This document shows positions 1 through 64,000 of a stretch of DNA of 64,000 nucleotides, piece after piece. The DNA comes from Tubulanus polymorphus (lineage: Eukaryota > Animalia > Nemertea): contig NC_134027.1 in assembly GCF_964204645.1 (NCBI RefSeq), positions 21,228,560-21,292,559 of the forward strand. Direction: 5' to 3'. A model generated the notes under the pieces. It was not told where the DNA came from. It was given only the letters and a program-made list of their open reading frames with translations, and made no database searches. The position numbers and the translations under genes are program-made. Numbering within the stretch: the first letter of the stretch is position 1; every line of letters starts with the position of its first letter.

Positions 1-45
1 TTTTTAGACGCATACCTATATAGAATATTTTTTATTGTTTTATAG

Positions 46-662
46 GTTCAATCGTAAATGACAACGCTGTTCCGTCGAAAGTTCAACGGAATACATGGAA
101 CAATGACCCCGAGCCTCATTATCTAGGATCGCTTGTGTACGCGAGTGCGAAAACGTGGCAGGGGTTAAAACGTATAGATTTACGATCTTTCGAATGCTGT
201 GAACGTAGAAAACAACTGTACCCCACTAAAAACGGTATTGCTTTGGATCTCCAAGAGTGGGTACATATAAATTATTGTAAAGCCGATATCGAACACGAAA
301 TTGCGCGCGTTAAAGAAGATATCGATTACGTAGGCGTGATGACCGTTGGTCGTTCAAACTTTATCAAAATATATAGATCTAGTCACGATCACCGTATTTA
401 CGTAGATATCCGAAAATACGATCTACACGATGAGCTGTCCGATGTAAATCCGACTAGATGCGGCGTAAAACTAACATTGGAACAATGGAAAAAATTGAAA
501 GACATTAATTTTACAGAAGATATATCCGAAATGGCTAATATGAGACCGTGCTGGTACGATTCGAGTCACTCGAATCAGGAATACAGGTGCCCGTACTGCG
601 CAAAAGACACAAGCGGGGTTAGAAAAGCACCTGAATACGGTATAATGATAACCCAAGTATAA
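46..662 (+). CDS. Tandem PC4-like (ssDNA-binding) protein, exon 2
   Basis: Two PC4-like repeats (RIDLRSF..LYPTKNGIALDLQEW; YVDIRKY..PTRCGVKLTLEQWKKLK) and a C-terminal Cys/His cluster. Splice acceptor TATAG at 41-45 matches the intron in copies at 12.1 and 27.9 kb. AATAAA at 722. Confidence 0.75.
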
Positions 663-1084
663 TTTCACAGATAATAATTAGATATTATTTATATAAAAGC
701 TTATTAAAATGTTTAATACATAATAAACTTGCAATGGATATAATATTTCATATCTGTCTCATTTTATTTACTCTATAATAATCAAGCATTTCGTCGTTGC
801 CTAGGCCCCTTCTATACAATATATCATCAAAGAACGTAATTAAGTAATCGAGAAACAATTACCATTGACCCGTTGTTAGCATCTGCCGTCTAAAATAGCT
901 GGTCAGTACCCCCATATGTGCCGGAATATGCGGGATGAAAATTACGCAATTAAGTAATTGAGAAACAAAAACCATTGACCAGTTTGTTAGCATCTGCCGT
1001 CTAAAATATCTAGTCAGTACCCTCGATATGTGACGGAATGGTTTAGAAACCAAACCGAATAGACAATTAGGTAATTAAAGACCC

Positions 1085-1173
1085 TTGATTCATCCATTGC
1101 AAAACATCTGCCACGCAAAGTAGCTACTGCGTATAAAATACTCGTCAGAAGATCTCTAAAATCCATTACGAAA
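1085..1173 (+). promoter_or_regulatory. Repeated RING-cassette promoter (TATA 42 nt upstream of ATG)
   Basis: GATTC(A/G)TCCATTG..AGCTA(C/T)TGCGTATAAAATACT..AAAATG block. TATA at 1132, 9170, 9839, 10669, 21409, 22651, 26682 and 27499, each 41-42 nt before a RING ATG. Confidence 0.7.
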
Positions 1174-1506
1174 ATGACTAACAACGGTGCTCGTTGGACG
1201 GTGATCCCGGACGATGCAGAAGCGGTATTAGTGTGTGACATTTGTCTGTGTTCAGGACAGCGGGCCTGCATGCTGTGCGGTCTATGCCAGTACCGTCATC
1301 CGCTGTGCAATAATTGCACAGCAAGATTGATTTGTACTGGCATAGACAACAGCCTCCCAAATGCGGAAAATGTTATATCGTGTCCGTTCTGTCGGAACAC
1401 GATATATTGGGCCCGAGTAATGCGTCGCCATAGTCGCCTCGTCCGTGAACGAATAGCGAAAGCTAATAGAAGACGAAGAATGCAACAGCAGCAGCAGCGT
1501 CAATGA
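1174..1506 (+). CDS. Small intronless RING-finger protein, family A (intact)
   Basis: CDIC...CQYRHPLCNNC...CPFCR fits C3HC4 RING spacing; basic/poly-Q tail. Confidence 0.75.
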   Translation: MTNNGARWTVIPDDAEAVLVCDICLCSGQRACMLCGLCQYRHPLCNNCTARLICTGIDNSLPNAENVISCPFCRNTIYWARVMRRHSRLVRERIAKANRRRRMQQQQQRQ

Positions 1507-1565
1507 TTATGACGACGACGACGACGACGACGACGACGAAGCCCACGTGAAACCCCCCTTTAAAC

Positions 1566-1607
1566 AGTTCTTTTCAGAACTACTTCAATTTCCAAGAAAG
1601 AGCCAGT
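1566..1607 (+). terminator. Histone-mRNA-type stem-loop plus downstream element (HDE)
   Basis: AAAC-AGTTCT-TTTC-AGAACT-AC about 60 nt after the RING stop; CAAGAAAGAG at 1593-1602. Confidence 0.75.
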
Positions 1608-1649
1608 GTTTAAACGCCTCGCCTCGCTTTAAGCTTCAGTGTTTTTTTA

Positions 1650-1977
1650 TATTGAAGAGTTTTAAACAAAACGCGTTATTACCCCCTACTTCATTCATCA
1701 GATCGTCGACTATAATTAATGTACGTTTACTGCCATCTATTTTGTCGTAGAGTTCTCCGGAAAAACCCTCTACAAACTGCACTCCAAACTTTTCCAATTC
1801 ATTGAACATTTCGGGTTGCGCCTCCGCGTAACACCAATATATCTTATCGGGATTTTTTTCGACAAGATTCTCTGTTATAACTTTTTTGACAAACACACTT
1901 TTATCGGAACCCGTCGGTCCTGCGACTATCATCGTGAATGGGTGGGATAAGTATCTCGGGCCATTATACTCTGCCAT
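1650..1977 (-). pseudogene. Packaging (A32/FtsK-like) ATPase, N-terminal half
   Basis: HPFTMIVAGPTGSDKS (Walker A with G>D) and LIIVDDLM (Walker B); truncated at the junction with the RING cassette 3' region. Confidence 0.85.
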
Positions 1978-2204
1978 CTTAGTGTTTTAGTGTTTTAAGT
2001 GTTTTAGCTACGAATGAAAAACACTTTTAATAGAAACAAGGGGGTTGTCAATATTTTAAAAATACAGTACACGCATTTTATAGTTTACTAAATTCTTTAT
2101 TTTTCACTAAACGAGGTTCTAACAATTTTCAATTTTGAAAAAATGAGGTTTGAACTTTTTTAATAGGAAAATACTATACGGTTTTGAATATGTTTTCATA
2201 AACG

Positions 2205-2528
2205 CTATTTGACTTTTTTCACGATATACGTTCTTATATCGATATACGTTCTTTGAATGAGATATTTATGTTCCGGTTGAAGATCAATCACGTCTAAACA
2301 AAATATAGCGCCAACAATTTTATAAAGGAATCGCTCCGTCATATTTAATTCTTTCAAAACTAGGCATAATCCATCTGGTTCGTCGCAATTTACAAAATCA
2401 TTGGCTAAACGTTGAATATCTGTTAAATGCTTTTGACCGAGTAACACTTGGTGTATTCGCGTGTAATCCAAAATCGTGAACAATAGCCTTCGTAATAGCC
2501 CGTCCATTGTACTTGATAGTCGACCCAT
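2205..2528 (-). CDS. Hypothetical Maverick protein divergently oriented to the ZnF-pPolB gene
   Basis: 107-aa ORF; a decayed homologous copy lies at ~23300-23500 next to the second ZnF exon-1 copy. Confidence 0.5.
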   Translation of the reverse strand: MGRLSSTMDGLLRRLLFTILDYTRIHQVLLGQKHLTDIQRLANDFVNCDEPDGLCLVLKELNMTERFLYKIVGAIFCLDVIDLQPEHKYLIQRTYIDIRTYIVKKVK

Positions 2529-2599
2529 AATTGACTTGTAGACACAGATTAGTCTCTTTTAAAAAATAACACATATTCAATCTTTTTTTCTCACAGAAA

Positions 2600-5500
2600 A
2601 TGTATTCATGCCAATACTGCCCGTTGACCTTTGTCAATGAACTGGGTTTGGAACAACACCAACAACTTCACGTTGGTAAGAAGGGGTTCAAGTGCTTGAG
2701 CTGTTGCAAAGCATTTGCGTGTGCGCGCGATTTAACGCAGCACACGTTTATATGTATGACACCCCAACCGGTTCAACAACAGATGCCTGTAGCTTCGGTC
2801 AATCCGGTAAGTAGCTTACAATCGCTCATTTCATTAATTAATTATTTTAATGTATTCTTAAATACCCGGTTTATTTATTTATTTATTTATTTTTTCAGCA
2901 AATATGGGACTGCATAATATGTGGTCTTAACTTTGCTGACCAGCAAACACTGACACATCATCTGAGTTCCCACTTTGGAACTACCGATGGTTGGCAATGC
3001 GATACATGCGGCAAGTCGTTTACACGTAAAGATCACTTGACCCGGCATGCTAAAACGTGTAAGGGCTACGTTGCCAAACACGTATCACTACACTCGCAAC
3101 CAGGCACATCAGAAGCTAGACCGGTAAGTAGTGAAATTATGAGTTACTAAAGAAAGAAAAACAAATAAACAAACAAAAAGACCCGTTATTTATATTCTAT
3201 ATATTTGTCTATTGAAGGGACCCGAGTGCAGCAAATGTGGCAAGGTGTTTGGACGCGTAGACAACATGCGCCGACACGTCAAAACGTGTAAAGGATCCGT
3301 TGAACCACCGCGTGTAAACCCTCTACCGCGCGTAAACCCTCCGCGTGTGAACCCACCGCCACATCCTGATTGTCACCCCATTCACCCCTGGACGTCTAAC
3401 TCTGTAAGTAATCGAAATCATGAATTGCTAAAAAACTGTTATTCATCTTTAATATAATCCGGGTATTTTTTTCTATTTTCTAGCATTCTTGTGACATATG
3501 CGGCAAAACGCTATCTCGTAAGGATAACTTGGTAAGACACATGAGAACGTGTAAACCTAAAAAGACGTCGGCCTTACCACAGCCTCCACCACCACCAGCC
3601 GTACGGGAGTTTACATGCTCGCGATGTTCGGATTCGTTCCATTCGATCGCCGAGTTAAAACGTCACGGCGAGGTATGCGCTCCACGACCCTCAACATCGA
3701 AGCGTCCTATTGACGATATTGATGATGATGAGGAAGAAGTGCCGTGTTCGAAGCGCCCTCACTGTGAAAACCCCGACGAGATAATACGGGGCAATATTAA
3801 ACTGGTCAGGGTAAGTAATCGAATACACCAAAATTCGTTTAACATAATGACGAACAAAAATGATTAAAAAGAATGTTTCCATTATTTTACAGAACGGCGT
3901 ACAACACAGCAAAAAATTCAACATGAAAACTGAGTTGTACAAGGTTACCGTAATTCCGCGTGATGACCAGAATAACAAGACACTCGACGCGCAGGATACA
4001 CAGACAATCGTCCGAAATTACCTAACCGACGTTTTAGCGGCAATTAGTGAAATGCTGGATGCTCGTTCGAGTGACATGATTCGTATATCTATCGAACACG
4101 CGGATCTCAATGGAAACATTGAATTTCCATTCGTACCGTTGGACGAACTAACGGTCGAATATATACTCGATAGGCTAATACATGTTCTACAGTCGAATGA
4201 GGATTTGTCTTTGGATGGATTAATTTTCCATTGTACATTCATTCGAATGCCGCTAGGTGGTGTACGTCGTAAACGCGTCGAGGTAAACTTCAATCAGTTT
4301 AGACAGAACAAAAAATGCGTTGTCTCAATTGATAATGACGATGATTTGTCTCGCTAGGTCAATAGTGGTTGCAAAAGCGCGTGCGGACAATGATCCCCGA
4401 TATGATGTCATACGTAGATGCGACCGGCCTTTGCAGAAGAATGCGGCAATTGCCTTACACACGAATGCCGGTGTACCTCTAGGCAAGTGTGGATTGCGCG
4501 AATTGGATGTATTTGCGCAACAATTATCCGATTACTACGTATTAGTCGCAACTGGAGATGATAATGCGTATCATATCATTTACGAGAAAAACAACGCCGT
4601 GCTAAAAAATAAAGGAGCTGGGGGTAAAAAGATTGAACTTTTATATACGGCTGGACATTTTGACGTTATTACATCGATGTCTGCATTTACCTGTCGTACA
4701 TATTTTTGCTATTCTTGTAAAAAAGGGTATACGAATACAGAACGACACAGTTGTACAGATAAATGCAGACTTTGTTTAGGTAATTGCGGACAACAAAGGG
4801 GTAGTTATTTGTGTATAAAATGCAATATCTATTTCAAATCGGAAGCGTGTTTAGCCAGACACTGCAGACCAAGACCAGATGGGTCAAGCTTATGCGATTC
4901 AAAGGCTAGATGTTTACAATGCGGTTCTATTGTATCTAGAAAAAAACTTGACCCCAAATCTCACGATTGCGGGCAAAAATATTGCAGTTCTTGTAAAGAG
5001 CGAAAGCCTAGCGGTCATCTTTGTTACATCGGGGTCGCTAAAAGTCGGGATCATGTGGTATCTGAGGAACAGGGTAACCCTCATACACTAATCAACCCTT
5101 ATTTGGATGCTGAAAATGCGGGCGATGAGTTAAAATATAGAAAGTTCATCGCATTCGATTTTGAAACAACGACTGTGGAATCGAACCACGTTGTAGTACT
5201 GGGTATAGCACATAGAGTATGTCAGATGTGTAAATGGTCGAAACGGACCCCCGACTCGGTTTGCGATTATTGCGGTAAACACGAACACGTGTTTAAAACG
5301 GCCTCTGAACTCTGCGAGTGGTTGTTTACGGAAGAGAATAGGGGTGCCACTGTTTTCGCGCATAATTTTCAATCTTTCGACGGTTATTTCATTCTGCAAT
5401 ATTTGGTTTCACAAGGTATATTACCGGATATTATACCAAACGGTGGGAAAATAATGACTATGACCGTCAAGCATTTGGATATAAAGTTTTTAGATACTTT

Positions 5501-7687
5501 AAATTTTCTACCGATGAAACTCGCTAAATTACCCGAAACACTAGGTATTCCTGAGTTGAAAAAGGGCTATTTTCCGTATAAATTTTGCACTCGCGAGAAT
5601 ATTGATTACGTCGGACCTATTCCCGATATAGAATATTACAATCCCGACGGTCTAAGTTCGAGCGAAAGGTCTGATTTAATAAAGTGGCATAGCGATCGTC
5701 AGTCGGAAAATTTCATTTTTGACATGCAACGCGAGTTGGTCGAATACTGTCGTTCGGATGTGGATATTCTGATGCAATCCGTCGTAAATTTTCAACATCA
5801 ATTCTTTGCTCTTTCGGCTGTTGATCCATTTCGTAACAGCATCACTATAGCATCGGCGTGCAATGTGGCGTTACGAACAAACTTTTTGAAACCGACAACA
5901 ATAGGGCTAATCCCTCCGGGGGGTTATAAACCTAATGCAAAATTTTCCAAGATGGCAATTAACTGGTTGAAATGGGTATCCACAACGAATGACATACGAG
6001 TCCAACACGCGTTGAACGGCGGCGAAGTATCGATTGACCGCTTTAAAGTAGACGGTTATCACGCCGAATCCAATACCGTGTACGAATTTCACGGTTGTTT
6101 ATATCACGGATGCCCTAAGTGTTTCAAAAATCCGGATTTGATATCTCCGGTACGACCCGATCGTAAATTCGGTGAATTATATCAGGCCACATTAGAAAAA
6201 CATCTAAAATTAGGGCTATGGGGTACAATTTGGTGGAATTTTGGGAACACGAATATCGTGACTTGGTTAAAGAAAACCGCGCGTTTGCAGATTTTGTCAA
6301 AAAATCTGATATTCTCGATCCATTGCAACCACGTGACGCATTTTTTGGAGGTCGTACGAACGCGATAAAAATTTATCGCAAAGCCGAGGGTGAAGAAAAA
6401 ATCAAATACATCGACATATGCTCGTTATACCAGTACGTCAACAGTCGTTGCAGTTATCCAATCGGTCATCCGACTATCGTGACTGAAAATTTCCGCCATA
6501 TCGATAATTATTACGGGTTGATTAAGTGTAAGGTTTTACCGCCTCGGGGTTTATATCTACCCGTGCTCCCGTATAGATCGGGTGGGAAATTGACTTTTCC
6601 ATTGTGTCGAACGTGCGCTAATGAAAGCAATCAGCGCGAAAAGTGTCAACATTCGGCAAATGAGCGTTCGATAACGGGTACCTGGGTAACTTTAGAGGTA
6701 CAAAAAGCAGTGACACTTGGTTATAAGATATTAGATATATATGAAATTTGGAATTGGGAAACTAATGAAACGGGTTTATTCGAGGATTATATAGGAAAAT
6801 TCCTCAAAGTTAAAACCGAAGCCAGTGGTTGGCCGTGTAAAGATATGTCGCGCGACGAGAAGGATAAATTCATTTCCGATTATTTAGAAAGAGAGGGTAT
6901 CCAACTCGAAGAAGATAAGATTAAGAAAGCCAAGGGGATGCGAACAGTCGCGAAATTATGCTTAAATTCGATGTGGGGTAAACTCGGTCAAAACGAAAAT
7001 AAGACGACGGCCAAATATATTTCGGACCCCGGGGAATTATATAGAATGCTTTTGGATGAAACTTTAGAGATAAGCGATTTGTTGTTGTGTAATGACGAGG
7101 TGCTAAGAGTGCATTACAAAAAACGCGCAGAATTTGTCGAATCGACAAACAAAACCAGCGTCGCTTTAGCAGCTTTCACAACGGCTCATGCACGGCTTAT
7201 TCTCTATAGTTATATGGAGAAATTAGGGGAACGAACCCTATACACGGATACCGACTCCATTATTTATAGCGTGAAACCTGGTGAATGGGATCCGCCGACC
7301 GGGAATTTTTTGGGTGATATGACCGATGAATTGGTCGATAAATACGGGGAGGGGTCGTTTATTTCAGAATTTGTTTCGGCTGGACCCAAAAATTATGCAT
7401 ATCGGGTATTCAGTCCTAGAGATAATACATTTTCAACGGAATGTAAAGTTAAAGGGATCAATTTGAATTTTCGAAACAAACAAATTGTAAACTTTGGTTC
7501 CATGGTAGATATAATTGTCGAAGAAAAGTACGACCATCTTTACATATTAAACCCTGACAAAATTAATAGAAAGATCAAGGACTGTTCTATTTACAATAGA
7601 GACGAACGAAAAATATATCGCGCGGTTTATACTAAACGAGCTTTCGACCCCGCAGATCGGTATAACACGCTTCCGTACGGATATTGA
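2600..7687 (+). pseudogene. Spliced zinc-finger + protein-primed DNA polymerase B polyprotein (2 frameshifts)
   Basis: Exons 2600-2806, 2899-3123, 3218-3403, 3484-3810 and 3893-7687, all phase-0 GTAAGT..AG introns. Motifs FDFET, HNFQSFDG, YCRSDV, YIDICSLY, KLCLNSMWGK, YTDTDS, KNY, KVKG. Frameshifts near 4345 and 6200. AATAAA at 7754. Confidence 0.9.
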
Positions 7688-8025
7688 TATAGGAAATAAC
7701 GCAGTGTATATGATTATTTATTTATCTATTCTATTTATTGCGCGGTTATTGTTAATAAATGTTTTTTAATTGTTGACATTAATTTGTTATACATTTGCTT
7801 TTTTTTTTGTGGTTTCTTTGTATCACTCGAAATTGGTAATGCTGGAAAAGAAAGCGCCATCTAGGATTTACTCCTCCCCCTCCTCACACACACACGCACG
7901 CAAAGGATCTCGTAATAGTGGCGCCATCTAGGGAATTAATCACATCAATAAATTGATTTGGAATTTACATAGTCAATGATTTGAATTTTGCCGCCAAAAA
8001 GAAAATTTGTAAAGGAAAAAAAGAA

Positions 8026-8172
8026 AAAAAATCTTAAGGAAAATATCTTAAGAAAAATATCTTGAGGAAAAAAAAAAAATCTTAAGAAAAATATCTTGAG
8101 GAAAATATCTTGAGGAAAAAATCTTGAGAAAAAAATCTTAAGAAAAATATCTTAAGAAAAAAATCTTAAGAA
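8026..8172. repeat. Subterminal ~15-bp tandem repeat (AAAATATCTT(A/G)AG(A/G)A), about 10 copies
   Basis: Direct reading; lies just inside the element 1 right terminus. Confidence 0.85.
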
Positions 8173-8250
8173 ACTCCTCCCCCTCCCCCTCCTCACTCCT
8201 CCCCCTCCCCCCTCCTCATTGAGGTCCTGAAGTGACATTTCCTAACTACT

Positions 8251-8552
8251 GACGGTCATCCCTGACTATGCTGAAGCTGTTTTGGAGTGTGATATTTGTC
8301 TGTGTATCAGACAGTGGGCCTGGCTGTTGTGTGACCCAAACTAATATCGGGATCCGCTGTGCAATTGCACAGCAAGGCTAATTTGCACCGGCATAGACTC
8401 AGGCAGGGAGAATGCGGAAAATATAATACATTGCCCGTTCTGCTGAAATGTAATCTATTGGGTCCGAGTTATGAATCGACACAGGCAAATGGTTCGTAAC
8501 CGGATAGAGGGCTAATCGGCGACGACAGCAACAACAGCAGCAGCGCCGATGA
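8251..8552 (+). pseudogene. RING family A, 5'-truncated by the element 1 terminus
   Basis: Homologous to 1174-1506 from codon T-V-I-P onward; contains stops and indels; followed by stem-loop 8595-8610. Confidence 0.8.
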
Positions 8553-8594
8553 TGATTATAACGACGAAGATGACCACATGCAACCCCTTTAAAC

Positions 8595-8637
8595 AGCCCT
8601 TCTAAGGGCTAACTTCAATTTCCAAGAAAGAGCCAGT
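8595..8637 (+). terminator. Histone-type stem-loop + HDE
   Basis: AGCCCT-TCTA-AGGGCT, CAAGAAAGAG at 8623. Identical hairpins at 11505-11520, 20926-20941 and 27076-27091. Confidence 0.75.
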
Positions 8638-9211
8638 GTTAACACGCCTCGCTTTATGCTTCAGTGCTTTTCTCCAAGTTTTAACAAAACTTTTTTTCCT
8701 CGGTGTTTGTATAAGCGGTATGTAATCATTTTTTGATCTATAACTAAACACCTGGCTAAATTTGAAATTTTTGTAGTGAGTAAAACAATCATTGGGCACT
8801 CCAGGGTTAACCAATTATAGTATAACCATTTTGGGTTTTGTTACATTAACAACAATTCAAAAGTGTTTATTGCTCATGCTACGGACACAATTAAGTGGTT
8901 AAAAACGTTAATGAAGTAAAGATGAAATCTATCTAACCAAACCGAATACAATTAAGAAGTTAAGGACCCATGATTCATCCATTGCAAAACAAACATCTGC
9001 CACGTATAGTAGCTATTGCGCACGTAATCTGGTCAGTACTCCCCATATGTGACGGAATATGCAGTATGAAAATTATGCAATTAAGTCATTTAGAAACCAA
9101 ACCGAATAGACAATTAAGTAGTTAAAGACCCATGATTCATCCATTAAAAAAAATCTAGTAGCTATTGCGTATAAAATACTCGTCAGAAAATCTCGGAAAT
9201 TCATATCCAAA

Positions 9212-9499
9212 ATGACGAACAAACCGGGAGCAAGATTTTTTCATTGTGACTACGCCAGAACACGGGAGTGCTGTGGGTGTCTTGAAAGACAGCGAGCTTT
9301 GGTGGCTTGTGAAAATCACCCCATGGCCAATTATATTTGTATGGGGTGTTTTGTTCAATTAGTTGAACTACGGCCGGAGAGTTAACATTATATTACGTGC
9401 CCAATGTGTCGCCTGGAATGGTACTTTGAGCTGATGAAGGCACGCCCTCCAACGTTGAGTGGTATGCATGGAATGCTACGTAAGGAAGACGACGAATAA
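9212..9499 (+). pseudogene. RING family B (one in-frame TAA)
   Basis: MTNKPGARFFHCDYARTRECCGC..CENH..CMGC..RPES*HYITCPMCR; followed by AGTTCT-TTTA-AGAACC-ACCC (9533-9548) and AGAAAGAG at 9563. Confidence 0.8.
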
Positions 9500-9880
9500 G
9501 AAGGGTTGTGAAACGCTACTGCAAAAACATACAGTTCTTTTAAGAACCACCCTAAAATTATGAGAAAGAGACAGTTTTGCTAAGCCCCTCGCTTTATACC
9601 TCAGTTTTTATCTTATCAAAGAATGCAATTAAGTAATTGAGAAACAAATACCATTGACCCATTGCTAGCATATGCCATCAAAAATATCTGGTCAGTACTC
9701 CCCGTACGTGACAGAATTTGCAGGATGAAAATTATGCAATTAAGTAATTTAGAAACCACACCGAATAGAGAAATTAAGGAGTTAAAGAACCATGATTCAT
9801 CCATCGAAAAACATCTACCATGTAAAGAAGCTATTGCGTATAAAATACTCGTCAGAAAATCCCGAAAATCCATATCCAAA

Positions 9881-10488
9881 ATGACGAAAAAACCGGGAGC
9901 AAGATTTTTTCATTGTGACTACGCGAGAACACGGGAGTGCTGTGGGTGTCTTGAAAGACAGCAAGCGTTGGTGGCTTGTGAAAATCACTTATATCAATTA
10001 TATTTGTATGGGGTGTTTTGTTCAATTAGTTGAACTACGGCCGGAGAGTTAACGTTATATTAAGTGCCCAATGTGTTGCCTGGAATGGTACTTTGAGCTG
10101 ATGAAGGCACGCCGTCCAACGTTGAGTGGTATGCATGAAGGGAGGAAGATCTATGCAGGGGGTGTGTTTGTGCACATTACAACTGATCAGATGCTGTGTT
10201 GTCATACACCAATATTTGATGAATGCAGCAACAAAATCAACCACTCGCAACATCACCAATGTATATATTGTAGTTCGATTCTAGACCTGACGTGCTGTGT
10301 GTGTTTGGAAGTGTGTGGATACACCGACAACGTGTTGTAGGAAGCAGATCCACGTTAAGTGTATAAAACGCTTAAAGAACACACGAGATTACGAATGTCT
10401 GTATTGCCGAAGATGTCAGCGATCCACTACCGTCGGAACAATGTCGTTCAATCCCGACATATACGATTCAGAACGCGTGATATTCTAA
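9881..10488 (+). pseudogene. RING family B fragment fused to multi-RING family D fragment
   Basis: B homology to ~10139, then PCCHTPIC..CIYC..TCCVC..CCRKQIHVKC..CLYCR homologous to 19527-20090. Half hairpin GGTCTT-TTTC-GAG at 10521. Confidence 0.7.
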
Positions 10489-10710
10489 TATACGCGTATA
10501 TTATGTATACGAAGAAAAATGGTCTTTTTCGAGTACCCTCGATATGTGACGGAATAGGACAGTATGAAAATTACGCAATTAAGTAATTTAGAATCAAAGA
10601 CAATTAAGAAGTTAAAGACCCATGATTCGTCCATTGCAAAACATCTGCCGCATAAAGTAGCTATTGCGTATAATTTACTTGTCAGAAGATCTCGAAAATC
10701 AATATCCAAA

Positions 10711-11091
10711 ATGTCTGGTGCAAGATACATGAGCTTTCCTGATGGCGCAGAGGCCGTTGTCTAATGCGGGGTATGTTTAGAGACTGGTCTACAGAAACTT
10801 GACGTGTGGAAGCTGCGTCTCAGCTATCGTACGAAGAAATCTTGAACTGGAGTGTGAAGACGCAAATGATGTATTTTTGTGCCCGTTCTGCAGAAACGTG
10901 ATAAACAGGGCACATATGTTTGCGGAGTATACATGCAAAGAAGAATGCCGAACTCGTCGAAACTGAAGACCACGTCATCAGAGACGTCAGCAGCAGCAGC
11001 AGCAGCGCCGATAATAATGATAACAACACTGCCGAAGAATACGATACCATATACACGCTACCATATCCTCAAAAAGGTCCTTTTAAGGGCC
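10711..11091 (+). pseudogene. Divergent RING family A' with near-canonical histone stem-loop
   Basis: MSGARYMSFPDGAEAVV*CGVC...CPFCR; AAAAA-GGTCCT-TTTA-AGGGCC-AC at 11076-11091. Confidence 0.75.
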
Positions 11092-11144
11092 ACTTCAATT
11101 TTCAAATGGTTTACTAAATTCTTTAACGAAAATTCATAACGAAA

Positions 11145-11459
11145 ATGACTAACAACGGTGGTAGATGGACGGTCATCCCCGACAACGCCAAACCTGTTTT
11201 TGAGTGTGATATTTGTCTGTGTATCGGCCTTGCTGTCGTGTGACCAATGCTAATATCGGGATCCGCTGTGCACAGCAAGGCTAATTTGCACCGGCATAGA
11301 CTCAGGCAGGGAGAATGGGGAAAATATAATACATTGCCCGTTCTGCCGAAATGTAATCTATTGGGTCCGCGTTATGAATCGACATAGGTGAATGGTTCGT
11401 AAACGGATAGAGAGGACTAATCGGCGTTGACAGCAACAACATCAGCAGCGCCAAGATGA
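11145..11459 (+). pseudogene. RING family A copy
   Basis: Homologous to 1174-1506 with deletions and stops; stem-loop at 11505, HDE at 11533. Confidence 0.8.
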
Positions 11460-11804
11460 TTATGACGACGACGATGACGATGACCACATGCAACCCCTTT
11501 AAACAGCCCTTCTAAGGGCTAACTTCAATTTCCAAGAAAGAGCCAGTGCCAACAAGCCTCGCCTCACCTCGCTTTATGCTTCTGTGCTTTTCTCCAAGTT
11601 ATAACAAAATTTTTTTCCTCGGTGTTTGTATTAGCGGTATGTAATCATTTTTTGATCTATAACTAAACACCTGGCTAAATTTGAAATTTTTGTAGTGAGT
11701 AAAACAATCATTGGGCACTCCAGGGTTAACCAATTATAGTATACCCATTTTGGATTTTATTACATTAACAACAATTCGAAAGTGTTTATTTCTCATGCTA
11801 CAGA
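11239..11804 (+). repeat. 566-bp direct duplication flanking element 2 (second copy 20660-21225)
   Basis: TGTGACCAATGC...CATGCTACAGA abuts the left TIR, and the same 566 bp starts immediately after the right TIR; roughly 10 substitutions by eye. Confidence 0.9.
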
Positions 11805-11944
11805 AGTAGTTAAGTAGGGTCACTTTGGGACCGAGTGAGGAGTGAGGAGCAGTGAGGAGCAATGACGTCATCGCTGACGTCATGGATGACGTCATGGATG
11901 ACGTCATTGATTACATCATGTTGGTGGGGGAAAACGTGTTTGGG
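11805..11944 (+). repeat. Left TIR with four TGACGTCA (CRE/ATF) palindromes
   Basis: TGACGTCA at 11863, 11875, 11887 and 11899; reverse complement at 20521-20659. Confidence 0.9.
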
Positions 11945-12103
11945 CGAGAATATCGATAACAATAAAGCGAAGCCATAAAACGTGTTCGGGCCTGATATTT
12001 GTGGACAATAAAAACGCGATATAAATCATGTTTAGACGTCATTTAACTCGGAGACTTCGGGCGGTTAACATCGGATCTCTTCACATCGACTATCGCGGAT
12101 ATC

Positions 12104-12936
12104 ATGGATTCACCAAGCGGCCGAAGGACATGTAGTTTAGAAATATGAAGTTCTCCTAAAAAAGCGAAGCTTTCACCCGCATATAGGAAAAGGAAACCGG
12201 TTCATCTCAAACTTAATTTCGGTAAGTCTATTTCTGTTTCGAGACAATATTTCGTAAAATGTATGTATGTTCTAAATACTTAATTTCGTAACTTTATTTT
12301 CTATAGACTCAATCGTTAATGATAACGCCGTCGATACGCCTCAGTCAATGAAAACCGTCACATCGTCAGATGGTCAACCCGATCCTCATTATTTAGGACA
12401 ACTCGTTTACGCGTGCGTGAAAACATGGCAGGGTTCAAAACGTATCGATCTCAGGACATACGAGTGCTGCGACCGGAAGCACCAGTTATACCCGACTAAA
12501 AACGGTATCGCGTTAGATTTGCAAGAGTGGGTACATATCGACTACTGTAAATCCGATATCGAACACGAAATTGAGCGAGTCAAACAACCAGCGGGATACG
12601 TGGGAGTTATGACTATCGGTCGTTCGAACTTTATTAAAATCTATCGTTCTAGTCTTAATAGTCGTGTATACTTCGATATACGGTTCTATATACTATGCGA
12701 TGCGAAAGGCGAAACCGTACCTTCTAGAAAAGGTGTAAAATTCTCTCTCTCAGTGGAAGAAATTAAAAGACATTAATTTTAGCGACGATGTACCCGAACT
12801 ATCCGATATGAAACCGTGTTGGTACGAACAAAGTCATCAAAATCAAGAATATAGATGCGCATACTGCGCAAAGGACACTAGCGGAGTTCGTAATGCTCCA
12901 GAATATTCCGCATACGCTCCCAGTAAGAATAAATAA
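12104..12936 (+). pseudogene. Tandem PC4-like gene, copy 2 (2 exons)
   Basis: Exon 1 12104-12221 (in-frame TGA), intron 12222-12306, exon 2 with frameshift near 12750; AATAAA at 12928. Confidence 0.75.
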
Positions 12937-13448
12937 ATACGTTTAATTAACCGTCTAATAATATGTATTGTTTTTCTAACTTTATTATCCACGATTAAAT
13001 GAAAATAAACGTGTGTCAATAGAAGTCAATTGTCTTTGTCATTGTTTCGTCGGTCATCAAAATAAACCATTAGCCGTCCATTATAACCATATACATTAGG
13101 TAAAACAGTATTCTATTATAAAATAATAGTACGTAGTTATAATCATTTCGTTTATATAGCGATAAAACAGTTATTTCATCGTCTAGAAGGTTAAGAGCTA
13201 TTCGCAGACGGAAATAAGTAACCAAACCTTGTGATATGTCATCGAGTTCTCGTTTACGACAATTATCACTATCTCGGCCATAGTTTCAATCGTAACTAAT
13301 TCTCCATAGTCAATGTCAAATAATGGTATTTTACACTAAATTAGTGTCAACCAATGTCTATTACTATTAATCATATTTTCTGCTTATGAGTATATAGACC
13401 CTTGTAAACTAGTCACTTCATTCGTAAAAAAAAAAAAAAAAAAAAAAA

Positions 13449-13805
13449 ATGGCTACCCAATCGATAACCATCACGGCGATCGACCAGTTTGACTGCGTGG
13501 TGTGTTTAGAGACGAAATCGACAACAGTTACATGCCCGAATCATCGGGTATGTAACAATATATGTGTTAGCTGTTATTCAACACTGGTAAAGATGGCCGG
13601 TATACGTAGAAGGCTGACGTGCCCGTATTGTAGGAGGTTTTGGTTCGCGGGCGGTGCCTTTTTACAAGTCAGGACGTTCGTAGGACGCGGAATGATGTTC
13701 CAACGCCGCGATGTAACGGAACTACCAAGGCCTGGAGTAGGCGCTCGGCCCACACAAGATGCCCATGCTGAAGATAGACCCGGAATAGGTCGTGGTCGAG
13801 AATAG
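13449..13805 (+). CDS. Small intronless RING-finger protein, family C (intact)
   Basis: CVVC..CPNH..CVSC..CPYCR. Own TATATA near 13391. Followed by AAAAC-GGCCTT-TATC-AAGGGC (13845-13860) and AGAAAGAG at 13875. Confidence 0.75.
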   Translation: MATQSITITAIDQFDCVVCLETKSTTVTCPNHRVCNNICVSCYSTLVKMAGIRRRLTCPYCRRFWFAGGAFLQVRTFVGRGMMFQRRDVTELPRPGVGARPTQDAHAEDRPGIGRGRE

Positions 13806-13953
13806 TAACTTGGTGAACGAAACTAAGAACAAACCAATTAAAACGGCCTTTATCAAGGGCAACCTAAATCTCTCAGAAAGAGTCAGTGTATGAACCGCCA
13901 AGCTCCTCGCTTATATGCTTATATGCTTATATCATCAGTTCTTATAAGGACTC

Positions 13954-15122
<1,169 letters not shown>

Positions 15123-15127
15123 CTTGT

Positions 15128-15524
15128 CTAATACGCTTCGCCGCTAACACTTCTCTTTATACGTTTGCCTGTGTAAATAACCCGCTGTTTTCGTTTTCTC
15201 TTTTGACCTTTTAATGGTTTTGTACCGGTTCGCACTTTACCCCGGATAATACGACCCATTGTTTCTAATCCGCGATCTTTAATGGCTGTGGCAAAATTCT
15301 TACCACCTACGACATCGCTCGCAACGTGCAAACCCGTTCTTAGTAAATGAGGCAGCCATATTTTTCAATAGGGGTATCGCCGGTCGAGCGAGACCGCCTA
15401 AAACAGAAGCAAATCCAGCACCGCCTTGTATAGGCGATGATGTGTACACGTCGACTCCGGCACCGCTTTGATTTGCGTAATATCTACAACAGACATCGTG
15501 ATCTATTTCGCAAATAGCCCTCAT
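15128..15524 (-). pseudogene. Maverick basic core / membrane-active virion protein (GxG motif), frameshifted
   Basis: YYANQSGAG..QGGAGFASVLGGLARPAIPLLK amphipathic segment and K/R-rich tail; sits between the minor and major capsid genes. Confidence 0.7.
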
Positions 15525-16054
15525 ATTAATATATTTTTCTTTTTAAAATGTAAAACAAGATTAACTTTTCCTTTTTTAAAAACAGGTATTTTACCCGATT
15601 CTCTTCTTATAAAGACTTCTATAGTCTGAAAATTACTCCTTTGCACTGGAAAATATTGTAATTTGTTAAACTCTTTTCCAATAACCTTTCCAAAATTTAT
15701 CGTGTTTAAATGTACCATACGCAAAAGATTTGCGCTCTGATCGCCGACTAGTCGGGGTTCTATAACATCGCTATATATCATCAAATTATGATAGTCGACG
15801 TTTATATCGACACATCTAGACGCTGTGACTTCGATGTATTTGTAAATAGTTTTGGTACCATTACTATCTACAAATGGTCCATTTTTCTTCGAACCCTGAC
15901 GAAGGTCGTTAGGTATATCGTTTACCGGTATACCAGATTTGAAGCCTAAAATCCACGCTATATCGTTCGTAAAAGTTAACGAACACTCGTCGTAAAACTT
16001 CACATTAACTTTATGACTTAATAACGACTGACTTTGAACAGTTCCGAAAAACAA
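15521..16054 (-). pseudogene. Minor capsid (penton) protein, C-terminal part
   Basis: IYSDVIEPRLVGD..LLRMV..QYFPV..FQTIEVFIR..LVLHF; 5' part lost at the junction with pPolB. Confidence 0.8.
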
Positions 16055-19000
16055 AGAAATCGGTCATCAGTATAAATAATGATGACGATTTATGCCTAGC
16101 GAGGGCGCTAGTCGTGGCGAAGGCGCGAGCCGATAATGACCCTCGTTATAACATAATTCGTAAATGCGAAAAATCACCGCCACGAGAAGCCGCTCTCGCA
16201 TTGCACCAGGCGACAGGAGTCCCCACCGGAAAGTGTGGAATCCCCGAGCTGGACAAAATGGTGAAGGCTAAACTTGACGATTATTATGTTTTAGTGGTGA
16301 CTGGAGACGATAACGCATACCACGTATTGTACAAAACGATAAAAAAATATTAACCCAGGATTCAAATGCGAAGAAAATAATCCTTTTATACACGAATGGC
16401 CACTTCGACGTCGTATCGTCAATGGCTGCATTTACGTGTCGTGTATATTTCTGTTTCTCGTGTAAAAAGGATATAATACAGCCGAAGCGCATCGTTGTAA
16501 TGACAAATGTTCCTTATGTCGTGGCGATTGCGCTCGAGAACAGAGGGGCAATTATTTTTGCAATCGTTGCAATATGTACTATAAATCGGAAGCGTGTTTT
16601 GCCAATCATTTAAGACCTTTGGCAACAGGTCAAAGCCTTTGTAATTCGCGGGCACGGTGTATGCGTTGTGGCTCTATTATTCCCCGATCGAAACTGGATC
16701 CTAAATTACACGATTGCGGTAAAAAGTATTGTTCCTCGTGTAAAGAAAAGCTACCTATAGGCCATCTTTGTTGTATTGGGGTGACAAAAGGTCAGGTGCA
16801 CGTGGTCCCCGAAGGCGATAAAAACACGCATCAATTAATCAATCCTTATTTAGACGCGAAAAGCGAAGAATTCAAAATTAGAAAATTTATAGCGTTTGAT
16901 TTCGAAACGACTACTGTGGATTCGAACCACGTTGTAGTATTAGGTATAGCACACAGAACGTGTCAAATGTGTAAATGGTCAAGGCGTACTCCAGACTCGT
17001 CATGCGACCATTGCGGTAAACACGAACACGTGTTCAAGTCGGATATCGATTTCTGCAAATGGCTGTTTACTGAGGAGAATAAGGGTTCCACTGTTTTTGC
17101 GCACAATTTTCAATCGTTTGACGGCTATTTTATTTTAAGATATTTGGTTTCGCAAGGCATACTACCGGACATAGTACCAAACGGTGGTAAAATTATGACG
17201 ATGTCTATCCAACATTTGGACATTAAATTTTTGGATACTTTGAATTTCCTACCTATGAAACTTGGTAAATTACCGGAAACATTAGGTATTCCGGAATTGA
17301 AAAAGGGTTTTTTCCGTATACTTTTTGTACTGGAGAAAATATAAATTATGTAGGACCGATTCCGGATTTACATTATTATAATCCTGATGGCATGAGTTCC
17401 AGTGAGAGGAACGAATTTGTAAAGTGGCATACAGAGCGCCGGTCTGAAAATTTCGTTTTTGATATGCAACACGAGTTGATAGGGTATTGTCGGTCCGATG
17501 TTGACATATTAATGCAATCGGTCATTAATTTCCAACATCAATTCTTTGCACTTACTTCAGTCGATCCTTTTAGAAATTCAATTACCATTGCGTCGGCATG
17601 CAATCTAGCGTTAAGAACAAATTTCCTAAAATCGGAAACAATTGGCTTAATACCCCCAGGCGGTTATAGACCCAATGCCAAGTTTTCAAAAATGAGCATC
17701 CGTTGGTTAAGATGGCTATCTGAAAATAATAATATTCGAATTCAACATGCGTTGAATGGCGGTGAAGTAACTATTGACCGCTATAAAGTGGATGGTTACC
17801 ACGCCGAATCAAACACCGTGTATGAATTTCATGGCTGTCTGTACCACGGATGCCCTGAATGTTTTAAAAATTCAGATATGCAGTCGCCGGTGCGGCCCGA
17901 TAAAAAATTTGGTGAACTTTATCAGGCTACGTTAGAAAAGAGTGCAAAGATTAGGGCCCTTGGATATAATTTGGTGGAATTTTGGGAACACGAATATTGT
18001 AACTTGGTGAAAGAAAACCGTGTTTTTGCCGATTTTGTAAAAGAAGTAGATATTTCTGACCCGTTATTACCGCGTGACGCATTTTTCGGCGGTCGAACTA
18101 ATGCAATCAAAATCTATCATAAGGCCGAAGATGATGAAAAAATTAAATATATTGACATATGTTCGCTATACCCGTACGTTAATAGTCGTTGTAGCTATCC
18201 AATAGGTCACCCAACAGTTATAACTGAAAATTTCGGTGATATCAAAGATTATTACGGGTTGATTAAATGCCGAATTTTACCACCTCGGGGCTTATATTTA
18301 CCCATCCTTCCATACAGAGCCAATGGCAAATTAACCTTTCCTTTGTGTCGCTCGTGCGCTGAAGATAGTAATCAATGCGAAAGGTGTCGCCACTCGGAAG
18401 ACGAACGTGCTATTACCGGAACGTGGGTCAGTTTAGAGATCCAAAAAGCCGTTGAATTGGGATACCGTATTATCGGTATATTCGAAATTTGGAATTGGGA
18501 ACGTAGCGAAACCGGATTATTTGCAGACTATATAAGAAAATTTCTAAAAGTAAAAACCGAAGCTAGCGGGTGGCCATCTCCCGATATGACTCGCGCCGAA
18601 AAAGACCAATTTCTATCCGATTATTTCGAGCGCGAGGGTATCCGTCTCGAAGAAAATAACATAAAGAAGGCGAAGGGCATGCGAACTGTCGCCAAAATAT
18701 GTTTAAATAGCATGTGGGGTAAACTCGGTCAAAATGAAAAAAAAACCACTGCTAAATATATTTCAGACCCCGGTGAAATGTACAGCATGCTTTTAGACGA
18801 TAGTTTGGAGATACAAGATTTACTGGTGTGTAACGAAGAGGTGTTAAGGGTGCACTACAGAAAACGCGACGAATTTGTCGAATCCTCCGGTAAAACTAGC
18901 GTCGCCTTAGCCGCGTTCGCAACGGCGCATGCTCGACTAATTCTCTATAGTTATATGGAGAAACTAGGGGATCGAACCCTTTACACGGATACCGACTCAA

Positions 19001-19335
19001 TCATTTACACCGTTAAACCTGCTCAATGGGATCCGCCAACTGGAAACTTTTTAGGGGATATGACCGATGAGTTGGCAGATAAATACGGAGATGGTGCCTA
19101 TATTTCGGAATTCGTTTCGGCCGGTCCGAAAAACTATGCATTCCGTGTTTTCAGTCCGCGTGACAATAAATTCTCATCGGAATGCAAAGTGAAAGGAATT
19201 AATTTGAATTTTAGAAATAAACAAATAGTCAACTTTAAATCAATGGTTGATATTATAGTCGGTGAAAAATATGATCATTTGTACGTTTCCATTCCAAACA
19301 AGATAAATCGAGACATCAAAAAATGTTCCATTAAT
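16055..19335 (+). pseudogene. pPolB copy 2 (frameshifted, 3'-truncated)
   Basis: ORFs 16114, 16574 and 17392 are collinear with copy 1; YIDICSLYP, KICLNSMWGK, YTDTDS; homology stops after RDIKKCSI. Confidence 0.92.
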
Positions 19336-19526
19336 TCGCTTTTAGAGGATTTGATTCTTTATCTCATTCTATTACTCGCTGTGGACCGTGCAACCCTAAT
19401 ATTAACCCACTACCGACTACGACGATGGCTTTTTCCAGCGACTTTTGGAAAAAAGAACAGGATGTGGAAAGAAGCGAAATTCCAATTTTTTATACCGCTA
19501 CCGGTGATGTTAAATGTCACTGCTGA

Positions 19527-20090
19527 ATGAAACAACTGGGTCACGATGAGGATCCATTTGATTTCGTCACAAACTGTTGCGAGAAGATCATTTGCTTCAG
19601 GTGTTTCAGTGAGGCAGCGGCCGACCAGATCGACCAAGAACATATTATTTGCCCGCTTATGCGCATAAGCGGGTTTGAAGAACACCTCGATGAATTTTTT
19701 CAAGCTGGCTGTTTTGGACAAGTACCCGGCTTGGATAGGGACGAAAACGTTTGTCGTGCATGCGCGCTCCGATACACGACCGGACAGATGCCTTGTTGCA
19801 GCGAACCTGTGTGCGAAGAGTGTGTCGTACCGTTGAATGAATCGTCATCGTGCCAGTCATGTCAACAAAACATAGATTTAACTTGTTGTATTTGCTACGA
19901 ACCATGCATCGATAAGCCAATGAGGTGTTGCAACAAACAAATACATGTAGCATGTATTAAAAAACTGAAAAATGTGCGGGGTTTCGAATGCCCTAATTGC
20001 CGAAATGCGTACAGTGATCCCATACCGTCGATGTTTCCGAGGGTCATGCCATCGTATAATGTCCAAAACGTATACTTCGACGCTTACTAG
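19527..20090 (+). CDS. Multi-RING/Cys-rich protein, family D (probably 5'-truncated)
   Basis: Three RING-like units, the last CCIC..CCNKQIHVAC..CPNCR; decayed paralogs at ~10140-10488 and ~21945-22462. Confidence 0.6.
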   Translation: MKQLGHDEDPFDFVTNCCEKIICFRCFSEAAADQIDQEHIICPLMRISGFEEHLDEFFQAGCFGQVPGLDRDENVCRACALRYTTGQMPCCSEPVCEECVVPLNESSSCQSCQQNIDLTCCICYEPCIDKPMRCCNKQIHVACIKKLKNVRGFECPNCRNAYSDPIPSMFPRVMPSYNVQNVYFDAY

Positions 20091-20170
20091 TCGTCGCGGC
20101 TACATAGCAGGATATTTAAAAAACGGTGTAAAATATTTGTAAAATAATTATCTGTATAAATAATGTAATA

Positions 20171-20277
<107 letters not shown>

Positions 20278-20375
20278 TTGTAATTAATTAATAGTTCATT
20301 TTGTTTTAGTGGTGACTAGAGGAGATCGTCATTTTTGTTTTAGTGGTGACTAGAGGAGAATAATAAAACGCGCAA

Positions 20376-20440
20376 TTAAAAACCATATGGAATCGTGTTA
20401 AATCAGTTAACCGGATCAAAAGCCCTTTTTAGTGTATACG
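20376..20440 (-). pseudogene. Inverted pPolB C-terminal fragment
   Basis: Minus strand reads VYTK-RAFDPVN*FNTIPYGF*, versus VYTKRAFDPADRYNTLPYGY* of copy 1. Confidence 0.7.
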
Positions 20441-21450
20441 AAATAATTACAAAAGTCATTGTTCTATCGGATACAATGGCTCGGCTATTATAAACCCATT
20501 GTTTTAACATCATCGTTATTCCCAAACACGTTTTCCCCGCCAACATGATGTAATCAATGACGTTATCCATGACGTCATCCATGACGTCAGCGATGACGTC
20601 ATTGCTCCTCACTGCTCCTCACTCCTCACTCGGTCCCAAAGTGACCCTACTTAACTACTTGTGACCAATGCTAATATCGGGATCCGCTGTGCACAGCAAG
20701 GCTAATTTGCACCGGCATAGACTCAGGCAGGGAGAATGGGGAAAATATAATACATTGCCCATTCTGCCGAAATGTAATCTATTGGGTCCGCGTTATGAAT
20801 CGACACAGGCGAATGGTTCGTAAACGGATAGAGAGGACTAATCGGCGTTGACAGCAACAACAGCAGCAGCGCCAAGATGATTATGACGACGACGATGACG
20901 ATGACCACATGCAACCCCTTTAAACAGCCCTTCTAAGGGCTAACTTCAATTTCCAAGAAAGAGCCAGTGCTAACAAGCCTCGCCTCACCTCGCTTTATGC
21001 TTCTGTGCTTTTCTCCAAGTTATAACAAAACTTTTTTCCTCGGTGTTTGTATTAGCGGCATGTAATCATTTTTTGATCTATAACTAAATACCTGGCTAAA
21101 TTTGAAATTTTTGTAGTGAGTAAAACAATCATTTGGCACTCCAGGGTTAACCAATTATAGTATACCCATTTTGGATTTTATTACATTAACAACAATTCGA
21201 AAGTGTTTATTTCTCATGCTACAGACACAATTAAGTGGTTAAAAACATTAATGAGATAAATATGAAATCTGGTCAGTACTCCCCATATGTGACGGAATAT
21301 GCAGTATGAAAATTATGCAATTAAGTAATTTAGAAACCAAATCGAATAGACAATTAAGTAGTTAAAGACCCATGATTCATCCATTAAAAACATCTAGTAG
21401 CTATTGCGTATAAAATACTCGTGAGAAAATCTCGAAAATCCATATCCAAA

Positions 21451-21738
21451 ATGACGACCAAAGCAGAAGCAAGATTTTTTCATTGTGACTACGCCAGAAC
21501 ACGGGAGTGCTGTGGGTGTCTTGAAGGACAGCAAGCATTGGTGGCTTGTGAAAATCACCCCATGGTCAATTATATTTGTATGGGGTGTTTTGTTCAATTA
21601 GTTGAACTACGGCCGGAGAGTTAACATTATATTAAGTGCCCAATATGTTGCCTGGAATGGTACTTTGAGCTGATGAAGGCACGCCGTCCAACGTTGAGTG
21701 GTATGCGTGAAATGCCACGTAAGGAAGACGATGAATAA
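21451..21738 (+). pseudogene. RING family B copy
   Basis: Same in-frame TAA after RPES; hairpin at ~21772 disrupted by a short duplication; HDE at 21811. Confidence 0.75.
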
Positions 21739-22692
21739 GAAGGGTTGTGAAACGCTACAGCAAAAACATACGGTTCTTAGAACCACCCTAAAGAACCACC
21801 CTAAAATTCTCAGAAAGAGACAGTTTTGCTAAGCCCCTCGCTTAATACCTCAAAGAATGCAATTAAGTAATTGAGAAACAAATACCATTGACCCACAACA
21901 ACAACAACAGCAGCGCCGACGATGATGACGACGACGATGACCGAGGTGTTGTAACAAAATCATTTGCGATATCTGTTTTGATAACGCGGCTGAGGATCAG
22001 ATGGATCAGGCAAGAATCATGTGCCCAATGATGAGAATCATTGGGTTCGAAGAACATGTTGACTCTGTTTTCAGCAATGGCTGTACCAGTTCAGTTCCTG
22101 CGCTCGGTCGGGAGGAAGATGTATGCAGGGGGTGTGTTTGTGCACCCATCAACTGATCAGATGCCGTGTTGTCATACACCAATATGCGATGAATGCAGCA
22201 ACAAAATCAACCACTCGCAACATCATCAATGTATATTTTGTAGTTCGATTCTGGACCTGACGTGCTGTGTGTGTTTGGAAGTGTGTGTGGATACACCGAC
22301 AACGTGTTGAAGGAAGCAGATCCACGTTAAGTGTATAAAACGCTTAAAGAACACACGAGATTACGAATGTCTGTATTGCCGAAGAGATGTCAGCGATCCA
22401 CTGCCGTTGGAACAATGTCGTTCAATCCCGACATATACGATTAAGAATGCGTGATATTTTAATATACGCATAACTTATGTATACGAAGAAAAATGGTCTT
22501 TTTCGAGTACCCTCGATATGTGACGGAATGGGACAGTATGAAAATTACGCAATCAAGAAATTTAGAATCCAAACCGAATAGACAATTAAGTAGTTAAACC
22601 CCCATGATTCGTCCATTGCAAAACATCTGCCGCGTAAAGTAGCTATTGCGTATAAAATACTTGTCAGAAGATCGCGAAAATCAATATCTAAA

Positions 22693-23099
22693 ATGTCTGG
22701 TGCAAGATACATGAGCTTTCCCAATGGCGCAAAGGTCGTTATCTAATGCGGGGTATGTTTAGAGACTGGTCAATGGTACTGGCTACTATGTAGCAAGTGT
22801 CAATACCGAAACTTGACGTGTGGAAGCTGCGTCTCAGCTATCGTACGAAGAAATCTTGAACTGGAGCATGAAAACGCAAATGATGTATTTTTGTGCCCTT
22901 TCTGCAGAAACGTGATAAACTGGACACGTATGTTTGCGGAGTATATATGCAAAGAAGAATGCCGAACTCGTCGAAACCGAAGACGACTTCATCAGGGACG
23001 TCAGCAGCAGCAGCGCCGATAATAATGACAACACTGCTGAAGAATACAACTACGACGACCTACGCCTACCATATCCTCAAAAAGTTCCTTTTGAGGGCC
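22693..23099 (+). pseudogene. RING family A' copy with degenerate stem-loop
   Basis: In-frame TAA before CGVC; GTTCCT-TTTG-AGGGCC-AC at 23084-23099. Confidence 0.75.
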
Positions 23100-23572
23100 A
23101 CTTCAATTTTCAAATGGTTTACTAAATTCTTTATTTTCATTAAACGAGGTTTTAACAATTTCCAATTTTGAAGAAATGAGGTTTGAACTTTTTTAATAGG
23201 AAAAAACTACACGGTTTTGACAAAATAACATTAGTTAAAATTACGGTTTGAATAATTTTCAATTTTAAATATTCCCAGTTTGATTGTTTTTTCAATGAAC
23301 GCTTTTTTCACACATCGATATTCGTTCTTCGAATGAAATATTTATGTTCCGCTTGAAGATTAATCACGTCAAAACAAAATATAGCGCTGACAATTTTATA
23401 AAGGTATTATAATAATACACGGTGTATTCGCGTGTAATCCAAAATTGTGAACAATAGTACTCGTAATAGCCCGTCCATTGTACTCGATAGTCGACCCATA
23501 ACTGACTTTTAGACACTGAAAATTAGTCTCTTTTAAAAATAACACATATTCAATCTTTTTTTCTTACAGAAA

Positions 23573-23930
23573 ATGTATTCATGCCAATACTGCCCGTTGA
23601 CTTTTGCCAATGAAATCGCATTGGGTCAACACCAGCAACTTCACGCTGGGAAGAAGGGGTTTAAATGCTTAAGCTGTTGCAAACCATTTGCGTGTGCGCG
23701 TGACTTGAAGCAGCACACGGTCATATGCATGACACCTCCGCCCATGCGACAGCATGCGCCTGTACGATCGGTCAATCCGGAAAGTAGCTTACAACCGCTT
23801 ATTTCATTATCAAGTTATTGATTGCATTCATAAATACCTGTTCTATTTTTTTTTCTTATCTTTCAGCAAATATGGGACTGCAAAATATGTGGTTTGTCCA
23901 TTGAAGGGGTCTGAGTGCACTAAATGCTTG
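23573..23930 (+). pseudogene. Zinc-finger exons of a pPolB gene, fragment
   Basis: Paralog of exon 1 (2600-2806) with donor mutated to GAAAGT, followed by the starts of exons 2 and 3. Confidence 0.75.
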
Positions 23931-24158
23931 ATCACTTCGATACTTTCGAGCACTCCTCCCATGAGTAAAAGAAGTGAGTGCTAATATACGAACGTAACTT
24001 GTGGTCATTGTGTGTCCGCGATCATTAGATGAAACTCAGTCGTGAAGATGCGCACAACGTATTACCGAGCCTGTTCTGTCGACATGTAGTCTACTGGGCA
24101 CGGATGTTGGCGGAATCGATAAGGCGTTGAAAACATTTTCCTTAACCAATCAACCACC

Positions 24159-24437
24159 ATGGAACATGTCAACTTTGAAGACAATGACTGGTCTAACAGA
24201 TTTGCTATTTGCAAATATTGTAAAACGACAATTACATATGGTAGTTTTCGATTAATAACCTGCTCGAGGGAACCGATTTGCGAAGATTGTTGGTTGGTAA
24301 ACACTCGGTGGTTAAGCGTTCAGCATTATTTCAAATGCCCTATCGAGGATTGCAATGTGAAAAAAGACTGCTATCGATGCCACGGACAGGAGGGTTTGTT
24401 TCATTGTTGCGGTACAACTATATATCGAACATGTTAA
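24159..24437 (+). pseudogene. Cys-rich RING-like ORF (family E), duplicated at ~25645-25918
   Basis: CKYC..CSREPICEDC..CPIEDC..CYRC. Confidence 0.5.
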
Positions 24438-24439
24438 AC

Positions 24440-24690
24440 GAACTTAAACGACAAATTGTAGGCGTGACCGGGATTTGAAAAAAGAGGGCCGTGGTGCCTA
24501 TGACATGAAGGTAGAAAAAAACACCAATATTATCTGTCTGTCATGGCTTGACAATAAAGTCGTCAACTTAGCGTCCTCTTACATTGCTGCTCATCCAATA
24601 GGGAAAGCTCTGTGATGGGATAAAAGCCAGAAAAAAACATGTTGATGTTGACCGACCTGAGATGATTGCCAAGTACAATCAATACATTGC
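24440..24690 (+). mobile_element. piggyBac transposase fragment
   Basis: LKKRGRGAYD..WLDNKVVNLASS..RPEMIAKYNQ. Confidence 0.75.
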
Positions 24691-24719
24691 AATAGATGTA
24701 ACATCTATTACAAGGGACA

Positions 24720-25275
24720 GGAGTGCTACGCCAATCATTTGAAAAGCTTGGCTAGCGGGATGTCGTTGTGCGACAGTCGAGCAAGGTGTAAGGCATGCGG
24801 TCAATTTGTAAAGCGCGAAAAAATCGCCTCAGCTGACCACGACTGTGGTATTAAGTATTGGTATTAAGTAGGCGGGTGTCTTGATAAACCCGTACCTCCA
24901 GGGAGGGAAAGAATTCGATGCTGAGTTATTGAAAGTGAAGAAATTCATAGCGTTTGATTTTGAGACTACGACAACAGAAGATTCGATTCATAAGGTCATC
25001 TTTGGAATGGCACACCATTGTTGCCAAGAGTGCAAGTTGTCGACTATAATAACGAGCGATTCAGAATGTGCCCATTGTGGTAAGAACGAATTCAAGTTCC
25101 AAAATATAACTGAATTCTGCGAGTGGTTGTTCAATGACCAAAATAGAGGGGTAACCGCATTCGCCCACAACTTTCAATCCTTCGACGGATATTTTAATTT
25201 GAAGTATTTACTAGACCAGGCAATTAGACCTGAGATTATTCCGAACGGCGGTAAAATCATGTACATGTACATCCA
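24720..25275 (+). pseudogene. Fragment of a more divergent pPolB (exonuclease region)
   Basis: KFIAFDFETT, FAHNFQSFDGYF, IIPNGGKIM. Confidence 0.85.
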
Positions 25276-25919
25276 TTTGCATTTTCATTTCAGATATTAT
25301 TGTAATGTATCTACTTTGTAATTATCTTTCAATGCAATAAAGAACTGAAATATTAGTATCATATTTTATATATTAATCTAATGTGTTGACTCTGTAATTA
25401 TCTTTTTTTGATGCAATAAAGAACTGAAATATAAGTATTATATTTTATATATTAATCTAATCCATTGAGTTTCTAATTATCTTTTTTTGATGCAATAAAG
25501 AACTGAAATATTAGTATTACATTTTCGTGAAGATGCGCACAATGTATTGCCGAGCCTGTTCTGTCGAAATGTAGTCTACTGGGCACGGATGTTGGCGGAA
25601 TCGATTAGGCGTTGAAAACATTTTCCTTAAACAATCAACCAGCATAGAACATGTCAACTTTGAAGATAATGACTGGTCTAACAGATTTGCTATTTGCAAA
25701 TATTGTAAAACGACAATTACATACGGTAGTTTTCGAGTAATGACCTGCTGTAGAAAACTGATTTGGAAGATTGTTGGTTGGTAAACACTCGGTGGTTAAG
25801 CCTTCAGCATAATTTCAAATGCCCTATCGAGGATTGTGATGCGAAAAAAGACTGCTATCGATGCCACGGACAGGAGGATTTGTTTCATTGTTGCGGTAAA
25901 ACTATATATTGAACATTAA

Positions 25920-26340
25920 ACGAACTCAAAGCGACAAATTGTAGGCTAAAGAGTGACCAGGATTTGAAAAAACTCAAAGCGACAAATTGTAGGCTAAAGA
26001 GTGACCAGGATTTGAAAAAAGACGGCCATGGTGCCTATGACATGAAGGTAGAAAAAAACACCAATATTATCTGTCTGTCATGGCTGGACAATAAAGTGGT
26101 CAACTAAGCGTCATCTTATATTGCTGCTCATCCAATAGGGAAAGCTTGGCGATGGGATAAAAGCCAGAAAAAACATGATTGCCCAGTACAGTCAATTCAT
26201 GGGTGGCATAGATCTGATGGATATGTGTATTGCCATGTATAAAACAAATCTGAGATCACAAAGATGGTACCTTTATGTATTCTGGCACACAATAAATAAA
26301 GCTAACTGTTGTCAATTCATGGTTACTGTACAGGCGTGTA
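25920..26340 (+). mobile_element. piggyBac transposase fragment (longer copy)
   Basis: WLDNKVV.. then YSQFMGGIDLMD..RSQRWYLYVFWH (third catalytic Asp region). Confidence 0.8.
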
Positions 26341-26723
26341 AAATCTTATTTCTAAGTGAAGATAATGTTGAATTTTTTTTTTGCAAATGCCCAAGTTTTC
26401 ATATATGACAACTCCCCAAATTTTGGCCCCCCAGCAGATATATTCGATTTAGCGGTATGTAATCATTTTTTGTTCTATAACTAAAAACCTGGCTAAATTT
26501 AAAATTTTTGTAGTGAGTAAAACAATCATTGGGCACTCCAGGGTTACCCAATTATAGTATACCCATTTTGTGTTTTATTACATTAACAACAATTTGAGAG
26601 AAAACCGAATAGATAATTACGTAGCTAAAGACCCATGTTTTGTCCATTGAAAAACATCTGCAGTGTAAAGTAGCTATTGCGTATAAAATACTTGTCACAA
26701 GATCTTGAAAATTCATAACGAAA

Positions 26724-27033
26724 ATGACTAACGGTGGTAGATGGACGGTCATTCCTGACAATGCCAAAGCTGTTTTGGAGTGTGAGTGGAGTGTTTTGGA
26801 GTTGTCTGTGCACCAGACAGCAGGCCAGGTGGTTGTGTGACCAATGCCAATATCGGCATCCGCTGTGCACAGAAAGGCTAATTTGCACCGGCATAGACTC
26901 AGGCAGGGAGAACGCGGAAAATATAATACATTGCTCGTTCTGCCGAAATGTAATCTATTGGGTCCGTGTTATGAATCGACACAGGCGAATGGCTAATCGG
27001 CGACGACAGCAACAACAGCAGCAGCGCCCATGA
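26724..27033 (+). pseudogene. RING family A copy (frameshift by short duplication)
   Basis: Promoter TATA at 26682; stem-loop 27076-27091. Confidence 0.8.
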
Positions 27034-27539
27034 TGATTATAACGACGAAGATGACCACATGCAACCCCTTTAAACAGCCCTTCTAAGGGCTAACTTCAAT
27101 TTCCAAGAAATGTTCAATTTCCAAGAAGAAGAGTTAACACGCCTCGCTTTATGCTTCAGTGCTTTTCTCCAAGTTTTAACAAAACTTTTTTTCCTCGGTG
27201 TTTGTATAAGCGGTATGTAATCATTTTTTGATCTATAACTTAACACCTAGCTAAATTTGAAATTTTGGTAATGAGTAAAACAATCATTGGGCACTCCAGG
27301 GTTAACCAATTATAGTATAACCATTTTGGGTTTTATTACATTAACAACAATTCAAAAGTGTTTATTGCTCATGCTACGGACACAATTAAGTGGTTAAAAA
27401 CGTTAATGAGATAAAGATGAAATCTTTCTAACCAAACGGAATACAATTAAGTAGTTAAGGACCCATTCATCCATTGAAAACATCTAGTAGCTATTGCGTA
27501 TAAAATACTCGTCAGAAAATTCGAAAATCCATATCCAAA

Positions 27540-27728
27540 ATGACGAACAAAGTGGGAGCAAGATTTGTTTTATTGTGACTATGCCAGAACACGGGAATGC
27601 TGTGGGTGTCTTGAAGGACAGCGAGCTTCGGTGGCTTGTGAAAATCACCCCATGGCCAATTATATTTGTATGGGGTGTTTTGTTCAATTAGTTGAACTAC
27701 GGCCGGAGAGTTGACGTTATATTACGTG
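27540..27728 (+). pseudogene. RING family B copy interrupted by the element 3 terminus
   Basis: B homology ends at TATTACGTG, immediately followed by AGTAGTTA. Confidence 0.75.
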
Positions 27729-30700
27729 AGTAGTTACATGTTGTCACTATGTCACCATAAAACGAGTTCGGGCAAGTCATTTTCTGACAAAAAAAACGCG
27801 TTGCAAATCCATAATTTAGTCATTCTGCTCAGAGACTTTGAACCGTCAACATCATACAACATCATCGTAATAATGGATTCGGCCAGCGGACAAAGTATTT
27901 TAGAAATATTTAATACACCAGTTAAAGCTAAGTCATCGCTTAAATCTAGAAAAAGAAAACACCCCTCCCTGAAACTCGACTTTAGTAAGTTTCTACTTAT
28001 TTCCCCGTATTCGAAACCGTCAAATATTAAGACATACGTATACTGATATATGATATTTTATTGTTCTTTTAGGTTCAATCGTTAATGACAACGCTGTCGC
28101 CGGCCCATTGAAAAGTGCGAACTTGCGTAACACCTGGAACAATGACCCCGAACCCCATTATCTAGGATCTCTTGTTTACGCGAGTGCGAAAACGTGGCAG
28201 GGGGTAAAACGTGTAGATTTACGGTCGTACGAGTGCTGTGAACGAAGAAACAACTGTATCCCACTAAAAACGGTATTTCGCTCGATCCCCAAGAGTGGGT
28301 GCATATAGATTTTTGTAAATCCGATATCGAACACGAAATTGCGCGCGTTAAAGAAGATATTGAATACGTGGGTGTAATGACTGTCGGTCGTACCAACTTT
28401 ATCAAAATATATAGGTCTAGTCACGATCATCGTATTTACGTAGATATCTGAAAATACGATCTATTCGATGAACTTCTCAGTGTTTCTCCGACTAGATGCG
28501 GTGTAAAACTAACATTGGAACAATGGAAAAAATCAGCAAACGCTGACGCAACACATGGGCTCCCACTTTGGGATTTCTGATTGCCAGTGCGTCACATGCG
28601 GTAAGGTGTTTGCGCGCAAAGACAATCTGAAGCGACACGCCAAAACGTGTCAAAAATTCGTCAAACAACCACGTGTAAACCCTCTACCATGTGTAAACCC
28701 TCAGCCACAACCTGATTGTCACCACCACCATCCGTACGGGAGTTTACCTGCTCGCGATGCTCGGATTCGTTCCCTTCAATCGCCGAGTTAAGAAACCATA
28801 GTGAGGTATGCGCGCCACAGCCCTCAACATCGAAGCGTCCTATCGACGATATTAATGATGAGGAAGAAGTACCGTGTTCGAAGCGCCCTAACTTTGAAAA
28901 CCCCGACGAAATAATACGGGGCAATATTAAACTGGTCAGGGTAAGTATTTGAATACAGCAAAATCGTATAACATATATAATGACGAGCTATTTCGAATGA
29001 ATAAAAAGAATGTTTCCATTATTTTACAGAACGGTGTACAGCACAGTAAAAAGTTCAATATGAAAACTGAGCTGTACAAGGTTACCGTGATACCACATGA
29101 CGACCAGAATAACGGCCAACTCGAAGCGCAGGACACACAAACCACTGTCCGGAACTATCTAACTGATGTTTTAGCGGCTATAAGTGAAATGTTGGACGCT
29201 CGTTCGAATGACGTGATCCGGATATCTATCGAACATGCGGAACTCAATGGAAACATTGAATTTCCATTCGTACCGTTGGACGAACTAACGGTAGAATAAA
29301 TACTCGATAGAATAATCCGTGTTCTACAGTCGAATGAGGATTTGTCTTTGGATGGATTAATTTTCCATTGTACATTCATCCGAATGCCGCTAGGTGGTGT
29401 CCGTCGAAAACGAGTTGAGGTAAATTTCGAGTCGTTTAGACAAAACAAACGCTGTATTGTCTCGATCGATAATGACGTCTCGCTAGGTCATTAGTGGTGG
29501 CAAAGGCGTGTGCGGATAATGATCCGCGTTATAACGCTATTCGTCAATGCGATCGTCGGACACAGAAGGACGCGGCAATATTGCCCCACACGCGAGTGCC
29601 GGTGTACCCCAAGGCAAGTGTGGATTGCGTGAAATGGATTCGCTTGCGAAACAATTATCCGATTACTACATACTTGTTGTAACTGGTGATGATATCGCTT
29701 ATCACATTTTATACGAAAACAACCGCAATGTGTTAGACGTTCAGGGTGTAAATGCCAAAAAGCTTATATTATTATATACGGATGGACATTTCGATGTAAT
29801 TACATCGATGGCTTCATTTACCTGTCGAGTTTACTATTGCTACATTTGTAAAAAGGGGTATATGAATACAGAGCGACATCGCTGTACAGATAAATGTAGA
29901 CTTTGCTTTGGGGATTGCGTAGAACAACGGGGAAATTATTTGTGCGTACAGTGTAACATTTATTTTAAATTGGAAGCGTGTTTAGCCAGACACTGCAGAA
30001 CACGAGCAGACGGGTTAAGCGTATGCGATTCGAGATCGAGGTGTTTACAATGCGGGTCTATTGTATCTAGAAAGAAACTTGATCCTAAATCTCACGACTG
30101 CGGGCAAAAATACTGCAGTTCGTGTATAGAGCGAAAGCCTAGCGGTCATCTTTGCTACATCGGGGTCGCAAAAAGCAGGGATGAGAACGCCGACCTGTAA
30201 AATCCGCGGGTTATTTTTCTTGAGTGGCATACGCGAACCACTAGCGAGCGCCGAAGGCGCGAAGCTATTTTGGGGGGGTTTGGGGGCCCTCCCCCTTGAA
30301 AATTTTAGAAATTAAATACGTTTTCCCCGGGGAATTATATAGAATGCTTTTAGACGAAACTTTAGAGATAAGCGATCTGTTGTTGTGTAATGACAAAGTG
30401 CTAAGAGTGCATTACAAAAAATGCGAAGAATTTGTCGAATCGACAAACAAAAACCAGTGTCGCTTTAGCAACTTTCACAAAGGCTCATGCACGACTTATT
30501 CTTCATAGTTATATGGAGAAATTAGGGGAACTGAATGTAAGGTAAAAGAGATAAATTTGAATTTTCGAAACAAGCAAATTGTAAACTTTGGTTCCATGGT
30601 GGATATAATCGTCGAAGAAAAGTACGACCATCTTAACATATTAAACCCCAACAAATGATTAGAAACATCAAGGATTTACAATAGAGACGAACGTAAAATA

Positions 30701-30755
30701 TACTGCACCATTTATACTAAATGAGCTTTCGACGCTGCAGATCGGTATAACAATG
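27729..30755 (+). mobile_element. Maverick/Polinton element 3 (left terminus, PC4, ZnF-pPolB remnants)
   Basis: AGTAGTTACATGTTGTCACT matches the other termini (AGTAGTTA-N6-GTCACT). PC4 27873-28532 (intron 27985-28072); ZnF/pPolB fragments 28533-30752 (intron 28941-29029). Confidence 0.82.
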
Positions 30756-31719
30756 AATAACTGGTGCAATGAAGCGATAGCAAACCCTAGATAAAACGCT
30801 GCAAGATTTCGGTGTATCCTTTGAACTTATTGGCGACCATCAAACACTATAGGGAGAAATCAGCGTCCTGGATAAACAATAAATCGTATAGATGAAAAAA
30901 TGAAGATGAAAAAAAAACCTGTACTCATGGCAGATCAACTAAATCCTAGCCCGCTGATCTACTGAGCTTTCCAACAAGTTGCAGATTCAGCACGGAGAGA
31001 AGTTGGTTGAACTTTTGGAACTGGACTGACAGACAGAAACAGAAAACGACAGAAAATTACACCTAGTAGAACGAGAACTAGTATCCCGAATGGACATAAG
31101 AGCAAAACCTAAATAAAGCACAATTTGCAATCTCACTTTTTCAATATTTCAACAAATCTGAAATAGGATACTCATTTTCAGATAAAACGCATTTCACAAG
31201 TGTGGCACGCACTTAAAAATAAAAATAAGCAGGGATGGCTATCGATGAAAATTGAAATAGTTTTGCTCAAGCTGCAACCTTAATTTAACCTTACCTAATC
31301 GGTCAATTTTATGGTCAGTAAATTATTTTAGAAAAAAACTACAGGCAATGAAAAATGTAAGACCTCTATGTAAGGAAACATACGCCTAATTCATTTTGTC
31401 TGATATAAATCATCTTTGGATGATTTGTGGGATTTCTCTTGTATATTCATCTAACACTGATCTTGTGTATCTTCTCGGCTTAAGGAGCAATAAATAATAA
31501 AAAGGATCGCTGACGTGTCTTACCAGTACCTGTTACTTGTAGCTGGTATTTACGGTCTTTGATTGTCACTAAGTCTCAGGTTTTTGTCTTCCTTTCCACC
31601 ACTGCGATCAAGGTTCAGCGTATGATGAGAATGTGTCTTGGATCTGAAATGAAATGAAAAAGCTTAACAATATGACGCTACGTTTTACACATTTTGCTGG
31701 ATATTTTTGCGGAAAAATA

Positions 31720-32425
31720 ACTGTGAACTTTACAGAGATGAGATCATTGAATATTCCATGAAATTTCTGGTGAATAAGATGAATTCACGATCAATTAAAT
31801 ATATTTCATGGATTTTTTTTACCAGGATTACATCATAAGTTCACATCAGATTTCCTGTTAAACTAAAATATCTTTTGTTTTTATATTTCATACAAATTAC
31901 TTTCAAGATTGTATGTAAATTCAACTTTCTTCCAAATAAATTATACAAAAAAATGACTGTGAACTTTACAGAGATGAGATCATTGAATATTCCATGAAAT
32001 TTATGGTGAATAAGATGAATTCACGATCAATTAAATATATTTCACGGATTTTTTTACCAGGATTACATCATAAGTTCATATCAGATTTCCTGTTAAACTA
32101 AAATATCTTTTGTTTTTATATTTCATACAAATTACTTTCAAGATTGTATGTAAATTCAACTTTCTTCCAAAATAATTATACAAAAAAATGACTGTGAACT
32201 TTACAGAGATGAGATCATTGAATATTCCATGAAATTTATGGTGAATAAGATGAATTCACGATCAATTAAATATATTTCACGGATTTTTTTACCAGGATTA
32301 CATCATAAGTTCATATCAGATTTCCTGTTAAACTAAAATATCTTTTGTTTTTATATTTCATACAAATTGCTTTCAAGATTGTACGTAAATTGTACTTTCT
32401 TCCAAATAAATTATACAAAAAAATA
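31720..32425. repeat. Tandem repeat, ~235-bp unit x3
   Basis: ACTGTGAACTTTACAGAGATG starts at 31720, 31956 and 32191. Confidence 0.9.
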
Positions 32426-35400
32426 ACAATAAATTATACAAAATCTAATTGATCGACGATGTCATTTTGGTAAAGTTTTAAGTTTTTTTTCTACAAAGTT
32501 TTCGACAGAAAATTTAAAATATGACTCCAGAAGGTATCCATTTCTGTAAATATCATTTAGGCATCAAAATAGATAACATATCAACCATCACGCGGTTGAT
32601 CTCAATAAATTACATCATTTCGGTAATAACGATGACCGCAACCTCCAGCTATTTTCGAACATTCATTTGGATTGAAGTTATAATTACTAGTACATGAATA
32701 AAAGTGTGGAATGTGATTCTGCGCCGAAAACCCGATCTCAGTACGGAACTGAGCTGGCCGCGTATTTACACCGAATCTAGTGCGAAACGCAGCTATAGGC
32801 TCCTACATATAACGATTTAGAATTTTACTGAAGTCAATTTAAAGAAATCAATCTGCTCCTAGTCATTACATTGTTCAGTATAGTATAATTCGAAAAAACT
32901 TGATGCTTACCCTACATTCTTTCATTAGCAAAAAATAGATATTACGTCAAGTTTTTTTTCAAAGAGATTAAGGGTACACTAGTTTGAATCTACATGAGCC
33001 ACTGAACAGTTCATATGTATATGTTCGTTGAATGTTGGTAAATAATCATTTATCGAATATGAAATATCATTTAGAAGATTTTTTTTCGAAAAAAATTTCA
33101 AACACCTAGATACATGTTGATGGTACCATAATTCTGGATAACAAAATAAAATATCATTTGAATGATTAGGTTTGTCAATCAAGTTGCTTATGGATTATGT
33201 TTGATTTCCAAGTTTCGCAATAAGTAATTATTATCTACTTATAAAAATCTAGATTTACTTATGAGAGATACCCATGTCAGATACAAGTTTAGTTGTAATG
33301 TACATCATGAATAGAAAAATTACCGGTGATGTTGATGAAGATAACGAAATGCTATGAGTTCCGACATCCTAACCCAGTGGTGGCCAATGCAAGAATGACT
33401 CTGTGAGCCTTTGTAGACCCAAGTTGGCCCTATATCCATTTCAATGTTTGCTTCGTTAATGCCTGCATATGCAACGAGCCAATCATCTCAAGCTGAGATG
33501 ATTGCCTGTGAGCAATCATCTCAAGCTGAGATGATTGCTTGTGAGCAATCATCTCAAACTAAGATGGTAATTAGTGGGCATGTGACACTACTGAGTTTGT
33601 CTGTTGTTAGTTGCTTAATTAGATTGCAAAGGTCAAACCAAAATTAAGTTAATAACTATAGGCCTAACTAGCAGCTGACTAATCTTTCTGGCTGAGTAGT
33701 TTTTTTCTGAAGTTTAGACAACTTAATTACTATTCAGTGGATCAAGTAGATTGTATCATCTCTGACATGGTGACTATTAGCAGGGAGGTGGTGAAAACTA
33801 ACAATAATAAAGGCATAATTATTCATGCCATATGAGTATTGGAAGGAAACAAGTTTAGACAAAATTCACAAACAATCGGGACGCTTAATTCTATCATCAA
33901 AGATCAAGTTTAGCCTAAAACATAGTTTCCACAGTTATATGAATTCAAAATTCCCAAGTTTTTCCCAAGTATTTCATGGGTGATTTTTCAATTTTGCCAA
34001 ATGAAAATGAACAGATATCGTCGTGCAACAGTCGACATTTTAGCGGTGACTGGTTGATAAAGGTGATTTTCTAGGGAAATTGATGAAGTAAGTTGCCCTT
34101 GGCAAACGCAATATGTGAAATGTAGTGAATTTCCCAAATATTTCCCTGATTCGATGAAAATTTTTCAAATTCCCAAATATTTCCAATCCGGGAATTCCCA
34201 AGTTTTTCCCAATTTCCCTGTTCTTAGGAACCATGCTAAAATAGTTTTCTCTTTTCATGATATCCATAACCATTGCTAAATCATGAATTCAGTGGGCAAC
34301 TAGTAGGAAAAAAAACCAATAAAACTTATATGTTCCAACCTATAGGCCTATATTACTACTTGTCTCTTTATCTACTTAAACCTGGTAAACATAACTATCT
34401 ACGAATCTACTGATGAGTGGCGTTGGAAGTGCAGCGACTGCAGCGGCGAAAGCCACGGCAATATTTTACTGAATGACGTTTTTTTTTTCGTTGAATACAA
34501 CAATACATTTTACTCAATAAGTTTTCATAGTAATAAGCTCGAGTCAGTGCTCATCATTAATTAATTTCTCTCAAACATGTCAGCCCGCATATGCTAGTTT
34601 GTGAGTCCTCGTGTCTACAAGTTGTCTGACACCTAGTTCTCACTTCTACTCATGATTCTGTATATGAAGACTACGTAAAACTAAGATCATCATTTTCATT
34701 CCGGGATAAGGTTTAACTGCCTGGTGTTCCTGATGGATGGAATCCTGTACTGCCGGTGTGAAAGCTAGTTCCCTAACCAGCCTGCCGATACAAGCAGCCA
34801 GTTACACAAGTATACTGGATAACAATTTGTAAAAATTTGTGCAATACAAGAAATTCATAATGATCATTATGTTGTGAAATAGGTATAACTAGATTTACAC
34901 TTTGCGGCCTAAAATACCCCCGACAATAGACTCTCCCCAAGAAGCCATTATCATTCATATCATAGTGAGATTCGATTGGAATCCTGAGTCTGAAAATTGA
35001 TAAATGACAAAGATGTGACTGATTTACATGGTGTCCAGGAGTAGAATCTTAATGGTATATTAGATAAATATACACAATCATTTTGAATCGACAGAAATTA
35101 TAGATTCATTTATAAGTTCAAATAATTTGATTAATCTAGGCCAATATTAAAATATCTGAGTCAACGTGAATTATAATGTACAACATTCATAAGATGAAAA
35201 TGCAAAGACTGACTTACCGAAACATTCTTAAATTACAATACATTTATGATAGATGTGACCAGTTTACTTGGTGTCCAGGAATGAAATGACCTAACTTGAG
35301 CTTGACCACAGTAATTTGGTTTAGGCCACTCCCCAGATGTTACAACAATCATACTTCCTTACAATTGGTCAGTCTCAGTTTCTCTGCAGAGTGAATTAAC

Positions 35401-38400
35401 ACTATTTGTTTGTTTTAGGCCTAATTATTGAGTCAGAAAGTCCACAGCTGTTGTCTACAATAAAAATCTAGTTATAGTCAATGGTTTCTATGAAAACTAT
35501 TTACAGATAATTATTCTCTAAGTTCTCTATGTTGGTGACATGTTAATGAGACTGGTGTATAATTAGCAGGTTAATTGTAAATAAGCCAACAACAGTCTTT
35601 TCTGAGATTTGGTGACTCAATACAAAGGCCTAAATCCTATATATAGAACTTAATATATGTTGATAATTAAATGTGAAATACTTAAGTATTATATTTGAAG
35701 AATATTACAATACAATAATTTTAAACCTAAGCCCTACAATGTACCCTATTACCCTATCACCTCCTCCAATCCTTACACTGAGTTTCCATGAAAATCCATC
35801 AAGAATTGAAGGCTGAATAGCGCAACCAAGACAATCAAAGATGTCTGCTATGGAAACAATGCAATTTACACTCCCATCAAGCATTTTCCGTAAAAACCAG
35901 ATAAGTTCATCCATAACTTATCGAATTTTGTCAGTATTCTCGGTAAAGTAAAACTTTTCTAAAATCAGAACACCGTATTTTGAGAACAGTTGGCAGCTCT
36001 GTATTAGTCGAACAGTTCCAAGCCTAAAAATTCCCTGCTTAAACTTACTCTAAAACCCAAATTTGATTGGATGGTGAGTTGTCCTTTGAAAAATTGAATG
36101 ATTATTCACAAAGTTTTCTTATTATTTGAGATCTAATTGGAATTCTATTTTAACCATGGAATGATGTTAGCTTATTGAATTTTATTTATTTATTTTGTTA
36201 ACTTAATATTTTGCCAACCTTTTATTCAAATGCTATTGTGAAGTTAAAAATGTCCCATTTGTAAGTTAGGAAAATATGTCCCAAATTTTGGTATCAACTC
36301 ATTTTGCTTATTTCATTGAGAACGTGTCAACTGAGTAAAACACCAAAACCATTATTTCATGAGACAAACTTCAGGGTAATCCTGATAATATTATGAAGAC
36401 GTTTAGGATATATATACATATTATTGGGCTTTCATGAATTATACCAATAAAGCTTTCGGGAACATAGTAGTAGGGTTCAGTTATCAGCGGTTAAACAATA
36501 TCAACAAGTAGTGCATGGAAGCTGGTGTTCATGGCCAGTATGTGGAAGCCATATGTGGAAGAGGACCTGCACACATTACACAAGAGAAATTAATATAAAT
36601 AGGGAGGTTTTTGTAAGCACGAATAGAGAGCTACGGGGAATGATCTGTTTACATCTAGTAAGAAGAAATAAACGAATGATAACTTTAGCCATTGTTAAGT
36701 TATTTCTGGAGCAGTGTAGAGTCAATACCGAGGACGGAGATCTGATCTAAGAGAAGTGTCCTTGCAACATCATCTAGAAGAATTATTACCACGAAGCTAC
36801 TTGGACAACCCAACCCGGATCCGCAGCACTGGAAGAGATACGGACCGCAACATAGGTGGAGTTCCATACTACAACATTGTTGGAGAACCGAAACCATACC
36901 CACAACATTGGTGGAGTAGAATCCATCACACAACAATAATAAAAAGGAACGATTAGTGGATATCTTTGTGAAATAACTCGACTCAACAAACTTTGTTATT
37001 AGTTTAAAAGGAACAAGCTTTATCTAAGTGAACACGATAATCATTATAATTAGATTGAACCAATTTTTTCATGAGACAAACTCTGATAATCAAAGGGTAC
37101 TGTAATTAGTGTACCTAATCAAAGAAGTAACTCAACTCCTCAACCTGACAGCACGTGATTTGACTTCACTTTAATGTACATTGTTTCCTTTGATTAAAGG
37201 GTTTTAGTTAGTATCAGTTAAGATAGTATATACTTTACTATAATATCGTTAAAACTAACTAACGCCTATATAATGAATGATTTTTATAGAAACTGAAGCA
37301 TAAACCACCTTTTGTACTGGGAATGAAATAATAGATAGAATTCTAATAAAGTGAGTATTATAAGAAAAACATCAATACGTAAACATATTTACTGTATTTG
37401 ATGTGAAATTCAATAAATTACCAAGTTATTAATGATAGACTGGGACATTTTTTCCTACTTTACAAATGGGACAATTTTTCTGGGGACATGTTTTCCAGGG
37501 ACATTTTTTCCCTGGGACTTTTTTTGCGGGGAAATTTTTTCCTGGGACATTTTTACCGTATACCGTTTTATTGAGCCTAGGACTAGAGCCAGTGACTATT
37601 ATATTCAAGATGTTCCCTGCTCAATTTTGTGTAATCGGACCATTAGTGTCTGTAGGATTGGATTCTAGTATGTTCTTCCCTATTGCTTAGTTATTAATGA
37701 ATGCTGAGCTAACCCCAAAATCCAGTATTTCCACTAGGCATATATGATCTATATTTACAATTTTCTACTGTTTTAACACATCACGATGCTTATTTCATTG
37801 CGTAAGAAATTAATATAACAAATTGAGAATGATGCGCTATGCTCAAACAAAGTATGGTGAAGTGAATCAAACAACTAAGACCTACCCATTATGTTGAGCA
37901 TTTCTGCTAGGCATATGTTCTGCCTGAAGCCTGAACTTCCGGTTGGACATCCCTTTTCTCCCTGAGTTTTTCATGCCAGGTACAGAGACTGAATTCTGCG
38001 TACATTTTCATGTGACACATAGGCCTAGGGCTCCTGGAGAACTTGCGCAGTTACACAGCAAAAGTGCACCTAGTGAATAAAGGCTTTAAGCATTGGGACC
38101 ATGTGACTTGAGGAGAGGAACCCTTTAGTAGTGTAAATTGCTGCTCAATCATGCGTGAGGCAACTGACCTGAATATCGAAGCATAGTTTAACTAAGAGTC
38201 TTTGACCAATGGCAATTTCATTTGAATGTGAATTTGCCAGGATTGTGAAGCAGAAAATGTCCCCATTTTAAATACTGGGGCCAGTCTTATCTTCAATAAC
38301 AAGAAAACCTTATCTAGCAGGATTTATTACAATGTATACAGCCTCAAGAAATGGTGTTGATTGATTAAATGAGGGCCCATACCAACTTTTAATGTATCAA

Positions 38401-38569
38401 TGAAAATCTATAACAATCTTTTGAATAACACAAAACCTTTTATCATAATAGATAGCCTAAGCAACTATCAACTGCCATTAAATGATTTAGATTAGGCCTA
38501 GACCACAGGTCCTTTGTATAGTAACTCAGTTCATCTGTCCCCAGTTAATCAATATAAGTGCTCCATTAA

Positions 38570-38846
38570 CCCTTTCAGTGCTGATTTATTAATACCCTAT
38601 AGTGCTGGAGATAATTTGAAAATTTAAAAAAATTCCACCCTAGTGTGTTGAATAACGGGAATACCACTATAGGTGTCAACACTACAGCGCGGTGTATCGT
38701 TAGTTACTGGTATTTCACCATATCCGACAGATGCTGCAATTTTTCAAGAGAGATAATTACTAATTACATCACACCACAGTGCGGTGTACTAGCAAAATCT
38801 ATCACTGATTTATACACTGCACTATGGTGTAGATGCACTAAAAGGG
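38570..38846. mobile_element. piggyBac-type MITE
   Basis: TTAA|CCCTTTCAGTGC...GCACTAAAAGGG; paralog at 45566-45822. Confidence 0.7.
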
Positions 38847-41800
38847 AAAGGCCTAAATAAATTGGTCCTGTTATTAACCCTTTAACTTGCTGTCATCCCT
38901 AATTCATGCTTCATTATCCATATTTTCGCTTATTTCATAGACAAATAGGGCTGACTTGGTCCTCTTGTCCAATTTATGAAAAAAACCTAATAGGTAATTC
39001 GTATGAGCCATCAGGAACATAATCATATCTATAATGAAAATAAATGAATAACTTAAATCTAACTCAAAAGTTAATGTGGTCTATGTGCAATATGAGAAAC
39101 TCCTGAAGAATTCCATCTACGTCAGTCTTCAGTTCCTCCAGTCAATGATGGTTCCTGGCTTTGTATTGCTGCTTTTATTAAGTGTTTTAATTGTAGCCAC
39201 ATGTCGATTGTAAGAAGCTTTTAACAGGTTATTGGGTTATGCAATTAAGGCATAGTTAATATGAATTATAATTAATTCATAGAATCACGGATTAACCGTT
39301 ATCGGTAAATCGCTTAATCCGTACTAAAAAGCTTGGTTCTGAGTGATACGGATTGATCGGGGTTGACTGTAGTTTACAAGAAATAGGCCACACAAAGACA
39401 TACACCAGTTTCTTCAAAAAATCAAATTCTAACCATGCAGTAAAAATGTCCCTAATAAAAATTTGAAAGCCAAATGCACTCGCCCGCATCGGCAAAGCAT
39501 CAATAGTCTTTTAGTTCAATGAAAATCAAAACCCACTCGCCTGCAAAGCTGTTTAATATGTATTAAAACAAAGGGGTAGGGGTATTTGTCTGGCATTGGT
39601 AAAAAACTCATCTATAAGTCTCCAGGGCCCAGTTTCACAGAAAAGTTAAACTCAAATTTTTGGTGTAATTGCCATTGGTAACTTCATATCTTCAATGAGG
39701 ACAACAATTTAAACTTAACTGTTTTAGGCTTACACTTTTTCGTGAAACTGGGCCCAGGGGCGGATCCAGCTGGTAAATTTGACTATATTCCTAAAAATTA
39801 CTGCTCAATTATCTGCCGGCGACGAAGCTGATTAAAGGAGCTTTGGGGGTCCAATTAAAATGTCTCTCATTTTCCTTGTATCTAAACGCATTCTGGACCT
39901 GTCAGATTAGGTTTTTCTTGAGAGTATGTTATTAACATTTTTCTGACTATATTCTGGAAAACAGTGGAATGCGTTCCTGGTCTCTGGTTGAACTTTTTTA
40001 AACAAAGGACTATAAGGTCCAGATGGTCGAAGCATAGTTTAAAATTGGCAAGTAGTGAGTGGATGCATGAGATGTCATGGTCAGTGAAAATTAATTAAAA
40101 TTTCTCATTTGGCCTATATCTTTTTTCTAATACGGTACATGCACGCAGGGTATTTTCCGTCCGTCAATCAGAGTCGGTCAGTGTTTCAACGCAGCACTTA
40201 TCTAGCCGTGTGTATACAGCACTAGTGTTACTAGCCAACTACATACCGTATTAACTAGCTCACAGATTCCCTTGAGTACCGCTTCGAATGACACAATTTG
40301 CGTAGTTAATGTGATGCAGGCATAACTGGTTATTTTTAAAAAAAATTTATTTCAACCAATCAATCAGAGTAGATTGAATCATTCAATTGCAAATGCAATC
40401 CAGACTAGTCTGAATACTACCACCCGTTGTTACCGGTTCCATATAACGTCTGACGTTTGAGTGCCATATAGAGGTTAACTCCTGTTTTTTGCAATGCAAC
40501 AACTGATTCTAGTGTCAAACCTTTGTACTTAAAAAAAATTAATTAGTTACCTTGTTGACTTTTAAAATGTGTTTTATAATAATATTTTTGAAGATTTAAA
40601 TCGGGAACCAGAGAATTAATTGATTTGATTTGAATTTATTGCCACAGTCTGGATTTTCAATACGGACTAAATTGATAAAATGTGAAAATTCAATACGTCT
40701 CTCTAAAATTACTCTAGATGTTATTTTTTAATGACAAAACGCATCAATTTTGGCAAATTTTATCTTAAGAATTTGAAACAAGAATAATATCTGCATTCGC
40801 ATCTATGTCAGTCCAAGTTCAAGTCCCAATCCGTAATTTACACTCCCATCATGCAACAAGAAAAGCCGCCATATTTGTTCAGTTGCTTCACTTCAATTAT
40901 TTTTTGAGGCAACTAGTCAAAAGTTTTGAGTTACTACGATCGTCAAAAGCTATTTAGGATTAAATCTATGCCCAAACAATAGTTAACTTCCTTTCTGTTA
41001 ACTTATGGAAAAATCAGTTTGAGGTAAGTTTTAAGGGGTGTAATAGACGCCCAAAGCCTCGTCCCTCAAAATGAGGGATGAAAATTAACCTTATATGAGC
41101 ACTTTCGGTATTTAACGACCGGTTATCTTTAACCAACTTTTGAGCAACTGGCCCCAGAACTTTATAGCGGATAAATAAACAATATAAACACAAGGTATTT
41201 CTGTGATATTTTGAATATATTCGCAGTTTATATTTAGCGCCATTCTCGCGAGATCATCAACAACCCAGAAATAAATTCCAAGCCCATCGCCCCTGTGAGT
41301 AAAAACAAGAAATTCGAGAGTTTAGTTCATATGTAAACCCGTACGGCGTAAATTCTGGGGGAATCCAGCTTATATGGCTCATAGGCCAGCATCGAAAGGA
41401 ATCCCAGTACAGGTATGCCAGTTCATCCAAGCCCAATATCTAAGGGATTCGTGTTTGGAACCACTCCAGGCAAAAGAAGTCCAGGGAATCCCTTATTTCA
41501 TCATCGATCCGTCTCTCATCAGGATCAATGGATTTCATACATATAACCGAAATTCGTTACCTATCCCATTTGCAGAAATTATGGTAACATTTATGGGGGA
41601 CCTCTTCTTTACTCTAGGTAATATTTTTGGGGTCCGGCCCTACGCATCTTTGAGCTACTGCCAAATATCTTACCCACAACATTCGATTAGACCGCCGCCA
41701 TGATGTCAATTCAACTACAATGAAGGATTTGTTTCCATCCAGCATGATCAACATTGGCTGAGGTATATAACCAGCAAAAATTAATGTCTATTATCTATTC

Positions 41801-42516
41801 CAGAGATGTACGAATCAAAATTTATACGAGTTGTATCATATTTCTATAATTTAGTGTATCAAAAAAGGTAGTTAATTGGGTACTATTAACCATGCGGATT
41901 TTTATAAAACGTTGTGAGGCTAGCGTATTAATATATATAATAGGAGAAGGTTTAACCACAACAGACAGAACCAGACTAAATAAATTCAATGTATTTTATT
42001 TAATCGAACAAATGTATGTAGCAATCGTGCTTTTTGGTAACTACACTATTAACCACTTCATAAGATCCAGTTCCGAACTTTACAGCCCATTTAAACAATC
42101 GAACATTATATTATTTCCAATCTATTGTAAATTAATCCAAAAAACAAATGCTTTGATGTTCATAGATTTCTTGGAATACCAAGCCAAACGTTGCTCATAG
42201 TACTCTTCAATTTCTCATCTTTGACTGAATTATTGAGGGATTTCTCTCGTGAGGCTGCAAGATCTTCGATAATACTGAATAAACTCTGACCATTGTTGTA
42301 ATTATCATATATTTCATTCAAAGCACTATTCGATTGAATCATGATTCTTGATAATATTATTTACAAAGAAATGCTCATTGTTTTCATTCTATTTAGCGAA
42401 AAAGTTCTATAGTTCGGAGATATCGCTAATTCTGATCCTTGTTCAGCTCAGGTTGTTATTTTGCAGCTACCATATCAATTAGTTTTTCTCTTTTAGATCA
42501 AGTTTCAAATGCTCTT

Positions 42517-45500
42517 TTACGTCATACTGCAAGAACAAATAAGAAGAAAATATCAAAATCCGATGTCATGAGATACATGCAGTAGTGCAGCTACTTGTGC
42601 ACTTAGCTACGATGCTATTATTAGCCAATCAGAAATCACATTAAGCCCAGATCATTTCATTCATAGCCATCAATGTGTTTGCCTTAGCGATTGCACAACT
42701 TGCAGGAAAAGGGTGAATTGGGGAAGGGTGAAATGGGAAAGGGGCAGATTGGGAAATGGGCATAGTGGGAATAAATAAGGGGTGAAATTGGAATAAATTA
42801 TGTATTTGAATGAAGTCAACCCCCCCCCCCCCCAATATACCACCACCCTCAAGCCTGGTTTTTCAAAGAACAGAACATCAGTATTTTGTATTGGAACTTA
42901 AGTCAACCCCCGATATACTGCCCACATCGGTGCAGAACAATTTTGGCGGTATAGAGTACGGCGGTATATCGGGGTTGTTTTACTATGTAAAATGTATTTG
43001 TATAGAGATGTACATTGAGAAAACCTGGCTGTAGGCGGGGGTGGCGGTATATCGGGGGTTGACTGTATTTGTTTGATGCCCTTGGGCCAAATGAGGGAAG
43101 GTCTTGTGCTGTGGCAGTCTTGCAATGCCATCAGGTTTGACCGTTGCCAATGGATTGTGAAGCAATTCAGCAGCCGAATTGAAATGCCATCAGCCACCGA
43201 ACAACCAAACAGCGCTTCGGATACTCACCTATCAATGAGCGATTCTCTCATCTGTGTTGAAATAGTCGATGGTTGCGAGTCGCCTAATTTAAATATGCTT
43301 TCAATGACTGATAATTCTGTACTCGTCGTACCAGAACCACAGAACGCTACCCAATCGTTGACTACCATTCCGCCTCCGATCACTTCACTACCACGGTTAA
43401 TCGTACCTGCCTAAATAATCAACTATTAAAATGCAGGCTCCATTTCCACAGTGCAATAATTCACAAAGTAGGAAATCATTGTAAGTTAATTGTAGGAAAT
43501 TATTGTACACTGAATATATTTCCAATGAAATTTTTTTCTTAGGAATCTTACCACGAGTGGAACTTGTAATAATGAGGACAATTCATCCTGCTCTTCTATC
43601 GTCGCTTTAGGGTGAACCTAAAAATCAAATCTATTTGTTATAAATCATTCTTCATCGATAATTTTGATGGTACATAGCCAATATCCACTAGAAATTTGAT
43701 CAATGACACTCTTTATGTTATTTTGTACAAGTTATCTCTCCCTGGGAAAAAGTAAAAGGCAAGCTAATGAGCCCATCAACCTGGACAGGGCTGACTGAAG
43801 TCAACAAATGGTCTTAAATCGTTAGACTGGCCTTTACTTGTTAGATTGGCTATACATGTAGGTCTTAAGTTGAAGCTGTGAGTAGTGACTATGCAAATGG
43901 TCCAAGGTACCCAATTGCTCCTGGGTGTGGAGATGTAATGATAAGTCTATTGTCCAGGGACTAGTGGATGAAACCTACAACCTGGCATCCCAGTGGAGTC
44001 AAATGCTCTAACCAGTCACAGCCACACACACACACACAACAGACAACTATATTTGATAAAACAAATGAACTTACTAATCCTCCCTGATTGCTGAAAGCAC
44101 AATAACTACCGACTAATACATTTGTTGCGATAGTCTGTTTGAAAACTTCCACTTTTAAAACGTCTGCTAAGATTTCTTCAGTTGCCTACAAATGAATGCA
44201 TTTTCGTAATGTATTTCATTGTTAATCTTTTATTTCTTGAATCCCGAGATATAAATACAGCATAAGCTGAAACGTGGATTACATTCTTAAAACAAATGAG
44301 GTCTTAACTCTCCAGCATTCTCCCCAGCAGGGATTCCAACCTGGTGGCATCTGAGCTTAGATGATGTCATCATTAAGCCAATCAGAAATCCCATTGTATC
44401 TTAGCCCCAGTTTTTCCATTTAAGTTTATCAATAAATCGTTTCAGCGATTAAAATTCATGGGAACTCCCCTGAACTGCCGTGTATAACACATTTGCTATA
44501 CTCCGCATCTACCAGCAATGCAGTGAATCACTTCACAACATTTGACAGGTACTGCCATATTATCTACAAATAGCAACTAAACCAAGCATGTTTTGTGAAA
44601 TCTGGCCTGGTACACTGCTGCATACCATAACTGAGCCAAAGGCTTATCGCACTTACACTATCTAAATCAATGTGAGCCAATGCTACATAATCATTACAGG
44701 ATATAACATTTCCTAAAGCTGAAAGACGCTCTTCAACCCTGCGAATTTCAACAGCGTCTGGTAACGAATTACGTAAGTGCTGTAGCTCCTGATCGGTTGT
44801 CGATGACGGCACCAATAATCCATTTCTGTTTCCTAAAAATAATGTCAAATAATTTTGAGGAAATGCTCTGCGTGGTATTAGCGATAGGTCTAATACGGTA
44901 AATATCTCACAAGGGTAAGTGCAATATAAGTTTACTAATGTCTATTTCAACTTGACTTGAGAGCAAATCAGGTGGCCTACCTCAAATAAAACATCGTTTC
45001 TTAATCCATTTTAAGCTGTATTGAAGGATAGCCAAGAAGTCTTCATTGAAATGGCTTAAAAATGACTCGAAAGTTTTACTTATGTTTCCATGCCTACGTA
45101 TAACCTGAAGTTTGGTATGTAGGCATGGTATATAGTTAAACTTTCAAATCATGGGGTCTCTTTTCTCTCATGAACCCCGTTGAAATAAGACTTTTTGGCA
45201 ACCCTTCAATACAGTTTAAAATGGATTAAAAATCAATGCTTTCGGTCAACTGCCAGTCCTTTCTGGTCGTTATAAGACTTTTACCAGGTTGCATGTACCT
45301 CCGAAACTGATTGAGCTAGGTCACCTCATGTGCTCCTCAAGTGGAAGTTGAAATAGAGATTGTTTGTATCAGTTCTCATCGCTTGATCGGTCTTTTTTTC
45401 TGGATTACATTTCATAATTTGATGTCTCTTGAGTGATTATTAGGATGTAGTTGAAATGTGTTGAAATAGGAGATAGCTCAAGGGAACTGTTTAGTTTTCA

Positions 45501-47678
45501 AATGGATATCTATAATACAGATCAACCAATTAAATGCAAGGGCCAGTTGCTCAAAAGTTGGTTAACCCTTTCAGTGCTGACTAATTAATACCCTATAGTG
45601 CTGGAGATAACTTGAAAATTCTAAAAAATTCCGTCCGAGTGTGTTGAATAACGGGAATACCACTATAGTGCGTCTACACCGGGCATGGTATATCGTATTT
45701 CACCATGTTTAACACGTGCTGCCATCTTTAAATAGAGATAATTACTAATTACATCAATACACCGCAGTGCGGTGTACTAGGAAAATCTATCACTGATGTG
45801 CGGTGTAGACGCACTGAAAGGGTTAAAGATAACCGACGTGTAAGTACCACAGTTACTATGAACTTTTAAATGTCACTGTGTCAACTATCCACTGGTTAAA
45901 TCAAACCAACTTTAAGAGTAAAAGCCCCCGGTCTATTGATTCACATACCGACACAAAGTCTTCCGATAATTCTACAACCTCCGATTGCCGTGTGTACCAC
46001 TGGGATTTTACTCGCCTCTAATTCACTTTCAAAAGTACTGGAAATAATAAAGCGATTTAATTAAAACGTGAATTACTTCAATACGGAATGGAGCAACTTC
46101 CGAGTGCCAGCTGGTGATTTCTATGTAAATTAATGACTGATGACTTGGATGGACAGTTCTAAGCGAGCTCTCCTCAGTACAAACACGGACAGAGCACCGC
46201 AAATCAGCCACTCTCTTCACGATTAATGACCCCTCGATTAAATTTGACTCCTGGGTTTCTTTGGCTTTGGCCAGAAGAAGTAGGAATTCCTCATTCCTGA
46301 ATTTGATTGATGAGAAGAAGTCAAAGAAGAATTCATTCAAAGAAGGAAGTGGTTATTTAGCCAGATCCGGTCACCGATTTCTGAATGAGCCCGCTGAAAG
46401 CCACCCCGAATGTTTTAACTACATATAGCCTCACCTTACCCTAACCCTATCCCCAATGCGCAAAACATTCTATATTTTCTAAATATTGCGGTTGTTTCGT
46501 TGATCCATACGATATTCCAGCTTTGCAAACGCGAATTTTCCGATTTTCATCAATTCACGCACTCGACACACGATCTCAAAATGGCGACCTTGAACTTGAA
46601 CTAGCAACAGGTCCGCAGTGAATTTTATTTCGTAACATTCAATCAAATAATATTTTATCTTATTTAAGCTAGAATAAACACGATCAGGTTATAATAGATT
46701 CTGAATTTCACGTAAATATAGACAGAAAATAAATTGGAAATAAAATTCATTTCGGTTCGGCATTGCGCTAAGCATTGTGGGAGATGACAGTCGCCATTTT
46801 GAGATCGCGCATGGGGTTCGTGAATTGACGTAAAATCGGAAAATTCGCGTTTGCAAAGCTGGAATATCGTATGGATCAACAAAACAACCGCAATATTTAG
46901 AAATTATAGAATGTTTTGCGCATTTGAAGCCCTCGATCATCAAAATCGGTGAAGGATTTTACGTCGAACTCAACCTTTGAAATTTCGAAATCGACGAAAA
47001 CCGGCGTCATAGCATTTTCGGTCCAGGCGATTTCGGTCCGAATTTCGCGTTCAAAGACATATTTTTCACGAACTATTCATTGAAAGTTAACGGGACTAGT
47101 TTCGTTAGAAGCAGGAAGCTATTAGCTTTCATATCATGCCTGGATTATCAAAATCGGATGAGAAATAACGAAATAGTAAGCGACTGAAGTTGAGTAGTTT
47201 GTGAGCGTCGTTAGCCCCCTTGTTATTTTATATATACTATATACATTGGATTAACAGATTATCGTTTTTACATTACCTACAACTCTGATACAAGCCCCTG
47301 TGCCCCAGAGGCCAGAGTTGTGAAACGGTAGGCCTACCCTCTGCTTTGGACCCTCTTCTCACCCTCTTAGTCTTGACACTTACCCTATAAAGCGATTGTA
47401 TTGTTACATAATAAATGGATCCGGCAAAGTATATTTTATAAGTCGCTAACCTGATCCGGCTAAATAATCACTTCCTTCAAGGAATGAACGAAAGATAATC
47501 CATTCCTGACCGGCTTGGATTGATTTTGAATTTTTGTTGGAGGGGGGTGAAAGTGACAATGACATCGATACCTGTAAAAATTAGCAGATCCACCGATTCC
47601 TACCAAACAATACGCATTTGTTAATTTAGAAAATACACCGACTTCACCGTTGCCTTCAAATTGTACGCGTACAGCCAT
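42517..47678 (-). CDS. EIF6: Eukaryotic translation initiation factor 6 (7 coding exons, 246 aa)
   Basis: Exons 47572-47678, 45949-46037, 44657-44832, 44075-44185, 43552-43617, 43229-43410 and 42517-42526 join in frame with GT-AG sites. [52 protein letters not shown]. Confidence 0.97.
44941..45357. mobile_element. Fold-back MITE in eIF6 intron
   Basis: TCTATTTCAACTT..  and ..AAGTTGAAATAGA inverted ends with internal inverted repeats. Confidence 0.6.
45566..45822. mobile_element. piggyBac-type MITE with TTAA TSD, nested in another MITE (~45540-45929)
   Basis: TTAA|CCCTTTCAGTGC...GCACTGAAAGGG|TTAA. Confidence 0.8.
46456..46925. repeat. Long inverted repeat (fold-back element)
   Basis: ~46456-46590 is the approximate reverse complement of ~46790-46925. 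Confidence 0.75.
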
Positions 47679-48542
47679 AATTACATACAGTCAGTATTTC
47701 AATCGAGCATGGGATGTTGTGAAACTACCGTGTGTGAAGTACGTCATCAGTTCCAGTGCTTTACGCTATACGTCAACTATGGATATGCGCGCCGACACGA
47801 TGTCGGAGCAGTCCCATCCTTCCATCAACGGGTGTCTCGATCAGCCGGTGTCTCGACGGCCACGAGTAGTGCAATTCCTCAGATTTCCTCTTTGTCTTTA
47901 TTGTTGGGCCTTTTTTAATAGCTTGGTTTACGGGCCCGCCTCCCGAAATTTGAAGAATAGTCAAATAAGAAAAAATGTTTCTTAATTTTTATTCCCGTGG
48001 GACAAATTCAGTGGAAAAACCACAGGGACTTGACACAAAAGGATTTTGACCCAAGTTTCCTAGGTACTATATATAAAAAGTCTTTTTATAAATACTACCT
48101 AGGATTCTGGGGTCAAAATCCTTTTGTGTCAAGTCCCTGTGGGAAAAACGAGCAAAAAAAGTTTTTCACCTCCACCGAATGAGAATCCTAGTGGCTTGAG
48201 GATGAAAAAATTGGTTTTTGCCCACTCGTTAGAAAAATGACAAGTCAATCGTAAAACGCAATTTCAATTTTTCCAGCTAATACAAACTATGAGAGCAAAA
48301 CATTCGAAATTGAAAAGATTTATCAAAACCCCAAATAGTTTATCGCTTTATCCTTGATGTGACATCCTAGTCTTGGACATGCCTACGACATCGTATTCTC
48401 TATGACAATCCGGATTGGCAAAGGGAAGACCGTGGTTTTATCGACCGCTTGTTGGTATAGAATGCCTTCACCTTTGAATTCGCTGCTAGTCACACCCAGT
48501 CTTAGAAATAGACTGATTTGCGACGCTCATTGACTGTGTGTT

Positions 48543-49000
48543 AAAGCGCACATCGACACTGCGATTGGAGACAACTAGTTGCCAGGCAGTTTTCGGCGCA
48601 TGAGAGCAACTGGCTGGATACAATCAGTTGCTCGAATTTGTCGATGTGAGCGAGCTTACGACTGGTTAGCGTCCATCTATCTCCAGTTCCACCCAGTTGC
48701 TCATGTTCTACTTTTGAGCAACTAGTTGTACTCAGTTGCTCTCATATCCGTCGATGTGAGCGCTCCATAATCAACAACACATGGTTGTAACTGACTAAAA
48801 CAAAGCTATTTGTCACGTGACTTGTGATGCCCTCAAGAATATTTGCTAGACCACATCTCAGTTGCTGTCGATGTGTGCGCTATGGACCTAGCGACCGGCA
48901 TGAGCCACGTAGTTGCTGGTTTTTACTAAATTTTCGATGTGCGCGGGGTACTTGCTCACTAGCAACTAGTTGTCTCCAGTCGCTTTGTCGATGTGCGCTA
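48543..49000. mobile_element. MITE with (A/T)AGCGCACATCGACA terminal inverted repeats
   Basis: Inverted ends plus internal GTCGATGTG(A/C/T)GC repeats. Confidence 0.6.
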
Positions 49001-49740
49001 GGCTTTAGGCCGTCGAAGCTCGCGCGTGAACCATGGACTGTGATTTACAATGTACCGGCAAAAAGATTTAAACAAAAAATTCGGTCGCTAATCACACACA
49101 ACTATGTTAGGCCTACTACGATTTCCGATTTCAAAATTACACTCCATGTTTAGCAGCCGGGTGTCGTGGGTTTGTGAGGGGCACTAAAACATAATCAGAC
49201 GATATCTACCAATCAAATATCGGCTCACTCCCTATTTCGAAATTTAAAAAAGAAACGAACCGGCTGAAGCATTGTCGGATATTTTCGATCGTTGTCACTA
49301 TTGTTTAAGAGTCCGGGCGTTTTTGTTATTGTGAATATTGAGCTCTGGCACCGTAGCCCTACGTTTCATCTACCTTGTTCAAAACCTAATTGATATTTTT
49401 TGAAACAGTATTAAGTGCTGTATTTGGTTTCGCGACGTTGTGTGTTGCGCATACGTTTTTAACTCTATCATTCAAAACGCACCCATTATTATTGAACCAA
49501 AAAACAGAAAATCTCTTTAATTCGGAATAAAAACTGGAAAATAATTCGTATAGCCGCAAATTTCCGTACAAACGTTACCACAAAGGAAAAGAAACGAATC
49601 TCGATTAAAGCGACATTTTTTTTTAGTGAACAGGATAATTATTAAATATTGCACACTTTCTTATTCTTTGCCTTATATCGATTACCTGTTTGGTTCCAAT
49701 GAATTATAGGCTTATTCCAATGAATTATAGAATTATTATG

Positions 49741-50941
49741 TTAATACAAAGGTATCGGTATGCCCGCTCCGTAACCATCAATATGATCATAGTGAACCGT
49801 CATTCTCATATTCGCGCTGTGGTGACCGAGAATCAGGCGTACGATACCTTGGTCGATGGCTCTGGTTACCCTAGCCTTCTTTACGCCTCCGACTATCGAT
49901 GTAGTGATGTACGCCTCGTAGACTTGGTAGTTGTAAGCGGTTCGGTAGAGGTTACCGCTTACTATGTTTCCGGCATTCGCTTCGTCTCTTTGCAGAGTGC
50001 GATCATCGGCAGCTACGATGACACTAATGATTCGCGGGTCTCTGCTGTAGAAACCCAGTCTGTACGTAAATTCGGTATCCCAATTTGCTTGGCTGTTTCC
50101 GAGACGACTGAAGTCGGCGTATTTCATGAAGTGCTTGTTTTTAAAATCGCGAGACAGAGTACGTTTCGGTCTCTGTACATCTGTTGAAATAATTGCATAT
50201 TGTAGATCTTACGCCCGTATTATTATAGATTGCATTTATGAGGAATATGTCAAAATATGAATTTGAATTTTGAATTCAGATACATCAAGTAGTTGGATAT
50301 GTTATAGTGTTCCAATCATCTGAATGATCAATTTCAAACATCATTTATTCCTTAGTAGAAGGTCAGGCGTTCGTGAAGACACTTAATTGCTTACGTTTTG
50401 TATGAAACCTAAGTATGTATATGTTAATCAATGATATTTTTTCTGTTGACTATTTGGTGGTTTTCTTTGAAAATAAAAAAGCAGTATAGAATAGAAAGGA
50501 TTATGGTATGCGAATGTTTAACTGAATAGAATGATAAATTACCAGAGTCGCCCAACTGGTCGAATGATCTTTTTTCTATCGCAAATAACTCAGCTCCGAA
50601 AAATTCATCAGTGGTCGAGACATCTCTGGTAGCTGGATGATTCTGGTTATCGATCGTCAACTAAGATAAACAAATGTCCATAGAGGAGGACGCCACAAGA
50701 TAAATTATTCTCACGTACTTGTACATAGGTATATATAGCTAAAACTACTTCGCTAGAAAATTGTTCTGTTCGAATTATTAACGTCAAAGGCGAAGAAAGA
50801 TGGCATTTGAAAACATACTAGTCATTCCAAAATTTTTACCTGACTCAACGATTTAGCGTGCACTAATACAATCGATACAATAATCAGGGACACTACACTG
50901 AGTGGTCCAGTCACTCGTTTTTTGGCTCCGGATATCAGCAT
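49741..50941 (-). CDS. Secreted prepro-protein, paralog 1 (3 coding exons, ~219 aa)
   Basis: Exons 50840-50941, 50543-50660 and 49741-50180 in frame; hydrophobic signal, acidic pro-region, KR and RPKR sites. Confidence 0.75.
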
Positions 50942-53900
50942 CTACAAAACAGGATGGAAATAATAATTTAAGTGAAAAAAAAAACGAATTGGCCCCTAAG
51001 ATAGCTATGTAAAAGGAGGAAGTGTAACAAGACAGCAGGTTTTCTCAGCTCTCGGTTTCTTACCAGGTAACCTGGGACAAATCCCTCGCTTGTCGCTCCA
51101 CTGCTGCTGCTACTTTTTTGCAACCTTCGTCACCGAAAAGGTATTTTTCTCTGCCTCGTCCGAAGGTGACGGTATCGGGAGGAAGAGGCAATTCGACAAA
51201 CGCAGGCGCGGTGTATCATGTAGCGTTGTTTCTTTGGTGACGCATAAAAACTTACATTTTTGCTGAATATTGTTTGTCGGGACGTACGTTTCGAAACTTA
51301 TACAAGCAAAGCGTTTTGATGACATACCTGTCCTGTGAGTCCAATTTGTTGTCTAGATAATAATCAACAGCCTTTTGAGCGTTTTTTATTTCATCAAAAA
51401 TATGACAAAACATTGAACCAACTCACACATTTAAATAGTCAGACCGACTTTACGATGGTGTGATCTATGAGACAGTTAGCAACGATAAAATGTAGTCAAA
51501 TGATGCAAAATATTCGCGACAAAAATATACGCGACAATAAAATCGGTGTATTTTCACAAATTACGAGTCTAGTTTTAATGACATTTTTCATTACCTGAAT
51601 AATTTGTCAAAATGTGGCAACGATTTTACGACCTGGTTTTCGGTGCAAATATTTTCACAGCACTACCAAGATACACGCTCGTGGGCAGATTTAGGTAAAT
51701 TGATGGGCGGGGTCTGCAAGAAACGAAGGGTAGTACTCGGATAGAGCATAACTACCAGAATCAATAGACATTTTCAGACATTTTTTTGGAAACAAATATC
51801 CGTTGCAATTTCAAAGAGTATGGCTTTCAAATTTACAGATATGATAAAAACGGGAACATAGACTGTATAAGCTCATGTAGATACGTAGGATCGATATCCG
51901 ATTTTCTTTTGTATTTCGTTACATTCCGAAGAAAATACAGGCGAAAAAACCTCAATAAGTTAATGTGTATTGATAGAAGTTATTAATTTGCTTCATGTAG
52001 TAATTTTCCTCTGTGTTCAGGTAGTCGATTTAATCATTTGAATTTTGCGGTGGAACCTCGTTATAACGAACTCGGATAGAACGATTCATCGGATATAACA
52101 AACATAATTTCGTCGCAAGGACCATTTGATTGACGAACATGTTCAGGTCCGCTGAAGTCAACGAGGTTTCACTGTATTCTATTCATTTGAAGGGCGCGAA
52201 ACAGGGGGTTTTATTTTGAGATCGGAATTTGAAGTACGGTCGGATGATTAATCGAATTTCTTCTGAAACGAAATGAATATTTGGAACCTTCCAACTATAC
52301 TGGACCGGCAAACAACTGATTGGGGTTGATTGTTGGCTGCCGTTACATCGAGATTTGGATATAACTGTAAAGCTTTATGATAATATTGTTTATCTTTATA
52401 TTTTCGTCGTTTTTTTCCAGCGTAGGTGTTGATGTTAATGTCCTCTAATATATATTGTCTTTCCCACGTGTTGACTATATTTAATCTTGCAGAAAAAAGC
52501 ACATTTCAAAACGCTAATTATCCAGATGGTTGAGTGGGAGTGATCGGACCTTCATTTAGCAGTAGTCTTCTTTGTGTTTTGCCATCACTCACTCGTTAAA
52601 AAAATGAAAAGGTAATTGTAATACACAATTTCAATTTTTCCATTTCATGCCATGCGTATCGTCATGACTCACGATGGTTTGAATTTAACGAAAATATAAG
52701 ATAGACTTCCATACGTGCGTAGGTCTTCAATGCATATATTCTTACTATCAAACAAGAAATTCCAGACCAGTTGCCTACTGATAGGAGGATCATACGTATA
52801 TGCCATTCATATATCAGCTTCTCAAGATTTGAGAACATATCCTTTCGGTCAAAAGCGAAACTGGCGAAGTCCTATTTGGATCGTAGAGGGGATCGTATCT
52901 TCATTTTAGTTTTTTCATTTGATTTTGTTGTATCTTCGTAAAAAGTACAGTGTACAAATATCGCTAATTTGATACAAAATATAGTGGCAATCTATAGATA
53001 CATAGCAGTCACAATAGTAATACTGTAGATGCATCATGGAGGTTCAAAAGCTGAAGGTTCGAAAATACGTAATACTTGGTTATAAATTGACCTAGGAATA
53101 AAGAGCCCACGAAGTGACGATTGTGCCCTCGATCGATTATTGACTATATCTGCTTTATTACCCATACTAAAACGTCCTACACCGATATCAGTTAATCTCG
53201 GTGTGAGCGGAAGTTGCGGTCCGAACAGATGTTTTTATTTTCTTAAATCTTAAAATAGGGATTTTCCCTGTTATTTATTTAGTGAACAAATTTCGTTTGA
53301 TTTTTTGATTGAGTGTCCCTTACAGACCCACACTACACCCGCCGGGTGCGAAACAGGGGGGGGGGGGGTGATCTTAAGATCGGAAATTGAAGTAGGTGTA
53401 GTTGTGTGATCGGCGGTCGAGTTTGCAGAACGGATGTTACTGCCGGAACCGGGAGAATGCCAGTTACGCACTTCTAATCTCTTTGTACTGAGAGAATTAT
53501 TCAAAGTATTTTTTGAAGAAGTGGAAAGGGTTATCAGTTTATAATGGCTTTGAATGGTTAAAAAATTTGTGGTAAGCACTGTGATCTTAAAATTGTATAT
53601 TCATGAAAAAATTGGACATTCGTAGAAAGTGATATTAATTTCCGAATACATTACGATTGCATTTTAAACAATGTCTCTGGTTTTGGGGGTGTATTACTAT
53701 ATCTATCAGTTTCAATAGGTAATTTGTGATTTAGTGCTCCGATTTGTTTTGTTTTCTGCCATCACTCTCTAATCAAAAGATGAGAAAAAAAAACGAGACA
53801 CACGATTTCAATCATTCCGATTCAGCAAAAATTAAGTTAATTATACATAGGCAATGGCACAAAATGGTAAAAATCACAGCACTCATTCACCTGATGAAGC

Positions 53901-53992
53901 TTCTACTCATTAGAAGCGAAATCTCGTGCGTCAAATAAATAGTTAACCTATACAGTACTACTCGTCTCGTTACATAATGGTAGTAAAAGATA

Positions 53993-54064
53993 TTCCCGTA
54001 CCGAGAATCGAACCCGGGCCGCCTGGGTGAGAGCCAGAAATCCTAACCACTAGACCATGCGGGA
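53993..54064 (-). tRNA. tRNA-Glu (CTC)
   Basis: TCCCGCATGGTCTAGTGGTTAGGATTTCTGGCTCTCACCCAGGCGGCCCGGGTTCGATTCTCGGTACGGGAA; A/B boxes and TTTT terminator; one C-A mismatch in the acceptor stem. Confidence 0.9.
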
Positions 54065-54948
54065 TTATATCATTATAAATGAAATACGTCGTTCCGATAC
54101 AAAGAGACCTATTAAAAGTGAAATACTGTAGTATATTCAAATTATAATGATTTACTAAGGTAACGATTTACAATCTTAACGTTGAAAAGTTTAATTGAAA
54201 AATTTACCAGAACTCTAAATAGTTAATCGCTTTGTTCTTGTAATGGGTTCGGGCCATCATTTGAAACATACGACGAATTTCTCCATGAGTATCAGGAATA
54301 ATGGCAAAGACAAGATCGTGGTTTTAGATACCAACTTCGAGGGTGTGAGGCAAATAGCGTCAAATACGTTATGTACGTACGTATATATGACGTGACAAAT
54401 GAACAATTTAGAAAAACTAATTTCTATCTAGTCTGTTTCGATGGAATGAACAATCTTAATGTAGATGAAAGGTTTCGATTCGTTTTATGTGGGATATGCA
54501 TGATGAAATTTTTCTCCTCAAACGTCCGTTAAATCACTGCAAGAAGATACGTAACGGAAACTTGTCCTCATTTTAGAAATCCACACGTTTTCGTTGCGCG
54601 TTGTATTCGGTCTTCAATAACCTGTGCCATTCCAGCAAATCATCATCAAATATTCGTGAACTAGATATAATTCATGGAGTGTGTAGATTTAGACCAAAGA
54701 TGCGCCAATATTTCGAATCGGAATTTTAAATGAAGCTGACGTATTTCCAAAAATCTTTTCTTTGAAAACACGAAATTTTAAAAACAAGTGTTGACGCCGC
54801 AACGAAGAAAAAAAACCGTAAAGAAATAAATTGATATCAGTGCGACATTTTATTTTCACATGTATGAATATGCTCGGCACTTGATTTATGATATAGTTTC
54901 ACCTTTTTATTTTCTAGCCTTGTGTAACTACCTCATTTAAGCGATAAA

Positions 54949-56074
54949 TTATTTCAAAGGTATCGGTTTGTTCGCGCCGTGACCATCGATATGATCGTAG
55001 TGAACGGTCATTCCCATGTTCGAGCTGTGGTGACCCAGAACTAGGCGTACGACGCCTTGGTCGATGGCTTTGGTTACCTTAGCCTTTTTTACGCCTCCAA
55101 CTATTGACGTAGTGATGTACGCCTCGTAGACTTGATAGCTATTGGCCGTTCTGAAGAGGGTACCTTTGATTATGTTTCCAGAATTCGCTGTATCTCCTTG
55201 GAGAGTGTGATCGTTGGTCGCTACGATGACACTGATGATCGGTGGGTCTCTCTTGTAGAATCCTAGTCTGTACGTAAATTCGGTATTCCAATTTGCTTGG
55301 CTGTTCCCGAGACGACCGAAGTCACGGGATGTCATGAAGTGTTTGCTTTTAAAATCGCGCGACAGTGTACGTCTCGATCTCTGTAAATCTGTTGAAATGA
55401 CAACATATCTATATGAATTTCGCTTGTGGAATATATTGATACGAATTGAAATCCTAATACACACTTATATTTCGAGATACTTATTTTCTGAGTATTACGC
55501 CTGACTTAATACTTAATAATAAATCTCTATGTTTTGGTGACACTTAAAAATTTTCTCAGGTTTTGTATTCAACGGAAACATCTAATAACCAATAATATTT
55601 TGTTCAAATTGAAAACTATTGATTAGTCAGATTTTGATGTGTGCCAAGGATGTATATGGAATGATAGATATATTACGTACCTGCGTCTTCCAACTGGTCA
55701 AATGATCTTTTTTCCAAGAACTCAGCCCCGGAAAATTCATCAATGGCCGATACATCTCTGGTAGCTGGATGCTGGTCATCGATCGTCAACTAAAATATCG
55801 AATGTCCATAGAGGAGGACGTCCATAAAACATGACATTCTCACGTAGGCCTACGAATATGCTAAAACTCGATCGAAATCGTTTTTGAATTATTTTAGAAA
55901 GCGAAGGAAATGGCACATGAATACACTTCAGTAGTTCACCCGATTTCACATTTTGTTTCCAATTTTTACCTGACTCAGTGATTTAGCATGCACTAATACA
56001 ATCGACACGAGAATCAGGGCCACTACACTGAGTGGTCCAGTCACTCTATGTTTCCTAGCTCCGGATATCAGCAT
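54949..56074 (-). CDS. Secreted prepro-protein, paralog 2 (3 coding exons, ~217 aa)
   Basis: Exons 55970-56074, 55681-55789 and 54949-55388; same structure as paralog 1; RSRR site. Confidence 0.75.
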
Positions 56075-58117
56075 CTACAAAACGAAGTAGAAATTAACTT
56101 AACAAGAAATCTGCTTTTGATATCAAATAGTAAAACAAAAATACAATTTCATAGTCACTGAGCTTCGCAAAAGTTTTTACTTCTGAATTGTTTGTTGCCA
56201 AACGATTGAACAGAAAAAAATCAAATTTTGATACCTTTACTGTAAGCCCAATCAATAAGCGGTGTCAGATTCAACAACGTTTTTTGGCGTTTTTCTGAAA
56301 TGACAAAATATCGAATTAACTCACCCGTTTAAATAGTTTAACCAATTAAATGATTGCATGATTTATTGGACAGGTGCAAATGATAAAATGCAATAATCAT
56401 ATGCAGCATCTTGTTTTTGAAAATAAACACGGCCATAAAGTCGGTGCAATATCATAGATCACCGAGTTAGGTTGTAAATGATTCAACTGATAGGAGCAAG
56501 GTACGGGCTGGATCTGTCTCGTTCCGGTGTCCGTTCCGTTCTCAAAAATACTGTACGGGTTTTTCGTTACTTCCATCTTATTGCGAGGGCATATTGGCCA
56601 GAAACGAAGATTCCTTTTCGAATCTGAAGCCTGCTATTTCGTGTTTCTTAAATGAGTACGGTAAATGTCAAAATGCCATTATTTACATAGAAATGTCTCT
56701 CCGTCATGAAATGGTGCTAAATTTCTAAAATAATTTCTTACATCATTTCAAAGAGCCTGTTATTTCATTTCTTTTTCGTGCTGGGCTGCTCCGAAGCTGT
56801 ATTGCGGTTCCATCGGCCATTTTGATTGAGCACTTTCCCTTCAACTGAATATATACATGTACCTTCAATTGATAATCTTAAAGTAATATAATGATCTGTA
56901 TGTTGAACTGTCTGTATGTTGAACTGTACCCACGTATCGGGACGCCCGGTATCCTGTTTCGGACGGATTGACTGCATACATAATCTTTTATCGCTTGCTA
57001 ATTTCATAACACACATGAATATTATTCTGTTTTATTTGTCAAATGCACTCGATTTAATGACTTGTTTATGGTGGCTGATAATTCCCAACATTATTATTGA
57101 TTTTATTACAACAGCGATGAATTAACGAAAAATGAAATGGCATAGAACAAAAAAAAATGAAAAAATGAAGTGCAAAGCAGGGATACCGGGTTTTCCGTTA
57201 TCTTACATTTACCAATCTAATACAATTAATATCTATTCTATGTACATAGTTTCCTGGAAATCGGTCAGTGAGATACGAGGTATGTGCTACCAGTGCACCG
57301 TAGATAGGGTGGCCACGGATTTAAATCAACTTCGGTTTGTAACGAAAAACTTTGGTGGTCATGCGGGGCTAGAAAATCAATCGTGGTCATTTTTCTCACC
57401 GCATCTTTCATGGCAAAATTGATTTTAAAAAGTTGACGTCCCTAGATGGCGAATTCAAAGATCGAGAGAGTTGATGGTTAGGTTGAAGGGTTTCCTAGTA
57501 TTTCAGTATAAAAAAGTGTATATCATTGACTAATTCAGTACAGAGGTTGCATCGTACAGAATAGATCCGTGATAAAATGTCGGGTCAGATCTGAGGACAG
57601 CGGGTTCCAAGAAATTGGCAGAAAACCCTACATATTCAGAGGGATTGTCTACCAGAGATACTTAAATCGTTTAATTACTTGCGTTTTAAGGCAATCAGTG
57701 CAAATGAAACTGTTAGTATACATGCGTGAGACATAAACAGATGAGCATTCATTTTCCAGTTCCTGATATGAAATATCGATTTTATAATAGTGAAAACATG
57801 GAAAGCAAATATAAGAATATCAAGTCAAAAAGATTCATCAATTATTTCTATAATCATAATCTGTCACATAGCGATAAGCATATGCAATTTGATAGAAGTC
57901 TTCGTTATTCCTCTGTGAATTTGTCGAGAAAGTACGTACAGACTTATTCACATCCAGGTAAAGTATATTTGCAACGAAAATGGGATATTTGATTTAATAG
58001 TTTACTCAGCTTTAAAAGAATAACATTAACGTATTTTATAATTATATCAAACGACAAAACATTCTGCTTTGATAAGTCTGATAATCAATATTTACATTTG
58101 CATTTCATTTTGCAGCA

Positions 58118-59760
58118 ATGAAGCAAACGTTGGTTATTTCGATTTTTGTGCTCATAGTATTAAATGGCGTTATATCCGAGGTAGTTAAAGCTACGAGCAA
58201 TTCTGAAAGATAATTGCTCGTAGGTTAAAGCAAGTGACTTCTTTTTGACTTTTGAATACCATGTATGTACACGTGATTCGCGAGATGATTATTTCTGTAT
58301 AATTCAGGTTAATTCAGAGCTGACTTTAAACTCACTGGACTTCCTTGTCAGCATAAACGACGTCGAGAAATTGAGAAATTACCACGGCCTGAGCCAGCTA
58401 ACAGAAATAATAAGTTAGGTTTCGATGATCAGATGGGTTCTTGGTAAACGTCCTGTAAAAGAGTCCAGTATTCGTTTTTTTCACAACTCATAATCATATT
58501 TCGTATTCATTCATCTAGAAAATTTGGAGGACCAAACTTTGTCCAAAATTCAAAACCTAGAAAATAGATTGGCTAGGCTTCAAAACGAATGTGGTGAGCA
58601 ACATAATGTATATGCCACATAACCTTCAGTATGGTTATCATTGACCGAAACTAATTCTACGTTGTTAACGTAACATTATCATTTAGCAAATAAGCGATCG
58701 AACATTGCGATTAATGCTACAAAGAAAATGAAAGATATCAACAAAAAATTTAGTAAGTATAACAATGCTTTTAGCTTTTTGCAAGTTGAACTTGAACTTG
58801 AACACGTTTTGAAGCATTCATGGATAATTTACAGATAAACATACGGCTCAGCTTGTTGGCATCGTTGACAATTTATGTAAGTAGCCCTCAGACAAAACTA
58901 TGTCTATTAGTCGATCGTTAATGATTTATTTGTCTCATTCAAAAACGGTGCTTGCTACTGTAGCTCCAATTCTTACTACTTCGACAACCACAACAACAAC
59001 AACAACTACACCGACGACTACTGTGACTTCACCGGATACTGATCCCACGACTTCCCCAACTAAACCTACACGTAAGATTCATTCTTTCTATATTAAGTAC
59101 CGGTACATACATTTCTTTACGGGTATTTTGACGGAGATTAACTCCCACTTCAAACTCCAAAATCCAAGTTGGGATTCGCCGATCATAATTGGAACCCCCA
59201 TTTCTCGGCAAGTGGTTATTTGCTCCTAATCAACGCCCCTAGCCCTAATTACGTAACTACTAGTAACTGGTAGTCACTAGTAGTTACATATAGAGCTTTA
59301 GCCTTGACAAGTCTCTTTAGATATCGTTTGGGTTAGTGAATATTACAGATATTCGATATATTGCCATGGGCTCTTAAACGAACTCGTTTTACAGTCCATG
59401 ATATTAGGTTATTTCTGATTCGTTTGTGCATGAACCTTAGAATCCATGGTTTGTGTCATACAAGTTTCACTCTGATATCAGCGAGTTGTCTGTCCGTTCC
59501 TTAAAACGGTTTCTTTTTCTGTAGCCCGGTGCAAGATGGTCCTACAGAAGAATACATTCGTCAAATTAAACGGCCCTCAAGATCGAAGTGGAAAGTACAG
59601 CGAATCGCCTAGCGCTTGCAACAGGAGGTGCATACGCGAAAAACGTTGCATAGCTGTGGATTATTGGAAACCTGACGAGAGTTGTATCATGATCTACCGA
59701 TTCACCAAGAAAGGAACGGACAGCTCATACGACACATATTGGAAAAAGTGTCAATCCTAA
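58118..59760 (+). CDS. Secreted protein: signal peptide, coiled-coil, Thr-rich linker, C-terminal PAN/apple-like domain
   Basis: Seven exons join in frame (starts 58118, 58308, 58519, 58687, 58835, 58963, 59525); last exon C..CNRRC..C.AVDY..C..C. Confidence 0.65.
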
Positions 59761-60278
59761 TATTTTGTATCAAATACATCAAGATTATATGTCTGCAAAT
59801 GCACAGTTCCGCCATTAAATGTTGATATGTATTGATCATCATTATGATCGACATTTTGGTTCTACGCATTTTGTGTCTCGTAATGATTTATATTCTGTCC
59901 TTGGGAAAAAAGGTGGTGATGTGTAAACGGAGAAAAAGACAGTGACACGTGTTAATAAAGAATCGCATGGGACACGACATAGGGAAAATAGCGCTAAATC
60001 CAGAGAAGCAGGGAAACACGGAAGACCTGCGCCATGTCTCTTTTACCAGAAACATGGTTTCGGGGACAATTTCCTAGATCAGGTTTGTTCATGTGTCTGT
60101 GTATCCCGGCGCCCCCGCGTGTGTTGGGTACACGTTGATAACAATTCTGGCCCATCGTGTTCGGCCAGTTATAATCGTGAATCAGAAGCAGATGCGGAAG
60201 TATCAGAATTCATTAGCTGAAAGTATAATAAACTATCTATGGAAGAAATACAGACAAGTTGCAACCGGCGAAGCTCAG

Positions 60279-63067
60279 GGGCCGTATTCACGAAGCACCC
60301 GTAAGCCTACGTGTCACGTAAGTCTGCCCGTAAGTTCACACGTAGAGAAAATACCTTATTCACGAAGCACCCTTAGGTCGCGCCTCACCTCTGAAAATTA
60401 CGGATTTTATATTATTATTATTGTTATTATTGTTAAGTGTTTAGGACAACAGAATCGATATGAACAGTGGGTTCTATTTTATTCCAGCATTACTTATTCT
60501 TTGTGAATAAAACCTACATGTTTTCCATCATATTTACCTCAACAAAAAGAGAGTGAGAATATTCGTAATTTGGTAGAATATGACTCTGACTTAGAACCGA
60601 TTTCAATTTATTCATCGAAATATATTTATACTGAAAAAATTCGTAACAGAAAAACAGAACACTGAAAACAAAACATTAGATCACATAAGATGTTGAAATG
60701 GGTTGGCACCACGTAACGCTGCGTGAGAACCAACCATGTTGGCCTGGTGAATAAACGCAGTCACCCTAGTTTTGGCATGTTGAATAAACGCAGTAACCCT
60801 AGTGTTGGCCTGTTGAATAAATGCAGTAACCCTAGTGTTGACCTGTTTAAAAAAACGAGGTTGCCCTAGTGTTGGCCTGTTGAATAAACGTAGTTACACT
60901 AGTGTTGGCCTGGTGAATAAACGCAGTCACCCTAGTTTTGGCATGTTCAATAAACGAAGTATCCCTAGTGTTGGCCTGGTGAATAAATGCAGTAACCCTA
61001 GTGTTGGCCTGGTGAATTAATGCAGTAACCCTAGTGTTGGCCTGTTTAATAAACGTAATTGCCCTAGTGTTGGTCTGGTGAATAAACGTATTTACCCTAG
61101 TGTTGGCCTGTCTAGTAAACGTAGGTACCCTAGTGTTGGCCTGTCTAATAAAAGTAGTAACACTAGTGTTGGCCTGTTTAATAAACGTAGTTACACTAGC
61201 GTTGGCCTGTTTGATAAATGCAGTAACCCCAGTGTTGGCCTGTCTAATAAAAGTAGTTACCCTAGTGTTGGCCTGTTTAATAAACGCAGTAACCCTAGTT
61301 TTGGCATATTCAATAAACGCAGTAACCCTAGTGTTGGCCTGTTTAATAAACGTAGTTACCCTAGTGTTGGCCTGTTTGATAAACGCAGTAACCCTAGTGT
61401 TGGCCTGTTTAATAACGTAGTTACACTAATGTTGGCCTGTTTAATAAACGTAGTTACTCTAGTGTTGGCCTGTTTAATAAACGCAGTAACCCTAGTGTTG
61501 GCCTGTTTAATAAACGCAGTAACCCTAGTGTTGGCCTGTTTAGTAAACGCAATAACCCTAGTGTTGGCCTGTTTAATAAACGTAGTTACCCTAGTGTTGG
61601 CCTGATTGATAAACGCAGTAACCCTAGTGTTGGCCTGTTTAATAAGCGTAGTTACCCTAGTGTTGGCCTGGTGAATAAACCGGCCAGGTCACTTATGTGA
61701 ATTCAAATAACATTTGTAATCAGTCCATTTCTATAGCTGCCCGATCAGTGGTTAGCCTGATCGTGATTGTATGTACTGTATAGATAGGCAATAGGTAAAC
61801 GGAGAAACAAGTTATCCTTTTAGCCTTTAGATGCACGAAAAAGCAATTTCACAACTAGCATTTGGCAAGGTTTTTATTTTCATTTGGTGAAAAATTAAAC
61901 ATGAATTTTTGGAAATATTAGGCTAGACAGACATCATTCAGGCATTCACTTATATACCAGGGCGTTTTTCAAAGCGTCGATAAGTATGGTGGCTGATAAG
62001 GGCCATGGAAATATTTCCTGACAAAAAATAATTTCATGAAAAATAAATTTCTATCGGCGACATGTTCAAAATGTAACTTTCCATACATCTATGTATATAT
62101 ATATACGGATCCGGGAACCAGCAACCGGTAGCTGGCTCCCGGTTCGGCGACCGGTTCATAATTTCGCCGAACCGGGAACCGGGAACCGATAGCCAGCTTC
62201 ACGGGGGTATGAAATTAGCGTTCTACGATCTTGCGGGATTTCCTAATGCAGGGTGTATGGATGGCAGCCTCGTTGAATTGAATGCACATTTCGCCGATGG
62301 AAGATGCGATGGTTGGTGTGCCATAATTTTGGTAAGTTCGATTAATGTCAAGTGTGCAACACACCATTACAATCATGAATCGATGGTATCTGATATTAAC
62401 AAAAAGATACCTGAAATAATTCTAAATTTAGGAAGCATGTGTATATTCTGGACTAAACCGAATGAATGTTACCAATGAGTGGATCATTTGATCCTCAAAT
62501 TTTCCTAAGGCCAGCGTCTGGACAGGGTTTCGTCAATGATGGTTCGAAGAATAATATACGCTTTGTTGTTTAAGTGCCGGTGCGTGATTTACGGGTGAAC
62601 TTAAGACTTTTTTATTTAAGAACTCGAATCAACACGGATAGAATCGCCCATTTATTTAAGCAACGCGCCTACAACGATTTGCCTACAACGTCCATTTATT
62701 TAACCAAATCGCCAATGGGAGTACCCAACGCGACCAAATCGCTCATCGAAGCGCTTTGATTCGATTTGCTACAGCAGTGGAGCGTTCGATGATAGATCAA
62801 AAACAAAATGGCGGCTTTTTCAATCGCAGAAAATTCAGGTTCCGGTTGTGGAGAGTAGGGTCATTTATTTAAGGCGATTCGATTTGTACTACGTGACAGT
62901 AATCGACGGAGCAAAGCGATTTTATACGAATTGCTTGAATAAAAACGCCTTTAAACTTACGGGTAGTTTCGTGAATACCACGTAGACAACCCGTAAGTTC
63001 GCCGGAAGATTACCCGCAAATCGTACCACGTGACACTAAACTTACGGGTGCTTCGTGAATACGGTCC
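60279..63067 (+). mobile_element. PIF/Harbinger non-autonomous remnant
   Basis: TIR GG(G/A)CCGTATTCACGAAGCACCCGTAAG, CAG TSD on both sides, and transposase remnant FYDLAGFPNAGCMDGS at ~62221. Confidence 0.8.
60737..61680. repeat. 33-bp minisatellite, about 28 copies
   Basis: AGTAACCCTAGTGTTGGCCTGTTTAATAAACGC unit; 11-aa periodicity in the ORF track. Confidence 0.95.
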
Positions 63068-63781
63068 CAGGGCGGTGATCGTGCCGCGTGTCCGTCACAT
63101 TAAATTCATTCACTAGAACTCTTCCTCCATTTTTTGTATTTCTAAATTGAGATCTTATTATGAGATCGTATTTTAACCTCTAGATCTTATCATTTAGCAC
63201 GACAAATCGAAATCGTACTTATCAAATTTGCCGGATAACTTACCAAATCAAACTTACCAAATCAAATTTGTAAAGTCCTTAACGTAAAGTTATGCCAGGA
63301 TAAATTATCCTGGCATAATCAAATTTGATTGGGTCTAATTTTTGAAATTAACACGGTAATTCAAAGCGATTTATCAAAGGCGTATTTAATACATCAAATC
63401 AAATTTGATTTTAATTAAAATCGTTTTTATCTTGTCATAATCAAATTCCATTTGGTCTAATTTTTGAATTTTACACGGCATCAAATACAAATCGATTCGT
63501 CAAATCATAAAATCACCCCCGGAGGTGATTTGATACGATTTGAAGATGGTGGACTCACAAATTCTTTTTCGAAAAACTGATATAAATGTCAAAACTGAAA
63601 GAGAAACCTAAATATAGATACGCTCTAAAAACCGGGACAGTATTTTCTTGTCAGCAGTTTGGAACAAGGCATCAAATTCATCCTGTTGTGTAAATCTTAT
63701 TTGATTAGATTACACGTGACTAGCAAATTATGTAGGCCGGGAAAAATCAACTTAATCTGATTTAGATCTTAGGAAGAGAGT

Positions 63782-63998
63782 TCAAGTATCTGAAAAACCA
63801 TTTAGCGATAACACTAAAAACCTCTCATTTTTTAATGAGTAAAGACAGTTTATAAAGACAGTTTAAACATTTGATTCACTTGTATTTAACGTGATGAGGG
63901 GATATGATCCCGAAAACGTTCGTGTCAATAAACTGTCTTTACTCATTAGAAAATGAGGTTTTTAGTGTTATCGCTTCTATGGTTTATCTGATTTGACA
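63782..63998. repeat. Inverted repeat / MITE, may extend beyond window
   Basis: GCGATAACACTAAAAACCTC..ATGAGTAAAGACAGTTTA and its reverse complement. Confidence 0.65.
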
Positions 63999-64000
63999 AG

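Follow-up and report, generated by a model that had tools for sequence, protein, structure and literature searches.

Small intronless RING-like genes of Maverick elements in the window, the 64,000-nucleotide stretch of DNA analysed here, end in a hairpin and a downstream signal of the kind that ends replication-dependent histone mRNAs, and the element therefore likely borrowed the host's histone mRNA-cutting machinery. Judged from the sequence, an active ancestor probably made RING mRNAs that were cut by the SLBP/U7 pathway and were not polyadenylated. This co-option had been proposed by a sequence-only reading of the window; it is partly supported, namely by the histone-type spacing of the hairpin and the downstream element (HDE), by covariation of the stems, by the contrast in AATAAA signals and by retention of the signal in two Maverick subfamilies, but not by the hairpins of A1 and E1, which are weak. 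The features concerned are:

24–662 (+): PC4-like gene, copy 1 (Pfam PC4 E 1e-7; AATAAA 59 nt past the stop; no hairpin)
1050–1173 (+): promoter shared by RING A, B and D (TATAAAA at 1132–1138; 83–88% alike over 120 nt; eight copies in the window)
1174–1506 (+): RING A1, 110 aa, intronless, open frame (RING_XB3 E 5e-4, under the cut-off)
1566–1581 (+): stem-loop A1, six pairs, weak (26.5 bits; HDE pairing predicted to out-compete the stem in the precursor)
1622–1629 (+): CCTCGCTT box of A1 (others at 8647, 9587, 11567, 13905, 20988, 21836 and 27142)
1636–2558 (-): broken packaging ATPase, convergent with A1 (Adeno_IVa2 E 4.5e-5, Pox_A32 E 3e-3)
2600–3867 (+): C2H2 zinc-finger gene, apparently split by introns
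3860–7687 (+): protein-primed DNA polymerase B (pPolB), copy 1, in frameshifted pieces (Pfam DNA_pol_B_2; AATAAA 66 nt past the stop)
8240–8654 (+): RING A2, broken, 5′ end missing (stem-loop 8595–8610, HDE 8625–8632, box)
9167–9594 (+): RING B1 with promoter, frame 9212–9499 with an internal stop (stem-loop 9533–9548, HDE 9563–9570, box)
9836–10536 (+): truncated RING B0 fused to broken Cys-rich C1 (candidate half hairpin at 10521)
10666–11091 (+): RING D1, broken (perfect stem-loop 11076–11091, 27.2 bits; HDE lost at a junction)
11144–11574 (+): RING A3, broken (stem-loop 11505–11520, HDE 11535–11542, box)
11805–20659 (no strand): Maverick copy 2 (terminal inverted repeats, TIRs, of 133–144 nt, 97%; ends AGTAGT...ACTACT)
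12276–12927 (+): PC4-like gene, copy 2, broken (AATAAA 0, 76 and 133 nt past the end)
13449–13805 (+): RING E1, 118 aa, open, inside copy 2 (own unrelated promoter with CCAAT and a TATA-like box)
13845–13912 (+): 3′ signal of E1 (degenerate stem-loop 13845–13860, HDE 13875–13882 with CAGT, box at 13905)
14376–16063 (-): convergent gene module
16009–19530 (+): pPolB copy 2, in pieces (81% identical to copy 1; proteins of Tubulanus polymorphus match at 97–100%)
20660–20995 (+): RING A4, 3′ part only (stem-loop 20926–20941, HDE 20956–20963, box)
21406–21843 (+): RING B2, with a stop inside the frame (a duplication breaks up the hairpin at 21772, 19.2 bits; HDE 21812; box 21836)
22056–22510 (+): broken Cys-rich C2 (candidate half hairpin at 22495)
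22648–23099 (+): RING D2, internal stop (degenerate stem-loop 23084–23099, then a junction with ATPase-interior sequence)
26679–27149 (+): RING A5, frameshifted (stem-loop 27076–27091, disrupted HDE, box 27142)
27496–27730 (+): RING B3, reduced to its promoter and 5′ part (3′ signal absent)

The elements were recognised as Mavericks by a packaging ATPase fragment (Adeno_IVa2, 22.9 bits; cut-off 21), by pPolB (PF03175, E 4e-23 and 3e-26, with 1713 relatives at E ≤ 1e-30) and, for copy 2 only, by TIRs (11805–11944 and 20521–20659, 97% alike). No Pfam match to a retroviral-type integrase or a cysteine protease was found in the window ORFs scanned, about half of the 62 stop-to-stop frames. The module at 14376–16063, which we take to resemble Polinton capsid genes, has neither a Pfam nor a PDB match. 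Both elements are decayed and internally deleted. Mavericks/Polintons are flanked by a 6-bp target-site duplication; around copy 2 a short target duplication is absent and a 577-nt duplication flanks the element. The RING genes occupy a slot between PC4 and a convergent packaging-gene module, and E1 with its 3′ signal lies inside the TIRs of copy 2. Between copies 1 and 2, pPolB is 81% alike at the amino acid level and the RINGs 29% over 41 aa, while the promoter and ORF DNA cannot be aligned; the hairpin, the HDE-CAGT and the box are kept in both subfamilies.

Only two of the 14 RING or Cys-rich copies have open frames (1174–1506 and 13449–13805); the other 12 are broken. RING domains have eight Cys/His ligands in cross-brace spacing, and the final pair of ligands is accompanied by Pro and Arg. 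Eight such ligands in that spacing were found here, and A1, E1, B1 and D2 share C-x2-C, C-x2-[CH]-x6-C-x2-C and C-P-x-C-R. Pfam RING matches have E values of 2.5e-4 to 1e-2, under the cut-offs; in a PDB search the TRIM32 RING has E 0.003 and a zinc-ribbon protein ranks first, and the structure model reaches pLDDT 52, with Foldseek E values of at least 0.04. These weak matches faintly suggest that the ORFs are RINGs. For each of the two RINGs the nearest Atlas cluster (score 0.91 or 0.93) is viral, with taxa known for few of the members. A histone gene was considered and rejected, since the ORFs encode RING-like proteins and only the gene end resembles that of a histone gene.

All hairpins reported earlier are present at the coordinates given, on the plus strand, and the distance from stop to hairpin, given as 33–61 nt, was measured at 59, 33, 61, 39 and 42 nt. 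Covariation of the stems was likewise recovered, four of the six stem pairs being altered on both sides. Among copies that are related by descent, with one row spanning a duplication, 95% of stem cells are paired against 84% in shuffles (0 of 500 shuffles as high) and 17–65% when the frame is slid. A1 and A2 have nearly identical flanks and stems that are two double changes apart. The histone determinants (6-bp stem, 4-nt loop, G2-C, top U-A, loop U1/U3) are found with six pairs in A1–A5 and D1 and with five in B1; conservation of G2, the top T-A pair and loop T1/T3 applies to these copies but not to E1 and D2, which lack the full set of determinants, or to the disrupted B2. The hairpin at 13845 is not a regular copy, its G2-C pair being broken and an ATTAAA standing 8 nt upstream. 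At 9533 the hairpin exists but its bottom pair is mismatched in the window; among 18 reads from another individual, 11 carry a base that restores pairing. The 'half copies' at 10521 and 22495 consist of a 5′ arm and loop and nothing further, and have no Rfam match.

Chance was assessed over region 1–30,800 on both strands with 100 dinucleotide shuffles. Seven hairpins have six pairs together with G2-C, a top T-A and T at loop positions 1 and 3, against a shuffle mean of 0.43 (maximum 4), and those followed by AGAAAGAG (at most one mismatch, starting at least 9 nt behind) number five against 0.00; with five pairs allowed there are 11 hairpins against 3.6 expected, and six against 0.01 with an HDE. 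The counts of hairpin plus HDE are more fairly four and five, because the 'HDE' at 13937 comes only from a GA microsatellite behind it, and as A2–A5 are near-duplicates the number of independent hairpin types is no more than about four to five. An Rfam scan of 1–31,000 at E ≤ 10 returned 18 matches, eight of them to Histone3 (19.2–27.2 bits), all on the plus strand and all behind RING copies, but under the cut-off of 34 bits. Real invertebrate histone ends scored 30–36 bits (n = 10), and three of the ten reach the 34-bit gathering score. Real histone genes (loci L054 and L056) supply examples of both the A1-T16 base pair and the TCTA loop. In folding predictions the A1 hairpin is weak (-3.7 kcal/mol; top-pair probability 0.02 in the precursor), while 33 of 35 histone controls have a pairing probability of at least 0.5. 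The well-formed hairpins stand behind broken genes, and both open genes, A1 and E1, have weak ones.

In A1 the HDE, AGAAAGAG-N-CAGT, lies at 1595–1607, 13 nt past the stem. The report of an HDE 13–14 nt behind the stem in three families is correct for A1–A4, B1 and E1, but in D1, D2, A5 and B2 the element is lost or displaced. Family D (11076, 23084) has none, ATPase-interior sequence joining about 15–30 nt past the stem, and the A5 element (27076) is broken up by a short duplication. Ten copies have a full or near-full hairpin; in eight of them a CCTCGCTT box, which the earlier reading does not mention, follows 19–32 nt past the HDE or its remnant, and it is absent from both D copies. Around each of the 12 sites listed earlier, the stretch reaching 200 nt upstream and 450 nt downstream is free of AATAAA. 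Five RING genes have the hairpin and lack AATAAA (background 0.16 per 200 nt); both PC4 genes, pPolB and a 187-aa gene have AATAAA 0–76 nt past the stop and lack the hairpin; three other Maverick gene ends, all of broken minus-strand genes, have neither. In 35 distinct real invertebrate core-histone ends the hairpin lies 16–59 nt past the stop, and an AAAGAG-type box follows it at 13–18 nt in the 29 of 35 that have one, against 15–16 nt here; this histone range is partly set by the search, because the control loci were found with the same pattern.

In reads of another individual, depth over 1570–1608 is about 420–450, against 30–85 alongside. About 300 reads form one family with other flanks, identical to 1570–1608 at 35 of 39 positions, with a six-pair stem, a G-C pair at its base and the CCTCGCTT box downstream. 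This high-copy host family, known from reads alone, shares the HDE and CAGTG; with its canonical stem and the same box, it indicates that the signal matches a high-copy 3′ end of the host. In 11 distant pPolB loci from IMG/VR (23–38% identity) no hairpin plus HDE was found behind a gene, so that the trait is not general to Polintons.

The premise that such ends are exclusive to histone genes agrees with the literature, but of 48 perfect hairpin-plus-HDE matches in metagenomes, 23 lack a histone gene in the 450 nt upstream. The pathway is therefore probably used more widely than has been described, with the Maverick case as one example. A virus-like contig (L064) carries a 3′ signal that closely matches an H2B end from the same data set, and the 5′ leader of a toti-like RNA virus (L079) contains three such hairpins, in a place where a role in cleavage is impossible; both hint at possible independent cases.

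Three other explanations were weighed. It is quite unlikely that a host gene with a histone-type end, either a histone gene tail or a non-histone 'histone-style' RING gene, was taken once and passively copied along the RING array without gain. The host family and its common box would fit such a capture, as would the non-histone genes with such ends in other animals' DNA and the A, B and D promoters, which were copied from one another; against it stand the compensatory stem changes between close copies, the signal kept in copy 2 though ORF and promoter diverged past alignment, and the viral Atlas clusters with their few members of known taxon. Chance resemblance amplified by local duplication is very improbable and largely refuted. 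In its favour, many copies arose by recent duplication (similarity up to 97.7% across 577 nt) and none reaches the Rfam cut-off. Against it, the hairpins comprise four to five distinct sequences, each of which follows a RING stop and has or approaches the histone determinants, three families carry the HDE at histone spacing, and the signal is nearly identical to the canonical-stemmed one of the host.

It is also unlikely that the hairpin, by binding SLBP or by forming a longer hairpin together with the HDE, acts in stability, translation or termination on an mRNA that is still polyadenylated or ends in another way, without U7. The best fold of A1 is an extended hairpin into which the HDE is drawn (z -2.6), ATTAAA stands beside the E1 hairpin, the toti-like virus has its three hairpins in a leader, and SLBP-dependent polyadenylated histone mRNAs are reported in PMC11997800, where Drosophila maternal histone mRNAs illustrate that an SLBP-bound hairpin does not ensure a poly(A)-free end. 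However, the HDE is fixed at 13–14 nt in three families with differing spacers, AATAAA is absent from the 450 nt that follow each hairpin, and real histone precursors also bury their HDEs in hairpins that open on SLBP binding, as PMC1635294 describes.

Under SLBP/U7 processing, by analogy with the known pathway, SLBP would bind the hairpin, U7 would pair with AGAAAGAG-N-CAGT and CPSF73 would cleave about 5 nt past the stem. The RING message would be translated and then destroyed on the histone schedule of dividing cells and oocytes, and the putative ubiquitin ligase might thereby be made in replicating cells only, where the element could copy and integrate. The ATPase gene ends about 30 nt beyond the A1 HDE; a second benefit could be a tight stop of transcription before this opposite-strand packaging gene, with less double-stranded RNA. 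Quite possibly, if tentatively, the histone mRNA pathway is hijacked as a regulatory module by viruses and virus-like elements of invertebrates, and the Maverick RING messages were timed to S phase or oogenesis. If true, a virus-like element with non-histone genes on a histone signal would break histone exclusivity, and no other class of non-histone viral mRNA made by the U7 snRNP would precede its messages. It would also offer a concrete route by which a mobile element senses S phase or oocytes of its host, it might help to explain the need of some viruses for SLBP, and transcriptomes and annotation based on poly(A) would be blind to such messages.

We found no viral or transposon example of a histone-type mRNA end in the literature. 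The closest system is the metazoan replication-dependent histone 3′ end (RF00032 plus HDE; SLBP, U7 snRNP, CPSF73), which is alike in stem and loop in the better copies, in the A-rich 5′ flank, the position 33–61 nt past the stop, AGAAAGAG 13–14 nt behind, the intronless gene and the lack of AATAAA. The Maverick genes differ in encoding a RING protein, in stems that often start with A-T, in scores of 19–27 against 30–36 bits, in the extra CCTCGCTT box and in being known from sequence alone. Alpha-adintoviruses, as described in PMC8502044, share the PF03175 pPolB (44% to Rhodactis adintovirus PolB), the packaging ATPase, TIRs and small CXXC-rich accessory genes upstream of PolB (the 'Oncoid' slot); the elements here are decayed, with integrase and protease not found in the ORFs scanned, and a histone-type 3′ signal, RING, PC4 and polyadenylation are not mentioned in the available part of that paper. 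HERV1/LTR12 is also a mobile element with U7-complementary motifs, but in that case U7 defends the host by repressing transcription, and the accessible text of PMC11417402 describes no stem-loop, whereas the Maverick has a full hairpin and HDE at the 3′ end of its own genes. HCMV resembles it as a DNA virus using SLBP, although the portion available of PMC9169081 leaves the mechanism unexplained and describes no viral stem-loop mRNA. A six-member non-histone family (L014, L026, L030, L033, L035 and L042) likewise has a small ORF with hairpin and HDE at histone spacing, but encodes a helical acidic-tailed protein, not a RING, and has no Maverick genes close by, 14 window proteins giving no tblastn match in 65 loci.

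Positions 1-30,800 of the window hold a nest of decayed Mavericks (Polintons), with pieces of protein-primed DNA polymerase B (pPolB; Pfam PF03175), a packaging-ATPase fragment (Pfam Adeno_IVa2/Pox_A32) and PC4-like genes (Pfam). The pPolB is 97-100% identical to annotated proteins of Tubulanus polymorphus, a ribbon worm and very probably the host. The following features are referred to below:

11805-20659: Maverick copy 2, with inverted repeats of 133-144 nt (97%) and AGTAGT ends
1174-1506: open RING gene A1, in Maverick copy 1
13449-13805: open RING gene E1, inside Maverick copy 2

Copies 1 and 2 have a common gene order, in which PC4 is followed by a RING gene and a convergent minus-strand module. 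In copy 2 this module may be capsid-like; no Pfam or PDB match was found for it. An expanded array of RING genes (families A, B and D) and Cys-rich genes (family C) lies between and behind the Maverick copies. A direct duplication of 577 nt (97.7%; 11239-11815 and 20660-21236) flanks copy 2, with no short target duplication. The end of copy 2 includes an open 187-aa Cys-rich gene (19527-20090) that has several CxxC pairs, a polyadenylation signal behind it and no Pfam match. Fragments of piggyBac-like transposase (DDE_Tnp_1_7, E 1e-5) at 24040-24641 and 25525-26408 are interspersed with the Maverick pieces. The window also contains an eIF-6 exon (47460-47678), a tRNA (53993-54064) and two similar host ORFs of 128 aa each without Pfam match (49741-50127 and 54949-55335, both on the minus strand).

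One TATA promoter is common to eight RING copies (83-88% alike over 120 nt), and only A1 and E1, two of 14 copies, have open frames. In all four family-B copies (9212-9499, 9881-10139, 21451-21738 and 27540-27730) the RING is interrupted by a stop at one shared codon position, TAA in three of them and TGA in the fourth. The evidence for the RING identity of the encoded proteins is weak but consistent. RING ligand spacing and a C-P-x-C-R pattern are present, Pfam RING matches fall below the cut-off, a PDB search matched the TRIM32 RING at E 0.003, and the nearest Atlas clusters are viral. Foldseek lists for an alignment-based model (pLDDT 52) were rich in RINGs but non-significant, with no match at E<=0.001; a single-sequence model had a pLDDT of 40. 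No RING relatives at E<=0.001 were found for A1 or for a six-row RING alignment, a search of 1.84 billion representatives returned unrelated repeats only, and the exact window RING sequences were absent from the searched sequence collection. Run X7, guessed to be RNA, contained two short partial pieces and run X8 none. Among the sequencing runs listed as containing the sequence none was of RNA, which has no bearing on expression.

The sequence-only reading had placed histone-type hairpins (6-bp stem, 4-nt loop) behind the RING genes, and we found them in place. A rule-based scan identified seven six-pair hairpins with the features that SLBP requires, where 100 shuffled sequences gave a mean of 0.43. 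AGAAAGAG lies behind five of the seven, against 0.00 in shuffles, the one at 13937 counting only through a GA microsatellite; this extra hairpin, which overlaps the downstream box region, was rejected. Because A2-A5 are duplicates, the independent hairpin types number four to five. When Rfam was searched, eight of the 18 matches at E<=10 in 1-31,000 were to Histone3 (RF00032), all on the coding strand and all behind RING copies, but at 19.2-27.2 bits none reaches the cut-off of 34. The other Rfam matches in this interval (snoRNA, miRNA) lie far below their cut-offs and were attributed to chance.

Covariation of the stems, also proposed from sequence, was borne out in an alignment of ten ends, where four of six pairs change on both sides. 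Paired cells reach 95% in this alignment, against 84% when shuffled and 17-65% when slid, figures that are inflated by the relatedness of the copies and include a B2 row spanning a duplication. The flanks of A1 and A2 are almost the same, yet their stems differ by two double changes. The E1 hairpin (13845) had been listed apart from the degenerate copies, which we correct: its pair 2 is broken and ATTAAA lies 8 nt upstream. The two half copies claimed at 10521 and 22495 are no more than candidates, each consisting of a 5' arm and loop with no Rfam match. The bottom pair of the B1 hairpin is mismatched in the window; in another individual it is closed in 11 of the 18 reads.

The HDE (AGAAAGAG-N-CAGT) claimed behind three hairpin families is kept in Maverick copies 1 and 2, but was lost at a junction in the D copies and is disrupted in A5. 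Both Maverick copies also keep the hairpin and a downstream CCTCGCTT box new to this analysis, E1 lying within the TIRs. Of the ten copies whose hairpin is complete or nearly so, eight carry the box; the window has one further occurrence of it, at 51084. Between copies 1 and 2 the pPolB protein differs by 19%, the RINGs align at 29% over 41 residues, and promoter and ORF are not alignable as DNA. As had been noticed, AATAAA is absent from RING ends: five have a hairpin without it. Internal controls are the two PC4 genes, pPolB and the 187-aa gene, each of which has AATAAA 0-76 nt after the stop and no hairpin. Three broken minus-strand genes in the window have neither behind them.

To set these ends beside real histone ends, metagenomes were scanned (hairpin, 11..16 nt, AGAAAGAG), which yielded 65 loci, 48 of them with six-pair stems. 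A histone gene lies <=450 nt upstream of 25 of these and of none of the other 23, some of which are truncated or chance. The distance from stop to hairpin is 16-59 nt in 35 distinct core-histone ends, against 33-61 nt in the Maverick copies, and that from stem to AAAGAG-type box is 13-18 nt in the 29 of 35 having one, against 15-16 nt, the histone ranges being partly fixed by the search pattern itself. The unusual A-T bottom pair and TCTA loop of family A both occur in real histone genes (loci L054 and L056). A U2 snRNA gene lies within a histone cluster at L056:675-867. Ten real histone ends score 30.3-36.3 bits with Histone3, more than the Maverick copies; since only three of the ten reach the Rfam cut-off, a score below that cut-off is not disqualifying.

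Both open genes are predicted to carry weak hairpins. That of E1 hardly forms in folding predictions. That of A1 has -3.7 kcal/mol and, according to the prediction, pairs in the precursor with the HDE behind it, giving a top-pair probability of 0.02, which rises to 0.83 once cut; 33 of 35 histone controls have >=0.5. HDEs that are buried by pairing and opened on SLBP binding are known in real histone precursors (excerpt of PMC1635294), so this objection is softened, not removed.

DNA reads from one other individual (1934 Mb) mapped to 1480-1760 have a depth of ~420-450 over 1570-1608, against 30-85 alongside. About 300 reads over 1570-1608 form one homogeneous family with flanks unlike the window's. 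It differs from the window at four of 39 positions (1578, 1581, 1589, 1594); its stem has six pairs, the basal one being G-C, and the same box follows downstream. Some 41 more reads join the A1-type hairpin to other upstream sequence, so further copies of it exist. Taking a genome size of 313-358 Mb (PMC8468679, in excerpt), we estimate roughly 50-75 copies of the high-copy family in the host genome. It is compatible with a histone array; another mobile or non-histone family is also possible.

Eleven distant pPolB loci in IMG/VR (23-38%) contain 13 scattered loose hairpins, with hairpin and HDE behind a gene at none of the 11; a single pPolB query against IMG/VR gave no match. None of 14 window proteins matched the 65 metagenome loci, and hence no second Maverick example was found there. 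Among IMG/VR pattern scans, one had a sole match, inside a phage ORF and due to chance; another had two, one of the same kind and one in a toti-like virus; a further scan had none. The toti-like virus (Hubei toti-like virus 10, dsRNA, RdRP_4; L079:730-825) has three histone-type 6-bp/TTTC hairpins in its 5' leader, with different stems, all fully paired, within 100 nt and upstream of ORF1; the middle one is identical to the window hairpin at 1566. They are a possible SLBP-binding translation element.

Several metagenome loci lack an upstream histone. On a virus-like contig with dense intronless ORFs, none with an informative Pfam match, a TATA box precedes an ORF of 71 aa (L064:7997-8260, minus strand). 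The hairpin and HDE at the end of this ORF score 34.6 bits, above the Rfam cut-off, and this end is nearly identical over ~50 nt to an H2B 3' end (L055:2563-2607) whose contig shares the id prefix. Six loci (L014, L026, L030, L033, L035, L042) represent one family of non-histone helical proteins of 89-201 aa with acidic tails and no Pfam match; behind every one of these genes lie a perfect histone hairpin and an HDE. Perfect hairpins with HDE and no histone upstream also occur at L016, L018, L028, L040 (two hairpins in tandem), L041, L046, L058, L063, L071, L072 and L077, those of L041 and L046 behind a 651-aa or related orphan ORF.

The RING gene 3' end probably works like a histone gene end, although the gene is not a histone gene and sits in Maverick remnants. 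We infer that in the active element the RING ends were probably U7-type processed. There, Pol II would start the RING transcript at the TATA promoter, SLBP would bind its hairpin, U7 would pair with the HDE and CPSF73 would cleave ~5 bases after the stem, following the pathway described in 10.64898/2026.10.14.759114, PMC5435866 and PMC9169081 (all in excerpt). For the element, the gain might be a burst of a putative ubiquitin ligase while cells are in S phase or in oocytes. It might also be a sharp end to transcription ahead of the convergent packaging gene, the frame of which stops ~30 nt beyond the HDE. That cell-cycle timing is the purpose of the histone-type end is a tentative suggestion.

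The hairpin could instead serve another use on a still-polyadenylated message; the ATTAAA near the E1 hairpin speaks for this and the RING ends without AATAAA against it, and we consider it unlikely. Passive capture of a histone-type end, with the high-copy host family in its favour and the retention of the whole signal in both Maverick copies against it, seems rather improbable to us. Chance resemblance, with Rfam scores below the cut-off in its favour and the shuffled counts against it, is hardly credible. U7-type processing of the RING messages is the reading that we prefer.

Histone-type ends in Maverick remnants would surprise specialists. No earlier description of Maverick/Polinton genes with a histone stem-loop was known to the sequence-only reading, and none was found in PMC and bioRxiv full text, though subscription papers or supplements may mention one. 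The same full text yielded neither Polintons linked with SLBP nor non-histone mRNAs with an SLBP stem-loop. Among the matches listed there, none concerned viral non-histone genes using SLBP/U7 snRNP, and those listed from a broader search did not mention Mavericks or Polintons. An excerpt of PMC13525598 held no relevant case, and the sole match of a further search was a paper on the dependence of HCMV on SLBP (PMC9169081, in excerpt). In PMC8502044 (in excerpt), adintoviruses have CXXC-rich accessory genes ahead of PolB, and no histone-type 3' signal is mentioned there. U7 represses LTR12 elements via HDE-like motifs (excerpt of PMC11417402); the U7 motif there serves repression, a different use from that proposed for Maverick RING ends.
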